Shown one piece after another: positions 1-61,710 of a stretch of 61,710 nucleotides of DNA. The notes under the pieces were generated by a model, which saw only the letters and a list, made by a program, of their open reading frames with translations, had not been told where the DNA came from and did no database searches. The stretch comes from an uncultured Planctomycetia bacterium (lineage in GTDB: Bacteria; Omnitrophota; Gorgyraeia; 2-02-FULL-51-18): NCBI GenBank assembly GCA_964402785.1, contig CAYODQ010000005.1, positions 1-61,710 of the forward strand, in the 5' to 3' direction. How positions within the stretch are numbered: the first letter of the stretch is position 1; every line of letters begins with the position of its first letter. The position numbers and the translations under genes were made by a program.

Positions 1-28
1 TGCGGCTCCGGAGTCTCAACGACCGTAC

Positions 29-53
29 GAAAGCCTTCGGTTGACGGTTTACT
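29..53. repeat. 3' arm of a truncated AGTAAACC...GGTTTACT-bounded palindromic element at the window start
   Basis: GAAAGCCTTCGGTTGACGGTTTACT is the exact 25-bp reverse complement of 61663-61687; ends in GGTTTACT like the element at 35429-35583. Confidence 0.85.
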
Positions 54-74
54 GGGTGATATTCATAGACGGCT

Positions 75-136
75 GCATCCATGACTCGTTTTCACAGTAT
101 ATGAAAAGAATTCATCGTGGCGAAGACGAGTCTTGC
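75..136. ncRNA. Candidate structured motif, copy 1 (GACTCG/CGAGTC stem enclosing an ATGAA-loop-TTCAT hairpin)
   Basis: 37/43 nt identical (manual alignment of 75-116) to 35299-35341; both copies carry a downstream CGAGTC partner. Confidence 0.4.
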
Positions 137-281
137 TTAAGGCTCAAATGACGGAAAGCGCCCTCGGAGGGACGTTAAATCGACGAGCGAGGAGATTTCC
201 GAGCCCGATTTTTCTCGGTGGGGAAAATCGGGCGGTCCTGGAGAGGGTGCTTTCCGGCATTTGAGATTGAATCAAGACTCG
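127..281. repeat. Long imperfect palindrome H1 immediately 3' of folD
   Basis: Arms CGAGTCTTG/CAAGACTCG (127-135/273-281) and CTCAAATGACGGAAAGCGCCCTC/GAGGGTGCTTTCCGGCATTTGAG (143-165/243-265); apical GCCCGATTTT..GAAAATCGGGC. Confidence 0.85.
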
Positions 282-282
282 G

Positions 283-1110
283 CTATTTGGAAAGTTTATT
301 TTGGCGATTATGGAGACGAATGAGATTTTTGATCAGGGTGATGTTAGTGACGGGGCCGACACCGCCGGGGACTGGGGATATAAAAGATGCGCGAAGTTTG
401 GCGCTTTCGAAATCGACATCTCCCACGATCTTATTGCCCAGCATATTTTCACCCACATCGATGACGATGGCGCCTTTTTTGATCCATTCACCCTTAACGA
501 GATGTGCTTTCCCTGCCGCCGAGACCACGATATCCGCTCTTTGAATATGCGATTTGAGATCCCGCGTTTCTTTCTGACAAACCGTGACCGTTGCATGCCG
601 GTCCATCAAAAGCACCGCTGTGGGCTTGCCAACGATATCGCTGTGCCCTATCACAACAGCATCCAATCCAACCAAACTCTTATGCGTTGCATCCAAAAGT
701 GTCATGACGGCATTGGCTGTGGGCGAATAAACACCAAAATGACTTTTTAAAAAAGTGCGCCCCTCGACATCTTTTAGCGGATGGAGATTTTCAAAAACAT
801 TGGCATGGCTGATATGGCTGGGTAGCGGGGCGAACACCAGGATTCCGGTAATTTTTTTATTATCATTGAGAGAGGATATCTCGCTGATCAATTTTTTTTC
901 AGAAACTTTGGCGTTGAGCCATCTGGCTTCCAGGCGGATATCGATCTTGGCAAGCATCTTCTGTAAATACGTTTCGTAGACGCGGCTATCGGGCGCATCG
1001 CCGATACGTATGGTGGCAAGCGTCAGTTTGTTTTTTAAAGTTTTAAGTTCTCTCAGCGCAAGATCAAGCTCTTTGTCCGCCAATGCTTTGCCATTTAAGA
1101 TCACAGCCAT
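283..1110 (-). CDS. folD: Methylenetetrahydrofolate dehydrogenase (FolD family; cyclohydrolase residues substituted)
   Basis: KDVEG, GHSDIVGKP, DIVVSAAGK, IVIDVG, GDVDF, PVPGGVGPVT motifs. Confidence 0.95.
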   Translation of the reverse strand: MAVILNGKALADKELDLALRELKTLKNKLTLATIRIGDAPDSRVYETYLQKMLAKIDIRLEARWLNAKVSEKKLISEISSLNDNKKITGILVFAPLPSHISHANVFENLHPLKDVEGRTFLKSHFGVYSPTANAVMTLLDATHKSLVGLDAVVIGHSDIVGKPTAVLLMDRHATVTVCQKETRDLKSHIQRADIVVSAAGKAHLVKGEWIKKGAIVIDVGENMLGNKIVGDVDFESAKLRASFISPVPGGVGPVTNITLIKNLIRLHNRQNKLSK

Positions 1111-1634
1111 CAGCGCATCGCCTTTCTCATACGGGACACAAATGCTTTATCGGTGATGCTTTTAAGATTGATCTCCACATTCAGTGCGGCTGCGCGTATA
1201 GACGCTCTGAGCAAAAGCTCTGACTCCATAAGATCGCTTTTGAGCCACCTACTTGTATCCGCATACTCTGATGGCGTTTGTGATAAAGCTTGCTTCGCTA
1301 GCTGTATGATCTCAAAAGGCACTTGCGCTCCCACCTTCAAAGCTTTTTGATAGGCAGTCCCACGATCCCCCGATTTATAGATCTTGGATATAGATGCGAA
1401 CGCTTGGGCGTCTTTTTGCATGAGGCGTAGACATGTTTCGGTAGTTTTGCGCACTTTGGCTGCTTGTTTTAACTTGGCTGGATTTTTGCGGGCGTTAAGT
1501 CGCAGAACCATTTCATACAAAGACAATCCCAGGCAAGCGCACACAGCGGCGGCGGCTCCACCACCCGGAGCTGGATTTGCCGACCCTAGCTCGCGAAAGA
1601 AAGTATCGATCGGTAAACGCGATAGGCTCATCAA
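1110..1634 (-). CDS. fchA: Methenyltetrahydrofolate cyclohydrolase (FTCD_C/cyclodeaminase family)
   Basis: PAPGGGAAAA motif, SDL...ALNVEINL C-terminus; located between fhs and folD. Confidence 0.85.
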   Translation of the reverse strand: MMSLSRLPIDTFFRELGSANPAPGGGAAAAVCACLGLSLYEMVLRLNARKNPAKLKQAAKVRKTTETCLRLMQKDAQAFASISKIYKSGDRGTAYQKALKVGAQVPFEIIQLAKQALSQTPSEYADTSRWLKSDLMESELLLRASIRAAALNVEINLKSITDKAFVSRMRKAMR

Positions 1635-3304
1635 AAAAGACCTTTGGCAATTCCTTCGTCGGTGATATCCATATTTTCCAACATCGGATTGTCGGGCAGG
1701 CCTGGCATCAACATCAGCTTACCAGCGATAACGACGAGATAACCTGCGCCAGTGCGGGGCTGTATCTCACGGATTTTGATTTTGAAACCAGTGGGCGCTC
1801 CCTTAATATGTGGATCATCCGAAAACGAATAAGGTGTCTTGGCCATACAAATAGGCAGATGATCCAATTTGTTCTTGTGGATCATCTCCAGATCCTGCTT
1901 AGCTTTGTCCAAAAAGGTCACGCCGGAAGCACCGTACAACCCGGTGGCAACGCGCATGATCTTTTCTTCCACCGAAATATCAAGCGGATAGAAAGGTTTG
2001 AAGTTGGCCGGCTTATCGGTGATCGTTTTAAGTACCTTTTCCGCCAACTCTACTCCGCCTTCCCCGCCCAAACGAACCACTTCCGATACAGCGCACTCGA
2101 CGTTTTGAGAGCTGAGATAATCTTTGACGGTTTTGATCTCATCCGCCGTATCCTGTGGGAAGCGATTGATAGCCACTACGACGGGCAGGCCAAATTTTTG
2201 GATATTCTCAATGTGACGATCCACATTGGCCAAGCCTTCGCGGAAAGTATCGATCATTTTGCGCGAGCCCTGCGCTTCCTGTGCGTGTGACTTGATCGCC
2301 TTTATCGATACCACCAAGACGACCACGCTGGGCTTGATGCCACCCTCGCGGCAAACAATATCGAACATTTTTTCCATGCCTAGATCCGTTGCGAATCCGG
2401 ACTCGGTCACGACATAATTTGCCAGCTTAAGCGCCAGCATCGTTGACAAAAGACTGTTGTTGCCATGTGAGACGTTGGCAAAAGGCCCTGTGTGCATAAA
2501 CACCGGCTGACCCTCCAGCGTTTGCACGAGGTTGGGCTTAAGCGTATCTTTCATCATCAGCGCCATTGCACCGCTCGCCTTCAGATCTTTGGCGGTGATG
2601 AGATCGCCTTTGCGGGAGATCGCCACCGTTATTTTGCTGAGTTTGTTCTTAAAATCTTTGATAGATGTAGAAAGCCCGAGCGCCGCCATCACTTCGCTGG
2701 CCGCTGTGATATCGAACCCTGTTTTGTATTTGGGAAATTTACTGGCCTTGGAGACGCCCACAACGATCTCGCGCAATTGACGATCGCTGATATCCATACA
2801 GCGCCGCCATAAGATCTGGTTGGGATCGATATCCAGTCTGTTTCCATGCTGGATATGATTTTCTAAAACGGCCGCAAGAAGATTGTGAGCCACACCAATG
2901 GCATGCATATCGCCGGTAAAGTGAAGATTAATGTCTTCCATGGGCACTACCTGCGAATAACCGCCGCCCGTGGCACCGCCCTTAAAACCGAAGATCGGTG
3001 CAAGCGACGGCTCGCGCAGACAAAGCATCACTTTTTTCTTGAGCACTCCCAACGCCTGAGTAAGTCCGACGCTGGTGCAAGTCTTGCCATCGCCTTCCTT
3101 GGTCGGTGTCATGCCGGTGACGCAAATAAGCTTGCCTGGCGGGCGGCCATGCAGACGATCAAGGATCTTGAGGTCTACTTTTGCTTTGTAAGAACCAAAC
3201 GCCTCCAACTCATCCGCGCGGATACCAATGGAATTGGCAACCGCATGAATGTTGTGCGTCTTAGCTTTTAACGCGATCTCAAGTGTTGATGGAGCCTTGC
3301 TCAA
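1631..3304 (-). CDS. fhs: Formate--tetrahydrofolate ligase
   Basis: TPTKEGDGKT, LREPSL, KGGATGGGYSQVVPMEDINLHFTGD, GPFAN motifs. Confidence 0.97.
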   Translation of the reverse strand: MSKAPSTLEIALKAKTHNIHAVANSIGIRADELEAFGSYKAKVDLKILDRLHGRPPGKLICVTGMTPTKEGDGKTCTSVGLTQALGVLKKKVMLCLREPSLAPIFGFKGGATGGGYSQVVPMEDINLHFTGDMHAIGVAHNLLAAVLENHIQHGNRLDIDPNQILWRRCMDISDRQLREIVVGVSKASKFPKYKTGFDITAASEVMAALGLSTSIKDFKNKLSKITVAISRKGDLITAKDLKASGAMALMMKDTLKPNLVQTLEGQPVFMHTGPFANVSHGNNSLLSTMLALKLANYVVTESGFATDLGMEKMFDIVCREGGIKPSVVVLVVSIKAIKSHAQEAQGSRKMIDTFREGLANVDRHIENIQKFGLPVVVAINRFPQDTADEIKTVKDYLSSQNVECAVSEVVRLGGEGGVELAEKVLKTITDKPANFKPFYPLDISVEEKIMRVATGLYGASGVTFLDKAKQDLEMIHKNKLDHLPICMAKTPYSFSDDPHIKGAPTGFKIKIREIQPRTGAGYLVVIAGKLMLMPGLPDNPMLENMDITDEGIAKGLF

Positions 3305-4465
3305 TTACTTGCCCATGCCCACACGCTGAGCCTGCTGGAAGATCTTTCCTTCGGTTTTGATCGAAGGTGCGATGATGATCTCGGTAAGCTGAAGCTCGCG
3401 CACACTCTTGGCTCCGACATTGCCCATGCAAGTTTGCAAAGCGCCCATTAGATTTTGTGAACCATCGTCCAGCTTCGCCGGGCCATACAAGATCTCTTCG
3501 AGTGTGCCCGTGGTGCCCACATGAATGCGCGTCCCACGAGGAAGATTGGCATGCGGTGTCGCCATGCCCCAGTGATAACCACCACCCGGAGCTTCTTTGG
3601 TGCGCGCAAAAGCTGAACCCACCATCACCGCATCGGATCCGCAGGCAAACGCCTTACAAATGTCACCGCCGGTGGACATACCGCCATCCGCGATGATGGG
3701 AATATATTTTCCTGTATTCTTATAATAAAAATCACGTGCTGCGGCCGCATCACAGATGGCAGTGACCTGCGGAACTCCCAGACCCAACACGCCGCGCGTC
3801 GTGCAAGCGGCTCCGGGGCCTATACCGATCAAAACACCGGCGATCCCGGTTTCCATCAGCTCAAGCGTCGTGTCATAATTCACACAATTTCCCAGGATCA
3901 CAGGGATCTTCAAGGTCTTGCACAGTTTATGAAAATCCACCGTTTTGTATTCGGTAGAAATATGTCGCACCGTCGTGACGGTCGATTGAACCACAAAAAT
4001 ATCACAACCAGCATCCTGAGCGATCTTGCCGAACTTTTCTGCTTTTTGAGGGATACTCGACACACAAGCAACACCGCCCTTGGCTTTGATCTCACGCACG
4101 CGCTTGGCGATCAATTTTTCTTGCACGGGCTTGGTATAGATCGACTGAATGAGGCGCGTGGCTTCATCGGGTGTCGCATTGGCCATCTTCTTCAAAACAT
4201 CGTTGGGATTTTCGTAGCGGGTTTGAACACCTTCGAGGTTGAGAACAGCGATGCCGCCGAGCTTGGACATGGCGACTGCGAAATTGACATCCACCACGCC
4301 ATCCATCGCGGATGCGATGATAGGCACGCGGAATTTTCGTTTACCAACCTGCCATGAAGTGTCTACTTCATTGGGGTTGATGGTGACAGAGCCTGGCACC
4401 AATGCGATCTCATCAAATCCATAACAACGGCGCGCTTTGCGGCCCCGACCTATCCACTCACCCAT
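3305..4465 (-). CDS. guaB3: GuaB3-family IMP dehydrogenase (no CBS pair)
   Basis: GFDEIALVPG, GIGPGAACTTRGVLGLGVPQ, IIADGG, WGMATPH; start moved to MGEWIG at 4465. Confidence 0.9.
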   Translation of the reverse strand: MGEWIGRGRKARRCYGFDEIALVPGSVTINPNEVDTSWQVGKRKFRVPIIASAMDGVVDVNFAVAMSKLGGIAVLNLEGVQTRYENPNDVLKKMANATPDEATRLIQSIYTKPVQEKLIAKRVREIKAKGGVACVSSIPQKAEKFGKIAQDAGCDIFVVQSTVTTVRHISTEYKTVDFHKLCKTLKIPVILGNCVNYDTTLELMETGIAGVLIGIGPGAACTTRGVLGLGVPQVTAICDAAAARDFYYKNTGKYIPIIADGGMSTGGDICKAFACGSDAVMVGSAFARTKEAPGGGYHWGMATPHANLPRGTRIHVGTTGTLEEILYGPAKLDDGSQNLMGALQTCMGNVGAKSVRELQLTEIIIAPSIKTEGKIFQQAQRVGMGK

Positions 4466-4496
4466 ATCCAACTCCTTTTCTCTGTCCAAAGTTAAT

Positions 4497-4991
4497 TTAA
4501 AATTTTGTTTTTTGCTCAGGCGAAACATCCGTCAGCACATTGCTTGTGGCGCCCGTCGTAGCGTCCATCACACCACCCGCCACTTCATGTGCGGGCGCGA
4601 TGGGCTCCGTCACACCTTTCACTACGTCCCCAGCACCTTCCAGAACTTCTTGAACAGCGGTTCCGAGCGGCTTTTCCACTTCAGGAAGCGCTTCACCCGT
4701 CTTTGTGATCTTAAGGATCTTGATATCACCTTTGGTGTCTGTGAATTCAAAATCTACCAGGTCGTTGGTGTGGATATTTTTAAGCATATCCCCGGACGCT
4801 GCAAAGAATTCGGTGTTGGCTTCGCCTGAAAATCCTGCGATCGCTCCATGATGGATGGTCACCTGAGAATACACAGGGTCCACCGTGATGACCTGTCCTT
4901 TTGCGCTGTAATTTTTGGGCTGGGCTTCGGCTGCAAAAAGAACGGGTGAAAACATCGTTATGAGGAAGGTAAAAATAAATAACTTTTTCAT
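4497..4991 (-). CDS. Exported CusF-like (OB-fold) protein with C-terminal extension
   Basis: Signal peptide; KGQVITVD..VTIHHGAI...TEF resembles CusF/Cu-binding domain, but the Met ligands are absent. Confidence 0.55.
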   Translation of the reverse strand: MKKLFIFTFLITMFSPVLFAAEAQPKNYSAKGQVITVDPVYSQVTIHHGAIAGFSGEANTEFFAASGDMLKNIHTNDLVDFEFTDTKGDIKILKITKTGEALPEVEKPLGTAVQEVLEGAGDVVKGVTEPIAPAHEVAGGVMDATTGATSNVLTDVSPEQKTKF

Positions 4992-5090
4992 GATCTCTCC
5001 AAGGCTTTGAAAGTGTTAGTTAGAGCTTAAACTTAATGATAGGCACAGTATATTAGCAAATGAGCAGGACTAAGGACAAGTCATTTGCAG

Positions 5091-5723
5091 TCAGGTGCTT
5101 GAGGAAATATCCCAGCTCAGCCGAACGCCGCTGTCTTTGAGCCATTTTTTATACACAGCGTGACCCGGCATAGTTTTTTCGACTAGGCTCCAAAATCTCT
5201 CTGAATGGTTCAGCTCTTTCAAATGCGCCAGCTCGTGCACGACCACATAATCAATAATTTCCATCGGAGCCATCACAAGCCTCCAACAAAAACGAAGCGT
5301 TCCATGCGGTGTACAGCATCCCCAGCGGCTTTTGGCGCTCGATAAAGACAGTGAACGATAACGGACGCCCATGACGGGCGCAAACAGTTGGCAGCGCTGG
5401 GTGAAAATACGAAACGCTTCTTCTTTGTACCATTTCTCAAATAGCTTGCGCGCCCTTGTTTGGTGTTTAGCCGCTAAAATAAATCGATCTTCAAACAAAA
5501 ACTTACCAAACATATCCCCCGCGATATGCAAATCGTATTCACGCCCAAGAAACAAAAACTGCTCGCCTTCAATGAATCGATGCGGCTTAAACTCTTCCGC
5601 ACGTAGCCGCATTTTTTGGGTCGCACGCTCGATCCAATCGGATTTTTTTTGAATGAAGTTTTTAATTTGACTGTCTTTTAAAAAATACGGCGCCCGCACA
5701 ACCAGCACCCCATCCGGCTGCAC
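5091..5723 (-). CDS. YgjP/DUF45-like M48 family metallo-hydrolase
   Basis: RWGCC, DYVVVHELAHLKELNHSERFW motif; the true start is probably upstream of 5723. Confidence 0.9.
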   Translation of the reverse strand: MQPDGVLVVRAPYFLKDSQIKNFIQKKSDWIERATQKMRLRAEEFKPHRFIEGEQFLFLGREYDLHIAGDMFGKFLFEDRFILAAKHQTRARKLFEKWYKEEAFRIFTQRCQLFAPVMGVRYRSLSLSSAKSRWGCCTPHGTLRFCWRLVMAPMEIIDYVVVHELAHLKELNHSERFWSLVEKTMPGHAVYKKWLKDSGVRLSWDISSST

Positions 5724-5763
5724 TTGCAGAGCCAGGGATCTGCGTTTAGAGCGAATGATCCGA

Positions 5764-6084
5764 CTAGATGGAAGATTTATGGGGATCCCCCTCCGGGACG
5801 GCTTGCAAAGGCTGTATTTCTATCGAACCCTCAAGGCAAGACGGAAGCACCTGAAACAACTTTTGGATATGGGTAGATCTGAGATGCCGATCCAGAGACT
5901 CTTTGGAGTCCCACTTCTCGATCATATAAAAAACACGGGGGTTATCAATAGACCGGTGAAGCCCGTATTTGATACAGCCCTTTTCGGCATGCGTGGGCGC
6001 GATTGCCTCTCGTATCACTTTTTCAAACTGAGCTTCCGCACCGGCCTTTGCGGTTGCCTTGGCGATAACAGTAACGGTTTGCAT
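5764..6084 (-). CDS. Antibiotic biosynthesis monooxygenase (ABM/quinol monooxygenase) family
   Basis: EKGCIKYGLH...FYMIEKWDSKESLDRH pattern; start MQTVTV. Confidence 0.9.
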   Translation of the reverse strand: MQTVTVIAKATAKAGAEAQFEKVIREAIAPTHAEKGCIKYGLHRSIDNPRVFYMIEKWDSKESLDRHLRSTHIQKLFQVLPSCLEGSIEIQPLQAVPEGDPHKSSI

Positions 6085-6097
6085 AAAATCTCCTCGG

Positions 6098-6544
6098 TCA
6101 GCGGAGCGAGCGGCCTTTGGCGGCTTCACCTTGAAGCACCGTGAGTGTACAGCTCAACTTCGCAATGAGTTTGTTTTGATCATCATGAACTTCGCATTCG
6201 GACATGCCCATGGTTTTTCCTCGTTGCACCACCCACGCTTTGGCAGTGAGTGTCGATTTCCAGACAGGCCTCAAAAAATTACATTTAAGCTCCACCGTGG
6301 CATACGTCTCACCTTCACGGCACGTGGTTGCAAAAGCCGAGCCCATCGCCGCATCCGCTAGGTCGCAAATAACGCCCCCGTGCAGCGTACCGATCATGTT
6401 TCCGTAGCGCTCGTCTACGGGCATTTGCATCGTGACACGACCCTCAGAAACTTCAGTGACTCGCATGTCCATAAGCTTGGCAATGGCCGGGCCTTTTACC
6501 TCACCCTTCTGGTAAGCCCTGATCAGATCTATTGGTGCTGACAT
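6098..6544 (-). CDS. PaaI family hotdog thioesterase
   Basis: NMIGTLHGGVICDLADAAMG, TVELKCNFLRP. Confidence 0.92.
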   Translation of the reverse strand: MSAPIDLIRAYQKGEVKGPAIAKLMDMRVTEVSEGRVTMQMPVDERYGNMIGTLHGGVICDLADAAMGSAFATTCREGETYATVELKCNFLRPVWKSTLTAKAWVVQRGKTMGMSECEVHDDQNKLIAKLSCTLTVLQGEAAKGRSLR

Positions 6545-6766
6545 TCATCCCTCCGCTTTAAAATAATCTCTCACGAAATCGATCTTATTTCCCTGAATTT
6601 CGATCACGCCGTTCTTGACCGTGCCGCCACAACCCAATTTTGATTTGAGTTCTTTAGCAATACGCTCTAGGCGGTCTGTGCCGTAAGTATGTAAACCGGC
6701 AATGACCGTGATCTCCTTGCCGACCCTTTTCTCAAGACGTATCTTTGGCCGCGGCGACTCACCCAT
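6545..6766 (-). CDS. SUI1/YciH translation initiation factor-like protein
   Basis: [30 protein letters not shown]. Confidence 0.9.
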
Positions 6767-7190
6767 AAAACTCCAATGCTTTCCGGCGCTTATCCTGTTC
6801 GTATTTACGCCTTTTCTGAGCCAGCTCCGCCTGCTTCACTTCCTTGAACTCCGGGAGCTTCAAAATCTTGCTTTCAAAATCTCTACGCCGCGACAAAGCG
6901 GACGCATGATACTCGACTAATTTTTCGGATTTCTCTGCTGGTGATAAGCCGGCAAGTGTCCGTATAAAAGCTATCCGGTCTGACCTCTCTTTTACTTCGA
7001 ACTTCACCCTTTCTGCAACTCTTGGCTGAGTTTGACTCAGTATATCAAGATCGAAGGCGGCATCCGCTTTCTTTTGCTCTGCAATAAACACCACTTTCTC
7101 CTGCGGTGTAGGTTTGGCGAATGCTGTGCCGCATAGCAAGGTGAATATGGCGGTAAAAAAGCTAAGAAAGCGTGCCAAGCGATCAACCAT
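6759..7190 (-). CDS. Hypothetical exported helical protein
   Basis: Signal-peptide-like N-terminus; overlaps the neighbouring genes operon-style. Confidence 0.7.
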
Positions 7191-7191
7191 T

Positions 7192-7407
7192 TTAATCCCG
7201 AAAAAAATATAAGGCGGCCGTCAATACTGCGCCGACAGCGTAAATCGCCATTGTGTTGGATACGAGGTACGGAAACACACATAAAGTGACCCCCAAAAAC
7301 ATCGTTTTGTAAGCACCTGTTTTTTTGCCGTACACAAATGCAACAAACCCGACAGAGCCAAAAAGGATGCCACCTATTAAATTTGGGGTCGAAAAGTCCA
7401 TATGCAT
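7192..7407 (-). CDS. Small membrane protein (3 TM)
   Basis: Hydrophobic 71 aa; FVYGKK pattern seen in small conserved membrane proteins. Confidence 0.7.
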   Translation of the reverse strand: MHMDFSTPNLIGGILFGSVGFVAFVYGKKTGAYKTMFLGVTLCVFPYLVSNTMAIYAVGAVLTAALYFFRD

Positions 7408-7416
7408 AATATTATA

Positions 7417-7425
7417 TGGTATAAT
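7417..7425 (+). promoter_or_regulatory. Extended -10 promoter (TGnTATAAT) for the 7472 gene
   Basis: TGGTATAAT in an AT-rich divergent spacer; GGGAGG SD before ATG 7472. Confidence 0.5.
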
Positions 7426-7471
7426 ATGAGAAATAGGGTAATTGTTAATTAATCAATAAGGGAGGATCCAA

Positions 7472-7780
7472 ATGGCAGACTTTTTTCCACCCGGGTTTTG
7501 GAAGGTTACGGTTATGGCTACCATGGTGGTTCTATCGGTTCTGGGAGTGGATCTTCTCCTGGGTTCCCGGCTTATGATGTTCCTAGGTCATAGCATGAAC
7601 AAGAAGATACATATTGACCAGCTGGTCGTAAATGCCCTATCGGCTTTTCAGAAGAAAAGCAACCGAGAATTTGATACCGAAGCGTCTTTGGTCAAGGGGC
7701 TTGGTCGCCTTGCTGTGAGTGGTATCATATTTCTTTGTGTTTATTTGATGTTCTCTCAATTGCTTCCCAAGGTGAACTAA
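7472..7780 (+). CDS. Hypothetical membrane protein (2 TM)
   Basis: Strong SD, two hydrophobic segments. Confidence 0.75.
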   Translation: MADFFPPGFWKVTVMATMVVLSVLGVDLLLGSRLMMFLGHSMNKKIHIDQLVVNALSAFQKKSNREFDTEASLVKGLGRLAVSGIIFLCVYLMFSQLLPKVN

Positions 7781-7795
7781 GCAAGGTTTTACTGC

Positions 7796-9241
7796 TTAGT
7801 TTTCTTGTGGGGCTGCCGAGTAGATGATCTTTTGGCCATCTGGCGAGAAATCATAGCCTATCTCGAGAATTGAAGACTTCTTAAATTCCTCTATGTCAGC
7901 GGTTTCCATGGATAGTTTGTATAAGTTAAAGCCAAAGCCAGATTTTATGTCATTGGCGGGTCGCGCTTTGATCAGGATCTTATCCTCATCCACAGGATCC
8001 GCCATGAGCCCTGCTATGTTCCCCAGCCCATAAGGCACCAAGCTTATCTGATTGACCTTTTGGCCCTCGATATCGATAAAAACAATATCCGTAAAGGATT
8101 GATACATGATCACGGGCTCATTTTTGAGCCAAGCAGCAAACTGAGGCGTTTTAAAGAAATCGTTTTCATGGGTCAGCTGTATTGGATCTCCCCCCGAGGA
8201 GGGCATCACAAAGATCTGCTTTTCGTCACCCTTGACGCTTTGGATATACAGCAACCACCGACCATCGCCGGATATTGAAAGATCCTGCTTTGCATTCCCA
8301 TCCGTTGTCAGCGGCCGGCTCGAATTAGTAGAAAATTCATATACGTGAACATCGCTTTTTCCTTTATCGGTGGTGAGATAAAAGATCGCGCTATCGTCAA
8401 GCGACCACATCGGCGAGACATTGAAACGGCCGTCCTTGACCAATGTTTTTCGATCAACGCCATCAGATGAAAAAAGATCGAGCGACGCCGAATGATCATC
8501 CCCTTTGGTGACGCTGGAAAAAGCGATACGGCTGCCATCATGCGAAAAACGCGGAAAAGCATTTCTACCGTCTCGGGTCAGGCGGATTATCTCCGTGCTT
8601 CGCAGATCCTCCACGCAGATATCCATGCGGCTTGCTTTTTTCATATAGAAAAATGAAATACCAAAAACAAATACGACAAATAAAACAATAAAAGCCGTAA
8701 CAATGCCCAAGGCGATCAGCCAGCCTTTACGACGTGATTTTTTAGTATGAGCGGCTGCCGAAAAATAGGCTTTAACCTCGGGTTTTCTTAAAAAAATAAG
8801 AAGATAGACCGATAAAGCCATATCAAAGCCGTACACGATAAGCATGGGAAGGTCTTTCGCGACAGCGCTAAGGCCCAGCGGGATAAAAATGAGGTTCGAA
8901 ACAAAACAAACCAAAAGCCATATTCTGGCCCAATTCTTCCTACGCAGAAATTCATAAACTAAATAAAGCCCCCAGATCATGGAGATCAGCATGGTGTAGC
9001 GCAGGCTATGAAAAACATTGCCGGGTAAAAAGCAAAGCAAACAAGTCAGCATGGATGCGATCATCAATCCAGCTGCCCATCGAAGGCGTGTGAGAAGAGT
9101 TGGGCTTGTTCTTAGTTCTTGTTGTGACTCGGACACCGAAGAGGTGCTGACGGGCGGGGCGTTGACAGGCGCTTCGCATACCGGACACTCAACCACATCG
9201 GGTGTTTCGGGGATATATGAATTACATTTTTTACAATACAT
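7796..9241 (-). CDS. Zn-ribbon + multi-TM + TolB-like (PD40) beta-propeller protein
   Basis: N-terminal CKKC..CPVC, ~5 TM helices, repeats such as PRFSHDGSRIAF, PMWSLDD, SISGDGRWLLY, DFSPDGQKIIY. Confidence 0.8.
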   Translation of the reverse strand: MYCKKCNSYIPETPDVVECPVCEAPVNAPPVSTSSVSESQQELRTSPTLLTRLRWAAGLMIASMLTCLLCFLPGNVFHSLRYTMLISMIWGLYLVYEFLRRKNWARIWLLVCFVSNLIFIPLGLSAVAKDLPMLIVYGFDMALSVYLLIFLRKPEVKAYFSAAAHTKKSRRKGWLIALGIVTAFIVLFVVFVFGISFFYMKKASRMDICVEDLRSTEIIRLTRDGRNAFPRFSHDGSRIAFSSVTKGDDHSASLDLFSSDGVDRKTLVKDGRFNVSPMWSLDDSAIFYLTTDKGKSDVHVYEFSTNSSRPLTTDGNAKQDLSISGDGRWLLYIQSVKGDEKQIFVMPSSGGDPIQLTHENDFFKTPQFAAWLKNEPVIMYQSFTDIVFIDIEGQKVNQISLVPYGLGNIAGLMADPVDEDKILIKARPANDIKSGFGFNLYKLSMETADIEEFKKSSILEIGYDFSPDGQKIIYSAAPQEN

Positions 9242-9834
9242 CAGTTTTTAGTTTTCTCATGCAAATGGATCAGGATGATCGCGATCAGCGACCCTAGAAA
9301 ATTAAAAACAAGATCCAGGGCAGTATTCACATAGCCGCCAACCCCGGTTTGGGAAAGTAAAAGCGTGGCCAAAAACTCAACGATCTCATTGAGCGCCCCC
9401 ATCCCCATCCCGAAACCCACCAAGATGAGATACACCACGCCGCGCATTGCTTGATGCGAAAGGTGTGGCTTGAGCAAATGAAAGCCCACCCATGTGGTAA
9501 TAGCGAACCCGAAACAATGGACAACCTGGTCATACCTCAAAAGAACCAGCTCGCCTCTTGAGACGAGCGGTAGGAGTGTCTGAGCATACAGCACCCCCTC
9601 ACCGATACGCACCCCGCCCCCAGCCATATGAAGAAGTCCCCAGATCGAAAGACACCACAAGATCGGCGCGCCAAATTTGGTGTGTGGAAGTGTAAAAAAG
9701 ATAAGGATAAAAAAGAAAAGCAGAACACCGACATACAACAAGAACTCAAAATTACGATGGAGCACATAATGGATCGTAAATGCCGACATATAAACCAGAT
9801 TAAACAGAAGGATCGCGCGATATTCTTTGAGCAT
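9241..9834 (-). CDS. DUF2238-like inner membrane protein
   Basis: LHMAGG, RYDQVVHCFG, ALNEIVEF, YVNTALDL motifs. Confidence 0.75.
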   Translation of the reverse strand: MLKEYRAILLFNLVYMSAFTIHYVLHRNFEFLLYVGVLLFFFILIFFTLPHTKFGAPILWCLSIWGLLHMAGGGVRIGEGVLYAQTLLPLVSRGELVLLRYDQVVHCFGFAITTWVGFHLLKPHLSHQAMRGVVYLILVGFGMGMGALNEIVEFLATLLLSQTGVGGYVNTALDLVFNFLGSLIAIILIHLHEKTKN

Positions 9835-9849
9835 TGAGCCTCACCCTTT

Positions 9850-9878
9850 TTGTGAACGCGTTCAGTATAGTGTATAAT
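9850..9878 (+). promoter_or_regulatory. Sigma70 promoter TTGTGA-N17-TATAAT with overlapping 12-bp palindrome TGAACGCGTTCA (9853-9864)
   Basis: Read directly; ATG 9886 lies 7 nt after the -10 box. Confidence 0.6.
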
Positions 9879-9885
9879 GCGCTCC

Positions 9886-10260
9886 ATGAAAGAACGTAGA
9901 AAATTTCTCAGGTTCAAAGTTGGCGTCCAAGTTCAGTGGAAGAAGATCGTGGCTCCCGAACAGCGCTCGGCATTGCATATCAGCCAGGTCAAGGACATAT
10001 CGGTTGGCGGTGTATGTTTAGTGCTGCACCCAGGTATTGTCGTCGGAGACACTTTAGAGCTTGAGATCTCTATCCCCCGATCAAGCCCGATCCAAGTGAC
10101 CGCGCACGTGGTGTGGGTCGATCCAAACGCGCGCGACAAAGACTGGCCCGGCACCTATTATGAGGGTGGTATTACTTTTTTAAATATCACCGAAGCGCAG
10201 CAAGTGATCTTGAATAAATATCTGACCAGCGCGCCGCCCAAGATCGAAGGGCACAAATAG
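9886..10260 (+). CDS. PilZ domain protein (c-di-GMP receptor)
   Basis: RKFLR (RxxxR) and DISVGG (DxSxxG) motifs; start moved to MKERRK. Confidence 0.9.
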   Translation: MKERRKFLRFKVGVQVQWKKIVAPEQRSALHISQVKDISVGGVCLVLHPGIVVGDTLELEISIPRSSPIQVTAHVVWVDPNARDKDWPGTYYEGGITFLNITEAQQVILNKYLTSAPPKIEGHK

Positions 10261-10301
10261 ACCGCTGCTATTTTAAGTTTTGGGCAGGCTTGAATCCCTA
10301 T

Positions 10302-11279
10302 TTATTTGGCTCGCGCGTTAAATTGCGTATGATACAATCGACCAATTTTGATTCCGGCCCATCCGCAAAAGAACATCACAAAGTATCCTAGCAGTCCACC
10401 GGCAAGAAAAAACGGTCTTTCCCCGCCGCGCGCACCGTACTGAGCAGATGTTTTCATCATCATAAATAAGACGTAAAGAAACATCAGAAAGAATCGTCCA
10501 AGATTGAAATTGCCTCGCTTGTCATGAGCAAAAGCAAACAAGGCGCATGAAACGAGAGATGGGATGATGGATTCAAGGTAGCCCGTTCTGGATACGCTTC
10601 CCCAGATGATGGGCACGGCGATAAGCCCTCCGATCAGCATAACGCCCGATATATACGGAATATAATCCACCTCTTCAAACATCCCCTTTGCTGGGGGAGC
10701 GGGCTGCACATCCTTGGCGGGCATCGACGCAGTGACGGGAGCTGCTGGAATAGATGGAATAAGTTTCACGTCGGCTGGATACCCTCTCCAGGCAAACATT
10801 GCTTTTAATAGCAGTCCATATGCCAAGAAACCAAGCGATGCGGTCACTATCGAGAGTAAAGGCATCATTCTTGCGACGCTTGCCGTCGTGTACGCGGTCA
10901 TATACGCATCAAATACGAACTTAGGCGCCAACATTGAGATAGCCTCAAGGATAATAGCTATCCCCACAAATTGAAGGGGCTTTTTTTCTTCGGCCCACGA
11001 GAGTTGCCTCCAACACAGGACCGCGCAAACTAAGGCCAGAAACAAGATCCAATTCATTACTGATAAAACATGGAACACAACAATGATCATGTCAGAGTTC
11101 ATTGCAACCATCATCAGGAGGATCTGAAGGGCTGTGCTCAAAATGGCCAACAAAGTCTTGGCCGAAAAGACCATAAAGCCCATTTTTGCCGGCTGCTCGC
11201 CAAAAACTTGCATTTTTTTACATTGCTTGGCGGCGTGACTATAAAAAACTATAAAAAGGACCCCGATGATGATATGCAT
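10302..11279 (-). CDS. Hypothetical polytopic membrane protein with Pro/Ala linker
   Basis: ~9 hydrophobic segments; start likely MHIIIG. Confidence 0.7.
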   Translation of the reverse strand: MHIIIGVLFIVFYSHAAKQCKKMQVFGEQPAKMGFMVFSAKTLLAILSTALQILLMMVAMNSDMIIVVFHVLSVMNWILFLALVCAVLCWRQLSWAEEKKPLQFVGIAIILEAISMLAPKFVFDAYMTAYTTASVARMMPLLSIVTASLGFLAYGLLLKAMFAWRGYPADVKLIPSIPAAPVTASMPAKDVQPAPPAKGMFEEVDYIPYISGVMLIGGLIAVPIIWGSVSRTGYLESIIPSLVSCALFAFAHDKRGNFNLGRFFLMFLYVLFMMMKTSAQYGARGGERPFFLAGGLLGYFVMFFCGWAGIKIGRLYHTQFNARAK

Positions 11280-11292
11280 GATCACTCCCCGT

Positions 11293-12105
11293 TTAAGGAA
11301 TTCTCGCAGTGGTAAAGAGCACATCCACGTTCAGTGATATTTCTTTTCCGCCCGCCATCCGTAGGACCTCAGACATATTTTCATGCTTAAAAGACTTGAT
11401 TTGCTCGTCAGACATTTTATTCAAAAAAGCTCTAAATCCGGTGAAACGAACCAGATCCCACCAATCCTCCGCACTGGAAAGCGAGTGGCCCATTTGTGCG
11501 CGTGAGTGTCTGATATCTTTCAGGCCCAATTTTTCAAATAAGGCGGCATTTTTACTCTCATTATCCAACTTCTCCCATGTGTAAGTAGCCGGCAGCTTGA
11601 TACCATATCGCATAAATCGGTTGAGCGTCGCCACAGACTGCGGCTCAAATGAGCCTTTGGCAAAACTAGTGATCGCAACAAATGCCCCCGACTTAAGAGA
11701 TTTTAGAAGGTGGGCCATCGATCGATCCATATGCTCCCAAAAGTGCACGCCAAATGAACAAAACAAACCATCAAACTGTGCGCTCGAGAAGCCGGTATGG
11801 TCAATATCGCTGTGTTCAAAATGGATATTCTGTAGGCCTATCTTGGCGGCTTTTTGACGAGCTTGTGCGAGCATGTGCTCCGAAATGTCCACTGCGGTGA
11901 CATGGCCCGATTTAAGTTTTTGCGCTAAGCGAAGTGCTACTTTGCCGGTACCGGTGCAAACATCCAGAACATGTTCATGCCCAGCCAGCTCCACCAACTG
12001 CGTGATATAGTCGGCGGTGTTGTCAAAAAACCGTAAGGCCGCAGAGTCGTAGCCCTCGGCCGCCTCGTCAAATGCAGCGCTTACCGTCTTCTTGTAGTTG
12101 TCCAT
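11293..12105 (-). CDS. Class I SAM-dependent methyltransferase (UbiE-like)
   Basis: VLDVCTGTG, VTAVDISEHML. Confidence 0.9.
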   Translation of the reverse strand: MDNYKKTVSAAFDEAAEGYDSAALRFFDNTADYITQLVELAGHEHVLDVCTGTGKVALRLAQKLKSGHVTAVDISEHMLAQARQKAAKIGLQNIHFEHSDIDHTGFSSAQFDGLFCSFGVHFWEHMDRSMAHLLKSLKSGAFVAITSFAKGSFEPQSVATLNRFMRYGIKLPATYTWEKLDNESKNAALFEKLGLKDIRHSRAQMGHSLSSAEDWWDLVRFTGFRAFLNKMSDEQIKSFKHENMSEVLRMAGGKEISLNVDVLFTTARIP

Positions 12106-12115
12106 TTATTTTGTT

Positions 12116-12511
12116 TTATTTATGGTGCTTGAAAATAGATAAGGCCAGCAATATAAAACCAATCGCGATTAAAACCGAGCTCAAAGGTGCGGAGTCGTGT
12201 AGAGAATCCGAAAGGATAAACTTGTGCGGCTGGGACGGGATCAGCGTGAGCCGGACGTCGTCACCTACTTTAAAGGCTAACCAACGCTTGCTGAGCGCTG
12301 TGTTGCCTGCCTGGTATTCTTTTCCGTTCACATGGTAAGAGACATGGACACGAGCCGACTGTGGCAATCGCATCCACATCTGAGCCGGCTCTATCTTGAC
12401 GATCTTGGCTTCCACCCTCAGATCAGAGCTCTTAAAGCCCTGGTAATCAACCCAAGCTTTTGCGCCAAAACCGATGAGAATCAGCCCCAAAGCGATCAGC
12501 AATTTGCTCAT
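12116..12511 (-). CDS. DUF3592-like membrane protein
   Basis: TM - beta domain (VSYHVNGKEY...KVGDDV) - TM. Confidence 0.65.
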   Translation of the reverse strand: MSKLLIALGLILIGFGAKAWVDYQGFKSSDLRVEAKIVKIEPAQMWMRLPQSARVHVSYHVNGKEYQAGNTALSKRWLAFKVGDDVRLTLIPSQPHKFILSDSLHDSAPLSSVLIAIGFILLALSIFKHHK

Positions 12512-12567
12512 AGGAGGACTATTGTACCAAAAGGAAGCAAAGTTGTGGTGTCAGACCTTAAGGGATA

Positions 12568-12732
12568 TCAAAAAATATCGTATTTGTAACGACGCGTAGA
12601 TTGCTCCAGCCGCTTGATTTGACGCAGATGTTTTTTCTCTAGCGCCAGTCTGAATCGCAGAGCCTTTTCCATGCCCAGCGCCAAAAGCACGGACTGTGAT
12701 CTATCTTTGTTGACCCAAGAGTCCTGCCGCAT
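12568..12732 (-). CDS. Small hypothetical protein, 54 aa (MRQDSWVNKD...RRYKYDIF), below the ORF-track cutoff
   Basis: Manually translated; fills the gap co-directionally. Confidence 0.45.
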   Translation of the reverse strand: MRQDSWVNKDRSQSVLLALGMEKALRFRLALEKKHLRQIKRLEQSTRRYKYDIF

Positions 12733-12836
12733 ACTCAAAACCTCGCATACATAGAACCACTTGATCTATTTAAAGTATGACCTATGACGCAGCCACATTA
12801 AATAGCCGGCTTAAATATGCTGGATTTTGGAAGTGC

Positions 12837-13235
12837 TTAATTTGCCTGAAAATCCTTGATATAGGTGGCGATGAAACCACTTTCTTCTGGGGTGATCTGC
12901 GAGAACTGAACGCCCACATGATAATGCTGCTTCTTGAGCGCTTCGCAATACCGCACCTGACCCTCCAACTTAAAAAAACGCATGCGGAACTCTTCGATCT
13001 CGGTTTTGGTATTGATGAGCTCAAAGCGAAGCTTGACGGGCGTATCCACCGGGATCGGCCTATCGACATCCAAACCAATACCACCCACGCTGACATCGAG
13101 CGCCACAGCCGGATATTCCTCCGATCCGGCGTCCATATTCACTGGAATAGGAAGAGTGAGGTTAAAAATAACCGAAAACTCCCCCTCAGCTCGTGGGTGC
13201 TGCCGTCTATCTTTACCGCTAAGCTCGTCGTTCAT
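12837..13235 (-). CDS. PilZ domain protein
   Basis: RQHPR and DVSVGG motifs. Confidence 0.9.
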   Translation of the reverse strand: MNDELSGKDRRQHPRAEGEFSVIFNLTLPIPVNMDAGSEEYPAVALDVSVGGIGLDVDRPIPVDTPVKLRFELINTKTEIEEFRMRFFKLEGQVRYCEALKKQHYHVGVQFSQITPEESGFIATYIKDFQAN

Positions 13236-13332
13236 AAAGTCCTTTCAAAATACATCGTATCACTTGGTTGATTCAGGCGGTATCTACCCTTGAATGGTTT
13301 GAAGATTTGACATGGATCTATTCTACCAAATT

Positions 13333-13384
13333 ACCTAACGCTTCCCCACCGGACTGCGTCCGGCATGCTGGATTATTGTTCCCG
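13333..13384 (-). repeat. attC-like site; right copy of a 32-bp direct repeat (in minus-strand reading)
   Basis: Minus strand: GAAC-AATAA-TCC..CCGGAC-GCA-GTCCGG..GGGGAAGC-GTTAGGT (GTTRRRY core). Confidence 0.4.
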
Positions 13385-13706
13385 CTTGGTAAACGAGCCA
13401 TGCATTGATAGCCGCGCAAATAGCAAGAGGAGCAACCGCAAGTAGGCCATAAACGGCGGGATTTGGGGAGTGCGTTTCATACCAAGCCACATAACCACTG
13501 CCTTGGATAACTGGAAAAGCGAGTATACTCCAAGGCAAGGTGACAAGAATTGGAAGTACGCCACAAAACTCAGACTGTGCCGTGTGAAAAATCAAAAAAT
13601 AAAACATCGACCCAACCGCCAGCGCAAAAATAGCCAAATAAACCGCCGCAAACCAGATGCCCATCCTAAATTTTGCCCGATCATTCACAGCGCGCTCACC
13701 CTCCAT
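13335..13706 (-). CDS. Cassette-like hypothetical membrane protein
   Basis: GAGGAG SD before ATG 13706; 3 TM; bracketed by 32-bp direct repeats. Confidence 0.7.
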   Translation of the reverse strand: MEGERAVNDRAKFRMGIWFAAVYLAIFALAVGSMFYFLIFHTAQSEFCGVLPILVTLPWSILAFPVIQGSGYVAWYETHSPNPAVYGLLAVAPLAICAAINAWLVYQAGTIIQHAGRSPVGKR

Positions 13707-13734
13707 TTTCTCCTCTCGCCTGCCGTAAAAAATT

Positions 13735-13766
13735 CTAATGCTTCCCCACCGGACTACGTCCGGCAT
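13735..13766 (-). repeat. 32-bp direct repeat of 13335-13366 (half attC-like site, core mutated to ATTAGAA)
   Basis: CTAATGCTTCCCCACCGGACTACGTCCGGCAT vs CTAACGCTTCCCCACCGGACTGCGTCCGGCAT, 30/32 identical. Confidence 0.85.
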
Positions 13767-13770
13767 ATAG

Positions 13771-14031
13771 TCATATCGATATTGCTTTAGCCAATTTAAT
13801 ATCTTTCATCGTGACACCGCCCGCATCACGAGTCGTCAAAACCACTTTGAGCATTTTGTAACGCGTCAAATGTAGATCCGGATGATGATCCTCCTTCTCA
13901 GCCAGCCGAGCAATCATCTGGATCATCTTAACTGCCGCCATAAAATCCTTGCACTTAAATTCTTTCCAAATCGTCTTATTCTTGGCCGAGCATTTCCAAC
14001 CCGGGAGGTTTTTGATGTCAGTTTTGATCAA
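13771..14031 (-). CDS. Pterin-4-alpha-carbinolamine dehydratase
   Basis: LPGW, FKCKDF, AEKEDHHPDL, LTTRDAGGVTMKDI. Confidence 0.92.
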   Translation of the reverse strand: MIKTDIKNLPGWKCSAKNKTIWKEFKCKDFMAAVKMIQMIARLAEKEDHHPDLHLTRYKMLKVVLTTRDAGGVTMKDIKLAKAISI

Positions 14032-14300
14032 TGAGATGGTTTGGGGCAGCCTTCCATCTGCAAGATGTAATACCCAGATTTGGCAACTTCCGCTTCGATT
14101 ACAGGAGGAGCAGACTCCGTATGACAGAAATTGCAGCGCTCCGATTTGAGCGCATCGGCCTCTTCGCCGATAGAGGCTAAAAATGAGCGCGCATATTCCA
14201 AAGCCGCTTTTTTACTGCCACCGCTCGGCATGAGCACATCAAAGTGAATGGTCTTGCCCTTCTTGGAAGTAGCATAAGTATCGTATACGTCGATTTTCAT
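14028..14300 (-). CDS. DUF2024 family protein
   Basis: VYDTYA..IHFDVL...CNFCHTE...GYYILQMEGC. Confidence 0.85.
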   Translation of the reverse strand: MKIDVYDTYATSKKGKTIHFDVLMPSGGSKKAALEYARSFLASIGEEADALKSERCNFCHTESAPPVIEAEVAKSGYYILQMEGCPKPSH

Positions 14301-14370
14301 GGATCTCTGATCAGCCTCCTATTCAAACGTGTCCCTTTTCCATCGCTTGGGACGGGGTTCGGCATTTTAA

Positions 14371-14640
14371 CTATCCGAATATATCCGCGTGAGTGCCTGT
14401 TCTAACGAGATAAAGCGTATGCGCATCCGCCTGATATACGACTAGCCAATCGGACTCAAGACGGCATTCCCGGAATCCTGCAAAATCACCGGATAATGGA
14501 TGATCCTTGAATTTTGCGGGAAGCGCATGGCCTGTCGCCAAAAGTTCAATAAGATAGCGAAGCTTGGACGTATCCTTGCCTCGTCGAGTTAACAGCTTTG
14601 TGTCTTTGGCGAATTGCTTGGCGTATTTTAAATCCCGCAC
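14371..14640 (-). CDS. yafQ: YafQ-family type II toxin (RelE superfamily mRNA interferase)
   Basis: KDHPLSGDFAGFRECRLESDWLVVY...LVRTGTHADIF. Confidence 0.92.
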   Translation of the reverse strand: MRDLKYAKQFAKDTKLLTRRGKDTSKLRYLIELLATGHALPAKFKDHPLSGDFAGFRECRLESDWLVVYQADAHTLYLVRTGTHADIFG

Positions 14641-14646
14641 GCGAGA

Positions 14647-14907
14647 TCAGATGCCGAGTTTTTTAAATAGGTCGTCAAGGTCAGCTGCAGTGCCAAGATT
14701 ATTCTTGGTGTGCACGTCTTTCATGGCTTTGAGCGTAGTGTGGTTGGGCATTTTGACATCAAAAGGGATGCCCTTTTGAAGCTTCACCTGGCGGAGAAAC
14801 AAATTGATGGCCTCGCTAAAAGAGATCCCCAGCGCCTTAAATATGCGATCCGTATCCTGCTTCAGGCTCTTTTCCGTCCGAGCCCGTATCATCGCTGATT
14901 TAGCCAT
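14647..14907 (-). CDS. RelB/DinJ-family antitoxin
   Basis: IRARTE..LK...LGISFSEAINLFLRQVKLQKGIPFDV..PN..T. Confidence 0.92.
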   Translation of the reverse strand: MAKSAMIRARTEKSLKQDTDRIFKALGISFSEAINLFLRQVKLQKGIPFDVKMPNHTTLKAMKDVHTKNNLGTAADLDDLFKKLGI

Positions 14908-14930
14908 CGCTAGATCCTCCAGATAATTAA

Positions 14931-14959
14931 ATTGTACCCCATTTGGGATACAGAGTCAA
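14931..14959 (-). promoter_or_regulatory. TA promoter TTGACT-N17-TACAAT with operator palindrome TGTA(t)CCC-aaat-GGG(g)TACA
   Basis: Read on the minus strand; GGAGG SD at 14916-14920. Confidence 0.8.
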
Positions 14960-15004
14960 CATGCAGTCAAGGAGAGATTTGACCCCTAATTGCTAATTAC
15001 AATG

Positions 15005-15451
15005 CTACTGTGAATGAATCTTATTGGTCATTAGCAAGCGATAGATAAGCCCGCCCACTGTTCCATACCCTATAGCCCTGAGCGGGTCTCCGACTATAAT
15101 ACGAACCGTTTCTGCGTTTGGGACAAAGTTCAAGATGCTAAATACAATAGCCCCGCTCAGCGCGCCAAGAATCAAGCTAACCCACAATGATTTTAATGAT
15201 GGCGTATCCGGCACGAGCGCACACAAGAGGATGTGAATGAGAGCCCAAAGAATGGCGGGCTGGATAGACCCCGCAAGTAGAATTACAGGCAGCGCTCCAA
15301 TTCCAAGCGCTGACCCAAATGAAGGCGAGCTCAACTCTTCCACAACTCTTCGGATGTTCCATAGATAAAACACGGCAAGGAGCGCTAGCGGCAGCAAGGC
15401 AAGGCATGCTATAGCAATTAGCATCTTACATATACTTACATATTTTCTCAT
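15005..15451 (-). CDS. Hypothetical membrane protein (4 TM)
   Basis: Hydrophobic ORF between the TA promoter and the transposase left end. Confidence 0.7.
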   Translation of the reverse strand: MRKYVSICKMLIAIACLALLPLALLAVFYLWNIRRVVEELSSPSFGSALGIGALPVILLAGSIQPAILWALIHILLCALVPDTPSLKSLWVSLILGALSGAIVFSILNFVPNAETVRIIVGDPLRAIGYGTVGGLIYRLLMTNKIHSQ

Positions 15452-15519
15452 TTAGCCCTTTTGTTTGAATAAATCGGTCAACAATATAAGGTGTCTATAA
15501 GGTGTCAGTGCCCCATTGT

Positions 15520-16482
15520 ATAAGGTGTCAGTCCTTGACATTTGACACCTTGGCTTCGAGGACCTCAATAGATCTTTCAAGATGCCTGTCCTTTTCTAAC
15601 TTCGCTCTCATTCTGCGCGCAATCTGAGACACGGCAGAATGCGATATTTGAAACATATCCCCTATTTCTCTTTGTGTTGTTCTGGCATACTTGGTAAGCA
15701 TATATATCTGTTGGTTCTTAGGGTAACCTTGGCACAACCGAACAATATTTGCCAGAGGTCGCTGAAAGATCCTTTTTCTCCCCTGAAAGTCTATCTGAGT
15801 TTTATTTGAGATCTTGGTCTTCACTTTATTTAAAAAATCCTCGCTACCCAGGATAGCACCACCTCGAGCGTTTTTTAAAATATCTTGTTGGTCGTTTAGT
15901 CCCTCAAGCACAAAGCTGCGGTACATAGCAGACGATTCAAACTGGCCCAGCGTAAAATCTTTATGGAGAAAATTGGGCGACTTCTCCTTCAGATAATAGC
16001 GCATACTGGAATATTCATGATCTTCCGGATATTTGGTAAGCTTTGCCTTGACCGGATTCAGATGAATATACCGACTCACCTGCAAAAAATAAGCGTCTTT
16101 ATCAACCAAGAGAGCCTTGTATCTTCCCTGAAAAAGGTGACCAACTCTCTTATGTCTGCGGTTAAAACGCTGTGTATAAAGCCCAAGAAGACGCTTCATG
16201 ATATATGAGAGATTGGGATCTTTGGTCTCAATGAGAATATGAAAATGATTGGGCATGAGAGAGTATGCGTGGACAAGGAAATTGTAGGTCAAGGCAGAGT
16301 CGCTGAGAATATCTAGAAAAAGGTTGTAATCGTGGGCCGATCGAAAAATAGACTTACGTTCATTTCCTCGGGAGAAAACGTGGTAGACGGCGTCCGGATA
16401 CTCGATTCGCAGTGGGCGACCCATGCTAGTAAAGTAACATTAATAACGAGCATGTGTCAAATGTCAAGGACTGACACCTTAT
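15520..16482 (-). mobile_element. HUH Y1 transposase element bounded by perfect 29-bp terminal inverted repeats
   Basis: ATAAGGTGTCAGTCCTTGACATTTGACAC at 15520-15548 and its exact reverse complement at 16454-16482. Confidence 0.9.
15528..16424 (-). CDS. RAYT/TnpA-Y1 HUH tyrosine transposase with C-terminal HTH
   Basis: YHVFSRGN, LMPNHFH (HUH), GHLFQGRY, YIHLNP (catalytic Tyr), YSS, C-terminal HTH (TQREIGDMFQISHSAVS). Confidence 0.93.
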   Translation of the reverse strand: MGRPLRIEYPDAVYHVFSRGNERKSIFRSAHDYNLFLDILSDSALTYNFLVHAYSLMPNHFHILIETKDPNLSYIMKRLLGLYTQRFNRRHKRVGHLFQGRYKALLVDKDAYFLQVSRYIHLNPVKAKLTKYPEDHEYSSMRYYLKEKSPNFLHKDFTLGQFESSAMYRSFVLEGLNDQQDILKNARGGAILGSEDFLNKVKTKISNKTQIDFQGRKRIFQRPLANIVRLCQGYPKNQQIYMLTKYARTTQREIGDMFQISHSAVSQIARRMRAKLEKDRHLERSIEVLEAKVSNVKD

Positions 16483-16658
16483 GATAGACCTCTGATGTTG
16501 TAATCGATATTACAAAGGAAACAAATCCAGCTGCAGCGGTTGATTTATTCAAGTTCTCTCCTTCACACCACGCCTATTGCCAAGTTGCCACGGCAACACG
16601 GTGGACATCGTTTGTTACAACCATTGGCATCGCTCCCCGGGTCCAGGTACGCATAATG

Positions 16659-17108
16659 TCAGCGAGAGTCAATCGATTCATCGTCGGAAATATTAAGTGA
16701 TACGACTAGAAAAAGCGCCGAAACACAGATCGAGGCAACATCTATCCACCAGTTTTCATCAAAAATAGTCGTTGAGTTAATATTAAAGATAAATAAAAAA
16801 TAAACGCTATATGCTAAATGAGCGACGCTTAAAAAAATGAAATGAGAACGAGCTTCGCAACGATTCATTATAAGACCACACGAAAGCCACACCAAATAAA
16901 ACACGACTCCAAAACCGATTAAAATGAAGTCAGTCAATGTAAAAAAAAATAGGCGCACATGCGAGATGGTCAAAAAGAAAAAAATAAGAGCGTCGATCTC
17001 CCAGGGTAGATTCTTATCCATAAACAAGACCTTAAGTGCTGGAGCTAGTATATCCGCGAGAAGAATATATACACCCATGATCGGGTAAAATAACTTCTTT
17101 ATTAACAT
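16659..17108 (-). CDS. Hypothetical AT-rich membrane protein (cassette-like)
   Basis: Phe/Ile-rich, low GC; lies ~50 bp downstream of a GTTAGAT core on the minus strand. Confidence 0.65.
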   Translation of the reverse strand: MLIKKLFYPIMGVYILLADILAPALKVLFMDKNLPWEIDALIFFFLTISHVRLFFFTLTDFILIGFGVVFYLVWLSCGLIMNRCEARSHFIFLSVAHLAYSVYFLFIFNINSTTIFDENWWIDVASICVSALFLVVSLNISDDESIDSR

Positions 17109-17161
17109 ATTCGCGCCCTTCGTATAACTCTGCCATTAAGTTATTCCGCTGCTAACCGCGC

Positions 17162-17386
17162 ATCTAACCGGACGTGGTCAGCGGTACCGTCCCGTTTTAG
17201 CAACGATTCGTTGACTAGCTTTGAATGTCCGACCCTGTTTCCATTCCAGCGCTTTGCGGACTTTCGATGCTTTACACCTAACCGGACGTGGTCCGCGTTA
17301 CCTGTGTGTGTTAGCGCCGATCCCTTGACTTGTTTCGAATCTACGTGGCCAGCAACTGCCACCATTCGGACCACGTCCGTATGAGT
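17162..17386 (-). repeat. Cluster of attC-like remnants (CTAACCGGACGTGGTC twice, plus inverted CGGACCACGTCCG)
   Basis: RYYYAAC at 17162 and 17276; a 13-bp perfect arm pair 17283-17295/17367-17379. Confidence 0.45.
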
Positions 17387-17440
17387 AGCCTACTCTCTTT
17401 TCGCGCTCTCATCAACTTCGCATTTTTTTGTTTCGATTCG

Positions 17441-17581
17441 CTCTTCAGCATAAGCATTTGCGAGGGGTGACTCTGTGCGGGGGTCCCCCGGAAAAACGGA
17501 GTGCCAGGCGAAGCCGCCGACACGAGTATTTTCTGGGGGTGCAGCACGGAGGCAGGACCCCGAGATGCGCATGTTAAAGAG
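17441..17581. repeat. Long imperfect palindrome H2 downstream of the groEL terminator
   Basis: CTCTTCAGCATAAGCAT/ATGCGCATGTTAAAGAG outer arms; CCCCCGGAAAA/TTTTCTGGGGG inner arms; GCGAAGC mini-hairpin. Confidence 0.75.
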
Positions 17582-17594
17582 TTTATTTAACAAC

Positions 17595-17625
17595 AAAAAA
17601 CCCGGAGCTTTTTGAGCTCCGGGTT
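17595..17625 (-). terminator. Rho-independent terminator of groESL
   Basis: AACCCGGAGCT/AGCTCCGGGTT stem followed by a T-run on the minus strand. Confidence 0.9.
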
Positions 17626-17639
17626 GGTTTTGTTTATGC

Positions 17640-19605
<1,966 letters not shown>

Positions 19606-19627
19606 TGATTTCTCCTTTGATAAATGT

Positions 19628-19683
19628 TTAGCACTCACCTGACTTGAGTGCCACTATTCTACACACCCGGCTAGGAATGTCAA
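19628..19683 (-). promoter_or_regulatory. groESL promoter (TTGACA-N16-TAGAAT) and CIRCE operator (HrcA)
   Basis: TTAGCACTC-N9-GAGTGCCAC at 19628-19654, just downstream of the -10 box. Confidence 0.9.
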
Positions 19684-19687
19684 GTCG

Positions 19688-19919
19688 CAGAGTGTAGCTG
19701 GTGATCAATTTCGCTTTCGCCCACCCTTACCCTTTTTACTCCCATTGAAGGCTCTCTAAATATCTGGGGATGCCCCTCGCCAAAAATTACGGATAGGCCT
19801 TTGTGGCCTATCCTGATAATTATTTGGCGTCTCCCCAGAGAATTTAGAGAGCCTTCAATAAGCGGTCGTAAAAAGGCCGGGAATGGTCAAAAGCGAAATT
19901 GATCACCAGCTAGATTCTG
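19688..19919. repeat. Long palindrome H3 (~230 bp)
   Basis: Perfect 23-bp arms 19695-19717/19890-19912 and 18-bp arms 19744-19761/19842-19859. Confidence 0.92.
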
Positions 19920-19923
19920 AGAG

Positions 19924-20208
19924 TATGCATCCTAGCGGCAAGATATATTGATCTTGTTTGTTCCCGGCCTTTTCCGAGCGCCTATAGCTTTGTCATAAAT
20001 GGCAATGGAGACGCCAATCCGAACGAAGTGAGGGCTAGAAGTCCCATTTGCCGCCGCACGAGTAGATGCAGGAGTTCCTTCGGCGGCAAACGGACTTTTG
20101 GCGAGCCTGCCTGCCGGCAGGCAGGGGTCCATGCCATTTATGACAAAGCTATGCGAGGAAAAGGGTAAGGGCAAACAAGATCAATATATCTTGCCGGCGA
20201 GCATGCAT
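19924..20208. repeat. Long palindrome H4 (~285 bp) with nested 20-bp CCTGCCTGCCGGCAGGCAGG
   Basis: Perfect 25-bp arms 19936-19960/20172-20196 and 21-bp arms 19984-20004/20132-20152. Confidence 0.92.
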
Positions 20209-20212
20209 ATTT

Positions 20213-20959
20213 TTAAATCGCTAAATACGTGAGGCGGAGGCCGTCCATGGTGAGGTTGGGGTAAATCTGCTGGATGGACGGGCAGTATTTTTTCATGAAA
20301 GAGGCGTATCCGCCGGTGGCGATGATCTTGGGGTTGCCTCCGAGATCTTTCGAGACTTCTTGGGTGAGGCGCTCGCAGAGGCCGCCGATGCCGTAGGAGC
20401 AGCCGATGCGGATACTTTCGATGGTGTCGCGGCCGATGCGGGATGCCGGGTGTTTAAGTTTGGTTTTGGGAAGAAGTGCGGTGCGCTCAAAAAGGGCATC
20501 CAAACTAATTTCAATTCCGGGGGCTATCACTCCACCCAAATACTCCCCTTTTTTACTCACCACGTCGAAAGTGATCGCGGTACCAAAGTCGATAATGATC
20601 ATGGCTTTTTTATGAAGACGATAGCCGGCCAAGGCGTTGAGAAGACGATCCATGCCGACTTGCTTGGGGTTTTTGTAGCGGTTTTTGATGGGTACGGCCA
20701 CATCTGATCCGGCCACAACAACGCGCCCGGTCACAGATTTTTTAAAAAAAGATCTTAATTTTTGCGTGACACCTGGCACCACGGAACCAATGACCACATC
20801 GATGTCTGGTGTTTTTTTAAGTTGAGACACCAGCTGAGCAGGAATGCTTTTTTTAAAATCACTGGTTTTGATCCGAAGAAAAGGCTTCCAGCCATTTTTA
20901 TAAAGCGCCATGTACACGCTGGTATTCCCCACGTCCACCGCCAGAAGAGGTTTTGTCAT
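20213..20959 (-). CDS. coaX: Type III pantothenate kinase
   Basis: AVDVGNT, GMDRLLN, IIDFGTAITFD, GGVIAPG, ATGG; start moved to MTKPLL (ATGA overlap with birA). Confidence 0.96.
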   Translation of the reverse strand: MTKPLLAVDVGNTSVYMALYKNGWKPFLRIKTSDFKKSIPAQLVSQLKKTPDIDVVIGSVVPGVTQKLRSFFKKSVTGRVVVAGSDVAVPIKNRYKNPKQVGMDRLLNALAGYRLHKKAMIIIDFGTAITFDVVSKKGEYLGGVIAPGIEISLDALFERTALLPKTKLKHPASRIGRDTIESIRIGCSYGIGGLCERLTQEVSKDLGGNPKIIATGGYASFMKKYCPSIQQIYPNLTMDGLRLTYLAI

Positions 20960-21933
20960 TTGCTGGATCTCCTTAAATGCTGTACGTCGCCCGATAAAAC
21001 TTTTTCCAGGATACCCGTGTCGGTGCGCACCCAAAGCGCACCGTCTTTATCGATGCCGCGAGCCTCGCCCTGAAGTGTACGCCCCAAAAGCGATACGGAC
21101 ACGCGTTTGCCGGTGGTCTCGGAATAACTTTCCCATTCCTCAGCCAATTTCTCAAATCCGCCGGATTTAAAAATATCCAGATCATGCTCCAACTCAGCCA
21201 GGATCGCTTGCAAGATCTTGACCCGCGGCTGTTTGGCGCCTGCGATCACCGAAAGCGACGTCGCGGTGTCTGGAAGCTCGTCCTGCGCGCTATTGATATT
21301 AAGCCCAAGACCGGCCACCACAAAATGAATTTTATCCGCCTCGGCGTTCATCTCGGTTAAGATGCCACCCACTTTTTTTTCACGATACAAGAGATCGTTG
21401 GGCCATTTGACGCCCAAGCTAACATCGGTAAGACGCTTCACAGCGCGCACGGCAGACAATGCCAGGATAAGCGTGATCTTGGCCACATCGGAGGGCGCCA
21501 CTTGAGGCCTCAAAAGCACCGACATCAGAAGATTTTTGCCTTTGGGTGACACCCATTCGCGCCCGAGGCGGCCACGGCCTTTTTTTTGATGCTCGGCAAG
21601 CACACAGCTGCCTTCGGGAGAGCCTTGCTCACCCAGCTTCCACGCTGCGATATTCGTCGAGTCCAAGCTCTCATACGAAAAAACCCGCTTTCCGATATAT
21701 CTCGTCTCCAAACCATCCATAACCTCATCGGCAAACAATTTATCGGGCACTGATATCAGCTGGTAGCCGTCATGCGGATGAGAGTCGATGCTATAGCCCA
21801 TCTCGCGGAGGCTTTGAATTTCTTTCCATATAGCAGCACGCGTGACGCCGCATTTCTTGGCGACGGATTCACCAGAAACGTATACCCCCATATGTTTTTT
21901 TAGTTCCTTGAGAAGAATGTCCTGTGTTTTCAT
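20956..21933 (-). CDS. birA: Bifunctional biotin--[acetyl-CoA carboxylase] ligase/repressor
   Basis: N-terminal HTH ([18 protein letters not shown]), [21 protein letters not shown]. Confidence 0.97.
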
Positions 21934-23951
21934 TTTTTCTTGTATTTGAGTTTGGGTGTCGACTTGGCCGGCTTAGCTGAAGGCTCTTTTTCAAGCTTAC
22001 CCTGAAGCTTGCGCAGCTGATCCCTGAGTTGGATCGCGCGCTCAAACTGCAAAAGCCGCGCTGCCTCCTCCATCTCATGCTCGATCTCGCTGATAGCTTC
22101 AAGCGTATCTTGCTTTTTATCGTCTACCCCAGAAACTTCAAGAACGAGATCGCGCGCTTTCTTGATAGACTCGATGCCCTCGCGCACTTCTTTCTGGATA
22201 GACTGCGGCGTGATGCCGTGTTTGGTGTTGTATTCGATCTGCAGCTTGCGGCGACGAGCGGACTCCAGCATCATGCGCCGCATGGAGTCTGTCACCGTAT
22301 CTGCATAAAAAATCACATGACCATCTTGATGGCGAGCTGCGCGACCCGCCACCTGGATAAGCGATGTCTCGCTGCGCAAAAAACCCTCTTTATCGGCATC
22401 CAACACCGCCACGAGAGAAACTTCAGGAAGATCGATACCTTCGCGCAAAAGATTGATCCCGACAAGGCAATCAAAAGCGCCCAATCGCAAATCACGGAGG
22501 ATCTCAACTCTTTCGATGGCATCGATGTCCGAGTGTAAATATTTCACCTTCACACCCGCATCTTTTAGATAAGCCGCCAGATCTTCGGACATTTTTTTGG
22601 TGAGGGTTGTCACGAGGACTCGCTGTTTACGAGCCACGCGCGCCTCGATCTTGCCGATCAAATCATCGATCTGATTTTTGGTGGGCAGTACTTCAACCTG
22701 TGGATCCAGCAGTCCTGTCGGGCGGATCACCTGCTCCACGATCAGCGAAGACTTCTCGATCTCGTATTTGGAAGGTGTGGCAGACACGAACAAGGTTTGC
22801 CCTGTCACTTTTTCAAATTCGTCAAACTGAAGCGGCCTATTATCCAACGCGCAAGGCAGCCGGAAACCATAATTCACCAATGTCTCTTTACGTGCCCGAT
22901 CTCCAAAATACATACCCCTTATTTGCGGGATAGAGATGTGGGACTCATCCACCATAAGCAGATAATCTTTGGGGAAATAATCCAGCAAACACTCAGGCCT
23001 TGAGCCGGGTGTGCGCCCAGTGAGAATACGCGAATAATTCTCGATCCCGGAACAAAATCCAAGCTCTTTCATCATCTCCATGTCGTATCGCGTACGCTGC
23101 TCCAAGCGCTGAGCCTCAACAAGCTTATTTTCCGAATTGAGCACTTTGAGTCTTTCGTTCAGCTCCTGCTCAATTTGAGACAAGGCGCCCTCAAGCTTTG
23201 GCTGCGTTGTCACAAAATGTTTGGCGGGGTAAATTGCGATCGATTCGATCGGATGCAGGACGGCGCCTGTCAGCGGGTGAATACGGCTGATCTTTTTGAC
23301 CATATCCCACTCAAACTCTACGCGCAAAGCGGTTTCCTCATATGCCAAAAAAACCTCGACCACATCCCCGCGCGCGCGAAAATTTCCGCGTTTAAACTCC
23401 ACGTCGTTTCGATGGTATTGGATCTCGACTAGGCGCTTGAGCATGTCATCGCGCTGGAGGGTTTGTCCGACACGCAGGAACAAAAGCATATCCTCATAAT
23501 CTTTGGGCGAGCCCAAACCGTAGATCGCTGACACAGACGACACGACGATACAATCACGGCGCGACAAAAGTGAACTCGTGGCTCTCAGTCTCAGGCGGTC
23601 GATATCTTCATTGATGGCGGAGTCTTTCTCGATATACGTGTCGGTTTGCGGCACATACGCCTCGGGCTGATAAAAATCGTAGTAACTGACGAAGTATTCG
23701 ACAGCATTCTCAGGAAATAATTCTTTGAACTCACTATAAAGCTGAGCGGCCAAGGTTTTGTTGTGCGACATGACCAAAGTCGGGCGGTTTAGGGCGGCGA
23801 TGACCTGCGCCATTGTGAAAGTCTTGCCGCTACCCGTGACACCCAAAAGCGTTTGATAGCGCTCACCCGAACGGATATGGGCTATTAATTTTTGGATCGC
23901 CTGCGGTTGATCCCCTTTGGGAACCATGTCCGAGACAAGCTTGAACTCCAT
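21930..23951 (-). CDS. uvrB: Excinuclease ABC subunit B
   Basis: [39 protein letters not shown]-terminus. Confidence 0.99.
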
Positions 23952-24817
23952 CAGGAAACAATATCCAGCGAAACATCCAGCCAGGGAGCGCTGTGCGTCA
24001 AAGCGCCGATGGAGATGCGCTCAACCCCCGTCTCGGCGGCAGCGCGCACATTCTCGAGGTTGATACCACCAGATGCCTCATAAAGCGGCATCGAAGCTTT
24101 GCTGGTGCCATAAGCCTGCTCTCGCATATGCACCGCTTGCTTCATTTGCTCGATAGTCATATTGTCCAAGAGGATGTATTCGACTCGTGTCGTCAATGCT
24201 TCGGCCAACTCTTTTAAATTTTTTACTTCCAACCCGATCAGGACATTTTTGAGCACACCCTTACGAGCGCGCGTGATGATGGATGGGATGGATTCGTTTT
24301 TAAGGATACGAAGATGATTGTCTTTGATGAGCACCTGATCGTATAAACCCATGCGATGATTGACGCCGCCGCCGGTTGCGACCGCCATCTTCTCCAGCAC
24401 GCGCATATTGGGTGTGGTTTTGCGGGTGTCCAGGATCTTGGCTTTGGTGCCTTTGACTTTATCGACATATTGGCGTGTCAGCGTTGCGATCCCGGATAAT
24501 TTCCCCAAAAAATTAAGCGCCGCTCTCTCGCCCATGAGAATCGAATGCGCTGAGCCATCAATAAACGCCAGCTCACGTCCCGGCTCCAGGATCTCCCCAT
24601 CTTTAGCTGTCGGTAAAAATCGAAGATTGGCATCCAGGTGGCGAAAAACGCTTTCTACGATCTCCATCCCGCACAAAACCCCGGGAGCTTTTGCTTGGAT
24701 CAAAGCGCGGATCTTCCGGCCGGGAGGAATAATGGAGGTGGTGGTCAGATCTCCCCGCCCAATATCCTCTCTCAGGGCGAGTTTGACGATAAGATCGAGG
24801 ACGTCGGCGCGGAGCAT
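23951..24817 (-). CDS. nadC: Nicotinate-nucleotide pyrophosphorylase
   Basis: [35 protein letters not shown]. Confidence 0.98.
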
Positions 24818-24823
24818 GGCGAT

Positions 24824-27553
24824 TTATTCGAGCGTCTTCAGGTTTTCCAGCAAACGCTTCTTGCGGTCTTCAAGCTCCACGGCTTTTAATTTTTCTTTGT
24901 CGACGATATCTTTGGGTGCTTTGCTCAAAAATTCTTTATTGGCAAGCCTGCCCTCAAGGCCTTTGATCATACGCTCCACGTCCGAAAGAGCGCTCGTGAT
25001 GCGCTGTCTCTCAACAGCGATATCTACAAGGCCGCTTAAGATCACATACGTCTCAACGCGCCCGATATTGGCCACGGCCGATTCTTTGGGGCGCGCGATA
25101 TTTTTGCCGATCGTGAGAGACGAAAGTCTCGCCATCTGCGCGATCAGAGTGGAGTGAGCGTTGAGCATCTTAAGCTCTTTGTCGCCATTTACTTTGACCG
25201 CCACCTGCACTTGATCCTTGGGGTTGATCTGCCAAGCAGACCGCACATTGCGAATAGATTGGATCTCGCTGATCACAAGCTGTATCTCGCCCTCGATCTT
25301 AGGATCCAGCCATTTTTTCTGAGCCTTGGGCCACTCTGCCAACATCAAACTCTCACCCTCATGCGGCAATGTCTGCCATATCTCTTCCGTAATAAATGGC
25401 ATAAAAGGATGCAAAAGCCGCATCAAGGTCTCCAGCACACGATGCAGCACCCACTGAACCGGCTTCTCATCGATATGCGCTTTTACGATCTCAAGATACC
25501 AGTCGCAGAACTCATGCCAGAAAAATTCATAGATCACATTGGTGGCTTCTTGAAAACGGCTTTTATCGATGCACTCTGTGATCTTGGTGGTGGTGTTTTG
25601 AAGCCGGCTTAAGATCCAGCGATCCGCAGCAGACAGCTCCGTCTTGGAAGGCTCGGTTTTAAGAGAAATGCCTTTGGGTGGGCGATGCATGGCCACAAAG
25701 CGCGAGGCATTCCAGATCTTGTTGGCAAAATTACGCCCAAGTTCGAATTTTTCTTTGGAGCAATAAACATCCTGCCCCTCTGCTGTGATCGATATGATGG
25801 CGTAGCGAAGCGCATCAGCTCCATATTGATCGATGATATTGATAGGATCCACTGCGTTGCCGAGAGATTTGGACATCTTGGCACCCGTCTCGTCACGCAC
25901 AATGCCATGAATGTATACCTGCGAGAACGGCGTCTTGCCCATGAACTCGATACCGGACATGATCATGCGAGCCACCCAGAAAAAGATGATCTCGTAGCCG
26001 GTGACCAAGGTCGAAGTGGGATAAAAATATTTGAGATCAGCCGTTTCTTTGGGCCAACCCAATGTTGAAAATGGCCACAACCACGATGAAAACCAGGTAT
26101 CCAGTACATCTGGATCCTGTATCAAATCCACATTGTGGCAAGTGGGACATTTTTTGGGCGTATCCACGGATACGATCATGCCTGGCTCCATGTACACCTT
26201 GGAATTAGGCTGACGAAAAGCGGTCTCGGTGGAACGGCAATGCGCGCAATACCACACCGGGATACGATGACCCCACCAGATCTGGCGCGAAATACACCAG
26301 TCTTTGATATTTTCCATCCACTCGTAATACACCTTGGTCCAGCGCTGAGGCGTGAAGACGGTCTTGCCTTCTTTGACCACAGCAATTGCTTTTTCGGCCA
26401 GCGGTTTCATTTTGACGAACCACTGGGTTGAGAAATAAGGCTCCACAACCGTCTGGCAGCGATAGCAATGTCCCACCGAATGAACGTGTTCTTTGGTTTC
26501 CAAAAGAATGCGCCTATCTTCAAGCTCAGACACGATCTTGCGACGTGCTTCAAAACGATCCATGCCTTTGTATGGGCCGCCATGATCATTGACGGAAGCA
26601 TCGGGGTTAAAAATATTGATATTCTCAAGCTGATGTTTACGGGCCAGCTCAAAATCAACCGGATCATGCGCAGGCGTGATCTTAAGAGCGCCTGTGCCAA
26701 AGGCCGGATCGATGGCTTCGTCTTGGATGATACGAAGCTTGCGATTTAAAAGCGGAAGAATGACGGTTTTACCGACAAATTGTTGATAGCGCTCGTCCTT
26801 AGGATTAAATCCGACTGCCGTATCGCCCAGCATGGTTTCGGGACGAGTGGTTGCGATGGTGATGTGCTGATCTGTGCCCTCAACGGCGTATTTGATGTAA
26901 TACAAATGCCCTGTGATCTCTTTATGCTGCACCTCTTCGTCTGAAAGTGCCGTTTGACAACGCGGGCACCAGTTGACGATATAATGACCACGATAAACGA
27001 GACCCTTTTGATATAGCTGCACAAATACTTCACGCACTGCCTGAGAGAGCCCCTCGTCCATGGTAAAACGCGTACGGTCCCAGTCACACGAGGCTCCAAG
27101 CCGCTGTTGCTGCTTGATGATGGTGTTGCCGTATTTTTCGCGCCATTTCCAAACGCGCTCCAAAAATTTCTCACGACCCAAGGCTTGGCGGGTAAGACCT
27201 TCTTCTTTGAGTGATCGCTCCACAACATTTTGAGTGGCAATGCCCGCATGATCTGTGCCGGGAAGCCAAAGCGCCTCAAAACCATTCATACGCTTGTAAC
27301 GTGTCAAAATATCCTGGATAGTGCTGTTGAGCGCATGTCCCATATGAAGGATGCCCGTGATATTCGGCGGCGGGATCACGATCACATAAGGCTTTTTTTT
27401 GGATTTGGCCGAAGCTTTGAAGTAGCCTTTTTTCATCCAAATGTCGTACCATTTTTTTTCAACGAGCTTTGGATCATAAGCTTTGGACAGCTCGGTCAAT
27501 TTTTCCGGCTTTTTGGAGTCATCGGATGGTTTGGGCTTTGATTTACCACTCAT
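24824..27553 (-). CDS. valS: Valine--tRNA ligase
   Basis: PPPNITGILHMGH, DWCISRQIWWGH, KMSKS. Confidence 0.99.
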   Translation of the reverse strand: MSGKSKPKPSDDSKKPEKLTELSKAYDPKLVEKKWYDIWMKKGYFKASAKSKKKPYVIVIPPPNITGILHMGHALNSTIQDILTRYKRMNGFEALWLPGTDHAGIATQNVVERSLKEEGLTRQALGREKFLERVWKWREKYGNTIIKQQQRLGASCDWDRTRFTMDEGLSQAVREVFVQLYQKGLVYRGHYIVNWCPRCQTALSDEEVQHKEITGHLYYIKYAVEGTDQHITIATTRPETMLGDTAVGFNPKDERYQQFVGKTVILPLLNRKLRIIQDEAIDPAFGTGALKITPAHDPVDFELARKHQLENINIFNPDASVNDHGGPYKGMDRFEARRKIVSELEDRRILLETKEHVHSVGHCYRCQTVVEPYFSTQWFVKMKPLAEKAIAVVKEGKTVFTPQRWTKVYYEWMENIKDWCISRQIWWGHRIPVWYCAHCRSTETAFRQPNSKVYMEPGMIVSVDTPKKCPTCHNVDLIQDPDVLDTWFSSWLWPFSTLGWPKETADLKYFYPTSTLVTGYEIIFFWVARMIMSGIEFMGKTPFSQVYIHGIVRDETGAKMSKSLGNAVDPINIIDQYGADALRYAIISITAEGQDVYCSKEKFELGRNFANKIWNASRFVAMHRPPKGISLKTEPSKTELSAADRWILSRLQNTTTKITECIDKSRFQEATNVIYEFFWHEFCDWYLEIVKAHIDEKPVQWVLHRVLETLMRLLHPFMPFITEEIWQTLPHEGESLMLAEWPKAQKKWLDPKIEGEIQLVISEIQSIRNVRSAWQINPKDQVQVAVKVNGDKELKMLNAHSTLIAQMARLSSLTIGKNIARPKESAVANIGRVETYVILSGLVDIAVERQRITSALSDVERMIKGLEGRLANKEFLSKAPKDIVDKEKLKAVELEDRKKRLLENLKTLE

Positions 27554-29130
27554 TTGCGGCGATCCTTTAAAAGTTTATAGATATAGGCATCCACGATAGC
27601 CTTCCAGCTTGCCTCGACGATATTGGTAGAGACGCCGATCGTGGACCAGATATTATTTTTGTCACGAAACTCGATGATAACGCGCACTTTGGCGGCTGTT
27701 CCTGCCTTCGAATTGACGATACGAACTTTATAGTCTTCAAGCGCCACTTCTTTGACCTGGGGATAAAACTCAGCCAAGGCCTTCACAAACGCTTTGCCAA
27801 GTGCATCCACCGGCCCATCGCCCTTCGTGGACACGACAGGCCCCTTTTTACCATCCACGGATACGCAAACAGAAGCCTTCACATCCACCTCTTCCCCCAC
27901 CTGTTCATTGGAGACAGCTGCGGACTCGATCTTAAAAAATGGCTTAGTTTTTCCGGCGCTCATGATGCGGCGCACAAGAAGCTCATAACTGGCCTCGGCG
28001 CTTTCGAATTGATAACCTTCATTCTCCAAGCGCTGCACTTCTTGTAAGATCTTCTTCGTTTCGGGTGTGTCTTTTTTAAGATCAATGCCCAGCTCTTCTG
28101 CTTTGAGCAAGATGTTGGTGCGGCCTCCGACCTCGGATACTAAATGCCGACGGCTATTGCCGACAAGCGTGGGATCGATGTGTTCGTAAGTGATGGGATT
28201 TTTTTTCACAGCGTCGATATGGACGCCGCCTTTGTGCGCAAAAGCGCTTTGTCCAACATACGGCTGCCCCTTGGACGGCACGCGGTTAGCCACCTCATCC
28301 ACGAAACGCGAAAGTTCAGTGAGCTCGGCAAGTTTTTCGGAAGACAAACATTTATAATCGTACTTCAGCTGCAAATTAACAACCACGGGGATAAGATCAC
28401 AATTGCCACAACGCTCGCCGATCCCGTTGATCGTGCCTTGGACATGACGCACACCGGCTTCGACAGCCGCTATCGCATTGGCCACACCCATTGCACCGTC
28501 ATTGTGCGTGTGGATACCCAAGGGCGCCTTGAGCTTGGCGCTGACTTCTTTGACGATCTCGGTCACACGCGTGGGCATCGTGCCGCCGTTTGTATCGCAT
28601 AGAACGATCACGGAAGCGCCAACACGATAGGCCGTCTCGATGGCTTTGAGCGCGTATTTGGCATTGTGTTTATAGCCGTCAAAAAAATGCTCGGCATCAT
28701 ACACCACTTCTTTGCCTTTGGAGATCAGGAACTTGACCGAGTCTTCGATCATGCGTAGGTTTTCATCCAGATCCGTCTTAAAAACTTCGGTGACATGAAG
28801 ATCCCAGCTTTTGCCAAAGATCGTCACAACCGGTGTGTCGGCCGCAACCAGAGCCTTGAGATTGGCATCCTCAGATGCTTTGGTGTGAGCTTTGCACGTG
28901 GAGCCAAACGCTGCAAGCTTCGCGTGTTTGAGCCTCACCTTCTTGGCTTCATCAAAAAACTCGCTGTCTTTAGGATTGGCACCCGGCCAGCCGCCTTCGA
29001 TATAGTCAAAACCCATCTCATCCAGCTTCTTCAGGATGAGAAGCTTGTCTTGGACAGAAAACGAGATACCCTCTCCCTGAGAGCCGTCGCGTAAAGTCGT
29101 ATCGTATACTTGGATCTTTTTGGAGCTCAA
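27550..29130 (-). CDS. cimA: Citramalate synthase
   Basis: YDTTLRDGSQGEG, IEGGWPGANPKD, YDAEHFFDG, FAHKGGVH. Confidence 0.93.
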   Translation of the reverse strand: MSSKKIQVYDTTLRDGSQGEGISFSVQDKLLILKKLDEMGFDYIEGGWPGANPKDSEFFDEAKKVRLKHAKLAAFGSTCKAHTKASEDANLKALVAADTPVVTIFGKSWDLHVTEVFKTDLDENLRMIEDSVKFLISKGKEVVYDAEHFFDGYKHNAKYALKAIETAYRVGASVIVLCDTNGGTMPTRVTEIVKEVSAKLKAPLGIHTHNDGAMGVANAIAAVEAGVRHVQGTINGIGERCGNCDLIPVVVNLQLKYDYKCLSSEKLAELTELSRFVDEVANRVPSKGQPYVGQSAFAHKGGVHIDAVKKNPITYEHIDPTLVGNSRRHLVSEVGGRTNILLKAEELGIDLKKDTPETKKILQEVQRLENEGYQFESAEASYELLVRRIMSAGKTKPFFKIESAAVSNEQVGEEVDVKASVCVSVDGKKGPVVSTKGDGPVDALGKAFVKALAEFYPQVKEVALEDYKVRIVNSKAGTAAKVRVIIEFRDKNNIWSTIGVSTNIVEASWKAIVDAYIYKLLKDRRK

Positions 29131-29140
29131 AAGTGTCCCT

Positions 29141-30361
29141 TTATTTTTTCTTGCTCAAATTGAATGCCTGATGCAGAACCAACACGGCTTTATCCGCCTG
29201 ATCTCGGTTCACCACACATGAGATCTTGATCTCGCTCGTAGAGATCATCTCAATATTGATCTTGTTTTTGGCCATGATCTCAAACATCGCAGCGGCCACA
29301 CCTGCGTGACTGCGCATACCCACTCCCACCACGGATATCTTGGACAAATTGAGGTCTTTGGATATTTTTTTAATGCCTGTCTTGCGCGCGATCTTCTGAA
29401 GCGACTCGACGGCTCGATTGGCATCTGCCTTGGGTACGGTAAATGAGATATCGGTGTCCACATCATCACCAATGTTCTGGATGATCATATCCACATTGAT
29501 CGCCTGATCGGACAGGCTCCGGAAGATAGTCGCCGCGACGCCGGGCTTGTTGGGCACGCCGCTCACGGTAACTTTTGCCTCATCTTTGCTACAAGAAACA
29601 CCACGAATCAATACATCTTCCATCGACTTATCCTCCTTCACGATCCAGGTTCCTTCATTTTGTGAAAAACTTGACCGCACATGCAGCGGTATATCAAATT
29701 TACCAGCGACTTCAATAGAGCGCGACTGCATCACTTGAGCACCCGATGAAGCAAGCTCCAACATTTCTTCATAGCTGATACGCTTGATCTTGCTTGCGTT
29801 TTTTACTTTGCGCGGATCAGCGGTGTAGATTCCCTCCACATCCGTATAGATCTCGCAAGTATCCGCCTTCAGGGCCTTGGCCAAAGCTACAGCCGTCAAG
29901 TCACTCCCGCCGCGGCCAAGCGTTGTGATCTCTTGGTTCGCATCGATCCCCTGAAACCCCGCAACAATGACCACCTTTTTTTGCTCCAGCTCTTTTTTGA
30001 TACGAGATGTATTGATATCCACGATACGCGCTTTGGTGTAACTGGAATCAGTGCGAATACCGACCTGCGCCCCCGTAAACGAGATCGCATCAACTTTGAG
30101 CTCATGCAAAGCCATCGCCAAAAGCGCTACGGATATTTGCTCACCCGTGGATAAAAGCATATCCAACTCACGGCGAGAAGGATTTTTGGATATTTTATCC
30201 GCCAATTCCAAAAGATCATCCGTCGTATCACCAAGAGCGCTCACCACCACGACCAGCGAGTGGCCTTTTTTGGCATACTGCGCGACGCGACGCGCTACAT
30301 TCTGAATACGCTCAGGCGAAGCAACGCTTGAACCACCAAATTTTTGCACAAATAGCGGCAT
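29141..30361 (-). CDS. lysC: Aspartate kinase
   Basis: VQKFGGSS, TTLGRGGSD, two ACT domains. Confidence 0.98.
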   Translation of the reverse strand: MPLFVQKFGGSSVASPERIQNVARRVAQYAKKGHSLVVVVSALGDTTDDLLELADKISKNPSRRELDMLLSTGEQISVALLAMALHELKVDAISFTGAQVGIRTDSSYTKARIVDINTSRIKKELEQKKVVIVAGFQGIDANQEITTLGRGGSDLTAVALAKALKADTCEIYTDVEGIYTADPRKVKNASKIKRISYEEMLELASSGAQVMQSRSIEVAGKFDIPLHVRSSFSQNEGTWIVKEDKSMEDVLIRGVSCSKDEAKVTVSGVPNKPGVAATIFRSLSDQAINVDMIIQNIGDDVDTDISFTVPKADANRAVESLQKIARKTGIKKISKDLNLSKISVVGVGMRSHAGVAAAMFEIMAKNKINIEMISTSEIKISCVVNRDQADKAVLVLHQAFNLSKKK

Positions 30362-30373
30362 ACAAAGATCCTC

Positions 30374-31513
30374 TTAATTTAAAAATGTTTTCATGAGCCC
30401 GTGCCCAGGCTCAAACGTGACGCCTGATGCAAAAGCATGTTTCTCGTCAAAGTTGTCGGAGGCATTGGCTTCAAACCCGGGACCCGCCAAAAGAACCGGG
30501 ACATGCCCGTGCCCTGAATTTTTTTTATGCAATCCCTCCGAAGTATCGGATGTGATGAGAATACGAACGCCGTCTTTGTTGGCCTGATATTCTCGCAAAG
30601 CAGCTCCCACCACGATCTCGTCAAATACCTCAATACGGCGGATCTTAGACTTGAGCGTCACGCCTTTTTTTTCATCTGACTCATGATCGCGATAGACAAT
30701 GCGCACATCTGCCTTGGCTGAGATAGGATCCGCTGCCGTCTCCACAGAAAGCGCCTTGGCTAAGCCCTTCATAAAAAGTGTTTTGGCGACGATGGCTGCA
30801 GATTTTCCGTAACGATCCTTGAAGGGCGGCAGCTTGGGCTTTCGACCCTGACCCCAAAACCAGACCATATTGGCGGGGTTCTCTCCCAGATCAATACGAA
30901 CACGGTTGACATCATGGTTTTCCAGAGCCACGCGAGAGGATTGCATCCATTCCATCATTTTATTTTGAAGTTTTCCCTTGGGCCAATGCTTGGCTATTTT
31001 TTGCGACACCATTTTAGACGGCTGCACACACTCAAGGCCATCATACTCCGCCACATCTTTATCGGCAGAAATAATGGCGAGATTACGATAACCATCCACA
31101 GCGTGAAATAAGAACGTGCCATCCGAATGACGCTTCAACTCTTCCAGCAAAATAAGCGCTTCTCTTGCCGAAATATGACCCGCTGACGGATCGATCAGTG
31201 TGTCCTCAGAGACGGTCACAAAATCTGACCGAAAAGCGACCTGGGTTTCGGATTGTTGGATATTAAGAGCCATGGCTTCAAGCGGCGCCAAACCTGTAAA
31301 AGTTTCTACGGGATCGAATCCGAGCAAAGAAAACATCGCAACCTCTGGTGTCGCACTCAGCGAACTAGGCACAAAACTGCTTTTGCCGATGCGAGCCGAT
31401 TTCGCAAGCGCATCCATTGCGGGAGTCTTGGCAACTTCAAGCGGAGTCCTACCTTGAAGCTCTTCCAGCGGCTCATCCGCCATCCCCCTACAAACCAACA
31501 CAAAATATTTCAT
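30374..31513 (-). CDS. ApgM/TIGR02535-type phosphoglycerate mutase homolog with degenerate active site
   Basis: GMADEP..TPLEVAKTP, SAGHIS, NPANMVWFWGQG conserved; catalytic Ser and metal ligands substituted. Confidence 0.85.
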   Translation of the reverse strand: MKYFVLVCRGMADEPLEELQGRTPLEVAKTPAMDALAKSARIGKSSFVPSSLSATPEVAMFSLLGFDPVETFTGLAPLEAMALNIQQSETQVAFRSDFVTVSEDTLIDPSAGHISAREALILLEELKRHSDGTFLFHAVDGYRNLAIISADKDVAEYDGLECVQPSKMVSQKIAKHWPKGKLQNKMMEWMQSSRVALENHDVNRVRIDLGENPANMVWFWGQGRKPKLPPFKDRYGKSAAIVAKTLFMKGLAKALSVETAADPISAKADVRIVYRDHESDEKKGVTLKSKIRRIEVFDEIVVGAALREYQANKDGVRILITSDTSEGLHKKNSGHGHVPVLLAGPGFEANASDNFDEKHAFASGVTFEPGHGLMKTFLN

Positions 31514-31520
31514 ATTCCCC

Positions 31521-32585
31521 TTAAGACTTTATTGCTTTCAAAACAGCATCCAGTTTTGCAGGAGCTTTTTTGAGCTTTCCCACACTACGGATCGCTATAT
31601 CAGGATCTTTTAATCCGTGACCTGTAAGAACACAAACCAGCGAAGCCTTTTTGGCTTTTGCCTTCTTTTTAAAATATCCCTGTTTCGCAAGCTTGAGCAC
31701 GCCTGCAACGCTGGCAGCGCTTGCTGGCTCCACAAAAACACCATCTTTGCCCGCCAGCCATTTATAAGCACCCAGGATCTCCATATCTGTAACCGCATCA
31801 ATACGGCCACCGGAATCATTTTTGGCGGCAACAGCCGCTTGCCAGCTCGCCGGATTACCGATCCTTATCGCAGTTGCTATGGTTTTAGGGCTCTTTACAA
31901 TTTTATTTTGCACGATTGGGGAGGCGCCCTGCGCCTGAAATCCCAGCATCGTAGGGCATTTTTTAATTTTGCCGAGCTTGAAGTATTCCTGATAACCTTT
32001 CCAATAAGCGGTGATGTTTCCGGCGTTACCAACCGGTATCGAATGAAAATCAGGAACCCCTCCCAGCTGATCACAAACTTCAAAAGCGCCTGTCTTTTGA
32101 CCTTCTATACGATAAGGATTGAGCGAATTCACGAGCGCTATCCCCTCGCTCTTCGAAACTTCTTTGACCATCTGAAGCGCAATATCAAAATTTCCTTTGA
32201 TCGCAATAACTTTTGCTTGATGGATCAGCGCTTGGCTCAATTTCCCCAGCGCAATATGGCCATCCGGGATCAAAACCGCACAGCCTAGCCCCGCGCGAGC
32301 CGCGTATGCCGCCGCTGAGGCAGAAGTGTTGCCCGTGGACGCACAGATCACCATCTTCGCGCCCTCTTCTTTGGCTTTGGAAACGGCCATCGTCATGCCG
32401 CGATCTTTAAAAGAACCCGTGGGATTGAGGCCCTCGTATTTCAAAAAAACCTCAAGCCCCGTGGCTTTTGAAAGCGACTCTGAAAAAATAAGAGGTGTGT
32501 TACCCTCCCACAACGAAACAACCGGCGTCTTGGCCGAAACAGGCAAATAATCCTTGTAAGCTTCTACGATCCCTTGCCAGCTCAT
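31521..32585 (-). CDS. thrC: Threonine synthase
   Basis: EGNTPL, EGLNPTGSFKDRG, CASTGNTS, PVGNAGN. Confidence 0.98.
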   Translation of the reverse strand: MSWQGIVEAYKDYLPVSAKTPVVSLWEGNTPLIFSESLSKATGLEVFLKYEGLNPTGSFKDRGMTMAVSKAKEEGAKMVICASTGNTSASAAAYAARAGLGCAVLIPDGHIALGKLSQALIHQAKVIAIKGNFDIALQMVKEVSKSEGIALVNSLNPYRIEGQKTGAFEVCDQLGGVPDFHSIPVGNAGNITAYWKGYQEYFKLGKIKKCPTMLGFQAQGASPIVQNKIVKSPKTIATAIRIGNPASWQAAVAAKNDSGGRIDAVTDMEILGAYKWLAGKDGVFVEPASAASVAGVLKLAKQGYFKKKAKAKKASLVCVLTGHGLKDPDIAIRSVGKLKKAPAKLDAVLKAIKS

Positions 32586-33877
32586 GCTTCCACCCGAATA
32601 ACTTGTGTTTTTTCGCGCACGTCTTTACGGTTATCGATCAATCGAACAGCGCGGCGGATATTTTCTTCAAAAGCTCCATACGTGAGGATCACAACCGGCA
32701 CCGATTTTGATTCCTGCGACTCTTTTTGATGCACACTCAAAATGGAGATATGGTGACGCCCCAAGATCTTGGCGATATTGCCAAGTACACCTGGGCGATC
32801 TGCGACTTGAAAGCGCAAATAATATTTAGATACCAATCGATCCATCGGAAGCACGCGCCCACGATGACGCGCTGCCAGACTGGGCACGGAACGAAATTGA
32901 CCCACGGATAATTCTTTGGCCAGCTCAAGCATATCACTCAACACAGCGCTCGCCGTCGGCATGCGCCCTGCCCCTCGACCATAAAACAAAAGATCTCCCG
33001 CCTGATCCGCGTGCAAGAAAACCGCATTATATACCCCGCGGACACCCGCCAAGGGATGATCCAAGGGCAGCAGTGTGGGATGCACGCGGAGCTCAAGCCC
33101 TCCCGGCAAATTCTTTCCGATCGCCAAAAGCTTGATCGCATACCCCAGCTCACGCGCATAAGCGATATCTTCAGCGGTGATATTGCGTATACCCTGGACA
33201 AATATTTTTTTGTACGGTATTTGCATACGAAATGCCAAGCGCGCCAAAACAGCCAGCTTGTGCGCAGAATCAAAACCATCGATGTCCAAACTTGGGTTAG
33301 CTTCGGCAATGCCTTGTTTCTTGGCTTCGTCCAGCGCCGCGGCAAATGTTTTACCCGTTTGCGACATAGATGTCAGGATCGTGTTGCAAGTGCCGTTCAC
33401 AATTCCGTAAAAATGCGTGATCTGATTGGAAGCAAAACCTTCTTGGATCGAGCGAAGGATAGGAATGCCGCCGCACACACTAGCCTCAATGCCGATAGGG
33501 ATCTGTTTTTTTTCGGCAAGGCTATAGACCCGCTCACCTTTTTCAGCCAACAGCGCTTTATTGGCCGTCACAACAGGCTTGCCCAATGCCAAAGCTCGGC
33601 GAATCCATGTCGCGGCGGGCTCAACACCACCCACCAACTCCGCCACAATATCAACCCTGGGATCTTCGATCACATCCATCGGACGTGTCGTGAGTAGTTT
33701 CTTGGGGACAAAGACATCGCGCTTTTTGTTCAGCGAACGCACCGCAACGCGCCTAAGCTCCAAACGCAAACCGGTCTTTTCTTCGATGCGCCGCGCCTGA
33801 GTCTGGAGAATATGCGCCACACCCTGACCCACGGTTCCGAGCCCGATAATTCCTACACCGATTGTTTTTTTATTCAT
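32582..33877 (-). CDS. hom: Homoserine dehydrogenase with ACT domain
   Basis: GLGTVG, VVTANK, EASVCGGIP, NGTCN, DIDGFD; true start MNKKTI (the ORF-track start lies inside the tRNA). Confidence 0.97.
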   Translation of the reverse strand: MNKKTIGVGIIGLGTVGQGVAHILQTQARRIEEKTGLRLELRRVAVRSLNKKRDVFVPKKLLTTRPMDVIEDPRVDIVAELVGGVEPAATWIRRALALGKPVVTANKALLAEKGERVYSLAEKKQIPIGIEASVCGGIPILRSIQEGFASNQITHFYGIVNGTCNTILTSMSQTGKTFAAALDEAKKQGIAEANPSLDIDGFDSAHKLAVLARLAFRMQIPYKKIFVQGIRNITAEDIAYARELGYAIKLLAIGKNLPGGLELRVHPTLLPLDHPLAGVRGVYNAVFLHADQAGDLLFYGRGAGRMPTASAVLSDMLELAKELSVGQFRSVPSLAARHRGRVLPMDRLVSKYYLRFQVADRPGVLGNIAKILGRHHISILSVHQKESQESKSVPVVILTYGAFEENIRRAVRLIDNRKDVREKTQVIRVEA

Positions 33878-33901
33878 AATGGTTCCGACATTTAAAAAAC
33901 G

Positions 33902-33977
33902 TCGGGGCGGGCGGATTTGAACCGCCGACCTCCTGCACCCCAAGCAGGCGCTCTAGACCGAGCTGAGCCACGCCCCG
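33902..33977 (-). tRNA. tRNA-Pro(GGG); CCA not encoded
   Basis: CGGGGCG acceptor stem, CCTGC-TTGGGGT-GCAGG anticodon arm, GGTTCAAATCC T-arm. Confidence 0.95.
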
Positions 33978-33983
33978 TTAAAC

Positions 33984-34991
33984 CTAATCGCTTTCTCGGC
34001 TTGAACCTCCGGACAAAAGCGCCTCCACCACAATATTTGGATCTGATTTCAAAAACAAAATTTTATACACCGCTTCCGAGATCGGCATGGATACGCGGTA
34101 TTTTTTGGCCAGTTTGTACACGGACTTAGCCGTCTCGACGCCCTCGACCACCATTTCGGACTCACCCAAGATCTCGGATAATTTTTTACCCTTGCCGAGC
34201 TCATGCCCCAAAGTCCGATTGCGGCTATGCGCCGACAAACAAGTGGTGGCAAGATCTCCCAAGCCGCTTAGCCCTGTGAATGTTTCGCGCTTAGCACCCA
34301 TCTTATGACCCAGTCTCGCCATCTCGGCAACACCCCGTGCAAAAAATAATGCTCGTGTATTGGCGCCCATTCCAAGCCCTTCAGCAATACCAGCGCCGAT
34401 CGCAATCACGTTCTTGAAAGATCCGCCAAGCTCGACACCCAAGACATCGTCTGAACAAAAAAGCTGAAAGCGCTTGGTTGCAAAAAGCTGGCTGATGATT
34501 TTTGCGAATCCCGCATCTCGAGAGGCAACCGACGCTGCGGACGGCATCTTAAGGCCAACTTCTCGAGCGATGTTTGGGCCAGATAAAACGGCGAATCTTG
34601 TCTTACCCAAAGTCTCTTGCAAAACCTGCGACATTGTATGAAGCGAAGATGTTTCGATGCCTTTGGCTACGATGATAAATGATTGCGTCTTGGCGATTTT
34701 TTTGGGCAGCTGCGCCAAAACACTACGCATGTGTTGTGAGGGTATGGCCAAAACCAAAATATCCGAAAATTGCACCGCATCTTCCAGGGAATGTGTGAGA
34801 GAAATATTTTCAGGGATCTTGAACCCTGGCATGAACTTAATATTCTCTCTTTTTTTGCGGATCTCTTCGATATATTTGGGAAAAGCGCCCCACAAACTAA
34901 CCGAAAAACCCTTTTCAGCCAAAAGGATGGCCAGCGTCGTCCCCCAACCTCCATCACCCAAAACACTTATTTTTGTATCTTTTTGCGACAT
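33984..34991 (-). CDS. gpsA: NAD(P)H-dependent glycerol-3-phosphate dehydrogenase
   Basis: GDGGWGT, AKGIE, LSGPN, GGSFKNVIA, GLGDL, SRNR. Confidence 0.98.
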   Translation of the reverse strand: MSQKDTKISVLGDGGWGTTLAILLAEKGFSVSLWGAFPKYIEEIRKKRENIKFMPGFKIPENISLTHSLEDAVQFSDILVLAIPSQHMRSVLAQLPKKIAKTQSFIIVAKGIETSSLHTMSQVLQETLGKTRFAVLSGPNIAREVGLKMPSAASVASRDAGFAKIISQLFATKRFQLFCSDDVLGVELGGSFKNVIAIGAGIAEGLGMGANTRALFFARGVAEMARLGHKMGAKRETFTGLSGLGDLATTCLSAHSRNRTLGHELGKGKKLSEILGESEMVVEGVETAKSVYKLAKKYRVSMPISEAVYKILFLKSDPNIVVEALLSGGSSRESD

Positions 34992-35085
34992 AAGAAGTTA
35001 AGTATGAATCCCCTATAAAATTTACGAGCTTTTCAGTATAGCAAACGGCTAAATATTGGTCAATACACCGAACTCCCCAAGAATC

Positions 35086-35299
35086 CAACCTTTGATACGA
35101 AAGCGCACACAAGCCGACAAGGGATATCTCCCTTCGGATACGCCTGCCTGCTGGCAGGCAGGCTCCGAGGCCCCTGCGAGGCCTCTCGCTTCTCGGGCTC
35201 CTCGGCTAAGTTAAAACCAACCGTTCCCTGCGCCTCGTCGTCCCGGGACTCCTCTGGGAGATATCCCTCGGCTTGGGATGCTTTTCTTATGAAAGGTTG
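35086..35299. repeat. Long palindrome H5 with nested CCTGCCTGCTGGCAGGCAGG (35143-35162)
   Basis: CAACCTTT/AAAGGTTG, CAAGCCGA/TCGGCTTG and AGGGATATCTCC/GGAGATATCCCT arms. Confidence 0.88.
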
Positions 35300-35401
35300 T
35301 ATCCGTGACTCGTTTACCCAGGTATATGAAAAAAATTCATCCTTTATGCTCGTGTTTTGGAGGATTTTGTTTCGTATGATGCGGAAGCGAGTCATGAATA
35401 C
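35299..35401. ncRNA. Candidate structured motif, copy 2
   Basis: GTATCCGTGACTCGTTT...AAGCGAGTCATGAATAC stem enclosing ATGAA/TTCAT; homologous to 75-136. Confidence 0.4.
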
Positions 35402-35428
35402 AAGCCACTGATTCTAATAAGCATCTAA

Positions 35429-35583
35429 AGTAAACCGATAAGGGGTATATCCGTAGGGAGTCTCGAAACCCCGGAGACGCACGGAACATCTATTTTTTTT
35501 ATAGCCGACGGGGTGAGATGAGCGAGGTGCCTCGCAGGGGCACCGGAGTGAGTCCGTAGGGGAATGCCTATTGGGGGTTTACT
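35429..35583. repeat. Palindrome H6 (AGTAAACC...GGTTTACT), same family as H5 but inverted
   Basis: 35504-35563 aligns with the minus strand of 35135-35206 once the 20-bp insert is removed. Confidence 0.8.
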
Positions 35584-35597
35584 GCGTACTTATTTGG

Positions 35598-36002
35598 TTA
35601 TGCTTGTATTCCTGAGGAGCCGTTTATCATGTCGAATTTTATGGAGTGCATGAAGACGACAGTGTAGATGTGTAGATTTTGGACGACGTAGAAGCTGCCG
35701 ATGACTCGGTATATCATTTGGCCGACACCGGTTTTATTATCGAATATTTTTTTGATGGATACATGGCGGTCTTTTTTGGCCCCCATGACTTTTTGTGTCT
35801 CCATCCAATTGTTGAGCTGGGTTGGATCCTGTGATTGATTTTGCTCAAAAATATAATAGGAAAATTTCTTTTCTGCCCGGGCTGTCATGCCACCTTGGTC
35901 GATCAGTTCGACGATCGAGAGGTTGCGTCTTTTATGGTTCACGGACTCTGTCTGCTTGATACATATTTCGCGCATTTCACTCACCCTAAAGTTATTAAAC
36001 AT
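35598..36002 (-). CDS. Hypothetical (orphan) protein
   Basis: 134-aa ORF, co-directional with neighbours; no motif recognised. Confidence 0.65.
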   Translation of the reverse strand: MFNNFRVSEMREICIKQTESVNHKRRNLSIVELIDQGGMTARAEKKFSYYIFEQNQSQDPTQLNNWMETQKVMGAKKDRHVSIKKIFDNKTGVGQMIYRVIGSFYVVQNLHIYTVVFMHSIKFDMINGSSGIQA

Positions 36003-36077
36003 TTTTAAGAACTACATTAAAAAAATAGACTTATATCGGAAGTATACATGAGGGTACAAAGGAATACAAATATCTAA

Positions 36078-36677
36078 CTATTTATTCTTCTTACCTACAG
36101 GCTTCTCTTCGCCTCTAAGAAGACGCGCCATATTGGCTCGATGTGTCCACAATACAAAAGCGCTAAGGGCAGTCAATACATACGTGGAGGTATCGTTGGG
36201 CGTCAGAATCCAGGCTGAGAGACTCAATAGGATCACCGCCACGATCGAGCTGATGGAGACGATCTTCGTGGCTAAAAAAACTAACCCCCAACTTGAAAAT
36301 GAGATTACAAATAACAGCGGGTGGCTGCCCGCCAAAACACCGGAACCCGTCGCAACACCCTTCCCGCCTTTAAATTTCAAAAATGGCGTAAAAATATGTC
36401 CAAGGATGGCAAAAACACCCATCAAAAGCGGTGCACAAGAAAATGTGTTGGCCGCGCTATGCGAAAATATCCACACGGGTAAAAATCCTTTTAGAAAATC
36501 CACGGCAAACACGAGGCTTCCAGGGCCTTTCCCCAGTACCCGAAATGCATTGGTAGCGCCCACATTACCGCTACCATGTTGGCGAATATCGATCCCTTTT
36601 AATTTTTTGGCCACGATAAATGCTGTCGGCAAAGATCCGCAAAGGAACGCAGCGATAGCGTAAATAAAAAAAATCAT
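36078..36677 (-). CDS. plsY: Glycerol-3-phosphate acyltransferase
   Basis: GSGNVGATN, DFLKG, GHIFTPF..FKGGKGVAT, HRAN. Confidence 0.98.
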   Translation of the reverse strand: MIFFIYAIAAFLCGSLPTAFIVAKKLKGIDIRQHGSGNVGATNAFRVLGKGPGSLVFAVDFLKGFLPVWIFSHSAANTFSCAPLLMGVFAILGHIFTPFLKFKGGKGVATGSGVLAGSHPLLFVISFSSWGLVFLATKIVSISSIVAVILLSLSAWILTPNDTSTYVLTALSAFVLWTHRANMARLLRGEEKPVGKKNK

Positions 36678-36678
36678 C

Positions 36679-37233
36679 TCATGACTCCTGAAGCATGCGT
36701 CCGCCCAAACTCACGTACACTGATGCTGAGATGGCCGTCATGATGACCGCGGCTCCAAATAAAATCGATCGCAGAAGCGGCGGTGCCATCAAAAGCGAGG
36801 CGGCTAAAGTTACCATCTGCAGAACCGTGGTCAGCTTACCAATAAAAATGGGTCTCGCTTTTAGCGAACCCGTTAAAATAAAAATGATCACTGAGCCGAT
36901 CAATAACACGATATCGCGAGCGAGGATCGGAAGCGTAACCCATGCAGGGACCTTCATCGCATCAGGAAGATGGTTCATAATGGATAAACTCAGGAAACCG
37001 CTCACCAGGAGAAGTTTATCCGCGACAGGATCGAGCATAGCACCAAATTCGGTTTTTTGATTTAATTTACGCGCCAAAAAACCATCCAAACCGTCGCTGA
37101 TACATGCCGCGAAAAAAAAGCCCAGTATCCAATAATAAAGCTCAGGCCTTTCGGGTGTGAAATAAAGAAGCGCCACAACAAAAAAGATGGTCAGGATAAC
37201 CCGAAGGATCGTGATCCTATTCGGTAAGTTCAA
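36679..37233 (-). CDS. pgsA: CDP-alcohol phosphatidyltransferase (PgsA-like)
   Basis: PNRITILR, DGLDGFLAR..G..LDPVADK. Confidence 0.88.
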   Translation of the reverse strand: MNLPNRITILRVILTIFFVVALLYFTPERPELYYWILGFFFAACISDGLDGFLARKLNQKTEFGAMLDPVADKLLLVSGFLSLSIMNHLPDAMKVPAWVTLPILARDIVLLIGSVIIFILTGSLKARPIFIGKLTTVLQMVTLAASLLMAPPLLRSILFGAAVIMTAISASVYVSLGGRMLQES

Positions 37234-37778
37234 TTCTTGATCAGCCCAATGCGCCTAGGCGGCCACCAACGAAACACCGCCTTGCCAAGCACATACGATT
37301 TTGGGACAAATCCCCAAAAACGGCTATCGGTTGAATTGGCGCTGTTGTCACCCAAGACATAATACATATTCGTCGGAACTTTTATTTGCTCGCCGGGTCC
37401 GCCATACGGATCATGATTGTAATAGGTGAACTCTCCCAAACCATCCTCGCGAGTCATTTCTTTACCGTCCACATAGATCTTGCCATCACGGATCTCAACG
37501 GTTTCGCCGCCCATCGCCACCAGGCGTTTAATAAAGTCTTTTTTGGTGTCTTGTGGGTATTTGAATACGATGATATCCCCGCGTTTGGGTTGTTCGAATC
37601 GGTATATGTATTTATTCACAAAAAGCTTATCGCCTTCCTGAAGGGTCGGCCGCATGGATCCCGAAGGGATCTTGAATGCCTGGATCACATAAGTGCGAAT
37701 GATCAACGTCAACACCAGCGCAACTAAGATAGAATGCAGCCACTCTTTGGCTTCTTTTTTGATTATTTCTTTGTTCAT
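37230..37778 (-). CDS. lepB: Signal peptidase I
   Basis: IPSGSMRPTL, FIKRL, GDNSANSTDSRFWG. Confidence 0.98.
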   Translation of the reverse strand: MNKEIIKKEAKEWLHSILVALVLTLIIRTYVIQAFKIPSGSMRPTLQEGDKLFVNKYIYRFEQPKRGDIIVFKYPQDTKKDFIKRLVAMGGETVEIRDGKIYVDGKEMTREDGLGEFTYYNHDPYGGPGEQIKVPTNMYYVLGDNSANSTDSRFWGFVPKSYVLGKAVFRWWPPRRIGLIKN

Positions 37779-39580
37779 TATTCGTCCCCCTTGAGAGCAG
37801 CCAAAAAGGCCTCCTGCGGGATCTCGACGCGTCCAAATTGTTTCATACGCTTCTTACCTTCTTTCTGTTTTTCCCACAGCTTACGCTTGCGGGTGATATC
37901 GCCGCCATAGCACTTCGATGTGACATTCTTGCCCATGGGCTTGACCGTCTCGCGCGCGATGATCTTGCCACCGATAGCGGCCTGAATAGCAACCTCGAAC
38001 ATCTGCCTTGGAATCAATTCCTTCAATTTTTCGCAGAGCTTGCGTCCTTTTTCCTGCGCGCGTTCTCGATGCGCGATCATACTGAATGAGTCGCAGATCT
38101 CGTTGTTGATGAGGATGTCGAGCTTGACCAGATCGCTCTCTCGGTGCCCTTTCGGCTCGTAATCCATCGAGCCATAGCCCTTCGAGATGGATTTGATGCG
38201 GTCGTTGAAATCGACGATGATCTCGGAAAGCGGAAATTCATATACGATCTTGACTCGGTCCTCCGAGAGATACTCCGTGCCTTTATACTCGCCGCGGCGC
38301 GTCTCACAAAGATCCAATATTGGCCCCATGCTGGCTGGCGGGATCATGATCGTCGCCTCGACGAACGGCTCCATTGTCGCCTCGATCTGGGAGGGGTCAG
38401 GCATTTTACTTGGATTTTCAATGTCGATGATCTCGCCGCTGTGGGCCTTTTTGACCTTGTACGCGACACTCGGCGTTGTGATAACGAGATTCTGGTCATA
38501 TTCGCGCTCTAAGCGCTCCTGCACGATCTCCATATGAAGCAGCCCAAGGAAACCGCAACGAAAACCAAATCCAACCGAGGCTGAGCTTTCGACTTCGTAT
38601 ACAAATGAAGCATCTGAGAGCTGGAGCTTTTCCAACGAATCCTTCAACGCCTGAAAATCACTCGAATTCACCGGGTAAATACCCGCAAAAACCATCGGGC
38701 GTATCTTTTTATAGCCGGGCAAGGGCTCAGCACATGGGTTTTTGTCGTCTGTCAGCGTGTCGCCATTCTCCACTTCTTTTGCCGCGCGAATATTGCAGGT
38801 GATATAGCCCACTTCCCCGCACCCGAGTTTTTCGCAGGGGTTGGGCTTCGGCGTCAGCACGCCAACTTCCAAGATCTCGTACGTGCGCCCTGAAGACATC
38901 ATCCGTATCTTCATACCCTTCTTGAGTGAACCGTTGAAAATGCGCACGTACACGATCACGCCCTGGTAGGGGTCGTACTGCGAATCAAAAATGAGTGCCT
39001 GGAGCGGTTTGTCCGGATCGCCCTCGGGCGGCGGCACCTTCTCAACGATGCGTTCGAGGATCTCCCCGATGCCTATACCCATCTTAGCACTAGCCATGAT
39101 GATCTCGTGTTCCTCGATACCAAACGCCAAATGGATCTGTTTTTTGACCTTCTCGGGCTCAGCCGTCGGCAGGTCGATCTTGTTCATCACAGGCACTACT
39201 TCCAGGTTATTCTCGAAGGCGAGGAAAAAATTGGCCACGGTCTGTGCCTCAACCCCCTGGCCCGCGTCGACGACAAGGATAGCACCCTCGCAGGCGCGCA
39301 AGCTTTTCGAGACTTCGTACGAAAAATCCACGTGACCCGGAGTATCGATCAGGTTCAATACCATAGTCTCACCGTTGGGACGTTTGTAGTTGATCTTCAC
39401 AGCGCTGGCTTTGATGGTGATACCGCGTTCCTGCTCGAGATCCATGCTGTCGAGCAATTGATTGTGAAATGTGCGCTTGTCGATCGTGCCGGTGACCTCG
39501 AGAATACGATCGGCTAGCGTGGATTTACCATGATCCACATGGGCGATGATGGAAAAATTGCGGATATGAGACTGCTTCAT
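37778..39580 (-). CDS. lepA: Elongation factor 4
   Basis: [44 protein letters not shown]. Confidence 0.99.
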
Positions 39581-39596
39581 CGCAGATTTTAACCTC

Positions 39597-41006
39597 TCAA
39601 AGGCTGAGAGCGAACTCTCGTCCCTGCTTCACAAGCGTATCCGCCAGATCCTGGGAGGTGGCTTCTGAATACACCCGCAAAATAGGCTCGGTGCCGGACA
39701 GTCGGAATAAAAGCCAACTGCCATCTTCCAGCATGAATTTAACCCCGTCCTGCCGGTTGACGCTCTTGATGCTGTGACCTGCGTATTTTTTGGGCGGATC
39801 CTGCTCCAGCGCTTTGAAAAGTTTAGGCTTAAGATCGTTGGGATAATTCATGTCGCTGCGAACATAAAATAATTTGCCAAATTCTTTTTCAACGGATTTC
39901 AGGATGTCATCAAAGCTCATCTTACGCATCGCCATCATTTCAGCGACCAGAAGGCCGGCCAACATCCCATCCCTCTCGTATAGATAATTTTGAAAACCAA
40001 TGCCGCCGGACTCTTCCCCGCCGATCAATACATTTTCTTTGCGCATCAAGTCGCAAACATACTTAAAACCAATGGGCGTCTCATGAACCTTAAGCCCCAA
40101 TTTTTTGGCCACCTTGTAGATCAAGACAGTGTTTGAGACGGTCGTCACCACACTCCCAACACGCTTAAGATCTTCCACAAAGTGAAGCATGATCAACGAC
40201 AGCAGGATCCCGGGTGATATGAACTCGCCACCCGGCCTTATGGCGCCCACACGGTCCGCATCCCCATCGGTCACGATACAAAAATCATGGCCGCCTTTTT
40301 TCATGAGCTCCATCGAAGCGCCTAAATTTTTGGGAATAGGCTCTGGCGCGTAGCCACCAAAAGTAATGTCGCGATTTCCGCGGATGGTGGTCACTTTCAC
40401 CTTTCCGCCGGAAAGCATATTTTCAATATGACCATTGCCCACGCCATGCATGGAATCCACCAGGATACGAAACGGTGACGCTTTGATCAGATCTATGTTC
40501 ACGTAAGCTTTCAAATTTTTGAGAAATGCTTCGTTCAGATCACGTACTTTATACTCAGGTTTTGCAGAGGATGAGTTTCTTACACGATTTTTTCCAATAA
40601 ATGACTCGACGGCATCCGTGATCGCTTTTTCAGCGGATCCGCCAAAATCGGTCTTGATCTTGACTCCGTTGTAGTCCGCCGGGTTGTGGCTGGCTGTGAT
40701 CGCGATGCCGCCGTCATATTTTTCGTTCACGATGGTGAAGCTCACTGCGGGCGTCGGACAGGCCTTGTCCGTCAGCACCACCTCGATACCGTTGGCAGAC
40801 AAGATCTCAGCAAATCTTGCGGCAAAAACTTCAGAATTTTTACGGTAATCGTAACCAATGACGATCTTGGGTTTCCGGCCGGCTTGCTTTTGGTGAAATT
40901 CTTTCAACATGTAGTCTGCATACGCTTGCGCGACAAGAGAAACATTGTCCATAGTAAACTCCGTGGACATAAGTGCCCGCCAACCATCCGTACCAAATTT
41001 AATCAT
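39597..41006 (-). CDS. Phosphoglucomutase/phosphomannomutase
   Basis: FGTDGWR, TASHNP, DGDADR, GEESG, RLSGTEP. Confidence 0.96.
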
Positions 41007-41649
41007 GAACTCTTAACCCTTTGATTGCTTTCGCTACATCCGTTTGTCCGAAGATCGCCGTGCCGGCCACCAACACATTGGCGCCTGCCTCGACCACCAG
41101 CTTGGCCGTCTCGGAATTGATACCGCCATCTACCTCAATATCCTTATTAAATATTTTTCTAAGCGCTTGTATCTTTGGCAACACCTCAGGCATGAAGGAC
41201 TGGCCTCCAAAACCGGGATTCACCGTCATCAAAAGCACCATATCAATATCTTTTAAATGAGCCTCTAACACTGACAAGGGCGTAGCCGGTTTAAGTGAAA
41301 CGCCGCACTTGACCCCCTTTGATTGAATGAGCCGTAAAACATCGCCCAAATTAGTCTCACAAGCCTCCGCGTGAACCGTGACGCTGTCGGAGCCCGCCGC
41401 AATGAATTGCGGGATATATTTCTCAGGATTCTCGATCATCAAGTGAGTATCCAAAGGCAATTTGGTTACCTTGCGAATCGCTTTCACGATAAAAGGGCCT
41501 ACTGTGATATTCGGCACAAAATGCCCATCCATCACATCGATATGGATCATATCACACCCCGCTTTTTCGACCTTGGCGATCTCATTCCCCAAAACAGAGA
41601 AATCGGCCGATAAGAGCGATGGAGCGATCTTAAGCGGTCGTTGCTGCAT
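40999..41649 (-). CDS. rpe: Ribulose-phosphate 3-epimerase
   Basis: IAPSLLSADF, HIDVMDGHFVPN, MTVNPGFGGQ, EVDGGI. Confidence 0.99.
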   Translation of the reverse strand: MQQRPLKIAPSLLSADFSVLGNEIAKVEKAGCDMIHIDVMDGHFVPNITVGPFIVKAIRKVTKLPLDTHLMIENPEKYIPQFIAAGSDSVTVHAEACETNLGDVLRLIQSKGVKCGVSLKPATPLSVLEAHLKDIDMVLLMTVNPGFGGQSFMPEVLPKIQALRKIFNKDIEVDGGINSETAKLVVEAGANVLVAGTAIFGQTDVAKAIKGLRVHD

Positions 41650-42322
41650 GATCTCTATTCACAAATCTCCATTCATCGGACGCGGCTTTGAACACGTAGA
41701 CCGCCACCAAGACCAGCATGAGATGGCGTCTCCATACCCCCAAAAGAAAAAATAGTATAGCAAAAAACTGACCCATGAAAACAGAAATCCGAGTCGCCCT
41801 GACATAGGGCATCCAAAACGCCAAAAAGGCGCGGAAAACCCTGCCGCCGTCCATGGGAAATGCTGGGATCAGATTAAAGACCCCTAAAACGGGATTGATC
41901 CAAAGCAAATTGACCCATACCCCGCTCCATTCTGTGAGTGTAGGATTTACAACAGCCGCATGCCCGAGCGTGCGCTCCAGCACAAGATAAAGGATCGCTG
42001 CGATCCCAAAATTAAAAAATGGCCCGGCCAAAGCGATCGATATCTCCTGAGCAGGATTGCGAGGTATCCTTTCCATCGTGGCAACGCCGCCCATAGGATA
42101 AAGCGTAATATGGGGCACCGGAATTCCGAAGAATTTACTCACCAGGCTATGCGAGATCTCATGCCCAATGACACAGACAAAAACAAGCAGCACCAACACG
42201 AAAACCCGAATACCACCCAACACGCCAAGCTCCATACCATACCAAACAGCGAAGGCGCATGGTAGAAGCCAAAAACTGGGATGGATCCTGATCTCGATCC
42301 CAAAAAGACGTGCAATTTTCAA
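41630..42322 (-). CDS. Site-2 protease (M50)
   Basis: HEISH and NLIPAFPMDGGR. Confidence 0.95.
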   Translation of the reverse strand: MKIARLFGIEIRIHPSFWLLPCAFAVWYGMELGVLGGIRVFVLVLLVFVCVIGHEISHSLVSKFFGIPVPHITLYPMGGVATMERIPRNPAQEISIALAGPFFNFGIAAILYLVLERTLGHAAVVNPTLTEWSGVWVNLLWINPVLGVFNLIPAFPMDGGRVFRAFLAFWMPYVRATRISVFMGQFFAILFFLLGVWRRHLMLVLVAVYVFKAASDEWRFVNRDHAATTA

Positions 42323-42329
42323 TCGAAGG

Positions 42330-43610
42330 TCAACCTTGCATGGTCAGCAGGGATCCAAACTCTTTTTCGGATTGTTTGGGGCCCACAAGAGCCATATTGA
42401 GACTCTCGTCTTTAAAAAGCTGCTTCGCCACATTGCGAATATCTTCCGGGGTTACTTTTTCCACGCGCTCCAGGATCTCCTCCGTCGAACGGCAACGATT
42501 GAGCGTCACCGCGTTTTCGCCTGCCCACAACATTTGATTCATACTATTCTCGAGGCCAAGCTCCAATTGCCCCAGATAAAAATCCTTGGCTCGTCTTAAC
42601 TCTTCAGAAGACACCGTCTCATGTGTGATCTTGGCCAGCTCTTTCAGGATGACACGTGTCGCCTCGGCCGGTTTCTTGTTATCAACGCCCGCAGCTACGA
42701 CAAACGCACCCGTCTCGTGGTAGCGTCGCACATAGGATCCAACGTCATAAGCAAGGCCGCGCTCTTCACGAACTTCATTGAACAGGCGTGAAGACATATT
42801 ACCGCCCATGATCACGTTGAGAACGTCCAAAGCAAACTCATCCACATGGTCTTTGGGGAATGCGTGAAAAGCCAGGGACAAATGGGTTTGCTCGGTCGAT
42901 TTTTCGTGCAACTTAAGGCCTGGTTTAGATTGAGTGGGCTTAAACAAATGAATATCCTGCTTTTTGCCCGACGGAGACAGATGGGAAAAAAGACGTTCGG
43001 TTGCTTTGGTCAGCGCGCCCAGGTCGATATCACCCGCAGCCACTACCGTCAACATATCCGGCGTGTAGTGCGCATCGCGATAACCCGCTATGTCTTGACG
43101 AGAAAGGCCTGCGACCGTTTCTAAAGTGCCAGCCAAGGGCCTGCCCAGAGAGTGATTGGGCCACACCAATTCGGTCAAGATCTCATCCGCCAGCTGTGAA
43201 GGCTGATCCTGGGTCATTTTGACCTCTTCCATGATAACGGTCCGTTCTTTTTCTATATCCGATTCTTTCATGGAGGCGTTTAGAACCATATCCGCGAGAA
43301 CTTCGTACACATTCTCAAAATGGCGCCGTGCCACTTTAGCCAAAAAACAGGTGTATTCTTCAGAGGTGAAAGCGTTCATGCTGCCTCCCACGCCCTCGAT
43401 CGCTTCTTTGATCTGATTGGCAGTGCGAGTCTTGGTACCTTTAAAAACGATATGCTCCAAAAAATGTGAGACTCCGCTTAAACGCGGCTCTTCATGCCTT
43501 CCACCCACATGCGCCCAAATACCGATCGCTGTTGAATAACGCTCTTTCATCGGAACGGCCACCACCCGCATGCCATTCCCCAACCTTACGATCTCGTATC
43601 CTTTTTTCAT
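42330..43610 (-). CDS. M16 family (pitrilysin-like) Zn peptidase
   Basis: HFLEH, NAFTS, SRLFNEVREERGLAY. Confidence 0.96.
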   Translation of the reverse strand: MKKGYEIVRLGNGMRVVAVPMKERYSTAIGIWAHVGGRHEEPRLSGVSHFLEHIVFKGTKTRTANQIKEAIEGVGGSMNAFTSEEYTCFLAKVARRHFENVYEVLADMVLNASMKESDIEKERTVIMEEVKMTQDQPSQLADEILTELVWPNHSLGRPLAGTLETVAGLSRQDIAGYRDAHYTPDMLTVVAAGDIDLGALTKATERLFSHLSPSGKKQDIHLFKPTQSKPGLKLHEKSTEQTHLSLAFHAFPKDHVDEFALDVLNVIMGGNMSSRLFNEVREERGLAYDVGSYVRRYHETGAFVVAAGVDNKKPAEATRVILKELAKITHETVSSEELRRAKDFYLGQLELGLENSMNQMLWAGENAVTLNRCRSTEEILERVEKVTPEDIRNVAKQLFKDESLNMALVGPKQSEKEFGSLLTMQG

Positions 43611-44035
43611 TTTTTTTCCTTTTGTATTCTTTTGAATTCCAAATAATTTTGCAGGATCAGTGTTGCGGCCAATCGGTCACTCGAAGCTCTTTGTTTGGAG
43701 CGAGAAAGCCCCTCTTCGATCATAAGCCTGCCAGCTTCTTTGCTTGTCAAGCGTTCGTCCCATGTGGCGATCGGGATCTGCAACTCTTTTTCCAGAAGCC
43801 CCACCCATCGCATCGTGTGCTCAGCCTTAGGACCCAGTGTCCCGTTCATATTTCTGGGCAACCCTACAACGATCTCGGAGATCGCGTAGTCCTGGCAAAT
43901 TTTCTTAAGATGACCTATTACCTGCTCTTTGTTTTGGCCCACGAGCGTCTCTAATCCTTGAGCTGAGAAGCCAAGCGGATCTGAAACTGCCACACCTATC
44001 CTTTTTTCTCCCAGATCCAGCGATAAGATCCTCAT
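43607..44035 (-). CDS. ruvX: RuvX/YqgF pre-16S rRNA nuclease
   Basis: LDLGEKRIGVA, VVGLP, WDERLTS. Confidence 0.96.
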   Translation of the reverse strand: MRILSLDLGEKRIGVAVSDPLGFSAQGLETLVGQNKEQVIGHLKKICQDYAISEIVVGLPRNMNGTLGPKAEHTMRWVGLLEKELQIPIATWDERLTSKEAGRLMIEEGLSRSKQRASSDRLAATLILQNYLEFKRIQKEKK

Positions 44036-45045
44036 ATTTTCTTAAAAAGCAAAGCAGCTTCTTCAGAACGGCCCTTGGGGCAAATAAGTGTGCCGCGAGG
44101 CGTTTGTACCGCGATCACATTGTCCAAGCCGAGCACGATAAGAGGTGTTGAGGTTTGATTGACGACGAGAGAATCACGGACCTCTTGATGATAATAAAAG
44201 CCCTCGGCGTAATTGTTGAGAGGATCTCTCAAAGACTTCTCAAATAGCATGTCCCAACTGCCCATGTCACACCAATCCATATCTGTGCGATAGACAGCGA
44301 TATTATCCGCTTTTTCCATAAGCGCGTAATCGATAGAGATATTTGGGCATTTTTTGTAGCTGGAAGCAAGCTGATCCAATTTAAAATTTTGAAGGAATGC
44401 CGGGCTGTGCTTTTGCATGGCGTTCATGAAAGTGGTTATTTTCCAGGTAAAGATGCCCGCATTCCACAGATATTTCTTCTGCTGGGTGTATTGAATTGCT
44501 TTTTTCCGATCCGGCTTTTCGACAAATTTTAAAACACGGCTCGCGTTAGCTGCGCCCGTGAGGGATCGGCCGGACTCAATATAACCATATCCTGTTGCAG
44601 GAAAAGATGGCTTGATCCCCACCGTCACCAACAAGGAGCTGCTTTTCGCGAGAGCGACAGCTCCCTTCATGGTCTTCCTAAAAGCGCCTTCGTTCCGGAT
44701 CAGCTGGTCAGCTGGAAAAAATGAAACCACCTCATTCTCACCGAATTTTTTAGCCAACGTCGCACACGCTAAATATATTGCCGAGCACGTATTGTTGCGA
44801 AATGGCTCGATGATGATCTGAGAGCGTTTAAGATGCGGCAACTCCTGCCGGATCATCTTTTCATGGGGCTCGGTGGTCACCACATAGATCCCGTCCTTTT
44901 GGTAGATCTTGGACAGCCGATCGTAGGTCAACTCCAGTAGAGATTTTTTGCCGCCAAAACGGATACGATATTTGGGAAAGTCTTTATGCGTCAGTGGCCA
45001 AAATCTTTCGCCCTGGCCACCCGCCATGATAACGGCTTTTGCCAT
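44032..45045 (-). CDS. Mannose-1-phosphate guanylyltransferase
   Basis: MAGGQGERFWPL..PK, EPFRNNT, TGYGYI, FVEKP, WNAGIF, SIDYA. Confidence 0.93.
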   Translation of the reverse strand: MAKAVIMAGGQGERFWPLTHKDFPKYRIRFGGKKSLLELTYDRLSKIYQKDGIYVVTTEPHEKMIRQELPHLKRSQIIIEPFRNNTCSAIYLACATLAKKFGENEVVSFFPADQLIRNEGAFRKTMKGAVALAKSSSLLVTVGIKPSFPATGYGYIESGRSLTGAANASRVLKFVEKPDRKKAIQYTQQKKYLWNAGIFTWKITTFMNAMQKHSPAFLQNFKLDQLASSYKKCPNISIDYALMEKADNIAVYRTDMDWCDMGSWDMLFEKSLRDPLNNYAEGFYYHQEVRDSLVVNQTSTPLIVLGLDNVIAVQTPRGTLICPKGRSEEAALLFKKI

Positions 45046-45845
45046 TAGCGGACCTTTGCAACTGCGTTGGCAATGGGACGGATAAAATCGTTGCAGAATT
45101 TTTGGGCGGAAACGGATTTATTCTCATGAAGGGCCCTGACCACAGCACTGCCCACAATAATACCATCACCCAACTTAGCCATAGCACTTGCTTGTTCGGG
45201 ATTAGAGATACCAAAACCAATGCAAAGCGGGAGTTTGGTTTTTTGTTTAACTCTCCGCACTTGCGCTCCGATCTCCCCAGGGAGCTTGGTCTGTGCGCCT
45301 GTGACGCCGGTGACAGAAACATAATAAATAAAACCCTTGGACTTGCTAGAAATAAGCCGGATACGCTTATCAGAGCTCGTAGGCGCCAAAAGATAAACAA
45401 GATCCAGGCCGCCCGCGTTCATTTGTTTGGCAAACTCTTTCTCTTCATCCGGCGGGAGCTCCGGCACGATCAAACCGTCCACGCCGCATTTTTTGGCATC
45501 TACCATGAATTTTTTAAATCCATACCGCCAAATCGGGTTGAGGTATGTCATAAAAACGATCGGGATCTGAGTTTTTTGGCGGACACGCGCCACCAGATCC
45601 AATACTTTTTTAAGGTTGGTCCCGCGCTCAAGTGACCTCATTGATGACGCTTGGATCACTGGGCCATCCGCCACAGGATCTGAAAACGGAATGCCCAGCT
45701 CGATCAGGTCCACTCCGGCCTTTTCCATCTCAGGGATCAAAGCTTCGTTGAGAGAAAGACTTGGGTCGCCGGCCGTCATAAAAACAATAAAAGCTTTTTT
45801 CTTTGATTTTTTAAGCTGTTTAAATTTTGATTCGATGCGGCCCAT
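45045..45845 (-). CDS. trpA: Tryptophan synthase alpha chain
   Basis: TAGDP, ELGIPFSDPVADGPVIQ, GFGIS. Confidence 0.99.
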   Translation of the reverse strand: MGRIESKFKQLKKSKKKAFIVFMTAGDPSLSLNEALIPEMEKAGVDLIELGIPFSDPVADGPVIQASSMRSLERGTNLKKVLDLVARVRQKTQIPIVFMTYLNPIWRYGFKKFMVDAKKCGVDGLIVPELPPDEEKEFAKQMNAGGLDLVYLLAPTSSDKRIRLISSKSKGFIYYVSVTGVTGAQTKLPGEIGAQVRRVKQKTKLPLCIGFGISNPEQASAMAKLGDGIIVGSAVVRALHENKSVSAQKFCNDFIRPIANAVAKVR

Positions 45846-45846
45846 A

Positions 45847-47055
45847 TTAAAATTTCAATACCTTTGATACTTGCTGCACATCTTTATCCCCGCGGCCCGA
45901 CAAACAAATGATCATTGTGTCTGATTTCTTAAATCGTTTTTTATCGCGGATCAAATACCCTATCGCATGCGCCGGCTCAAGTGCCGGGATAATCCCCTCG
46001 GTTTGACTGAGTGTCTTCATACCCAGAAGCGCATCTTTATCCGTCGCCCATTCGTACTGAGCCCGACCCGCCATCTTTAGAAAGGCGTGCTCAGGCCCCA
46101 CACCGGGATAATCCAAGCCGGCTGATATTGAGTGCGCCAAAAGGATCTGGCCATTATCATCTTGAAGTATTTCGCTTTTAGAACCATGCAATATACCCAT
46201 ACGGCCTTTGGTGAGCGTCGCGGCGTGTTGAGTGGTGTGTATGCCAAGCCCTGCCGCTTCAACGCCGATCATTTTGGAACGACGAGTCAAATACGGATGA
46301 AAAAAACCAATGGAATTGGAGCCTCCGCCCACACAGGCCACCAAATAATCAGGATCAGATAACCCCAACTTTTTCGTGGAAGCTTGAGTTTCCTTGCCGA
46401 TCACGGATTGAAAATCGCGCACCATCATCGGATACGGGTGCGGCCCTATCACGGAGCCGATAATGTAATGCGTATCCCTCACATTGGTCACCCAGTCTCG
46501 AATAGCTTCATTGCAAGCATCCTTTAAAGTTTTGGAGCCTGATTTGACGGGAATAACACGAGTGCCCAGCATTTTCATACGAAATACATTCAATTCTTGG
46601 CGATGCACATCTTCTTCGCCCATGTAGACTTCACATTGGATACCAAAAAGCGCACATACAGTTGCCGTTGCGACACCATGCTGACCGGCGCCTGTCTCAG
46701 CGATCACGCGCTTTTTACCCATACGCTTTGTCAAAAGCACCTGGCCCAATGTGTTGTTGATCTTATGAGAGCCCGTGTGAAGCAAATCTTCGCGCTTCAA
46801 AAATACCCTTTTTACCCCCAGCAACTTCGCGAGGTTTTTCACCTCGGTAAGCGCAGTGGGTCGCCCGGCATAATGGTGCAGATAATATGAGAGCTCCTTT
46901 TTGAATCGCGGGTCTTTTTTGGCATCTCGATAACAGGCCTGCAGCTCATCCAAAGCAGCCATCAGCGTTTCTGGCATGAATTTTCCGCCGTAAGGCCCGA
47001 AGTGGCCTCCGGCATCCGGCCATTTGGCCCAGTATTTTTTATCGTGTTTTGACAT
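45847..47055 (-). CDS. trpB: Tryptophan synthase beta chain
   Basis: [33 protein letters not shown]. Confidence 0.99.
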
Positions 47056-47656
47056 TTTCTATAAATTTCCTGATTAAAAATGGATCTTTGATTCCGGGTG
47101 ACTTCTCAACCCCGCTCGATACGTCCACCCCATATGGCTCACAGATCTTAAGGAGCTGCCCTACGTTATCAGGCCTAAGCCCTCCCGAGACGATGAGCGG
47201 CGCTGACGTTTTTAATTTTTTGAGCTTGGCCCAATCAAATGTCTTGCCAGTTCCACCGTATTGCCCAGACGAAAATGTATCCAACAAAAGTGCGTTGGCT
47301 GGAAACTTGGCTATTTTATCAAAATTCAAATGATCCGCCACGCGAAATGCTTTGATGACCTTCAAAGATCCGGAGGCCAAAGCTCTGACCGCCTGAGACG
47401 TCTCATCCCCATGCAACTGCACGGCGCTCAACTTACACTTCTGAGCAATGCGAAGAATGGTGGAAGTTTTTTCATTCACAAATACACCCACGGTAGAGAT
47501 CAGGGGTCCTAATTGAGAAGTTATCTCACGAGCCTTTTCCGGACTCACCTTTCTCGAGCTTTTTGCGAATACAAAACCCACGGCATCCGCTCCGGCATCT
47601 CTGGCTATCAGAGCATCTTCTAGGCGTGTGATCCCGCATATTTTAACACGTATCAT
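47039..47656 (-). CDS. trpF: Phosphoribosylanthranilate isomerase
   Basis: [28 protein letters not shown]. Confidence 0.98.
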
Positions 47657-47657
47657 A

Positions 47658-48440
47658 CTAAGCTTTCTTTAAAAGTGACCGGAGCGCCATACCGGGATTT
47701 TGCTGCTTCATAAGACTTTCCCCCACCAGCACGGCCGTAGCCCCATACGCCTTTACGCGCACGAGATCATCGGGTGTGGCAATGCCGCTTTCGGCGACCA
47801 GAACACCCGCATGCTGAATGTGTTGAGACAAACGCTCGGTTGTTTGCAGATCCACTTGAAATGTGTCCAAGTCGCGATTATTGATACCGACCACTTTTGG
47901 CTTAAGTGGCTTTATCTTAGCCCAATCTTTAACATCGTGGATTTCGTACAAAATATCAAGGCCCAGTGACTCGGCGACTCTCGACAAAGACTTCAGCTGA
48001 GCGGCAGTAAGTATCCTTGCGATCAAAAGCACCGCATCGGCTCCCATGATCTTAGATTCATAGATCTGCGCTTCATCGATCACAAAATCCTTGCGAAGGA
48101 TCGGCAGTGTCGTGACCTTACGAACATTCTTTAGGATGGAGGGGGATCCTGCAAAGAATTTCCGATCCGTCAATACTGACAACGCGCTAGCACCCCCCTT
48201 TTCGTACTGCCGAGCGATCCAGACAGGGTCAAAATCTTTTCTCAAAATCCCCTTGGACGGGGATTTCTTTTTGATCTCAGCGATCACAGCCAAAACACCC
48301 GCTCCGGCAAGGCTGGCAGCAAAGAACCCGCCTCGACGTGGTAACACCAAAGCTTTTTCTTTGAGTTGGGCATATTGTCGCCCGGCCTTAAGTTTGGCGA
48401 TTTCAATTTTTTTTTGATCAACGATCTTATCTAGAATCAC
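47658..48440 (-). CDS. trpC: Indole-3-glycerol phosphate synthase
   Basis: IAEIKKKSPSKG, LRKDF, GINNRDL, AESGI. Confidence 0.98.
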   Translation of the reverse strand: MILDKIVDQKKIEIAKLKAGRQYAQLKEKALVLPRRGGFFAASLAGAGVLAVIAEIKKKSPSKGILRKDFDPVWIARQYEKGGASALSVLTDRKFFAGSPSILKNVRKVTTLPILRKDFVIDEAQIYESKIMGADAVLLIARILTAAQLKSLSRVAESLGLDILYEIHDVKDWAKIKPLKPKVVGINNRDLDTFQVDLQTTERLSQHIQHAGVLVAESGIATPDDLVRVKAYGATAVLVGESLMKQQNPGMALRSLLKKA

Positions 48441-49477
48441 AATCCGACCTTTTGGCTGAATAAAGCAACCTCGGTTAACTTCTTCTGAGCTTTTCCGCTT
48501 TCCAATGCATCGATAGCGACCAACAATCCCTCTTTGATCGATCTAGCTTTTCCGCAGCAATATAGCGCCGCCGCAGCGTTTAGAGACACGATCTTCATCG
48601 CGCCGCTTTGGTCGCCCTTTAGCACACCGATCGCTGCATCACGACCGGCTTCTTTGGTCATGCACCGCAGACTTTCGATGGACTCGCGCTTAAGATTAAA
48701 GTCTTCGGGCACTACTTCGTATTGCAAGATCTCCTTACCCTTTACTTCGCAAATAGATGTTTTTCCGCTCAAGCTGATCTCATCCAACCCATCATGCCCA
48801 TGCACAACCAGGGCCCTTTCGACTCCGAGCTGCACCAACACCTGCGCCATCGGCTTGACCAGCTGCGAAGAGTACACGCCTAGCAATTGATAACGGGCTT
48901 GCGCAGGATTGGCCAGAGGGCCCAATAAATTGAATATTGTTTTACCCTGGATCTTCTTTCGCGCTGGCATGGCAAAGCGTGTTGCCGGGTGGAAAAGGGG
49001 TGCAAAGAAAAAACCAAATCCTGTTCGGGTGAGGCATGCAGCGACATTTTCGGGCGATAAGTCGACCTTGACCCCCAGGAGCTCCAGAAGATCCGCGCTG
49101 CCGCAGACACTGGAAACCGATCGATTACCATGTTTGGCCACTTGAGCCCCGGCAGAGCATGCAACCAAAGCGGACAAGGTCGAAACGTTGAGCGTCTTCA
49201 AATTGTCTCCGCCCGTGCCACAAGTATCCAAAAGATCAGGAAATTTTTTGGGAAGAGGCACTGCGACACGTCTCATCACCTTTGCAGCGGCTGCGATCTC
49301 GTCAACGCTTTCACCCTTATCGCGAAGCGCCACAAGAAATTGCTCGATCTGGCCGTCAGAAAGAGCGCCCGCGACGATCGATTCCATAACCGCTGTCATC
49401 TGCATCCCGCTAAGCGGCTTTTCTTTTCCGAGCTGGATAAGCGCATCCGCCATCAATGCGCCGGGATCAGGCTTCAT
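48437..49477 (-). CDS. trpD: Anthranilate phosphoribosyltransferase
   Basis: [31 protein letters not shown]. Confidence 0.98.
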
Positions 49478-50046
49478 GCGCGTGTTTCGTGTAGGAAATT
49501 CTTAAGAAGTGTTTTGCCGCCCTGAGTAAGAATGCTCTCAGGGTGAAACTGGACACCAAATATCGGGTACTTTTTATGCTTAAGCCCCATGATCTCTTTT
49601 TCTTTGGTTTCAGCCGTGATCATCAGATCTTTGGGCAAAGATCTTCTTTCGACGATCAGCGAATGATAGCGAGTGGCTGTGAACGGGTTGTCTAATCCTT
49701 TAAAAAGAAGCTTGCCATCATGATAGATCTGCGATGTCTTGCCATGCATAAGACGAGCAGCGCCGATCACATGCCCCCCAAACACCTCGCCTATACATTG
49801 ATGGCCCAAGCACACGCCCAAAAGCGGGATCTTAGGCCCAAGCTCCCTGATGATTTGATTGGAAGCGCCGGCTTCTTTGGGGCAACCGGGTCCGGGTGAG
49901 ATGACAATGCGCGATGGCTTCATTTTTTTTATTTGAGCCACGGTTATTTCATCATTTCTGTAAACTTTAAGCTCTTGCCCTAATTCCCCAAGATACTGGA
50001 CAAGGTTGTAAGTAAAAGAATCATAATTATCGATCATAAGAATCAT
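49474..50046 (-). CDS. trpG: Anthranilate synthase component II (glutamine amidotransferase)
   Basis: [29 protein letters not shown]. Confidence 0.96.
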
Positions 50047-51533
50047 ATAAAAACCTCTTTATGTGAAAGCTCCACCGCACGCACCAGCGCTTTGGCCTTG
50101 TTGACCGTCTCCTGATACTCCATCGAAGGCTTTGAATCAGTTACCACGCCTGCCCCGGCCTGAACATAAGCTTTGCCATCCTTGACCAATAGCGTACGGA
50201 TCGTGATACACGAATCCAGGTTGCCGGAATAACCAAAATAACCAACCACGCCTGAATAAAAGCCGCGCTTTTGATTCTCAAGCTCATCAATGATCTCCAT
50301 TGCGCGTACTTTTGGAGCCCCTGAAACAGTACCCGCCGGAAATGTTGCTCGCAGAAGATCAAATGGTGTCTGACCGCGGCGCAGCTGACCTTCCACTAGA
50401 CTTACAATATGCATCACGTGCGAATACCGCTCGATGGTCATAAACTCGGGCACTTTAACACTCTTATACTCACACACACGGCCCAGATCGTTGCGGCCAA
50501 GATCAACCAACATCAAATGCTCCGCGCGCTCCTTCGCATCGGCCAACAGCTCTGCCTCCATTTTTTTATCTTGAGCCTCTGAAGCACCCCGAGGCCTAGT
50601 TCCCGCTATAGGTCGAAGCATAGCCTTGCCGGATTCACATCGGACATGCACTTCCGGGGATGAGCCCACCAGCTGAAAATCGCCTCCATTTATATAAAAC
50701 ATATAAGGCGATGGGTTGACGGAACGAAGCGAGCGGTAAATATGAAAAGCGTCTGTCTTGATAGGTGTGCTAAACGCCTGAGACAGTACCACCTGAAAAA
50801 TATCCCCTTTCCGAATATAAGCCTGAGCTTTCTTAACGATCGCCTCAAAAGCGCTTTTTTTAAAATTAGAAGTCATTCGGATAGGGTAGGATCTCGATTT
50901 ACCCGCTTTTGGAAGTGCTGTACCCCTAAGAATCCTGATCTCATCGTCTATCTTGGCCAACGCTTTGCGATACGCATCTTGGGCGGCTTGACCTTTTTTG
51001 ATACGTGCATTGTTCACGATCTTGATCGTCTGCGAGATGTGGTCAAAAATAATGAGCGTGTCCGTGAAAATAAATAGTGAGTCAGGAATCTTTTGCACAT
51101 CCGTGTTCTTGTCCGGGATCTTTTCAAAAAAACGCACTGCATCATATGAAAGATAGCCAACTGCCCCACCCGAAAAAGGCGGCAAGCCGGCCACGGGAGC
51201 CTGCTTGAACTGGGAGAGTAGCTTTTCAAGCTCGAACAAAGGGTCTTTATCGGTGTGAAAAGAGCTGCTTTTTCCGGATGCCTCGTCCAAAGTGATCCGA
51301 CGACCTTTGCTTTTGAAAACAAGCGCCGGCTTTCCTCCGATGAATGAATAGCGCGCTAGCTTCTCGCCCCCCTCCACAGACTCAAGCAGATAAGAATAGG
51401 GCTTATTGCCATTCTTCAAGAAACAAGACACGGGTGTCTCAAAATCCGCGAGGATCTCGCGAACCACCGGGATCACGTTGTATTTTTTGGACAGCCTTTT
51501 GAACTCCGAAAGACTTGGGAAGCTATCAGCCAA
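50043..51533 (-). CDS. trpE: Anthranilate synthase component I
   Basis: [37 protein letters not shown]. Confidence 0.97.
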
Positions 51534-51932
51534 TTAATAGACCTTTTCTGGGTTGAAAATAAGTGTATCGGTTATCTTGCGGCTTGCATCGTTGTTTATT
51601 TGCTCAAAATAGCAGCTAAAATAACCCTTGTGACATCCCGCAACTTTTTGGTCGATCAAAAAAAGGATCGACTTCCCTTCGCAATCAAGACGAAACTCCT
51701 TGACCGCCTGCGTGTGGCCGGACGTCTCGCCTTTTTTCATAAGTTTATTCTGTGAGCGCCGAAACACATGGACAAAACCGGTATCCAGCGTTGCCCTGAG
51801 CGCAATGTCGTTCATATAGCACAACGTCAAAACTTTTTGCGTCTTAGCGTCCTGAATGATGGATGGGATCAAGCCATCCGCATTGAATTTCAGGCCGGAT
51901 TTGATCTTTTCAAATGCATTCTCTGTGATCAT
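51534..51932 (-). CDS. hisI: Phosphoribosyl-AMP cyclohydrolase (divergent)
   Basis: [31 protein letters not shown]. Confidence 0.9.
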
Positions 51933-52690
51933 CGAACATGAACTCCCTTCTTTTTTAAAAACTGTTTGGCTTGGCGCACGCTGTACTCGCGGTAATGAAA
52001 TATACTAGCAGCGAGCACGGCATCCGCTTTGCCTTTGATAAAACCATCCGCAAGATGCTCAAGATTTCCGACGCCGCCCGATGCGATCACGGGCACGCCG
52101 ACAGCTTTAGAAATAGCCGCCGTCAGATCCACATCATATCCTGCGCGAGTACCGTCTCGATCCATACTCGTCAAAAGGATCTCCCCGGCGCCCAAGCGCT
52201 CCACCTTCTTAGCCCAGGCCACGGCGTCCAAATGGCGATTTTTGCGGCCCCCGTGCGTATAGACTTCCCACTGATGACGAGCTCCCTCTTTTTTCTTGGC
52301 ATCGATAGCAACCACGATACATTGGGAACCAAACCTCTTGGACGCTTCTTGTACGAATCGCGGGTTTTCGACAGCTGTCGTATTGATAGACACTTTGTCT
52401 GCCCCGGCATTCAGAAGATCGCGCACATCTTCAAGGCTGCGCACACCACCGCCCACGGTAAGAGGCATAAATACTTTTTCAGCTGTCCGGCGCACAACGT
52501 CCAGCATGATCTGGCGCTTTTCATGCGAAGCTGTGATATCCAAAAAAACCAACTCGTCCGCACCTGACTTGTCGTAATAAGCAGCTACCTTTACCGGATC
52601 TCCGGCATCACGAAGCTTTAAGAACTTAACTCCCTTGACCACGCGCCCCTCTTTTACGTCCAAACAAGGGATTATCCTTTTTGTAAGCAC
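51929..52690 (-). CDS. hisF: Imidazole glycerol phosphate synthase cyclase subunit
   Basis: [23 protein letters not shown]. Confidence 0.99.
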
Positions 52691-53403
52691 AGATCCAGCG
52701 CCTCTCTCAAAATAATCTTTTTTTCGTAAATGGCCTTGCCAATGATAGCTCCTGAAATATTTTTTTGTCCTAGCTGGATCAGCGCTGATAGATCCTCCAT
52801 AGAACTGACCCCGCCCGACGCGATGACATCAATAGAGACGGTTTGCGCCATCTGAGATATTTCGCGTAAATTAGGGCCGGCCATGGCTCCATCTTTGGAT
52901 ATATCGGTGTAAATAATAGTTTTTCCACCGTATTTTTCGACATCTATTGCAAGATCTGATGCGTTATCAGGCATCAACTTGGTCCAACCGTCAACCGCGA
53001 CCTTTCCGTCGCGCGCATCAATACCGACGATGATCCGATCTTTAAACTCGACAATGGCTTCTTTAAGAAAGCCTCGGTCAAGGCATGCCTTGGTGCCCAA
53101 AATGATCCAACGAACCCCCATCTCAATATAATCTCTGACTTGATTAAGTGAGCGGATACCTCCACCCACTTCGATCGGCACCTTGATCTCCTTTATGATC
53201 CTCTCGATAGATACGCGATTGGCAGGCTTTCCCTCCAAAGCACCATCCAGATCCACGACATGGATACGCGTGGCTCCGTCGTGCTCGAACTGCCGCGCAA
53301 CCTCTTCTGCTGCGTGAGCGTAAACCTTCTGCTCCTTAAAATCCCCCTGAAGAAGACGCACAACTCGGCCGCCCTTAAGGTCGATGGCTGGGATGGGTAT
53401 CAA
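52672..53403 (-). CDS. hisA: ProFAR isomerase
   Basis: IPAIDL, VDLDGA, GGGIRS, TDISKDG. Confidence 0.98.
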
Positions 53404-54017
53404 GACACGCCTCCTTTGTACTGAATGAAATTTTTGATGATCTTAAGTCCTGCCGCCTGGCTTTTTTCAGGGTGAAATTGGGTCGCAAATAAATTACCCT
53501 TGGCAACGGCCGAACAAAACTCTCTCCCGCCATACGATGTGGCCGCCGCGACCACACTCTTATCTTTGGGCTCAGCGAAATAGGAGTGCACGAAATAAAA
53601 ATAATCCTTGTCTTCGGCACCTTTCAAAATGGCGCTCACAGGACGAGTCAGCTTTAAATTATTCCAACCCATATGAGGGATCTTATAATCACCCTTAAAT
53701 CGCTTGACCGAACCCTTGATAACCCCAAATCCAGGCGTCCGCCCTTCGTCGCTCTTTTCAAATAACAACTGAAGTCCAAGGCACAAACCCAGATAAGGCG
53801 TACCTTGTGCGATCTTTTTTTTGACCACAGACACAAGGCCGCGTTTTTTAAGCTCGCGCATGGCCTCGCCAAAGGCTCCCACGCCCGGCAACACGATCTT
53901 GCTGGCGCCGGCGACATCCGAGACGGATGAGGATATTTTTACTTTGGCGCCGCAAACTTCAAAGGCCTTTTGGACACTCCGAAGATTGCCCATCCCATAG
54001 TCAACGATAACAATCAA
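53400..54017 (-). CDS. hisH: Imidazole glycerol phosphate synthase glutaminase subunit
   Basis: DYGMGNL, PGVGAF, GLCLG, PHMGWN, FVHSY, QFHPEKS. Confidence 0.99.
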   Translation of the reverse strand: MIVIVDYGMGNLRSVQKAFEVCGAKVKISSSVSDVAGASKIVLPGVGAFGEAMRELKKRGLVSVVKKKIAQGTPYLGLCLGLQLLFEKSDEGRTPGFGVIKGSVKRFKGDYKIPHMGWNNLKLTRPVSAILKGAEDKDYFYFVHSYFAEPKDKSVVAAATSYGGREFCSAVAKGNLFATQFHPEKSQAAGLKIIKNFIQYKGGVS

Positions 54018-54027
54018 AGATCACCCT

Positions 54028-54657
54028 TTATATTTTACCCTTGGTCGATGGAACGCCTTTCGTGCGTGCGTCTTTTCCGACCGCCCATGACAAAGCCTTA
54101 GCCAATGCTTTAAATGACGCCTCCACCACATGATGCGGCTGCTCACCGGCTACGATATCCACATGCAAGGTCAGCCCCATATGTGATGCAAAAGACTCCA
54201 TAAAATGTTTTGCGTCGGCGATCGTGTAGCCCATGGTGTTGGGCTTAGCGCGAAGAGCCGGATCATCCACCCATTTAGTTTTTGGGTTGGTGTGAAAATA
54301 ACATGCGCCGCGGCCCGAAATATCGATCGAGACACGCACTCCCGCCAAAGCCTCATCCAAAGGCGCACGAAAATCGGCAAAACGGCGGATACCTTTTTTG
54401 TCACCCAATGCCTGTTTAAAGGCCTCGCCCAAAGCAATACCCACATCTTCGTTGGTGTGATGCGTATCCACATCAATGTCACCGATCGCTTTGATATCGA
54501 TATCAAATAAGCCGTGTTTGGAGAGCGTCTCCAGCATATGATCCAGAAAGCGGATGCCTGTCTTGGCCTTTCCCTTCCCATGACCGTCGAGATTAAGCTT
54601 CAGAGAGATATCGGTTTCTTTGGTTTTGCGTTTTATGGTTGCTTTTCTAGCGGGCAT
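54028..54657 (-). CDS. hisB: Imidazoleglycerol-phosphate dehydratase
   Basis: RKTKETDI, DHML, HHTNED, PLDEA, HHVVEA, PSTKG. Confidence 0.97.
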   Translation of the reverse strand: MPARKATIKRKTKETDISLKLNLDGHGKGKAKTGIRFLDHMLETLSKHGLFDIDIKAIGDIDVDTHHTNEDVGIALGEAFKQALGDKKGIRRFADFRAPLDEALAGVRVSIDISGRGACYFHTNPKTKWVDDPALRAKPNTMGYTIADAKHFMESFASHMGLTLHVDIVAGEQPHHVVEASFKALAKALSWAVGKDARTKGVPSTKGKI

Positions 54658-54700
54658 TATCTGCTTTATCTCCTTTTAGATCTACGCGGTCTTCTTTGAT

Positions 54701-55927
54701 TTATTTCTTCTCAAATCGAATCCTTACGGATTCCATGTGCTTCGTCAAACCTTCAAGATTTGCCAGGTACTCAACAGGCGTCTTGACCCGCTCCAGCGCT
54801 TTACGACTGTAGGAGATCACATGTGTGCTTTTTAAGAAATCTTGAAGCGTCAGGCCCGAAAAGAACCGAGCTGTTCCGTTGGTTGGCAATACATGGCTTG
54901 GCCCAGCAATATAGTCACCTACGGCTGCAGGCGTATAATTTCCAATAAAAACAGCGCCAGCGTGCTTGATGTCTTTCAAGATACGCTGTGGGTTCTTCAC
55001 CATGATCTGCACATGCTCTGGTGCTATTTGATTGACCACATCCACACCTTGCTTAAGATTTTTGACCAATACGATCCAGCCCCTGGCGGGAACTTTTTTA
55101 ATGGTCTTTGCGAGCCGCTTGGAAGTGGTCACCAAAATAGCCGTGCCCATGTGATGCTCGGCTTGCGACAAAAGATCCGCCGCCACAAAATCCGAGTCCG
55201 CATGGTCGTTGGCCAAGATCACGACTTCGGTGGGCCCGGCCACCATATCAATATCACAGTACCCGAACACCTGTCTTTTAGCCTCGGCCACATAAGCATT
55301 ACCAGGCCCTATGATCTTGTCCACACGCGGGATCGACTTGGTGCCAAAGGCAAACCCGCCGATCGCTTGGGCGCCGCCTGCTTTAAAGACTCCGTCCACC
55401 TTTAATAAATTGGCCACAACCAAGATATGCGGATCCACGCTTTTGAATTTATTGGGTGGAGTGATCAAGTAAACCTTTTCAACTCCCGCCAATTTAGCGG
55501 GCAGCACAGTCATGTACACCGTCGACGGTAGCGGCACAGTGCCGGATGGAATATAAACACCCACCGACTCCAACGGGCGGATCTTTTCGCCTAAAACCAC
55601 CCCATCCTCGGATATTGTTTTCCAAGAGCGCTTGATCTGTTTTTTATAAAAACGACTGACGTTCTCGACCGCGACTTTGAGCGTCGACACAAAGTTTGGG
55701 TCAATGTTCTGGTAAGCACCATTTATCTCGCTTTCGCTTACCTGCAACTCGCGAGCGGTCAGCTTTACTTTGTCGAATTTTCTTGTATAACGAATGATCG
55801 CATCGTCGCCATCACTCTGCACATCCATAAGAATTTTGCGCACTTTTTCTTCCACGCGCGAGTTTCTGGTGACAAAGCGATTGAAAAGCTTCAAAAATTG
55901 CTTGCTAGATGGCTTGATTACTTGCAT
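54701..55927 (-). CDS. hisD: Histidinol dehydrogenase
   Basis: GGAQAI, GPGNAYV, DMVAGPTE, SQAEH, APEH, HVLPT. Confidence 0.98.
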   Translation of the reverse strand: MQVIKPSSKQFLKLFNRFVTRNSRVEEKVRKILMDVQSDGDDAIIRYTRKFDKVKLTARELQVSESEINGAYQNIDPNFVSTLKVAVENVSRFYKKQIKRSWKTISEDGVVLGEKIRPLESVGVYIPSGTVPLPSTVYMTVLPAKLAGVEKVYLITPPNKFKSVDPHILVVANLLKVDGVFKAGGAQAIGGFAFGTKSIPRVDKIIGPGNAYVAEAKRQVFGYCDIDMVAGPTEVVILANDHADSDFVAADLLSQAEHHMGTAILVTTSKRLAKTIKKVPARGWIVLVKNLKQGVDVVNQIAPEHVQIMVKNPQRILKDIKHAGAVFIGNYTPAAVGDYIAGPSHVLPTNGTARFFSGLTLQDFLKSTHVISYSRKALERVKTPVEYLANLEGLTKHMESVRIRFEKK

Positions 55928-55928
55928 A

Positions 55929-58532
55929 TCACCCTTCCCTCATTTCCGATAAACTCCGTGCGATCATCTGCTCACCTATTCCCAACGCCTTCTGAAGAGA
56001 AGCTTCGTCACTTCTTTTTCCTCCGCCCACTGCAAAATCAGGCCGCCCACCGCCATTTCCTTCGACAGCCAACGCTATCTCTTTTACGATCTTACCGGCA
56101 TGAAAACCTTTAGACGCTAGGTCATCACTGCAGCCCACAGCGAACGTGACCTTATCCTGCCCACCACACTGCCACAGCACAACAAAAGGATTTTTGGCAT
56201 GTTTTAAATGCAAAAAAGTTTTTTGAAACAGATCTGCATTTGCCAAAGGCTCTCGTTGCACAAAAAATGGCACGCGCCCAATGTGACCCGCCTGGCCAAG
56301 GCGAGTTTCGTAAGCATGCCGCATTTTGGACAGTATCTTATTTTCGAGCTCGCCTTTTAATTCGGACACCAAATTTGATTTAGATCGTAAAGCTGTTTTA
56401 AGTGGATCCGGCTCAGCAACAACATGAAACTGCCTCGACAACTCCTGCAGTTCGGACAAGCCGTCGGAAACCAGCTTCTCGGCGCTGCGCCCCGTGACAG
56501 CCTCAATACGACGCACACCCGCCTGGATAGAGCTTTCCGTTAGGATTTTAAATAAACCAATATCGCCCGTCGCGTTCACATGCGTGCCGCCACAAAGCTC
56601 CTTAGAAAAATCTCCAGCCGCAATGACCCGAACCTCATCGCCATATTTTTCTCCGAAAAATGCAATTGCGCCTTCGCGGGTTGCTTCTTCTTTTTTCATC
56701 ACCCTTTTTGTGAGCGCAACATTCTTCGCGATCTCAGAATTGACCCTATCCTCAACACGGCGGATCTCCTCAGGGGTCATCCCTTTGAAATGGCTAAAAT
56801 CAAATCGCAAGGCCTCGGGAGCTACATTAGAGCCGCCCTGTTTCACATGAGCCCCAAGCACTTCACGAAGTGCGCTGTGTAGCAGATGAGTCGCTGTGTG
56901 ATTTTTCATGATATCCTGCCGACGCGCACTTTCCACAGCCATCTCATGCGTTTGCCCTACCTCAGCAAAACCCTTCTCCACAAGAACCTTATGAAGGATC
57001 ACTTTTTCATACGACTGTGTATCCAGAACGCGTGCAGAAAAGGCACCCGAAATCAACGATCCAATATCCCCGACTTGCCCACCGGATTCTGCGTAAAACG
57101 GCGAACGATCATAGATCAAGATCACTTCTTCGCCCGTCTCAGCACGCTGCGCGACTTGCCCAACCCGAATGACTCTAAGTAATTTTCCTGACGCACTTAA
57201 AACCTCATATCCCAAAAATTGGGTTATGGGCAGGCCCTCTGTAAGCGAATGCATTTCGTCTTTGGCAAAGATCTCACCGGCAAGCTTACTGGACTCTCGC
57301 GAACGAACGCGCTGCTCTTCCATAAAAGACTCGAATCTATCCTTATCTAACTTGACCCCTAATTCAAGACAGATCGACTCAAGTGTGTCGTATGGAACCC
57401 CATATGTGTCATAATAAACAAAAACTAGCTTATCGATATCCGCCGACTTCGTGGCCGCCAATTCCTTTCGAAATTTAGGCACCTGATTCTTCAAGATATC
57501 GTTGTAAGCCCGCTCTTCATTTTGGATGGTCATCGCGATCTCATGCCCGCGCTCCCGGATCTCCGGATAAATATCGCCCATCACATGAGCGACGATCGGC
57601 ACCATACGATGAAAGAGCCCTCGCTCCAAAGCGCCGGCCTTTTCGAGATGATCGCAGCCCAAGCGGATCAGCTTTCGAATCACATATCCACGCCCCTCAT
57701 TGGATGGGTTGGCGCCATCGGCTATAGAAAAAATAACTGCCCTCGCATGATCCATGACGGCATTCTCATGCCGTGTTTCGTGCATGCCTTTTTTTAGAAG
57801 CTCTTTGAGCCCTGCACGAATATGCTGGAATAGATCGATATCAAAATTACTTTCAACCCCTTGCAATACGGCCGCCGTTCTCTCCAAGCCCATACCTGTA
57901 TCAATATTTTTTTGCGGCAGCGGCTTCAGGGAGCCATCCGACTGGCGGTCAAACTGAGTAAACACCAGATTCCAGATTTCCACTCCTTTACAGGGAACGC
58001 GCCCGACGTAGATCTCGGAACATGGCCCGCAAGGCCCGTTGGGCCCATCGATCTTGGCGTTGGATGGCCAAAAATTATCCACAGCGCCCATGCGCACGAT
58101 CTTGTTGGCCGGCAAACCTATTTTTTGATTCCAAATATTAAATGCCTCGTCATCTTCTTCATAAACGGAAACCCACAGATCATCTTCGGATATCCCGAGG
58201 ACTTTAGTGACAAATTCCCAACCATAAGCGATCGCCTCTTCTTTGAAATAATCGCCGAACGAAAAATTACCCAACATCTCAAAAAACGTGTGGTGATAAG
58301 CCGTTTTACCTACACGATCCAGATCGGCTGTGCGCAAACATTTTTGGCAGCTGGTGGCGCGCTTGACGTCTTTTTTTTGTCCCAAGAAATAGGCTTTGAA
58401 TTGATTCATCCCGGCCCCGGTGAACAAAAGCGACGCATCGCCAACCGGCACGAGTGAATCACTGGAAAATCGTTTATGGCCTTTGGAAGCAAAAAAATCC
58501 AAATACGCTTGTCTTAGCTCTTTTGTATTCAT
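55929..58532 (-). CDS. alaS: Alanine--tRNA ligase
   Basis: HHTFFEMLGNFSFGDYFK, NHTATHLLH, ELCGGTH, GGGRP. Confidence 0.99.
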   Translation of the reverse strand: MNTKELRQAYLDFFASKGHKRFSSDSLVPVGDASLLFTGAGMNQFKAYFLGQKKDVKRATSCQKCLRTADLDRVGKTAYHHTFFEMLGNFSFGDYFKEEAIAYGWEFVTKVLGISEDDLWVSVYEEDDEAFNIWNQKIGLPANKIVRMGAVDNFWPSNAKIDGPNGPCGPCSEIYVGRVPCKGVEIWNLVFTQFDRQSDGSLKPLPQKNIDTGMGLERTAAVLQGVESNFDIDLFQHIRAGLKELLKKGMHETRHENAVMDHARAVIFSIADGANPSNEGRGYVIRKLIRLGCDHLEKAGALERGLFHRMVPIVAHVMGDIYPEIRERGHEIAMTIQNEERAYNDILKNQVPKFRKELAATKSADIDKLVFVYYDTYGVPYDTLESICLELGVKLDKDRFESFMEEQRVRSRESSKLAGEIFAKDEMHSLTEGLPITQFLGYEVLSASGKLLRVIRVGQVAQRAETGEEVILIYDRSPFYAESGGQVGDIGSLISGAFSARVLDTQSYEKVILHKVLVEKGFAEVGQTHEMAVESARRQDIMKNHTATHLLHSALREVLGAHVKQGGSNVAPEALRFDFSHFKGMTPEEIRRVEDRVNSEIAKNVALTKRVMKKEEATREGAIAFFGEKYGDEVRVIAAGDFSKELCGGTHVNATGDIGLFKILTESSIQAGVRRIEAVTGRSAEKLVSDGLSELQELSRQFHVVAEPDPLKTALRSKSNLVSELKGELENKILSKMRHAYETRLGQAGHIGRVPFFVQREPLANADLFQKTFLHLKHAKNPFVVLWQCGGQDKVTFAVGCSDDLASKGFHAGKIVKEIALAVEGNGGGRPDFAVGGGKRSDEASLQKALGIGEQMIARSLSEMREG

Positions 58533-59020
58533 TCAAAATCCTCAAGATTTTTAAAACATCTGTTCAGTGCAAAACTCACCGCTTCACCCGAAAACCCACG
58601 GCGCCTGAGCAAACCCAAAAGCCTCACTTTTTGTTTCACAAGCGGAATCTCACGCATGAGCCGCTGTCTTTTTTGTGCTAGCTCAAGCGCCGCCTCTTTC
58701 TCACTCACTCCATCAATAGAAGCGATCGCTCCCTCAATAAGCCGATTTGAAATGCCTTTTTGGACCAGATCTTGACGGATCTTGTTTCGCCCGACCACCT
58801 GGCTCTGCGCTTTGGATTGCGCAAACATCTTAGCAAAACGCTCATCATTCAAAAGCCCTTGCTCGGTCATAAGAGCGACCGTCTTGTCGATCAGGACGCT
58901 GGAGTGCTTTTTCATCAAGAGTCTTTTTTTGAGCTCAGCCACGCTCCGCGGCCTAAAAGATAAAAGACGCAAAGCATCGTCTTTCACTTTGAGCCAGCTA
59001 TCATCAAAACCATCCATCAC
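58529..59020 (-). CDS. recX: Regulatory protein RecX
   Basis: LLSFRPRS..EL, LLNDERFA, LRRRGFS; downstream of recA. Confidence 0.95.
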   Translation of the reverse strand: MMDGFDDSWLKVKDDALRLLSFRPRSVAELKKRLLMKKHSSVLIDKTVALMTEQGLLNDERFAKMFAQSKAQSQVVGRNKIRQDLVQKGISNRLIEGAIASIDGVSEKEAALELAQKRQRLMREIPLVKQKVRLLGLLRRRGFSGEAVSFALNRCFKNLEDFE

Positions 59021-59039
59021 GGGTATTTCTCCATAAAAT

Positions 59040-59077
59040 AAGCATCCCGCTCCGAGTTTTTGATGGAGCGGGCGCTT
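59040..59077 (-). terminator. Hairpin between recA and recX (terminator/attenuator)
   Basis: CCCGCTCC-N11-GGAGCGGG with flanking A/T runs. Confidence 0.65.
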
Positions 59078-59097
59078 TTAAATGATCGGAAATAAGT

Positions 59098-60144
59098 TTA
59101 AACAGCTGCCGCGGCGGACTTCTCCAGTATCTGCTTCTCGATCTCGTGCAATATTTTTGGATTTTCACGCAAGAAAGCTTTGGCATTTTCACGGCCTTGG
59201 CCCAATTTCTCATCTCCGTACACGATCCAACTTCCGGATGTGCGGGTGATCTCGTACGCTTCAGCCATATCCAAAATGCTTCCGACGGCGGAGACCCCTT
59301 CGTCATACATGAGGTCGAATTCCGCTTGTTTGAATGGTGGCGCTACTTTATTTTTAACCACCTTCACGCGCACACGCCCACCCACGATCTCTTCGCCGCG
59401 CTTGATCTGTGCGATGCGTCGAATATCCAAGCGCACGGAAGAATAGAACTTGAGCGCTTTTCCGCCTGGAGTTGTTTCGGGATTACCAAACATAACGCCG
59501 ATCTTCTCGCGTAGCTGATTGATGAAAATAAGCGTGCTGTTGGATTTGGACAGCGTGCCCGTGAGCTTGCGAAGCGCCTGGCTCATCAAACGCGCCTGAA
59601 GTCCCATGTGGGATTGCCCCATATCACCTTCGATCTCAGCTTTGGGCACCAAGGCTGCCACAGAATCCACGACAATCACGTCGACCGCATTGGATCTGAC
59701 AAGCATCTCGGTGATCTCGAGAGCCTGCTCACCCGTATCCGGCTGAGAGATCAAAAGATCGTCAAGATTCACACCTAATTTTTTGGCATACGCAGAGTCA
59801 AACGCATGTTCTGCGTCAATAAAAGCAGCTGTGCCTTTTCTTTTTTGCGCTTGAGCGATGACGCTCAGTGTCAGCGTGGTCTTACCGCTGGACTCAGGCC
59901 CAAAGATCTCGATCACGCGACCACGCGGAATACCACCCACTCCCAGCGCGATATCCAATGCAACGCTACCTGTCGGAATTGCCGGAATATCAGCTTTAAA
60001 ATTAGACCCCAACGTCATGATGGAGCCCTTACCAAAATGTTTTTCGATCTGGGAAACGGCTAGATCTATAGCTTTGCGCTTCTCATCGACGGCTTGTCTT
60101 GCGGTTTGCTTTTCTTCGGTTGCCTTTGGTTTTGCTTGAGCCAT
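59098..60144 (-). CDS. recA: Recombinase RecA (no intein)
   Basis: [35 protein letters not shown]. Confidence 0.99.
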
Positions 60145-60251
60145 GTTAAATCCTCCTTAAATTCGTGAAAAACACGCCAATTCAATATTTATGCGGTCAT
60201 GCAACCCGTGAGAGCTCAATCACTTAAAGCAATTTATGCTCAAGGAAAAAC

Positions 60252-60282
60252 ATTATACCGCCGCCCTCTTTACCTGTAAAGA
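60252..60282 (-). promoter_or_regulatory. recA promoter TTTACA-N17-TATAAT with perfect 7-2-7 palindrome TCTTTAC-CT-GTAAAGA over the -35 box
   Basis: Read directly: palindrome 60267-60282. Confidence 0.65.
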
Positions 60283-60349
60283 AGAAGATTGGCTTCACCT
60301 ATACTAGACACCGACCCCCCTCATTTTCGTTCAAACTTTTAATAATTTC

Positions 60350-60378
60350 TTGTGAGATATGACACAACACCTTATAAT
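60350..60378 (+). promoter_or_regulatory. cinA promoter TTGTGA-N17-TATAAT
   Basis: -10 box ends 10 nt before ATG 60389; no SD. Confidence 0.6.
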
Positions 60379-60388
60379 ATAAACACTT

Positions 60389-61654
60389 ATGAATGCAGAA
60401 ATTATCTCCATCGGCACCGAAATTTTGATCGGATCCATCACAAATACCAATTCCCGGTATTTGTCAGAAAAGCTTGCCCTAAACGGAATCGATGTGTTTC
60501 GTCACACCACCGTCGGTGATAACTTGCGCAGACTGATCCAAGTATTTGAAGAGGCATCCTCTCGGGCGGATATCCTTATTACATCCGGAGGCCTTGGCCC
60601 CACTGAAGATGACATCACAACCCTGGCGGCCTCGCAATTTTTAGGCAAAAAACTTGCTTTGCATGAACCCACGCGCGAGGCCATAAGTTTGAAACTCAAA
60701 AAACTGGGCAAAAAAATTTCCCCGCTTATCGAAAAGCAATGTTGGTTGCCTTCCGATTCAATTATTTTTCAAAATGATAACGGAACGGCTCCTGCTTTTT
60801 TATCTCCTGTGATTCGCAATCAAAAAAAAGTTTGGCTGCTTTGTTTGCCTGGACCACCGCGAGAGCTTCAGCCGCTTTTTGAGCAGAAAACTTTGCCTTA
60901 CCTGATCAAGCGCCTGGAACTCAAGCACCAAACATTTCAGATCCGTACACTTAAGATCTATGGCACGGAATCATCGGTAGCAGAAAAAGTTGGCGATCTT
61001 CTTAAATTAAAACCTCCCGTCACCCTGGGGATCTATGCCAAGCCGGGTCTCGTTGAACTTAAAATCATGAGTAAGGACGTATCCACCAAGAAAACTACTA
61101 CCCATGTCACGCGATTGGAAAAAGTCATTCGTCAGCGTCTAGGGAGCAATGTGTACGGAGTCGATAATCAAACCATGGCAGATGCTCTTGGTACGCTCAT
61201 GACTAAGAACCACCTCTCCCTCTCTGTAGCAGAATCTTGCACAGGCGGCTTATTGGGGCATGAAATCACGCAATTCTCTGGAGCATCGAAATTTTTTAAA
61301 GGCTCCGTTGTGGCTTATGCCAATGAGGTAAAAGAAAATCTACTTGGTGTATCCAAAAAAACGCTCAGCGCTCATGGTGCCGTCAGCGAAGCTGTGGCAA
61401 GATCTATGGCAGAAAATGTGCGCCTTAAATTTGGAACAGATTACGGCATCGCGATCACAGGAATAGCCGGGCCTGGAGGCGCCACCAAAACCAAGCCCGT
61501 TGGACTTGTTTATATCGCAATATCCTCCACTCGCGGAACACAAGTCACTAAAAATTTATTCATGGGTTCGAGGACGGAGATCAAACAGCGCGCAGCTCTA
61601 AAAGCGATGGATCTCCTTCGCCTCCTACTCACCAAGAATCCACCCCTCGAATGA
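60389..61654 (+). CDS. cinA: CinA competence/damage-inducible protein (MocF + PncC NMN deamidase domain)
   Basis: IGTEIL, GGLGPTEDD, LPGPPRE, AESCTGG, ITGIAGPGG. Confidence 0.96.
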   Translation: MNAEIISIGTEILIGSITNTNSRYLSEKLALNGIDVFRHTTVGDNLRRLIQVFEEASSRADILITSGGLGPTEDDITTLAASQFLGKKLALHEPTREAISLKLKKLGKKISPLIEKQCWLPSDSIIFQNDNGTAPAFLSPVIRNQKKVWLLCLPGPPRELQPLFEQKTLPYLIKRLELKHQTFQIRTLKIYGTESSVAEKVGDLLKLKPPVTLGIYAKPGLVELKIMSKDVSTKKTTTHVTRLEKVIRQRLGSNVYGVDNQTMADALGTLMTKNHLSLSVAESCTGGLLGHEITQFSGASKFFKGSVVAYANEVKENLLGVSKKTLSAHGAVSEAVARSMAENVRLKFGTDYGIAITGIAGPGGATKTKPVGLVYIAISSTRGTQVTKNLFMGSRTEIKQRAALKAMDLLRLLLTKNPPLE

Positions 61655-61662
61655 AGGTATGA

Positions 61663-61710
61663 AGTAAACCGTCAACCGAAGGCTTTCTACCGGCCCACCT
61701 GCCTGCCGGC
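61663..61710. repeat. 5' arm of a truncated AGTAAACC-type palindromic element; window ends inside a CCTGCCTGCCGGC[AGGCAGG] module
   Basis: Exact inverted match to 29-53; the last 13 nt match the first 13 nt of the 20-bp module. Confidence 0.85.

What the first reader, a model, noticed from the sequence alone, without database searches (positions are those of the whole stretch)
127..61710. Family of long intergenic palindromes with covarying stems and C-GNA-G mini-hairpins: candidate ssDNA-level element system
Seen: six 140-290-bp palindromes (127-281, 17441-17581, 19688-19919, 19924-20208, 35086-35299, 35429-35583) plus halves at both window ends. All sit at operon 3' ends or promoter gaps. 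Their arms differ in sequence but stay paired. H6(+) and H5(-) align, and their sub-hairpin shows two compensatory pairs (GGTGCCTC-GCA-GGGGCACC vs GAGGCCTC-GCA-GGGGCCTC). Loops are repeatedly C-GNA-G (CC-GAA-GG, TCC-GTA-GGG vs TCC-GAA-GGG, GC-GAA-GC), with only N varying. Established: d(GNA) triloops are unusually stable in single-stranded DNA, and HUH enzymes recognise ssDNA hairpins (REP/REPIN, IS200/IS605 ends). Inference: a REPIN-like family selected for DNA structure rather than sequence, possibly acted on by a HUH nuclease such as the one at 15528-16424. The elements share no obvious sequence with that transposase's TIRs, so the partner is unproven.
Basis: partly seen in the sequence, partly recalled or inferred. 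Interest (0 to 1): 0.78.

Follow-up and report, generated by a model that had tools for sequence, protein, structure and literature searches.

The report
Structured mobile hairpin repeats in Omnitrophota
The long palindromes are copies of several families of gene-less, hairpin-forming repeats that have inserted between genes of this uncultured Omnitrophota bacterium; each family keeps a specific folded shape on one DNA strand while its sequence drifts, and the enzyme that spreads them is still unknown.

Summary
All six palindromes and both window-end halves are real, and they are the window's only dispersed-repeat regions. They belong to at least four families, not one:
- H1: about 21 copies.
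- H2: 6 copies.
- A "chassis" hairpin carrying the H3 or H4 cores: about 22 copies.
- H5 and H6: one family in opposite orientations, 25 copies.
- Also a structured linker module and a nested 20-bp palindrome (36 copies).

Repeats make up about 2.1% of this 2-Mb genome and break the assembly.

Stems covary strongly, and the pairing favours one strand. Conserved mismatched loops persist in every copy. Two arrays are insertions: the same spacers are short and empty in 21 and 23 related genera.

C-GNA-G is fixed at a few positions but is not enriched over controls.

The Y1 gene at 15528-16424 is RAYT-like, but nothing links it to these repeats. Rfam has no match, and no σ70-type promoter was predicted inside the two arrays scanned.

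Verdict: these are REPIN/MITE-like mobile repeats constrained by the fold of one strand. That strand is probably ssDNA, but RNA is not excluded. They meet none of the tested membership criteria for REP/RAYT, attC, IS200/IS605 derivatives or classical MITEs.

The parts
1..60 (-). Half of an H5/6-family element, cut off by the contig end. The favoured folding strand is the minus strand.
   Evidence: 96-100% identical to copies on C46, C35, C19, C6 and C58. Contigs commonly end inside these repeats.
61..123 (+). Linker (L) module: a GACTCG...CGAGTC closing stem around an ATGAA/TTCAT hairpin. It joins an H5/6 element to H1 in the recurrent composite.
   Evidence: The composite [H5/6]-L-[H1] is seen at about 10 of 18 H1 sites. 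A second copy lies at 35300-35345.
124..284 (+). H1-family element, short form. The conserved core runs from GGAGGGACGTTAAATC to GAGGAGATTTCCGAG. It contains a CTC-GGT-GGG hairpin with an invariant T.G pair and covarying outer stems. The folD stop codon lies at 283-285.
   Evidence: Alignments. 22 of 45 pairs are compensated within the genome. 37 of 45 are compensated in 23 homologues from other genera. The plus strand is more stable in 18 of 18 copies. The short form is a deletion between GACGAGCG direct repeats relative to the ancestral long form.
17441..17581 (.). H2-family element, with the shared core at 17460-17565. Its apical hairpin is GGC-GAA-GCC. It lies downstream of the separate groEL terminator.
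   Evidence: Six copies. The apical stem covaries around a GNA triloop in 5 of 6 copies. The strand preference is ambiguous.
19685..19922 (-). Chassis hairpin carrying the H3 core (19710-19897) as cargo. The internal-loop arms lie at 19724-19736 and 19871-19883.
   Evidence: The core is 98.9% identical to the C11 copy, although the enclosing stems differ. The minus strand is more stable in 5 of 5 copies.
19929..20203 (+). Chassis hairpin carrying the H4 core. The internal-loop arms lie at 19961-19973 and 20159-20171. It forms a head-to-head doublet with the H3 element and ends 9 nt from the coaX stop codon.
   Evidence: The whole doublet is absent from the coaX-groES spacer of 21 relatives.
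20106..20125 (.). Nested 20-bp perfect palindrome, CCTGCCTGCCGGCAGGCAGG, present as an optional insert inside the H4 core.
   Evidence: 36 copies in the genome. It is present or absent among otherwise similar H4 and H5/6 copies.
35072..35299 (-). H5: a long-form H5/6-family element, starting with the ACTCCCCAAGAATCCA leader on the plus strand. It contains a variant of the 20-bp palindrome at 35143-35162.
   Evidence: The array starts about 8 nt upstream of the gpsA -35 box at 35063.
35300..35428 (+). Second L module (35300-35345) and the spacer between the two head-to-head H5/6 elements.
   Evidence: It is part of the continuous repeat region 35062-35619.
35429..35583 (+). H6: an H5/6-family element in the favoured orientation. 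It has a closing stem, a CCGTAGG/CCGTAGG internal loop and a multi-stem core with the conserved loop GCACGGAACA...CATAG. The C-GCA-G hairpin lies at 35524-35547. The element ends 14 nt from the stop codon of ORF 35598-36002.
   Evidence: This orientation is more stable in 18 of 21 copies.
61655..61710 (-). Half of an H5/6-family element starting directly after the cinA stop codon. It is cut off by the contig end inside the 20-bp palindrome.
   Evidence: 100% identical to copies on C31, C19, C42, C22 and C27.
15528..16424 (-). Y1 (HUH) transposase-like gene with a C-terminal helix-turn-helix domain. It was tested as the proposed partner and no link was found.
   Evidence: PF01797 at 2e-14. NF047646 at 73 bits, below the cut-off of 80. 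It has its own ATAAGGTGTC inverted repeats and no H-family hairpin nearby. There is no phyletic correlation with H1 copy number.

Best explanation
The palindromes are copies of several independent families of non-autonomous, gene-less mobile repeats. In behaviour they resemble REPINs and MITEs. They have inserted into the few permissive spots of a compact genome: the spacers after stop codons and the bases just upstream of promoter -35 boxes. They also nest in or next to one another, giving mosaic arrays.

Shown:
- The families are multi-copy, and their numbers differ widely between related genomes.
- Two arrays are insertions relative to relatives.
- The stems are kept as pairing, not as sequence.
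- Conserved mismatched internal loops and unpaired motifs persist in every copy.
- Pairing is asymmetric between the strands.

Inferred: spread or retention of each family depends on one particular strand folding on its own into a defined, multi-stem shape. A protein supplied in trans would recognise that shape through the conserved loops and wobble pairs. The folded strand is most likely single-stranded DNA, exposed during replication or repair. The enzyme is unidentified. It could be one of the genome's HUH Y1 proteins or a host enzyme such as Xer.
For: Multi-copy, dispersed families:
- The families were defined.
- 60 of 137 intergenic repeat regions lie at contig ends.

Patchy distribution:
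- H1 occurs in 19 of 32 genomes of the taxonomic family, at 0-26 copies per genome.
- The H5/6 signature occurs 25 times here and 0 times in the 31 other genomes. The chassis arm occurs 15 times here and 0-1 times elsewhere.

Empty sites:
- The coaX-groES spacer is 54-146 nt in 21 relatives and 574 nt here.
- The orf134-gpsA spacer is about 60-176 nt in 23 of 24 relatives and 606 nt here.

Structure constraint:
- H1 in other genera has 94.8% of cells paired and 37 of 45 pairs with double changes. The covariation score is 0.72, against 0.19 shuffled and 0.09-0.13 slid, and 0 of 500 shuffles reach it.
- Chassis columns 10-16 use all four bases, yet 140 of 140 cells are Watson-Crick.

One-strand folding:
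- H1 has 126 G.T pairs against 30 and is more stable on one strand in 18 of 18 copies.
- Chassis stems have 13 G.T against 3 A.C.
- An invariant T.G sits in the shared CTC-GNN-GGG hairpin, and 52 of 55 such hairpins lie inside repeats.
- Element orientation is random with respect to GC skew and gene strand, so a mutational bias tied to replication or transcription cannot explain the asymmetry.

Pointing to DNA rather than RNA:
- No sigma-70-type promoter or terminator was predicted inside the two arrays scanned, beyond chance.
- Orientation in tandem-gene spacers is unbiased.
- Head-to-head doublets have only about 24 nt between them.
- The only reverse transcriptase is in a defence-type operon.
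- C-GCA-G and C-GAA-G triloops are the type known to be very stable in DNA (PMC3201870), and CGNRAG, a GNRA-type loop with a C-G closing pair, is depleted at 1 observed against 4.2 expected.
Against: - No partner enzyme is identified. None of the five Y1 genes is flanked by these families, and three of them have their own, different hairpins or inverted repeats.
- No target-site duplication or autonomous parent element was found.
- There is no orientation bias towards the lagging-strand template, which IS200/IS605-type ssDNA transposons show.
- The multi-stem architecture, conserved loops of about 30 nt and abundant G.U-type pairs are also what a structured RNA looks like.
- No same-genus genome is held, so all comparisons are between genera.
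- My gene calls are crude, based on ORF length only.
Confidence: 0.6

Rival explanations
1. The elements are genes for, or mobile copies of, structured non-coding RNAs. The favoured strand is transcribed and the fold works as RNA, for example as a protein-binding small RNA or a ribozyme-like module. Copies would spread by an unknown route.
For: - Strong covariation with frequent G-C / G.U / A-U interchange.
- Multi-stem junctions with invariant unpaired motifs.
- Clear strand specificity.
- On the opposite strand, some of the H5/6 CGNAG motifs read as UNCG-type tetraloops: UUCG, UACG, UCCG.
Against: - No Rfam match even at E <= 1.
- No promoter-like or terminator-like signal was predicted inside the two arrays scanned, beyond chance.
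- The head-to-head doublets leave no room for a promoter between them.
- Copy number swings from 0 to 26 between genera, and the two arrays tested are absent from orthologous spacers, which is unlike a functional RNA gene.
- There is no mobile-type reverse transcriptase.
- GNRA-type loops are depleted on the window's plus strand.
Confidence: 0.25
2. The elements are host-function sequences. They could be double-stranded or cruciform binding sites for nucleoid or topology proteins, or oversized transcription terminators, insulators or mRNA 3'-end protectors. On this reading they are retained because they benefit neighbouring genes.
For: - They sit at gene 3' ends and just upstream of promoters.
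- E. coli BIMEs in comparable positions bind IHF and gyrase (from my own knowledge).
- Another agent reported hairpin elements kept at one locus across related genomes (note e1-828268, not re-tested here).
Against: - The G.T versus A.C asymmetry is not expected for a duplex or a two-sided cruciform.
- No T-run terminators are found beyond chance, and groEL has its own ordinary terminator next to H2.
- 21-23 related genera manage the same genes without the inserts.
- Orientation relative to the flanking transcripts is unbiased.
Confidence: 0.1
3. The covariation is a by-product with no selection on structure. The two arms of any long palindrome would be kept complementary by intra-element gene conversion or hairpin-templated repair while copies drift apart.
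For: The hypervariable chassis segment is perfectly paired in 140 of 140 cells, with few intermediates. That is tighter than ordinary RNA-style covariation.
Against: - Non-complementary internal loops are conserved in every copy rather than being converted away. Examples are the TTCCCGGCCTTTT / AAAAGGGTAAGGG arms, the GNA/GNA loop and the invariant T.G pair.
- Mismatches are strongly biased to G.T on one strand.
- The unpaired motifs are the most conserved positions.
Confidence: 0.05

Closest known systems
REPINs / REP-BIME clusters with RAYT (TnpA-REP) transposases (PMC3116915, PMC8266576)
   Same: - They are gene-less, multi-copy, intergenic hairpin repeats.
- They cluster as inverted doublets and mosaics.
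- Compensatory changes are common.
- Conserved mismatches or bulges matter.
- Recognition of one specific strand of folded ssDNA is established for TnpA-REP.
- The genome encodes RAYT-like Y1 genes.
   Different: - The elements are 100-290 nt with multi-stem cores, not 20-40-nt REPs or doublets of about 100 nt.
- There is no conserved GTAG or CGTC tag.
- No Y1 gene is flanked by them, and three Y1 genes have their own, different hairpins or inverted repeats.
- Several unrelated families coexist and nest inside one another.
Integron attC sites and the CTX-phage attP hairpin (folded ssDNA substrates of tyrosine recombinases; PMC2727003; CTX from my own knowledge)
   Same: - They are recognised by structure, not sequence.
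- One strand is used.
- They have unpaired spacers or extrahelical bases and a variable terminal structure.
- The chassis outer stem has a conserved arm, a 6-8-bp variable centre and a second conserved arm, which is the layout of a recombinase core site.
   Different: - No integron integrase was seen among the three tyrosine recombinases, though they were not typed.
- There are no cassette arrays.
- Only TAAC/GTTA is shared with the R''/R' consensus.
- The elements are dispersed in housekeeping spacers.
MITEs and named enterobacterial or neisserial repeats (ERIC/IRU, Correia elements, RUP, BOX; from my own knowledge)
   Same: They are non-autonomous, palindromic repeats of 100-300 bp found in intergenic 3' regions. 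They can be nested and can affect neighbouring genes.
   Different: - Classical MITEs share terminal inverted repeats with an autonomous IS and make target-site duplications. Neither was found here.
- MITE copies are conserved in sequence. They do not show covarying stems together with a strand-biased wobble pattern.
IS200/IS605 non-autonomous derivatives (PATEs) and TnpB guide-RNA scaffolds (from my own knowledge)
   Same: Y1 HUH chemistry acts on folded ssDNA ends, the process is strand-specific, and the non-coding parts are structured.
   Different: - There is no TnpB in the genome.
- There is no orientation bias with the replication strand.
- No subterminal-hairpin-plus-guide architecture was recognised.

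Membership tests
REP / REPIN-RAYT system | Short (20-40 nt) palindromic REP units bearing a conserved GTAG or CGTC tag | tested here: not met
   The elements are 100-290 nt with multi-stem cores. GTAG appears in only some H5/6 copies, at a position that also reads GAAG, GGAG or GAGG in others.
REP / REPIN-RAYT system | A single-copy RAYT gene flanked by the same repeats | tested here: not met
   None of the five Y1 genes has H1, H2, chassis or H5/6 sequences within 260 nt, nor a CTC-GNN-GGG hairpin within 3 kb. C11, C15 and C26 have their own, different hairpins or inverted repeats.
REP / REPIN-RAYT system | Hairpin kept by compensatory changes, with conserved mismatches | tested here: met
   Conserved internal loops are shown.
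REP / REPIN-RAYT system | Binding and cleavage of one ssDNA strand by the Y1 enzyme | not testable with these tools
   Only indirect evidence is available: the strand-biased G.T pattern.
Classical MITE | Terminal inverted repeats shared with an autonomous IS in the same or a related genome | tested here: not met
   No pair of element ends encloses an ORF. Chassis arm motifs found outside complete copies are at the number expected by chance.
Classical MITE | Target-site duplication flanking each copy | tested here: inconclusive
   No consistent duplication was seen at six doublet boundaries or at the composites, but the exact ends are uncertain.
Integron attC | R''/R' boxes (RYYYAAC ... GTTRRRY), an integron integrase, and cassette arrays | tested here: not met
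   Only TAAC/GTTA is shared, and it varies between copies. The genome has three tyrosine recombinases: two of XerC/D size and one of 417 aa. They were not typed further. There are no cassette arrays.
IS200/IS605-derived elements | TnpB or TnpA association, and orientation bias towards the lagging-strand template | tested here: not met
   No TnpB is present. Orientation against GC skew is 8:13, 17:14 and 11:11 for H1, H5/6 and the chassis.
Any Rfam 15 RNA family | A match to a curated covariance model | tested here: not met
   At gathering thresholds only a tRNA matches. At E <= 1, searches of the H1, H3/H4 and H5/H6 regions give nothing credible; H2 was covered only by the gathering-threshold search.
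Intrinsic terminators | A G+C-rich stem followed by a T-run on the transcribed strand | tested here: not met
   One terminator-like site was found per region, which equals the shuffle expectation. The ordinary groEL terminator is a separate hairpin at 17588-17636.

The most novel reading that the evidence does not exclude
These repeats are a new class of structure-defined mobile DNA that needs no dedicated transposase. A folded single strand would present a recombinase-like core site: a conserved arm, a 6-8-bp variable centre and a second conserved arm, next to a conserved asymmetric internal loop. A universal host enzyme such as XerCD, or a replication or repair nuclease, would act on it. The variable centre would set or record the target. 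Different cargo cores (H3, H4, H1) would ride inside the same chassis. This would account for four observations:
- No partner gene co-varies with the repeats.
- The variable segment is perfectly compensated in 140 of 140 cells.
- Nearly identical cargos sit in different chassis stems.
- The arrays land precisely beside promoters and stop codons.
Probability: 0.12. Interest if true: 0.85.

Novelty: new variant of a known kind. Interest (0 to 1): 0.62.

Why it matters
Omnitrophota are uncultured, small-genome bacteria. About 2% of this genome is taken up by repeats that behave like REPINs but are larger, modular and defined by fold rather than by sequence.

They offer unusually clean natural evidence of selection on the shape of a single nucleic-acid strand: hundreds of compensated base pairs, strand-biased wobble pairs and conserved mismatches, all without a known enzyme.

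Finding the partner would either extend the reach of HUH or tyrosine-recombinase chemistry on folded DNA, or reveal a family of multi-copy structured RNAs.

There are also practical points:
- These repeats break metagenome assemblies.
- They create spurious ORFs, such as 35060-35395.
- They sit within 2-8 nt of promoter -35 boxes of essential genes (groES, gpsA), so they may alter regulation.

Tried and rejected
- **Rfam screening.** Gathering thresholds on the whole window, then E <= 1 on the H1, H3/H4 and H5/H6 regions. Only a tRNA and two chance-level eukaryotic hits were found.
- **The window's Y1 gene as partner.** Rejected for lack of flanking repeats and lack of phyletic correlation.
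- **Retro-mobility.** The only reverse transcriptase sits in a defence-type operon with an OLD-family ATPase.
- **TnpB guide-RNA reading.** There is no TnpB in the genome.
- **Lagging-strand targeting.** There is no orientation bias.
- **"H1 is antisense to the gene it abuts".** I first read this as meaningful. I then realised it follows automatically when an array fills a tail-to-tail spacer, so only the unbiased tandem-spacer counts are informative.
- **GNA enrichment as a hallmark.** Not significant, and matched by control pentamers.
- **attC resemblance of the chassis ends.** Only TAAC/GTTA is shared, and it varies between copies.
- **Target-site duplications.** None was convincing.
- **Lost step.** One script failed on a file name and was re-run.


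Full report
**1. The observation**

The inverted-repeat scan finds long imperfect palindromes at all the stated places, and the sequences read as described. Five of the six fold far better than dinucleotide shuffles on both strands, with RNA z-scores of -4 to -18. H6 is weaker, at RNA z = -2.8.

The window is contig C5 of a 2.05-Mb, 77-contig genome. Earlier notes call it Candidatus Omnitrophota, and the public MAGs that share the H1 hairpin agree with that.

A self-comparison of the genome finds 211 repeat regions totalling 43 kb, about 2.1% of the genome. In the window these are exactly 1-276, 17460-17564, 19710-20184, 35062-35619 and 61626-61710.

**2. Several families, not one**

BLAST and alignments show the following.

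- **H1.** About 21 copies.
- **H2.** Six copies.
- **H3 and H4.** They share one outer "chassis" hairpin but carry different inner cores. About 22 complete chassis copies exist, with cargos of 119, 137, 159 (H3 core), about 196 and 226 (two H4 core types) and 249 nt. The 249-nt cargo is an H1 element, at C11:52027-52276.
- **H5 and H6.** One family in opposite orientations. Its signature hairpin occurs 25 times.
- **Both window ends.** Each is half of an H5/6 element.
- **Linker module.** A structured module of about 60 nt joins H5/6 to H1 in a recurrent composite.
- **20-bp palindrome.** It has 36 copies and is an optional insert inside H4 and H5/6.

Of the 137 intergenic repeat regions, 60 lie at contig ends. 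These repeats therefore break the assembly.

**3. Structure is conserved, sequence is not**

*H1 within this genome.* The 18 H1 copies have an almost invariant unpaired core and stems that differ between copies. RNAalifold predicts 45 pairs, and 22 of them show compensatory double changes.

*H1 in other genera.* A covariance model built from these copies finds homologues in 19 of 32 genomes of the same taxonomic family. In 23 homologues from other genera:
- 94.8% of cells are paired.
- 37 of 45 pairs show double changes.
- The covariation score is 0.72, against 0.19 for shuffles and 0.09-0.13 for slid registers. No shuffle out of 500 reaches it.
- One caveat applies: the alignment is fitted to the model.

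These homologues also show that the "optional" 52-nt insert of this genome's long H1 copies is ancestral. The window's short copy is a deletion between GACGAGCG direct repeats.

*H5/6.* This is not a simple hairpin. It has:
- a 21-bp closing stem;
- an internal loop in which CCGNAGG faces CCGNAGG;
- a 3-bp stem that covaries (GAC/GTC, GCC/GGC, ACC/GGT, GGC/GCC) under a conserved loop of about 30 nt;
- the hairpin GAGG-NNNN-TC-GCA-GG-NNNN-CC in at least five compensated versions.

*Chassis.* The 29-bp outer stem has conserved ends and a hypervariable middle. In columns 10-16 all four bases occur, yet 140 of 140 cells are Watson-Crick. The arms TTCCCGGCCTTTT and AAAAGGGTAAGGG, which do not pair with each other, are conserved in every copy.

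**4. One strand matters**

- H1 is more stable on the window's plus strand in 18 of 18 copies, with 126 G.T(U) pairs against 30 on the other strand.
- H6 orientation is favoured in 18 of 21 copies, and the H3 minus strand in 5 of 5.
- In chassis stems, transition mismatches are G.T on one strand 13 times and A.C 3 times. Two of those three are at a misregistered end.
- A T.G pair in the hairpin CTC-GNN-GGG is invariant in H1 and is shared with H5/6. Of 55 such hairpins in the genome, 52 lie inside repeats.
- Element orientation is random with respect to GC skew and gene strand: 8:13, 17:14 and 11:11. A mutational bias tied to replication or transcription therefore cannot produce an asymmetry that follows the element's own orientation.

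This argues for a constraint on one folded single strand. It argues against a duplex or a two-sided cruciform.

**5. They are insertions**

- **coaX-groES.** This gene pair is syntenic in 21 relatives. Their spacer is 54-146 nt and has the same layout in each: the CIRCE operator, a -10 box, a -35 box and a T-rich tail. Here the spacer is 574 nt. The extra DNA is the H3+H4 doublet, which begins 2 nt from the groES -35 hexamer.
- **orf134-gpsA.** This spacer is about 60-176 nt in 23 of 24 relatives and 606 nt here. The H5-L-H6 array begins about 8 nt from the gpsA -35 box. The one exception is the repeat-rich G019, which has a different palindromic insert in the same spacer.
- **Copy number.** H1 ranges from 0 to 26 copies per genome. 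The H5/6 signature and the chassis arm are essentially confined to this genome.

This pattern is that of mobile repeats that settle in permissive sites. It is not the pattern of conserved functional loci. No same-genus genome is held, so all of these comparisons are between genera.

**6. The GNA claim**

CGNAG is not significantly enriched in the six elements: 11 observed against 6.6 +/- 2.4 expected (P = 0.07). Genome-wide, repeats are 1.8-fold enriched for it, but pentamers of the same composition are equally enriched.

It is fixed at particular positions, however:
- 56 CGNAG on the sense strand against 12 on the antisense in 14 H5/6 copies.
- C-GCA-G as the apical triloop of all 25 signature hairpins.
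- A covarying H2 hairpin, reading GGC-GAA-GCC, GCC-GCA-GGC, GCCC-GAA-GGGC or GCGC-GAA-GCGC, in 5 of 6 copies.

Such C-G-closed d(GNA) loops are known to be very stable in DNA (PMC3201870, PMC13037366). There is an ambiguity: on the other strand some of these motifs read as UNCG-type RNA tetraloops. The wobble asymmetry favours the GNA-bearing strand.

**7. The proposed HUH partner**

- The ORF at 15528-16424 has a Y1 transposase domain and a C-terminal helix-turn-helix. Its best NCBIfam match is the REP-associated tyrosine transposase model, at 73 bits against a cut-off of 80.
- The genome has five such genes. One has lost the HUH and tyrosine motifs.
- Those on C11, C15 and C26 are flanked by their own short hairpins or inverted repeats. 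C11 and C15 have the classic RAYT arrangement of a palindrome on both sides. The window's gene is flanked by ATAAGGTGTC inverted repeats.
- None of the five is flanked by the H families.
- Full-length orthologues of the window's gene occur in genomes with 0-1 H1 copies (G018, G024, G020). They are absent from the repeat-rich G019 and G005.

The link is therefore not supported.

Other candidates:
- There is no TnpB.
- There is one reverse transcriptase, but it sits in a defence-type operon with an OLD-family ATPase.
- There are two XerC/D-sized recombinases and one 417-aa integrase.

**8. DNA or RNA?**

*For DNA:*
- No sigma-70-type promoter or terminator was predicted inside the two arrays scanned (H3/H4 and H5-L-H6), beyond chance.
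- Doublets are separated by only about 24 nt.
- Orientation in tandem-gene spacers is unbiased: H1 2:4 and H5/6 7:4.
- There is no retro-mobility enzyme.
- The apical loops are DNA-type triloops, and CGNRAG is depleted.

*For RNA:*
- The fold is complex.
- Wobble pairs are abundant.
- Loops are conserved.

I put ssDNA at roughly twice the odds of RNA.

**9. Comparison with known systems**

In behaviour these repeats are closest to REPINs and BIMEs (PMC3116915, PMC8266576), and in logic to attC sites (PMC2727003). They fail the defining features of each that I could test: the tag, the flanking RAYT, the R boxes and integrase, the shared ends with an autonomous IS, TnpB and the orientation bias.

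I therefore file them as a new variant of structure-defined, non-autonomous bacterial repeats, not as members of any named family.

**10. Open puzzles**

- The H3 core is 98.9% identical between C5 and C11, while the stems enclosing it differ at about 9 of 29 positions. Cargo and chassis therefore have different histories.
- The hypervariable chassis segment shows almost no intermediates.
- The partner enzyme is unknown.

Noticed in passing
window 17588-17636: An ordinary bidirectional intrinsic terminator (AAAAAACCCGGAGCT...AGCTCCGGGTT plus T-runs) lies directly after groEL. It is separate from the adjacent H2 element.
   Followed up: partly
window 19627-19683: The groES control region is intact. 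It has the CIRCE operator (TTAGCACTC-N9-GAGTGCCAC) and a TTGACA-16-TAGAAT promoter. The same layout is conserved in 21 related genera.
   Followed up: yes
L092 (G016), coaX-groES spacer: A different genus carries the 20-bp palindrome CCTGCCTGCCGGCAGGCAGG in its otherwise short coaX-groES spacer. This is an independent insertion at the same permissive site.
   Followed up: no
L183 (G019), orf134-gpsA spacer: The repeat-rich genome G019 has a 681-nt spacer filled with palindromic repeats that look unrelated by eye to those at this genome's array in the same spacer.
   Followed up: no
window 15490-15527 and about 16470-16485: The Y1 gene is flanked by its own ATAAGGTGTC / GACACCTTAT inverted repeats, with three direct copies on one side. 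The genome holds only six copies of this 10-mer.
   Followed up: partly
genome contigs C11:11004-11050 and 11758-11804; C15:39430-39452, about 40111 and about 40210; C26 flanks: Three other Y1 genes have their own flanking repeats: C11 and C15 carry REP-like palindromes on both sides (TTAACAAAAGGTGACACACA...; GGTACCGGGTTCGAACCCGGTACC), and C26 carries inverted repeats. They share an upstream motif, TGAACGAAAA. C11 and C15 are textbook RAYT arrangements with very few REP copies.
   Followed up: partly
genome contig C43:5298-8937: The genome's only reverse transcriptase (610 aa) is followed by an OLD-family/AAA-type ATPase gene (559 aa). This looks like a defence-type RT system. An H5/6 element sits just after the operon.
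   Followed up: partly
genome contig C63, about 795-860: The linker module occurs in inverted orientation relative to H1 at this locus. Its closing stem is kept, so the module either flips or inserts in both orientations.
   Followed up: no
genome contig C39:18941-18990: The 20-bp palindrome sits inside what reads like a tRNA D-arm (GGTAGCTCAGTGGTA|palindrome|GAGCGCC...).
   Followed up: no
window 35060-35395 (minus strand): A 111-aa ORF lies entirely within the H5 element and the linker. It is almost certainly spurious, an example of how these repeats can generate false gene calls.
   Followed up: no
genome contig C24:26664-26960: A chimeric array: part of an H3 core is joined to part of an H4 core, with a variant 20-bp palindrome at the junction, followed directly by an H1 element.
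   Followed up: no

Follow-up and report, generated by a model that had tools for sequence, protein, structure and literature searches.

Miniature elements of the Correia and ERIC type (MITEs) are gene-less, intergenic and shorter than 600 bp, carry terminal inverted repeats and can alter the ends of genes. PATEs, which are derived from IS200/IS605 elements, possess unlike ends, are recognized via hairpins, show strand polarity and produce no target duplication; the end hairpins of IS200/IS605 elements are short and located on one strand. Bacterial MITEs that harbor internal functional motifs have been described for the Correia elements of Neisseria and for ERIC (PMC3184786, PMC2229807). The BIMEs of E. 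coli consist of REP/iREP pairs with linkers, and the L linker of BIME-1 is conserved and often contains an IHF site (PMC3333891, PMC2817692). REPINs and their RAYT (Y1) transposases served as a further comparison (PMC3116915, PMC3333891, PMC3733652). The purified RAYT of E. coli requires GTAG and a stem mismatch, cuts iREP and linker, and recombines iREP and linker sites in vitro (PMC3333891). Concerning repeats of Omnitrophota, only general papers on REP, REPIN and MITE elements were found among the literature matches listed.

The window analyzed here is the entire contig C5 (61,710 bp) of a fragmented MAG with 2.05 Mb in 77 contigs (bin 91% complete). Almost all genes of the window are carried by the minus strand, and the relatives of its GpsA are all from Candidatus Omnitrophota MAGs, with a best identity of 66%. 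The window contains two copies of a motif, here named B, at positions 61-121 and 35286-35343. B forms the AT-rich inner end (the linker) of non-coding hairpin repeats that belong to a lineage-specific family, and unlike hairpin modules are joined at this place. The arrangement of this family is best read as BIME-like and its dimers as REPIN-like, which shows that Omnitrophota possess genome furniture of the BIME/REPIN style, here branched and of far greater size.

Copies and sequence of motif B

The preliminary description of the window had placed both stretches correctly and had recognized their similarity, for which BLASTN with the whole genome gave 85% identity over 47 nt (71-116 vs 35295-35341, E = 5e-7). 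Its view that the motif is merely duplicated had to be given up. An nhmmer search with a single sequence yielded 25 matches in the genome, and an nhmmer profile applied to the whole genome located 25 full B arms, one degenerate inverted arm and approximately five fragments. A sequence-only covariance model of B (R1) agreed with the profile result, with E-values down to 1e-18. B thus comprises approximately 55 bases and occurs at least 26 times in the genome, whereas the preliminary description had regarded a restriction to two copies as an argument against its own reading. The consensus reads AAAGGCTG[GTATCC/GGATAC]GTGRCTCGTTTWCMCA(A)GTATATGAAAGTAATTCATCC, with AGTATA invariant or nearly so in 25 copies, and the GC content of the core is 31-37% vs 57% in the hairpins. 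Every copy is intergenic according to a crude ORF filter, and seven copies are located within approximately 135 nt of a contig end. At least 26 intergenic copies at the inner end of a hairpin-forming repeat indicate that B belongs to repetitive, and probably mobile, non-coding DNA.

Architecture of the hairpin units

The repeat unit starts with a sharp outer terminus, ACTCCCCAAGAATCC, continues with a long branched hairpin of approximately 210-250 nt and ends with B. The genome harbors 17 complete units of this type with a length of 259-294 nt. An outer terminus was found 259-294 nt upstream in 17 of the 18 B copies with enough sequence, and the seven B copies without a detectable terminus adjoin contig ends. 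The B copy on contig C63 is preceded by a C hairpin instead of a terminus unit. Of the D-type hairpins, 14 have an inner end that can be read, and 12 of these ends lead into B. The outside flanks of approximately 38 terminus copies are unrelated to each other, and a model of the outer terminus (R2) gave 62 matches in this genome. The foot of B (AAAGGCTGGATAC) pairs with the terminus region GAATCCAGCCTT and therefore forms the base of the big hairpin. In addition, the outer terminus (ACTCCCCAAGAAT) resembles a part of B (ACTCGTTTTCCCAAGTAT) that is present in 9 of 25 copies.

Any two whole units share 61-86% identity. Pairwise identity between units amounts to 95% in the terminus and 80% in the B core, compared to 68% in the hairpin between them. 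A two-arm model of the long hairpins showed only approximately 60% complementarity because the hairpins are branched, and it was replaced by an analysis of the long basal stem. At least two types of Watson-Crick pairs occur in 14 of the 24 basal-stem columns, and the arms of the same unit are paired to 81%, compared to 72% across units (maximum 79% in 500 permutations). The basal stem varies among subfamilies and stays paired inside each unit; 5 of the 17 units are chimeras with arms from different subfamilies.

In the orientation of B, the left neighbor is a hairpin of the D or A type, whereas the right neighbor is a C hairpin (approximately 10 copies), an E hairpin (approximately six) or, at two loci, an inverted B followed by F, which is the D type inverted. 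Head-to-head dimers, in which two units form one long palindrome, occur at only 2 of approximately 24 loci; more often, a C or E hairpin of constant relative orientation takes the place of the second unit, as in window copy 1. One is located in the window (Table 1); the second, on contig C61 (5700-6254, 555 bp), is better preserved. The long palindromes that had been reported around both window copies were recovered at 1-66 and 124-284 for copy 1 and at 35081-35305 and 35400-35600 for copy 2. In copy 1, a 13-nt remnant of the inverted arm separates the B arm from the C hairpin. What had been described as a variable insertion of approximately 36 nt in copy 2 turned out to consist of a loop and of a second, inverted arm in degenerate form (35358-35405), and this arm makes copy 2 a palindrome centered near 35350.

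Table 1. Coordinates of the features at both B loci and at the contig ends of the window.
Feature	Positions	Strand	Support
Inner arm of A-subtype long hairpin; contig starts inside hairpin	1-70	+	
B arm copy 1: foot GGCTGCATCC, then core GACTCGTTTTCACAGTATATGAAAAGAATTCATC	61-121	+	R1 match 65-121, E = 3.8e-17
Small B hairpin, copy 1	83-132	+	closing stem GACTCG/CGAGTC 83-88/127-132; inner hairpin ATGAA/TTCAT 101-105/111-115
C-family long hairpin; right foot ends at folD stop codon (283-285)	124-284	+	
gpsA promoter-like TTGACC-17-TATACT; outside element, conserved in relatives	35035-35063	-	
Complete 549-bp palindrome, two units head to head	35072-35620	.	self-complementarity, termini, empty orthologous sites
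Left outer terminus ACTCCCCAAGAATCC	35072-35086	+	R2 match 35072-35134
Long branched hairpin D, with optional 20-nt palindrome 35143-35162	35081-35305	+	
B arm copy 2	35286-35343	+	R1 E = 3.2e-16
Central loop of palindrome	35344-35357	.	
Degenerate inverted B arm (B')	35358-35405	-	nhmmer E = 3.7e-6; R1 E = 7.4e-7
Long hairpin F = inverted D-type unit; GTAG on + strand	35400-35600	+	
Right outer terminus GCTCCTCAGGAATAC	35606-35620	-	R2 match 35557-35619
Outer terminus and outer arm of A-subtype unit, other contig end	61627-61710	+	

The families seeded from the window form 89 islands that make up 0.76% of the genome. Family modules are located within 300 nt of 44 of the 154 contig ends, and over a quarter of the ends thus represent breaks of the assembly caused by the family. 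Positions 29-53 of the window are 100% identical at at least 10 other places, mostly contig ends. The two ends of the window itself (1-66 and 61627-61710) are inverted copies of the A-subtype unit, with 25 identical nucleotides at 29-53 and 61663-61687. The assembly broke inside hairpins of the B-unit family at both ends of this contig.

Some further repeats were observed beside these units. The 20-nt palindrome CCTGCCTGC(C/T)GGCAGGCAGG, which is found in the window at 35143-35162 and 20106-20125 and in units on C2, C19, C61 and C7, is precisely missing from otherwise similar cores and behaves as a separate optional insert. Contig C33 harbors a mini-element of 76 nt (11154-11229) that consists of two outer termini and hairpin feet without core or B. 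A k-mer census revealed a separate family of repeat islands of approximately 102 nt on many contigs, for example at C23:9775-9876, C24:19955-20056 and C26:24168-24270.

Insertion sites, lineage specificity and strand polarity

Related MAGs, in which the preliminary description had expected further copies to be sought, do not contain the family: R1 found B in none of 60 relatives from the same family, order and class, and R2 found the outer terminus in none of 39. A strict pattern, which recovers 16 of the 26 copies in this genome, had zero matches in 185,579 species genomes, a metagenome collection and a viral collection. A looser first pattern gave only single chance matches in unrelated phyla and was discarded as too loose.

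The gene order orf134-gpsA is kept in nine relatives, in which both genes are separated by spacers of approximately 60-150 nt with a conserved TTGACC-N17-TATACT promoter. In the window the distance between these genes is 606 nt; it accommodates the 549-bp element, one edge of which lies 8 nt before the -35 box. Its other edge lies seven codons before the present stop codon of orf134. The right terminus encodes the last seven residues (GSSGIQA) and the stop codon (35598-35600) of this 134-aa gene, the orthologues of which end differently in the relatives. The family therefore rewrites gene ends, in this case by supplying seven codons and a stop. Between up274 and hldE a gap of 623 nt contains a terminus-hairpin-B-E array, whereas the gap measures only 35-100 nt in six relatives. 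No long inverted repeats were found upstream of hldE in two relatives in which its neighbor differs. As the same flanking genes are separated by spacers of only 35-150 nt in the relatives, the corresponding sites are empty there. Neither dimer shows a target duplication, and the flanks on both sides differ (...GATAAACG / element / TCGGTGTA in the window, CATGA vs GTTAG on C61). A conserved target tetranucleotide was not seen outside the terminus. The preliminary description had offered the conserved core of a composite non-autonomous element as one of its readings, and this one is supported by a genome-wide mosaic module with sharp boundaries that is absent in relatives and has empty orthologous sites.

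At the relatives' loci L001, L003, L005 and L006 the TTGACC-N17-TATACT promoter is conserved in sequence and position. It occurs in a slightly different context at L004, and L002 has TTGACC with GATAAACT. Several of the empty spacers contain a C-rich, CCCCCAA-like stretch that resembles the outer terminus of the element.

In 15 of 18 copies, or 13 of 16 if the two symmetric dimers are excluded, the C/E side is turned toward the 3' end of a gene, and the terminus side faces a 5' region in nine copies and a 3' end in six, where all counts rest on the crude ORF filter as gene calls and overstate independence because the copies descend from few masters. With the same restriction on independence, folding of the left hairpin is favored on the strand opposite to B in 16 of 18 cases and that of the right hairpins on the B strand in 22 of 22, with the G.U counts shifting accordingly. 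The GC skew of the B strand ranges from -0.28 to -0.12 over the left hairpin, is approximately 0 at B and reaches +0.10 to +0.25 over C/E and the last approximately 150 nt of the adjacent (upstream) gene. Between -250 and +400 relative to B, the skew and the polarity of G.U pairs change sign exactly at B. The tetranucleotide GTAG was found 17 times on the strand opposite to B and never on the B strand of the units, compared to approximately five per strand expected from the genome-wide rate. Most occurrences lie at an internal junction, 58-63 nt away from the terminus, rather than at the outer foot; GTAG is lacking in 4 of the 17 units, and C/E modules are not enriched in it. The polarity flip at B and the strand-exclusive GTAG provide a handle on whether hairpin repeats act as DNA or as RNA.

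Comparison with known elements and alternative readings of B

With BIMEs the family shares extragenic mosaic arrays in which hairpins of alternating polarity are separated by a conserved, non-palindromic linker, chimeric ("atypical") module combinations, a location at gene 3' ends and a proportion of approximately 1% of the genome (here 0.76%). The mosaic takes the form [D/A hairpin]-B-[C, E, or B'+F], with flanking hairpins of opposite polarity (16/18 left, 22/22 right), and the presumed joining role of B can be likened to that of the L linker between REP and iREP in BIME-1 of E. coli. However, the hairpins are branched and 150-290 nt long, compared to 20-40 nt in BIMEs, the sequences are unrelated, including those of the y, z1 and z2 REPs, the partners of B belong to different hairpin families, and tandem iteration is absent. 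REPINs resemble the family in that two inverted units form one long hairpin, as in the dimers of 549 and 555 bp, and further in compensatory changes that keep the stems, a candidate strand-specific GTAG tag, the lack of target duplication and single-copy Y1_Tnp genes. In contrast to REPs, which are imperfect palindromes of 20-40 nt, the units are approximately seven times longer. REPs carry a conserved GTAG (or CGTC) on one strand beside the foot of the palindrome; the GTAG of the present units lies at an internal junction and is not present in all of them. The Y1 genes are flanked by other short hairpins, and neither the REP unit size nor a cognate RAYT flanked by the same repeats was found. 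Like MITEs, the elements are gene-less and intergenic, the dimers have inverted termini, and one element supplies codons and a stop to a gene. Only the dimers possess terminal inverted repeats, with ACTCCCCAAGAATCC on either side and a match at 11 of 15 positions in the window copy, whereas most copies have two unlike ends; the target-site duplication and the parent IS with the same ends that characterize MITEs derived from DDE transposons were both absent, the latter as judged from the assembly. PATEs agree with the family in their unlike left and right ends, hairpins, strand polarity and lack of target duplication, but the hairpins found here are long and no target tetranucleotide is conserved outside the terminus.

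The small stems of B raise the question whether it is an independent structured ncRNA gene or a riboswitch-like leader. As noted in the preliminary description, the closing stem GACTCG/CGAGTC (35307-35312 with 35388-35393 in copy 2) and the inner hairpin ATGAA/TTCAT (35326-35330 with 35336-35340) are present in both window copies, and both copies fold better than shuffled sequences (-19.5 kcal/mol, z = -3.2 for copy 1; -42.1 kcal/mol, z = -6.1 for copy 2, 35296-35405). The proposed excess of G.T wobbles on the plus strand, which would also agree with an RNA, applies to copy 2 (-42.1 vs -27.2 kcal/mol on the opposite strand), but neither to copy 1 (-19.5 vs -20.4 kcal/mol) nor to the family, as 25 copies show no strand preference of the small hairpin (15 vs 10, p = 0.46) and 53 G.U pairs on each strand. 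Pairing in the inner stem amounts to 90%, yet double-sided changes are absent from it and shuffles perform equally well. The closing stem occurs in nearly all copies, and its R/Y position is occupied by A-T, G-C, G.T and mismatches in combinations that look random. Selected RNA stems in B were thus rejected for lack of compensatory changes in either stem, and B itself shows the absence of covariation that the preliminary description had named as speaking against a structured element. In a search of the whole window with Rfam 15, tRNA-Pro alone reached the gathering score. Only miRNA-precursor and snoRNA models appeared at the two B loci, with 13-20 bits compared to gathering thresholds of 35-100; these are generic hairpin matches. 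As nothing exceeded Rfam noise, a known RNA family was rejected, in agreement with the earlier failure to recognize a riboswitch or T-box. Together with the absence of B from all relatives and the dispersal of 26 copies that are mostly antisense to their neighbors, these results do not support the suggested novel ncRNA or cis element, and an independent structured ncRNA gene or riboswitch-like leader is highly improbable. The probability that B is a decayed fragment of a protein-coding gene (DEFFSYT / WxNESRIQP) is close to negligible, even though the copy 2 region is spanned by a 111-aa ORF on the minus strand (35060-35395) and QDELLSYTWENESRIQP can be read in several copies. The reported DEFFSYT reading does exist on the minus strand, but it is a mere echo of nucleotide conservation: the plus strand yields equally "conserved" peptides, as any conserved DNA would. 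The reading DE[LF][LF]SYT meets a stop within 2-10 codons in most copies, is parted from WxNESRIQP by a 1-nt indel (CACAG vs CCCAAG) in more than half of the copies and has no start codon in copy 1, and a Pfam search of the 111-aa ORF gave nothing at E-values up to 10. A coding origin was rejected on these grounds. Annotation of B as ncRNA or as a 111-aa "hypothetical protein" should be avoided.

It is unlikely, but compatible with a mobile origin, that the arrays represent a domesticated cis element serving termination or the read-through mRNA. Along the sense strand, a C-rich gene tail and a weakened C'/E' hairpin would be followed by B', which would mark a switch, and by a strong G-rich hairpin; such an array might act as Rho-dependent or roadblock terminator, as insulator or as 3'-end stabilizer. 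The orientation of the C/E side toward gene 3' ends in 15 of 18 copies, the occupation of the space between stop codon and promoter, the change of the B-strand GC skew from negative to positive across B and the better folding of left hairpins on the sense strand of their usual neighbors (16/18) are consistent with this role. However, the same gene pairs of relatives manage with spacers of 35-150 nt without the element, covariation is absent in B, folding of the C/E hairpins is poorer on the mRNA strand (22 of 22 cases), and a T-run terminator is absent. A protein-binding site in B, such as an IHF-like nucleoid site, or an outward-firing -10 box is very unlikely. The conserved AGTATA corresponds to TATACT on the opposite strand, the core is AT-rich, ATGAA-N5-TTCAT constitutes a 15-bp dyad, and the strand that would be transcribed from such a promoter is the one on which the left hairpin folds better. 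Against this, an IHF-like WATCAR-N4-TTR motif is absent by inspection, a conserved -35 box and a TG extension are lacking, and neither function explains the strand preference of the C/E hairpins. A sigma-70 promoter was rejected, since the single match of a promoter scan, in copy 1, was weak (9/12) and copy 2 had no match.

The best explanation, which we regard as probable, is a lineage-specific hairpin family with B as inner end that spreads, or once spread, as folded single-stranded DNA. The units would move without target duplication, and the most plausible route would be handling in trans by a Y1/HUH (RAYT-like) enzyme. Pointers to such a route are the missing target duplication at both dimers, the strand-exclusive GTAG, which 4 of the 17 units lack, the five Y1_Tnp genes of the genome, the chimeric units and the low GC content of the B core. 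The arrays themselves were inserted between the stop codon of a gene and the next promoter. B would serve as an easily melted hinge and as a conserved joining region between oppositely oriented hairpins. A recombination of iREP and linker of the RAYT type would yield module shuffling as it is seen in the B units. The confinement of the family to one genome counts against mobility, and the units, which are 61-86% identical, are old and give no sign of recent movement. Multi-copy IS were not found in the assembly, no terminus pair encloses a gene, and no repeat island exceeds approximately 560 nt; as the bin is only 91% complete, a parent IS may simply be unassembled. The orientation bias, the flip of skew polarity and the higher conservation of B point to a possible host function as opposed to selfish spread, and such a role at gene ends is possible alongside a mobile origin. 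A scaled-up REPIN-like system, in which single-stranded units of approximately 270 nt are moved by Y1 and kept by the host at gene ends as a polar termination or insulation device, is conceivable but distinctly improbable. Its unit would be a three-way-junction hairpin with co-evolving stems and GTAG as strand-specific tag, and along the mRNA a C-rich, weakly folded gene tail with C'/E' would lead via the AT-rich B' switch to a roadblock hairpin that is rich in G, folds strongly and lies immediately ahead of the next promoter.

The genome contains five different single-copy Y1_Tnp genes. The flanks of all five harbor other short REP-like hairpins and gave no BLAST match to modules A-F or B, and a link of these genes to the family via shared flanking repeats was rejected. 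The four genes outside the window are located on C26, C11, C15 and C9, and the copy on C9 has lost the HUH histidines (NRIELLV). The Y1_Tnp gene of the window (15528-16424, minus strand) encodes an IS200/RAYT-like protein of 298 aa with a C-terminal sigma70_r4-like HTH. It lies between the two arms of a perfect inverted repeat of 29 nt (15520-15548, 16454-16482) that is unique in the genome. Two further repeats were observed in the window. A 143-aa ORF at 13335-13766 on the minus strand carries a 32-nt direct repeat with 94% identity at both ends (13335-13366, 13735-13766), and a pair of 71-nt direct repeats (17161-17231 and 17275-17345), 75% identical and 114 nt apart, lies in a non-coding gap by the hairpin 17441-17581.

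Follow-up and report, generated by a model that had tools for sequence, protein, structure and literature searches.

Hairpins and genes of the coaX-groES spacer

The window, 61,710 nt in full, was contig C5 of a short-read metagenome-assembled genome of 2.05 Mb (77 contigs, 91% complete). Two long hairpins, H3 and H4, occupied the spacer between coaX and groES, with the following features:

19309-19605, minus strand: groES, flanking gene (Pfam Cpn10, E = 1.3e-36)
19628-19654, minus strand: CIRCE operator (TTAGCACTC, 9-nt spacer, GAGTGCCAC, as read on the plus strand)
19656-19683, minus strand: groESL promoter of sigma-70 type (TTGACA at 19683-19678, 16-nt spacer, TAGAAT at 19661-19656; 11/12 matches)
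19685-19922, plus strand: H3, one repeat-family unit, running from core A to core B (inverted repeat I1, fold and nhmmer ends)
19685-19723, plus strand: left outer arm of H3, locus-specific, partner 19884-19922
19724-19736, plus strand: core A 13-mer of H3, CCCTTACCCTTTT (invariant CCCTT.CCC at 19724-19732; TTTT tail paired)
19724-19883, plus strand: cassette of H3, 160 bp (0 mismatches with the cassettes at C1:163299 and C11:49427 of the same genome)
19871-19883, plus strand: core B 13-mer of H3, AAAAGGCCGGGAA (invariant GGCCGGGAA at 19875-19883)
19884-19922, plus strand: right outer arm of H3 (inverted repeat and unit alignment)
19936-20196, minus strand: H4, second unit of the family of H3, running from core A to core B (inverted repeats I2 and I3)
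19961-20171, minus strand: cassette of H4, 211 bp, bounded by TTCCCGGCC (19961-19969) and GGGTAAGGG (20163-20171)
20106-20125, no strand assigned: 20-bp perfect palindrome CCTGCCTGCCGGCAGGCAGG, inside the second conserved asymmetric cassette loop of H4
20213-20959, minus strand: coaX (type III pantothenate kinase), flanking gene (Pfam Pan_kinase, E = 8e-57; 248 aa)

Each hairpin folded as a single long structure (H3, -140 kcal/mol, z = -16.8; H4, -154 kcal/mol, z = -13.5). Matches by nhmmer placed the L end of H3 at 19683-19738 and its R end at 19869-19924, and the R and L ends of H4 at 19921-19977 and 20155-20202 on the minus strand, with the R ends of the two units facing each other. The earlier note had reported that two 13-mers of H3 recur in H4 as exact reverse complements, and this was confirmed (19724-19736 with 20159-20171, and 19871-19883 with 19961-19973; pairs I6 and I7), as was the adjacency of the hairpins to the groESL promoter, whose TTGACA hexamer abutted the left arm of H3. 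Promoter and CIRCE operator were both conserved in sister species and relatives. Approximately 15 nt separated the coaX stop codon from the outer end of H4. Elsewhere in the window, two adjacent small ORFs (14371-14907, minus strand; 89 and 86 aa) had the look of a RelE/ParE-type toxin-antitoxin pair, a call made by eye from the translations.

Synteny of coaX and groES was conserved, and the spacer measured 104-238 bp in 13 relatives vs. approximately 610 bp in the present genome. In the 13 relatives the coaX stop codon was followed by an A-run and then directly by the TTGACA -35 hexamer, whereas here H4 and H3 (approximately 516 bp) were interposed between the remnant TTTAAAAATAT and TTGACA. 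Given the shorter spacers of the relatives, the H3/H4 pair is a derived insertion of approximately 516 bp. Comparison with the empty sites of relatives revealed no direct repeat at the insertion boundaries that would indicate a target-site duplication. Two sister species (CoaX 79-82% identical) carried two long hairpins in the same spacer, composed of other sequence families (L014 1223-1650, L015 827-1188, L013 8748-8800), and their arms could be aligned with those of H3 and H4 solely at the hairpin base, by the -35 hexamer. Sister hairpins at the same spot also fit a selected function of the hairpin pair here.

An assembly artefact or a chance resemblance was considered highly improbable. The genome was assembled from short reads, and palindromic arms share de Bruijn nodes, by which both complementarity and cassette identity are perhaps exaggerated; however, an independently assembled SPAdes contig, taken from a separate ENA record, reproduced H3 base for base and matched the groES promoter, the H3-H4 junction and half of H4, with one SNP in all, before breaking off inside the H4 cassette. 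The artefact is also opposed by approximately 50 units with unit-specific complementary arms and different flanking genes, and by a conserved asymmetric core that graph folding could not produce and for which a control pattern gave no matches.

Family, unit anatomy and compensatory pairing

Exact copies of the two 13-mers numbered 15 and 14 in the genome, far more than chance would give. Units with core A and core B at ≤2 mismatches numbered 31, all of the same polarity and with cores 94-224 nt apart. The earlier note had proposed searching for further hairpins with the motif pair, and the strict paired pattern returned 27 matches genome-wide vs. 0 for the reversed control pattern; the refuting condition named in that note, a genome with no additional hairpins of this kind, clearly did not hold. 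A search with end profiles found 52 L ends and 36 R ends, for a total of approximately 50 units. Some 22 contig ends, approximately 14% of those in the assembly, fell within a family unit, so that the true copy number is above the count. A census of long inverted repeats gave approximately 90 hairpins of at least 100 bp in the genome, 27 of them with cores. The paired pattern was not found in 40 relatives, had 0 matches in GTDB species genomes, and had 3 matches in JGI metagenomes which were dismissed as chance, being located in coding sequence or low-complexity DNA where no hairpins occurred; plasmid and phage collections gave no match to the family. The H3/H4 family is a lineage-specific set of approximately 50 hairpin-forming repeats of 200-300 bases.

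Units occupied intergenic gaps and differed in the genes on each side. Their L ends came within 0-45 nt of a gene boundary (stop or start), and their orientation relative to the gene was approximately 50:50. Profile matches gave 10 pairs within the family, H3/H4 being one, all R-to-R, with no tandem and no L-to-L arrangement; units that appeared single were linked through a conserved linker of approximately 80 nt to a second hairpin family, and orphan ends were units truncated or replaced by a third. No autonomous element of the form L, ORF, R was found in the genome among the profile matches. The second family of giant hairpins, with arms CAAGCCGACAAGGGATAACCTTCGTAGGG..., was located at C7:24952-25132, C7:37772-37942, C19:3614-3789 and C35:22496-22649, and had a conserved symmetric 3x3 internal loop reading GTA on both strands (G.A, T.T, A.G); its linker to the H3/H4 family read TTCGTTC..GGATGAATT..TTTCATATACTGTGTAAACGAGCCACGTATCCAGCC.

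Unit length was 190-300 bp, with a cassette of 94-224 nt between the cores. Each unit was nested in three layers, namely outer arms of approximately 30 bp, the junction, and a cassette belonging to one of a few types. The L flank read ...TCATAG.ATG., often after TCTCTCTCTTG, and was followed by the outer arm (AGCCGGTAAC, approximately 8 variable bp, TTYGMTTTTRYYCR), core A (CCCTT.CCC), the cassette, core B (GGCCGGGAA), the complementary arm and the R flank. A pyrimidine run, AATTCTCTCTCTTG, stood just beyond the hairpin in most units and near gene ends (e.g., C7:51341-51380), was missing from H3 and H4, and may be a preferred insertion context or an optional module. The L-flank sequence TCTCTCTCT, also missing from H3 and H4, was rejected as a Shine-Dalgarno sequence or promoter for want of a consistent spacing or match, and is probably context or an optional module.

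Core A and core B (CCCTT.CCC and GGCCGGGAA) were invariant in 26 of 26 aligned units. The earlier note had described a 13+13-nt internal loop; its asymmetry stood, but not its size, since the inner CC-N-TTT and AAA-N'-GG bases of the 13-mers were paired, with N/N' being T/A, C/G, G/C or A/T, and position 10 of core A covaried with position 4 of core B. The unpaired or asymmetric part was reduced to approximately CCCTTAC vs. CCGGGAA, for which folding predicts an internal loop (TTAC/CC) and a 3-bp CCC/GGG helix with an AA bulge. Units that had diverged (CCCTTTCGCC/GGCACGGGAA and CCCTTCGCTTT/AAAGCGAGGGAA) kept 5'-CCCTT ... GGGAA-3', which are the irreducible invariants. The asymmetric junction gives the hairpin a polarity.

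Compensatory pairing was assessed in 26 units and 35 pairs, with shuffles and slid partners as controls. Paired cells amounted to 95.5%, vs. 70.9% with shuffling and 33-50% with slid partners. Changes were double-sided in 31 of the 35 pairs, including 27 of 27 outer-arm pairs, and cells changed on both sides numbered 223 vs. approximately 4 changed on one side. Compensation in the arms ran nearly always between Watson-Crick pairs, G.U intermediates being very rare, and arms were 91% complementary within a unit and 61% alike between units. Stems thus kept pairing rather than sequence around an invariant asymmetric junction, as had been claimed.

In 25 of 26 units (p = 1.5e-5) the more stable fold was that of the 5'-TTCCCGGCC...GGGTAAGGG-3' strand, units not being independent where cassettes are shared. 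Isolated stem mismatches, counted without redundancy on the A-to-B strand, were A.C in 18 cases and G.T in 6 (p = 0.02; 12 vs. 2 in the arms), and the core was predicted to be 2-4 kcal/mol more stable as ssDNA on the TTCCCGGCC...GGGTAAGGG strand. This modest strand asymmetry points to a putative single-stranded functional form tied to the polarity of the element itself.

A rival reading places the function in RNA. Long, nearly double-stranded structured RNAs or mRNA elements, with roles as insulators, in pausing or termination, as RNase III substrates or in stability, would have the junction as the internal-loop site of an RNA-binding protein. The very strong base-pair covariation agrees with this, as do the folding-energy strand bias and wobble-compatible mismatches, the filling of intergenic gaps with L ends close to gene ends (H4 lay right after the coaX stop), and the two hairpins retained in the coaX-groES spacer of sister species. 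Nevertheless, G.U intermediates in the arms were nearly absent (approximately 4 vs. 223 cells), which is atypical of selection at the RNA level, and the polarity of units relative to the neighbouring gene was close to even. No T-run followed either long hairpin, the sole match to an intrinsic terminator being a small apical sub-hairpin in H3 (19813-19791), and the best scores of Rfam covariance models were 13-17 bits, far under gathering scores, with no family match. The better-folding strands of R-to-R pairs would require outward transcription from a centre of 13 nt, with no room for promoters; and identical interiors, contigs broken at repeats, truncated or replaced copies and empty sites are marks of mobile repetitive DNA. 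A structured-RNA origin of the pattern was rated as unlikely.

Assortment of cassettes and arms

Interiors from core A to core B were 100% identical within each of three locus trios (160, 197 and 227 bp), a figure that may be inflated by short-read collapse of near-identical repeats, while the arms differed at 10-23 of 38 positions per side. Exact identity ended 0-14 nt beyond the cores, and 0-3 nt beyond them in 2 of the 3 trios. The 160-bp trio comprised H3, C1:163299 and C11:49427, with identity stopping 5-14 nt beyond the cores. In the converse case, arms were 90-95% identical and cassettes merely 69-79% identical. Identity of cassettes and identity of arms were uncorrelated (rho = -0.07; 325 unit pairs). 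The 13-mers mark the boundary between two independently assorting modules, a better description than the internal loop within freely drifting stems of the earlier note. Being invariant in every unit, the core can be assigned to neither cassette nor arms, and constitutes the junction.

The identity of the H3 interior to two other loci indicates that interiors spread or were homogenised very recently, contrary to the claim that no recent duplication was involved; age and locus specificity belong to the outer arms alone. Nor did the stems prove unrelated: H3 and H4 aligned in the same polarity with z = 4.4, both fitted the family consensus, and they had in common the junction-motif skeleton CTC[CG]CAT, CTCGCCAAAA, TTGGCGTCTCC and ATA[AG]GCG[GC]TCG. 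H3 and H4 are diverged homologues.

The cassette of H4 was a mosaic, with modules common to the 227-bp and 192-bp cassette types. Its second loop read GGACCC^CTCGCC opposite GGCG-TC-TCC, and the CCTGCCTGCCGGCAGGCAGG palindrome was placed there; the palindrome was present in H4 and C1:160298, and precisely missing from the otherwise matching C7:51411 and C18:24041. In the sister species, the inner hairpin was identical between L013 and L015 although their outer arms differed, so that the division into shared interiors and locus-specific arms extends beyond this genome.

Concerted evolution without any dedicated machinery, the main rival reading, could account for part of this pattern. Old units of structural DNA, inherited vertically, would undergo correction from arm to arm inside each hairpin, which would maintain complementarity, and ectopic conversion or replication template switching between copies would homogenise the interiors; tracts would end at the cores as the last homology between copies, and the core itself would be conserved for an unrelated function. 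Mosaicism reached several nested levels beyond the core, as between C1:160298 and C18:24041, which had their arms (95%) and innermost part in common and a different middle stem. Cassettes without arms were never seen among the units, and no empty outer arms were found by profile and census searches (a search with short arm words was too noisy). Compensation close to Watson-Crick only is expected from templated correction, and the sister species had hairpins at the same position. These results favour concerted evolution, but core homology of a mere 9-17 bp is short for RecA-type conversion, the boundaries of 0-3 nt in two of three trios are very sharp, and the invariance of the junction, the approximately 50 copies and the derived 516-bp insertion are left unexplained. 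Concerted evolution alone was regarded as possible, and on balance doubtful.

Relation to known repeats, candidate enzymes and significance

The layout of the H3/H4 family was that of REP and BIME elements at larger scale, with high-copy intergenic palindromic units in alternating orientation and conserved linkers (PMC8266576); a conserved in-stem mismatch or bulge with polarity was present here too, as were RAYT-like genes in the genome. In the REPs of E. coli, an AA-GC stem bulge is required by TnpA-REP, and recognition of the folded ssDNA is strand-specific (PMC8266576). By analogy, the conserved stem mismatch at the junction may be a determinant of protein recognition. Unlike REPs, which are 20-50 nt long, the present units measured 190-300 bp and had exchangeable cassettes as their interior; the position before the stem read G-N-AG instead of the conserved tetranucleotide of REPs, usually GTAG, with T in just 6 of 26 units; and, unlike in a REPtron, no RAYT gene was flanked by the hairpin family.

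Compensatory changes in hairpin stems are common in the REPINs of Pseudomonas fluorescens (PMC3116915). The H3/H4 units likewise were non-autonomous hairpin repeats with compensated stems, lineage-specific and persisting within one lineage. In REPINs, which measure approximately 100 nt, the terminal 16-mers are invariant and the spacer varies, whereas here the invariant element was internal and the terminal arms were variable, a layout inverse to that of the REPIN in which the interior was the most conserved part.

The attC sites of integrons are recombined by IntI as folded single strands. The present units resembled them, in principle only, in being defined by structure with little conservation of stem sequence, in having unpaired or extrahelical bases that would direct the choice of strand, and in standing at cassette boundaries; unlike attC sites, they had no R''/R' GTTRRRY boxes, cassette ORFs, array or identified IntI. 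A test for attC boxes matched the arms (..CCGGTAAC / GTTACCGG..) to TAAC/GTTA alone, with no ORF cassettes. ERIC/IRU, Correia/NEMIS, RUP and BOX elements are similar as non-coding intergenic sequences of 100-300 bp that form long hairpins, some of them modular; to our knowledge, independent assortment of arms and interior has not been described in them. Differing from MITEs of DDE transposons, the family had no terminal inverted repeats shared with an IS, no target-site duplication and no autonomous partner that could be found, and, differing from PATEs derived from IS200/IS605, the whole unit was one hairpin in place of distinct subterminal LE and RE hairpins, TnpB was absent and the Y1 genes scored as RAYT rather than IS200. 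A reading as cyanobacterial MITEs or HIP1 was dropped, the genome being Omnitrophota-like.

The family resembles REPIN/BIME elements, 5-10 times larger. It was interpreted, with moderate confidence, as a REPIN/BIME-like non-coding mobile repeat in which arms and cassettes would be joined or swapped at the core, probably while the DNA is single-stranded and folded. The 13-mers would then be conserved because arms and cassettes join and exchange at this core junction. The element would fold transiently as single-stranded DNA, preferentially as the 5'-TTCCCGGCC...GGGTAAGGG-3' strand, and a structure- and strand-specific enzyme, with HUH/Y1 RAYT-like proteins as the best candidate class, would recognise the offset CCC/GGG junction. 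Cleavage and rejoining, or template switching, at the junction would shift cassettes between hairpin scaffolds, and would also disperse whole units or pairs into intergenic DNA.

The window contained one candidate of this class. The Y1 gene at 15528-16424 (minus strand) had REP-associated tyrosine transposases as its best-scoring family (73 bits with NF047646, cut-off 80) vs. 18 bits for IS200; it had a C-terminal HTH fusion (Sigma70_r4-like) and inverted repeats of 29 bp at 15520-15548 and 16454-16482. The genome had five RAYT-like genes, each in single copy; these paralogues shared 30-36% identity, and each had small palindromes of its own, some of which recurred a few times elsewhere in the genome. 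None of the five had flanks from the hairpin family or similarity to it, and a link by adjacency was rejected for 15528-16424 and its four paralogues, their own palindromes being unique or low-copy. Stand-alone mini GIY-YIG genes of 83-100 aa numbered four (C3:6193-6411, C29:20169-20384, C23:10166-10375 and C39:18999-19199), and the one on C23 stood approximately 100 bp from a 125-bp hairpin (C23:9942-10066). Tyrosine recombinases numbered three, two of approximately 300 aa and Xer-like in size. IS110 was absent from the genome, like TnpB, and a topoisomerase IB lead taken from the invariant CCCTT was abandoned, there being no TopIB in the genome. No enzyme is linked to the hairpin family.

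A more far-reaching possibility, judged improbable, is that the junction is the crossover site of an undescribed structure-specific ssDNA recombination system, integron-like, that swaps distal non-coding hairpin cassettes. Nested giant hairpins would then be built layer by layer, and the enzyme might come from the HTH-fused RAYT-like proteins (n = 5) or the mini GIY-YIG nucleases (n = 4).

Hairpin repeats of the interspersed kind (REP, BIME, REPIN) have been described chiefly in proteobacteria. The H3/H4 family brings an uncultured phylum into the range of such elements, with units 5-10 times as large as usual and an unusual, inverted organisation: interiors are conserved while arms vary by locus, and the two modules assort independently about a single invariant asymmetric junction. 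Should that junction be the target of an enzyme, two 9-mers in a hairpin would be a defined substrate with which to look for a new recombinase or nuclease specific for ssDNA structure. Since the units break contigs and adjoin promoters such as that of groESL, they matter for the assembly and annotation of Omnitrophota genomes and for the reading of their regulatory regions.

Follow-up and report, generated by a model that had tools for sequence, protein, structure and literature searches.

Throughout the genome of an uncultured Omnitrophota bacterium, genes that end close to long hairpin-forming repeats carry, over their last ~150 nt, a coding strand that is rich in C and poor in G, and this composition goes with the repeats, few other operon ends showing it. 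In our judgement, the chances are about even that these tails are C>G tracts resembling Rho-utilisation (rut) sites that synonymous codon choice has built into terminal genes, and that they are coupled with REP-like hairpin repeats.

C-Rich Gene Tails in the Analysed Window

The genome consists of 77 contigs (2.05 Mb, 47.6% G+C), for which our own gene calls gave 1745 genes, and the window analysed here is the whole of one of them, contig C5 (61,710 nt). The assembly is ~91% complete, with contig breaks falling at repeats, and the genes of the window lie almost entirely on the minus strand. An imbalance of G and C in gene ends abutting long palindromes had been noticed in a sequence-only reading of this DNA, and all six of its hand counts were exact on recount. 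The plus strand in 20231-20480 has 97 G and 49 C; as coaX lies on the minus strand, it is the coding strand that is C-rich in this interval.

The maximal C>G segment of coaX extends over 255 nt (20229-20483), with 100 C and 49 G on the coding strand. The coding-strand GC skew of the last 249 nt of the gene is -0.287, which ranks fourth lowest among 1123 gene ends and falls at the 0.1 percentile of 24,658 coding windows (mean +0.085, sd 0.105). The switch to C-ending codons described for coaX was borne out as well. The third positions of its last 50 codons are A8 C28 G9 T5, with A/C/G/T proportions of 0.19/0.36/0.19/0.26 outside them; third-position G+C rises from 0.49 to 0.77 toward the tail, and the shift is mainly synonymous.

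The other tails of the window and the repeats that adjoin them are listed in Table 1. The C>G segment of folD (217-355) runs on into the adjoining repeat, and the last 36 nt of the cinA tail (61613-61648) are very C-rich, with 19 C and 2 G. A further tail belongs to a 134-aa ORF (35598-36002, minus strand) for which no family match was found in Pfam. The possibility that the repeats themselves extend into the genes was ruled out, since the BLAST matches end before the stop codon. No repeat matched an Rfam family.

The repeat behind coaX, palB, is present in ~14 copies in the genome, and its apex holds a 20-bp perfect palindrome, CCTGCCTGCCGGCAGGCAGG, at 20106-20125. This is the sole part of palB with matches in other genomes: it was found in 27 of the 61 genomes searched, including its own, i.e., in 26 of 60 relatives, and in many of these 26 it occurs in multiple copies. 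The C-rich 5' flank of palA is the antisense strand of the groES start. At the palA apex (19791-19813, minus strand), a 9-bp GC-rich hairpin followed by GTAATTTTTG resembles an intrinsic terminator in the coaX/groES sense.

Table 1. Genes, C-rich tails and adjoining repeats in the window.
Feature	Position	Strand	Remarks
pal0 hairpin repeat	124-284	-	Abuts folD stop, folD sense; 17 genome copies
folD C-rich tail	283-432	-	Last-50-codon third positions C22, G3
folD	283-1110	-	Pfam
groES	19309-19638	-	Pfam
groES promoter and CIRCE operator	19628-19683	-	TTGACA-16-TAGAAT at 19683-19656; CIRCE, TGGCACTC-N9-GAGTGCTAA, at 19628-19653
palA, second long hairpin repeat	19670-19936	+	Convergent with palB
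palB, long hairpin repeat	19924-20209	-	Begins 3 nt past coaX stop, coaX sense
coaX C-rich, G-poor 3' tail	20213-20483	-	Base counts, third positions, orthologues
coaX (type III pantothenate kinase)	20213-20959	-	Pfam
birA	20956-21933	-	Pfam
pal35, composite hairpin repeat (386 bp)	35163-35548	-	49 nt past stop of 134-aa ORF
C-rich tail of 134-aa familyless ORF	35598-35780	-	Last-50-codon third positions C26, G3
cinA	60389-61654	+	Pfam
cinA tail	61505-61654	+	Skew of -0.22 over 150 nt, a moderate C excess
Start of a repeat copy ended by the contig edge	61655-61710	+	15 BLAST matches in genome

Association of the Tails with Long Inverted Repeats

Inverted repeats were scored in every stretch downstream of a gene in the whole genome. 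This gave 64 long inverted repeats, which begin between -6 and +134 nt from stop codons, mostly at less than 50 nt; they are multi-copy extragenic palindromes close to stop codons and in this respect are of the REP type. At the 28 gene ends with a long inverted repeat at most 150 nt away, the last 150 nt had a mean skew of -0.18 and a GC3 skew of -0.415, compared with +0.09 and +0.08 at the 1310 other gene ends (Mann-Whitney p = 4e-12 for skew and 2e-12 for GC3 skew). The genome-wide comparison of skew and GC3 skew that the sequence-only reading had proposed thus ties C-rich tails to long palindromes, and they are not specific to the window.

In metagene profiles of palindrome-adjacent ends, GC3 skew ranged from -0.3 to -0.64 across the last ~150 nt and had faded by ~240 nt. 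Within the tract, C at third positions rose to as much as 0.50 and G fell to as little as 0.11, and codon positions 1 and 2 were shifted too over the last 60-90 nt. Operon-internal ends were flat, other operon ends showed a slight dip, and gene ends at contig breaks, which mainly represent truncated repeats, had the C-rich tail too. A skew of -0.2 or lower was found at 51% of palindrome-adjacent ends versus 5.7% of other operon ends (~4.6% after excluding ends before other repeat copies) and 0.75% of operon-internal ends. The 57 gene tails that are strongly C-rich by this threshold comprise 26 that precede repeats and ~31 without an element. Several other of the most extreme gene ends adjoin copies of the palindromic repeat families of the window, and long multi-copy families had a mean tail skew of -0.23 versus -0.06 for short or low-copy palindromes (p = 0.0016).

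Since the skew goes closely with the repeats and few other operon ends show it, tract and repeat are truly linked, and this link needs an explanation. It had been suggested that Rho would be favoured if every operon end had the same skew; given how seldom it occurs at other operon ends, this rule does not decide the matter.

A scan for windows with an excess of C on the sense strand, regardless of gene ends, was diluted by giant repeat-rich genes. Many of the strongest such windows away from gene ends lie in giant ORFs of 3-7 thousand codons (C6:37317-51998, C25:19923-30089, C23:23232-32858, C9:15167-35767 and C13:31-21900), in which the excess of C may reflect a repeat-rich protein composition.

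Orientation of the Repeats and Their Flanks

The repeats are oriented, in that BLAST comparisons to a reference copy score well on one strand only, and in the pal0 and palB families all 16 gene tails flank the element on its 5' side, with none on its 3' side. Read along the strand of the element, the upstream 150 nt have a skew of -0.23 to -0.28 and the downstream 150 nt of ~+0.05. The 5' flank is skewed whatever it encodes, by -0.21 where it is a gene tail, by -0.26 where it lies antisense to a gene start (n = 8) and by -0.16 elsewhere. The elements are C-rich on their own strand as well, and their leading arm is pyrimidine-rich, often beginning with (CU)n; (CT)3 or longer occurs within 60 nt past the stop in 9/24 versus 10/350 cases.

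Gene starts adjoining palindromes showed a weaker mirror image of this pattern, with a GC3 skew of +0.22 versus +0.04 over ~120 nt (p = 0.0015; p = 0.009 versus operon-start controls). Convergent element pairs are frequent, such as palB/palA between coaX and groES, or pal35 with pal0 elsewhere, and these pairs put a C-rich inward strand on both sides, which gives the appearance of a miniature origin. The sequence-only reading had described the strand running into a palindrome as C-rich and G-poor. The C-rich tail is real, but there is no true symmetry, since the skew belongs to the 5' side of an oriented element only. Additionally, the skew tracks gene direction whichever DNA strand the gene is on (-0.236 and -0.229), and the two members of convergent gene pairs both show it; thus, replication direction is not its cause.

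Base and Codon Composition of the Tails

At the four-fold degenerate sites of tails (the final 150 nt ahead of long repeats), C amounts to 0.617 (background 0.27-0.30), G to 0.118 (0.25-0.29), T to 0.129 (0.26) and A to 0.136 (0.18). Two-fold codons of the tails have a C/(C+T) of 0.62 versus 0.32 in the background if Y-ending, and a G/(A+G) of 0.21 versus 0.44 if R-ending. Hence, C is gained from A, G and T alike, G is avoided and GC3 is raised, in a genome in which coding strands overall are 52.2% purine and have a skew of +0.085.

These values bear on the first of the two explanations offered in the sequence-only reading, according to which the palindrome is a centre of recurrent nicking, resection or exposure of single strands that biases substitutions strand-asymmetrically in its flanks. 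A footprint of this kind would agree with a skew that decays from the palindrome and touches all three codon positions, the third most, as well as with the mirror-image skew of gene starts. However, deamination can only reduce C, and when exposed DNA is deaminated or oxidised, it is C or G that declines and T or A that increases; as C rises in the tails at the cost of all three other bases, deamination is not the cause. An origin-like or deamination footprint would consist of a symmetric switch with a loss of C and a gain of T, and what we found is a one-sided change with C gained and T lost, the effect being confined to the 5' side of each oriented element and the mirror image arising from convergent pairs. 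Moreover, identical, hence recent, copies already have C-rich neighbours, C-rich tails exist without palindromes, and short palindromes have little or no effect. Judged by the substitution pattern, a mutational footprint is already largely refuted, and we consider it very improbable.

Even less credit can be given to an effect on translation, in which the tails would be clusters of translationally preferred codons adjusting the pace of ribosomes as they approach the stop codon and the hairpin. The highly expressed groEL and groES genes do favour C at four-fold (0.41-0.49) and Y-ending sites (0.58-0.62), but the ribosomal-protein cluster favours T (four-fold T 0.37, C 0.23) with a G/(A+G) of 0.52, and groEL retains a G/(A+G) of 0.45, so that the tails, with their low G/(A+G) and a four-fold C of 0.62, are unlike highly expressed genes. 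Optimal codons were ruled out by this comparison with the ribosomal-protein cluster and groEL. A tblastn search of the whole genome with a conserved EF-Tu segment gave no convincing tuf gene, the best matches having 34-36% identity.

The density of YC dinucleotides in the tails is 60% higher than elsewhere (0.177 versus 0.105), and the tails are predicted to fold weakly (-28 versus -39 kcal/mol in controls of equal G+C, p = 8e-7). A predicted lack of structure, the strong depletion of G at all codon positions near the repeat, and leading arms rich in C and T would also be expected if selection acted on the correct folding of the repeat RNA, and not on Rho: the removal of G upstream would keep the pyrimidine-rich leading arm of the hairpin free until its partner arm is transcribed. 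We find this unlikely, as it accounts for the loss of G but not for the gain of C from A and T at four-fold sites, and as a tail rich in C would be a competitor for pairing with the G-rich trailing arm. Tails and elements showed no specific tendency to be complementary to each other or to avoid it (z -0.47), by which base-pairing between the two was ruled out as well.

Tails and Repeats in Related Genomes

In a genome search and a metagenome scan, no relatives with more than 57% protein identity were found. The gene order coaX-groES-groEL is conserved across the family, and a CIRCE operator lies shortly past the coaX stop in 20 of 26 related genomes, usually after a TTGACA-type promoter. The -35 box shares bases with the coaX stop codon in several relatives, which leaves no space for a terminator between the two operons there. 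No long palindrome was found near coaX in the 14 relatives checked. In the genome studied here, ~570 bp made up of two repeats are inserted between the coaX stop and the retained groES promoter, which with the CIRCE operator forms the far edge of the insertion.

The coaX tail is the most C-rich of 27 orthologues, with a skew of -0.30 versus a mean of -0.03 (sd 0.13); the tails of the two closest relatives are at ~-0.25. The hldD tail (-0.53, with zero G at 50 third positions) is the most extreme of 21 orthologues, those of the 20 relatives having a mean of -0.17, and the lpxB tail (skew -0.24, GC3 skew -0.71, four-fold C 0.89) is the most extreme of 15, the corresponding values in relatives being +0.03, +0.03 and 0.40. 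As extreme tails were picked in our genome and then compared with their orthologues, these ranks do not speak for rarity, but they do show that the tails are not protein-driven: the comparison with orthologues that had been called for thus finds that the tracts are not imposed by the encoded proteins.

In four relatives, hldD is followed, within ~250 nt or less, by an inverted repeat with arms of 25-50 nt that belongs to an unrelated family, and in these the tail skew is -0.33 to -0.43, compared with ~-0.12 on average for hldD tails without such a downstream repeat. The hldD orthologues with downstream inverted repeats in other genera are thus an independent replicate of the link between tail and repeat. 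In most relatives lpxB ends against a convergent gene, and the only one sharing the C-rich lpxB tail is G003. This member of another genus has a GC-rich repeat motif of its own, GCGCCGGATGCCGAGGCATTGCCC, behind hldD and lpxB, both of which have C-rich tails (loci L167:1-400 and L144:1049-1248, with an inverted repeat in L144). A further repeat family, AAATCCCCCCTGCCCCCTTTCAAATAAAAAGGGGGT, is found behind the same two genes in G012, where the lpxB repeat has a neighbour that is not C-rich. In G014, which has one long inverted repeat in 400 kb and served as a negative control for three genes only, none of the coaX, hldD and lpxB tails is C-rich. Taken together, these comparisons show that the tracts are lineage-specific synonymous recodings tied to repeats in several genera, and the orthologue data point to a local co-evolution of tracts and repeats.

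As to the order of events, existing tracts may be where repeats insert or endure, or a repeat may arrive first and a tract be selected afterwards. Element copies that are 90-100% identical already lie beside C-rich tails, and no trend with copy identity was seen; together with the C-rich tails that are free of repeats, this points to repeats settling behind existing tracts. The same observations would suit an explanation that is centred on the element and dispenses with Rho, namely that mobile MITE- or REPIN-like repeats integrate in one orientation beside pre-existing C-rich DNA, or persist only there, so that the skew would reflect where the element prefers to insert or is tolerated, and would not be a signal in the gene's service. 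In support of that, more than half of the strongly C-rich tails are free of elements, the 5' flank has its C excess regardless of what is encoded there, hldD tails are mildly C-rich family-wide, and the groES start beside palA does not differ from those of 21 relatives without the element. Five genes for Y1 (IS200/RAYT-type) transposases in the genome would also be in keeping with it. Nevertheless, we regard this explanation as doubtful. It explains neither the origin of the C-rich tails nor their six-fold excess at operon ends compared with the inside of operons, the palindrome-poor G014 has none of the three tails C-rich, and no transposase is known to us whose target is a compositional feature of 150 nt. 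We rejected a connection of the repeats with the Y1 transposases, as none of the five PF01797 genes lies within 3 kb of a long palindrome. One of these genes is in the window, as a 298-aa ORF with a Y1_Tnp domain (15528-16424, minus strand), and the other four are elsewhere in the genome. The 5' part of the gene in the window (16151-16400) is unusually C-rich on the sense strand.

Discussion

According to the Rho reading of the tails, the last ~150 nt of terminal genes, which are written in C-ending codons, and in A- rather than G-ending ones, would give a rut-like unstructured mRNA that leads straight into an oriented, hairpin-forming repeat of 150-400 nt. At the gene end, RNA polymerase would outrun or leave the ribosome, Rho would load onto the exposed C-rich tail and the leading arm, and polymerase would be released by Rho in or just past the repeat. 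The long hairpin could serve as a pause site, or as a cap protecting the 3' end against exonucleases, as E. coli REP elements do, and convergent repeat pairs would halt transcripts from both sides. We infer the action of Rho at the tracts from their sequence. A canonical rho gene with its RNA-binding domain, for which the sequence-only reading had advised looking, is indeed present (a 426-aa open frame at ~28.9-30.2 kb of contig C1, with a PF07497 match of 120.9 bits).

Several findings from other bacteria are consistent with this reading. Stretches of more than 150 nt with an excess of C over G define Rho targets in B. subtilis, synonymous recoding alone suffices there to create Rho termination, and genes are purine-rich, which lets them escape Rho when polymerase outruns ribosomes (PMC13323073). 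The rut sites of Rho-dependent terminators are ~100 nt long, pyrimidine-rich, G-poor and unstructured (PMC12350095). The tracts described here are like the rut sites and C>G bubbles of E. coli and B. subtilis (PMC12350095, PMC13323073) in being C-rich, G-poor and unstructured tracts of ~100-150 nt, rich in pyrimidine dinucleotides, upstream of the putative termination, and in that synonymous choice alone can create such a target. They share with them a C-rich, G-poor stretch of ~80-150 nt, with low predicted structure, YC anchors and an encoded Rho. They differ in that they are depleted in T, lie inside the translated last ~50 codons, and are tied to one class of repeats while being rare at other operon ends.

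The second explanation of the sequence-only reading, that of synonymous Rho-utilisation tracts, thus fits every sequence test that we ran, but the RNA in question is translated, and rut sites are expected in untranslated RNA, whereas the tract occupies the last ~50 codons of real genes. Ribosomes would cover a translated tract unless transcription and translation are uncoupled, and the tracts would be compatible with rut function only if transcription outruns translation. The depletion of T in the tails also counts against Rho, as T-richness helps the Rho of B. subtilis. Moreover, most operon ends without a detectable intrinsic terminator (375 of 439) have no C-rich tail, and tail skew is the same with or without an intrinsic terminator, as judged by a crude finder. 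If the tails are a Rho signal, either only a minor share of ends makes use of it, or rut sites are normally located in other places. C-rich neighbours are missing from some repeats, namely those of short families and the one behind lpxB of G012, and the C-rich flanks that are antisense to gene starts fit a rule centred on the element better than gene-centred termination. As for intrinsic termination by the repeats themselves, only 3 of 35 palindrome-adjacent ends passed a crude test for a hairpin followed by a T-tract.

The repeats invite comparison with the REP/BIME elements of E. coli, whose hairpins terminate transcription in part, depending on Rho, and cap the mRNAs that Rho has terminated (bioRxiv 10.64898/2026.03.23.713779; PMC6061677). 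Like the repeats described here, these are multi-copy extragenic palindromes just past stop codons that lack a U-tract, are often paired in alternating orientation, and are linked with Rho-dependent 3' ends (PMC6061677; bioRxiv 10.64898/2026.03.23.713779). Contrary to REPs, which are short units of 20-40 bp with a conserved tetranucleotide head, the present repeats are 150-400 bp long, lack such a unit and head, and form several unrelated, genome-specific families; REPs themselves have no C>G skew and are not reported to go with a recoded upstream gene. In REPIN/RAYT systems a Y1 transposase gene is flanked by repeats, whereas here no repeat was found beside a Y1 gene. With MITEs and REPINs in general, the repeats share being gene-less, multi-copy, near-identical and intergenic, and breaking the assembly at contig ends; in contrast to them, no target-site duplications or mobilising enzyme were identified. 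To our knowledge, a 150-nt compositional flank is not a target feature of MITEs or REPINs.

Purine bias as a protection against Rho (PMC13323073) is alike in that the content of the sense strand decides on the action of Rho, and the genes of the present genome are purine- and G-rich. What we describe would be the local inverse, a lapse of this protection at the ends of terminal genes, which is not found in that work (PMC13323073). Gene tails recoded beside hairpin repeats were not found described in the literature searched. As a tentative extension, the hairpin repeats and the C>G tracts may perhaps form a co-evolving system, in which either mobile hairpin elements would home to the dead zone behind Rho-loading tracts, or survive nowhere else, with Rho termination setting the niche of a selfish element, or the repeats would be portable halves of Rho terminators whose arrival drives the synonymous recoding of the last ~50 codons. 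Either way, the result would be an inverted 'purine code', a second informational layer at gene ends, that arose independently, with unrelated repeat families, in several Omnitrophota genera.

Recent work indicates that Rho shapes genome-wide base composition and codon usage, as genes must avoid resembling Rho targets. If the Rho reading is true, the tails would be the natural counterpart, i.e., genes whose synonymous recoding attracts Rho to their extreme 3' end, and would exemplify strong selection on synonymous sites that is unconnected to translation. They would also offer a sequence-only route to Rho-dependent terminators in uncultured bacteria, and a mechanistic link between hairpin repeats at gene ends and termination, a question long debated for the REPs of E. 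coli and one that concerns a type of repeat abundant in Omnitrophota.

A caution for gene finders would follow as well, since recoded tails can mislead them in that an antisense frame appears coding. A 115-aa antisense ORF within coaX (20360-20707, plus strand) was rejected as a real gene: it has no family, and its frame turns the C at third positions of the sense strand into G at first positions. It nevertheless passed for coding under the codon model, and in the initial gene calls it took the place of coaX.

Follow-up and report, generated by a model that had tools for sequence, protein, structure and literature searches.

A conserved, probably inactive descendant of the homoserine phosphotransferase HomK in the threonine operon of Omnitrophota

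Background

HomK (also ThrB2, family TIGR02535) is a homoserine phosphotransferase that has only recently been confirmed as an alternative homoserine kinase, its described representatives being BT2402 of Bacteroides thetaiotaomicron and DET_RS08350 of Dehalococcoides mccartyi (bioRxiv 10.1101/2024.10.14.618325, Appendix 3 and 5). The functional residues of BT2402/HomK are the catalytic Ser56, Asp9, the Asp and His of a DEAGH motif, an Asp-His pair and a further His, and its specificity residue, Glu299, is a Lys in true mutases (Price and colleagues, bioRxiv 10.1101/2024.10.14.618325, Appendix 3). ThrH of Pseudomonas aeruginosa is a phosphoserine:homoserine phosphotransferase (Singh et al. 2004, J Biol Chem 279:13166, cited in PMC5764234). 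In Pseudomonas it works as an accessory to ThrB and not as the sole homoserine kinase. Desulfovibrio has yet another type of homoserine kinase, which resembles shikimate kinase (PMC5764234).

In our searches of the literature we came across no account of a dead HomK, nor any of the homoserine kinase step in Omnitrophota. Dead relatives of enzymes are known from other pathways: HisG is regulated by HisZ, a dead paralog of HisRS, and trypanosomatids keep a pseudoenzyme, the AdoMetDC "prozyme", beside the pathway of its active relative. Here we describe a HomK-like gene, X, from a window (the whole stretch of DNA that was analysed) of 61,710 nucleotides belonging to a member of Omnitrophota, together with its relatives across the phylum; all genomes compared are MAGs.

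Results

X encodes protein P0001 and lies in a run of minus-strand genes whose order in the window is gpsA, hom, thrC, X, lysC, cimA, valS and nadC. The genes of immediate interest are the following:

33984-34991, minus strand: gpsA, first in the conserved block (NF000942, 396.2 bits)
32582-33943, minus strand: hom, homoserine dehydrogenase with an ACT domain (NF004976, 512.7 bits)
31521-32585, minus strand: thrC, threonine synthase (TIGR00260, 315.9 bits), its stop codon 7 nt ahead of the start of X
30374-31513, minus strand: X, a predicted catalytically dead HomK (ApgM-like) pseudoenzyme of 379 aa (TIGR02535, 286.5 bits; AF2 pLDDT 96.1; TM 0.78 to 2zkt)
29141-30361, minus strand: lysC, aspartate kinase with two ACT domains (NF005155, 597.9 bits), its start 12 nt past the stop of X
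27550-29130, minus strand: cimA, citramalate synthase, in the conserved block (TIGR00977, 714.7 bits)

Positions 30374-31513 hold exactly one ORF, which starts with ATG and is preceded by a GGGGA ribosome-binding site of its own. Both the gene order and the matches of X to PF10143 and PF01676 agree with the original prediction of an ApgM-like gene in a hom-thrC-X-lysC operon, the strand being minus. The best-scoring family model is TIGR02535 ("proposed homoserine kinase"), with a score 160 bits under the cut-off of 446.3, and the score against TIGR00306 (282.9 bits) is also under its cut-off (320); the profile match of X is split in two stretches, with model positions 257-303 missing. The whole block from gpsA to nadC (window positions 23951-34991), followed by uvrB in relatives, is syntenic phylum-wide and joins threonine, lysine and citramalate-route isoleucine genes with a lipid gene and a tRNA synthetase.

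The active site was read from an alignment of X with 33 intact Omnitrophota HomK homologs and solved ApgM structures. For the two-metal site, seven ligands were considered: D9 and S56, one Asp and one His each from the DEAGH and PDH motifs, and the His of RTH. The sites at which X departs from HomK in this alignment are:

31487-31489, minus strand: codon 9, Arg replacing the metal ligand Asp9 of HomK
31343-31348, minus strand: codons 56-57, Pro-Glu replacing the catalytic Ser56-Asp57 of HomK
30719-30724, minus strand: approximate site of a 12-17-residue deletion that removes the GATGYYDTDY segment
30665-30688, minus strand: codons 276-283 (DHESDEKK), remnant of HVE-x-x-DEAGH, with specificity Glu299 and ligand His306 lost
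30542-30547, minus strand: codons 323-324 (Asp-Thr), all that is left of PDH
30503-30511, minus strand: codons 335-337 (His-Gly-His), clade-typical, near the lost ligand His355

Six of the seven ligands, the catalytic Ser among them, are absent from X, the sole survivor being the Asp of PDH (D323), and the specificity Glu is gone as well. Each of the substitutions listed earlier from the sequence of X, including PPHD to QPSK and loss of the GATGY segment, was recovered in the alignment, as was the preservation of the scaffold motifs SAGHIS and PANMVWFWGQG. The residues that stand in for the lost ones vary among the 106 members of the clade. Position 9 is E in 53 of 87 clade members, A in 11, Q in 8, G in 7, H in 5, R in 2 and D in none, while position 56 is most often P (25 of 87), followed by S (15), G (15) and A (11). 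The GATGYYDTDY segment is missing from 106 of 106 X-clade sequences. The His of the DEAGH region is lost in X whichever register is used, and the Glu299 site is D276 in X and A, P, G, E or S elsewhere in the clade, none of them dominant. PDH has become SDT, keeping the Asp (also in 81 of 87 clade members) and losing the His. RTH has become KNS, with two His standing two and four residues downstream; the resulting His-Gly-His is not invariant (H335 in 57 and H337 in 43 of 87 members), and in two thirds of the clade H335 may represent a shifted RTH His. Besides D9, S56 and E299, the sites H306, H346 and H355 are lost, and the presumed substrate contacts E299, H113 and H170/D171 are lost across the clade, with H113 retained in P0001 itself. 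Several HomK-conserved polar residues survive in X (R95, D108, E118, N203, R206, D208, E211, K290, E295, D298, D323 and E357), which leaves a small chance of some unforeseen chemistry. X is, in short, a homolog of an active enzyme without essential catalytic residues, i.e. a pseudoenzyme, and we infer that it is catalytically inactive and makes no O-phosphohomoserine.

Compared with HomK, X has the same fold, the same best model (TIGR02535), the slot beside hom and thrC and a descent from intact Omnitrophota HomK, whereas it lacks the catalytic Ser, six of seven ligands, Glu299 and the segment of 12-17 residues. Its closest solved structures are of archaeal-type ApgM (TIGR00306; 2zkt, 3idd, 3kd8), but unlike these mutases it lacks both a metal site and a Lys at the specificity position, and the phosphoglycerate mutase of its own genome is gpmA (gpmI was not found there).

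X is a widespread and apparently well-folded protein. A protein search returned about 95 clusters of the shortened X type, 367-391 aa long and 40-79% identical, all from Omnitrophota MAGs, and intact orthologs of constant ORF length number more than 100. Among 87 X sequences that are only about 45% identical, 19 positions do not vary at all, and conservation reaches 90% or more at about 48 others. An AlphaFold2 model built from the clade alignment has a pLDDT of 96.1 and a pTM of 0.92 and, in Foldseek, shows the two-domain ApgM fold (2zkt_B, TM 0.78, 22% identity). Against the closest ortholog (79% identity) dN/dS is 0.06-0.07, rough values since dS is saturated near 2, and other genome pairs give 0.07-0.14 where measurable. 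These data rule out a decaying pseudogene and uphold the earlier view of X as an intact ORF that has been kept; the orthologs share a degenerate site, and their dN/dS of 0.06-0.14, at saturated dS, lies below 1. In these other pairs dN is 1.3-2.3 times as high for X as for thrC, lysC or hom, so that X is the least constrained gene of the block yet clearly under purifying selection.

Across the GTDB family of the window (f1; 32 genomes surveyed, 20 loci fetched) X was precisely deleted in two genomes (G136, G139), leaving hom-thrC-lysC-cimA. X is dispensable in some backgrounds, since it was cleanly deleted in these two and has diverged strongly in a third (G145). The G145 copy (L025 / L079, contig 1, about 677167-678400) is the most diverged of all, with 31% identity and 105 bits against TIGR02535, and may be decaying outright, though G145 is without HomK2, the intact paralog described below.

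The order gpsA-hom-thrC-X-lysC-cimA-valS was found in all 20 f1 loci fetched and on two contigs from the protein collection, and the same slot is filled in other families of the class by a HomK of 399-415 aa that retains Glu299 and the full set of ligands. Maximum-likelihood analysis recovers the X clade as monophyletic (SH-aLRT 100) and places it among these intact operon copies (98). Since X both nests among intact operon copies and sits in their slot, it is best understood as a positional ortholog of HomK that degenerated in place. A second degenerate group (families f21, f25, f26 and f31) likewise occupies the operon slot, with lesions that differ from those of X: there is no deletion, the DEAGH His is fixed as Arg, and PDH loses its Asp rather than its His. 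The f1 and f21-type degenerate clades are separate in the best tree, which the differing lesions fit, although a single origin of the two is compatible with the AU test (p=0.41). Family f10 reveals how events unfolded: ThrH is absent from G038 and G118, whose operon HomK is intact; G098 combines an intact operon HomK with ThrH; and in G108 ThrH is accompanied by a degenerate operon copy most closely related to the intact ones of f10. The stages are HomK alone, then HomK with ThrH, then a dead HomK with ThrH. Independent decay of HomK in f10 is firm, and the operon HomK was probably displaced by ThrH (or HomK2) in three lineages, with the dead copy retained each time.

If X is dead, homoserine must be phosphorylated by something else, and two candidates are encoded elsewhere in the same genome (2.05 Mb, 91% complete):

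Contig 19, 8318-8917: thrH, putative phosphoserine:homoserine phosphotransferase of the HAD family, 199 aa
Contig 11, 45773-46990 (L005:7774-8991): HomK2, protein P0121, an intact ApgM-like paralog of 405 aa (TIGR02535, 510.5 bits)

That the operon is without thrB had been noted before, and we found neither a GHMP-type ThrB (TIGR00191) nor the Neisseria-type thrB_alt (TIGR00938) in the genome either; the sole TIGR00191 match there is IspE (62 bits). As candidate kinases the two fail family-wide, with only IspE-level matches to TIGR00191 (70 bits or less) in 32 of 32 f1 genomes and no TIGR00938 found in any of the 32. The same genome search, which had been suggested for thrB, thrH or an intact apgM, did find the latter two, ThrH on contig 19 and HomK2 on contig 11, to which the step predicted to be done elsewhere can be assigned.

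The contig-19 ThrH scores 299.1 bits against NF010109 (cut-off 133) and 281.8 bits against TIGR02137 (cut-off 223.4), aligns end to end with P. aeruginosa ThrH (1rku, E=3.7e-67) and has HAD motifs (DLEGV, SDT, GDSYND) identical to those of 1rku. It is unrelated to X. Its donor, phosphoserine, would come from the products of serA and serC. TIGR02137 matches above cut-off occur in 30 of 32 f1 genomes, and matches at some level in 31. The neighbours of thrH are uninformative on its role: on contig 19 (5226-9694) it shares 4 nt with the end of the gene for an AcrB-like RND transporter and is followed directly by the exonuclease III gene (xth) and then by a type III glutamine synthetase.

When 121 genomes from across Omnitrophota were sampled, 44 of the 49 that lack an intact HomK were found to have ThrH, as against only 4 of the 72 that possess one (Fisher p=1e-22, without phylogenetic correction). 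Five genomes have neither. These are G003, with no match to the HomK family and none to thrC; G096, in which an otherwise high-scoring HomK is interrupted by a contig end; and G053, G061 and G106, each with a full-length degenerate copy. Within the second degenerate group, all eight genomes with an intact copy of the HomK2 type are without ThrH and nearly all others have it, the pattern expected if both do the same job. ThrH is most likely the working homoserine phosphotransferase that replaces X in the genome studied here.

HomK2 of this genome keeps all ligands and Glu299, with Thr standing in for Ser56. Thr in place of the catalytic Ser (PGTDIG) was seen in all four f1 HomK2 copies examined, and Ser in those of f21, f26 and f31. 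In f1 the gene is always found in the context nrnA-HomK2-FAD oxidoreductase-hisJ(PHP), and HomK2 of f1 and of the families of the second degenerate group form one clade (98). Because gpmA covers phosphoglycerate mutase activity, HomK2 would be free to act on homoserine, and it probably also supplies O-phosphohomoserine in this genome. As the sole replacement HomK2 is ruled out by its absence from 17 of 32 f1 genomes, some of them 91-100% complete, which have X only, in an equally degenerate form.

Further homologs and ORFs were observed along the way. G035 encodes another divergent ApgM-like paralog outside the operon (L065, contig 22, about 3940-5148) with Asn at the specificity position (HINATDEEAHQH) and a very long branch. 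Some Omnitrophota also have, away from the operon, ApgM homologs of a third type (L050 5005-6288; L051 5023-6339; L063 3970-5187) with Lys at the specificity position (HLKGPDE, HIKKTDS), which marks these as true ApgM-type mutases. G088 and G094, both with an intact operon HomK, have extra ORFs of 213-301 aa between thrC and HomK, and G094 has another, of 528 aa, between HomK and lysC; these ORFs lie at L041 4405-5055 and at L042 2885-4412 and 6201-7787.

Discussion

The explanation that we favor, and consider likely though by no means certain, is that X is a dead HomK kept under selection in a role that is non-catalytic, while ThrH, and probably HomK2 as well, makes O-phosphohomoserine. The arrival of ThrH or HomK2 would have rendered the operon HomK catalytically redundant, after which its active site would have decayed; the protein itself would have been retained between thrC and lysC, folded and under purifying selection, with the O-phosphohomoserine step supplied by the contig-19 ThrH and probably also by the contig-11 HomK2. 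X would then act as a structural or regulatory partner in the aspartate-to-threonine pathway, its counterpart being ThrC, LysC, Hom or ThrH. Such a non-catalytic partnership in the threonine pathway is the most likely role, and one that we propose with modest confidence.

What has been kept and what has been lost is informative here. Active HomK has 88 positions with a conservation of 93% or more, and the two degenerate clades both retain 32 of them, including D13, T23, E79, D108, E118, N207, R210, W222, W224, K313, E318, D321 and E379, while those lost in both include S110, H113, H170, D171, Y272, E299 and H306. With the scaffold kept but neither the phosphotransfer centre nor the presumed substrate contacts left, a structural or regulatory role is favored over that of a homoserine sensor, an idea weakened by the loss of those contacts in both clades.

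One may also consider a more demanding version, in which the ThrH-dependent threonine route requires, as a non-catalytic partner, some protein of the HomK fold, whether dead or alive, that might activate ThrH, or pass substrate to ThrH or to ThrC. If true, this would explain why a dead copy is retained at each ThrH takeover, why X is present in all 17 f1 genomes that lack HomK2, and why it is deleted only alongside HomK2, which both G136 and G139 keep. The deletion pattern (two genomes versus 17, too few for significance) is a hint that a HomK-fold protein is wanted alongside ThrH; on balance we regard the requirement as unlikely, albeit worth keeping in mind.

Alternatively, X could have gained another catalytic activity, other than homoserine phosphotransfer, through retained cap-domain residues. 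R95, D108, E118, N203, R206, D208 and E211 are invariant or nearly so, and there are fixed changes specific to the clade (N97 to D, H150 to N, and R204). However, nearly all residues conserved in X are also conserved in active HomK, which makes them scaffold-like, no new cluster of Cys, His or Ser is seen, and the second degenerate clade, in which that subset is kept too, shares none of the few changes specific to X. We therefore think a new activity improbable.

It may also be argued that X is a slowly decaying, functionless relic that persists where it does because excisions that spare thrC-lysC expression are rare. X is indeed the fastest-evolving gene of the block (31-49% identity versus 57-80% for its neighbours), and the precise deletions in G136 and G139 and the strong divergence in G145 fit a gene on its way out. 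Against this stand an intact ORF of constant length in more than 100 species with 19 invariant residues, the low dN/dS (about 0.06-0.14, at saturated dS), the confident model (pLDDT 96), and the keeping of a dead copy in two or three separate lineages, and we find this reading slightly more improbable still. Least probable of all is that X still phosphorylates homoserine, or assists in doing so, by a new alkaline-phosphatase-fold chemistry without the phospho-Ser or the two-metal site: the gene does hold the exact kinase slot of the operon, 17 f1 genomes are without an intact HomK, and several conserved charged residues and the common His-Gly-His remain near the old site, but the former active-site positions vary across the clade and no set of replacements has become fixed, E299, H113 and H170/D171 as presumed substrate contacts are lost too, and the ThrH of 31 of 32 f1 genomes removes the need for such an activity.

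Taking X as a dead HomK with a non-catalytic role, the parallel with HisZ and the prozyme is evident, in that a catalytically dead descendant of an enzyme is conserved and encoded with its pathway. The difference is that here the active function would have moved to the non-homologous ThrH, and not only to a paralog. Likewise, ThrH in Omnitrophota would differ from its accessory counterpart in Pseudomonas in being the chief supplier of O-phosphohomoserine and, in many relatives, the sole one. New in this work are the probable replacement enzymes that we name for an operon with a dead HomK, ThrH and HomK2.

Conclusions

Annotation pipelines and tools of the GapMind type will call any TIGR02535-like gene in a threonine operon a homoserine kinase, and yet a large part of the phylum Omnitrophota appears to carry a dead HomK in that very slot. 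ThrH, so far a curiosity of Pseudomonas, would become the principal homoserine phosphotransferase of entire lineages. Moreover, Omnitrophota would offer a natural series, repeated in separate lineages, that runs from an enzyme, through the enzyme with a non-homologous replacement, to a conserved pseudoenzyme with that replacement, and that may be used to ask why dead enzymes persist, the obvious partners being ThrC, LysC, Hom and ThrH.
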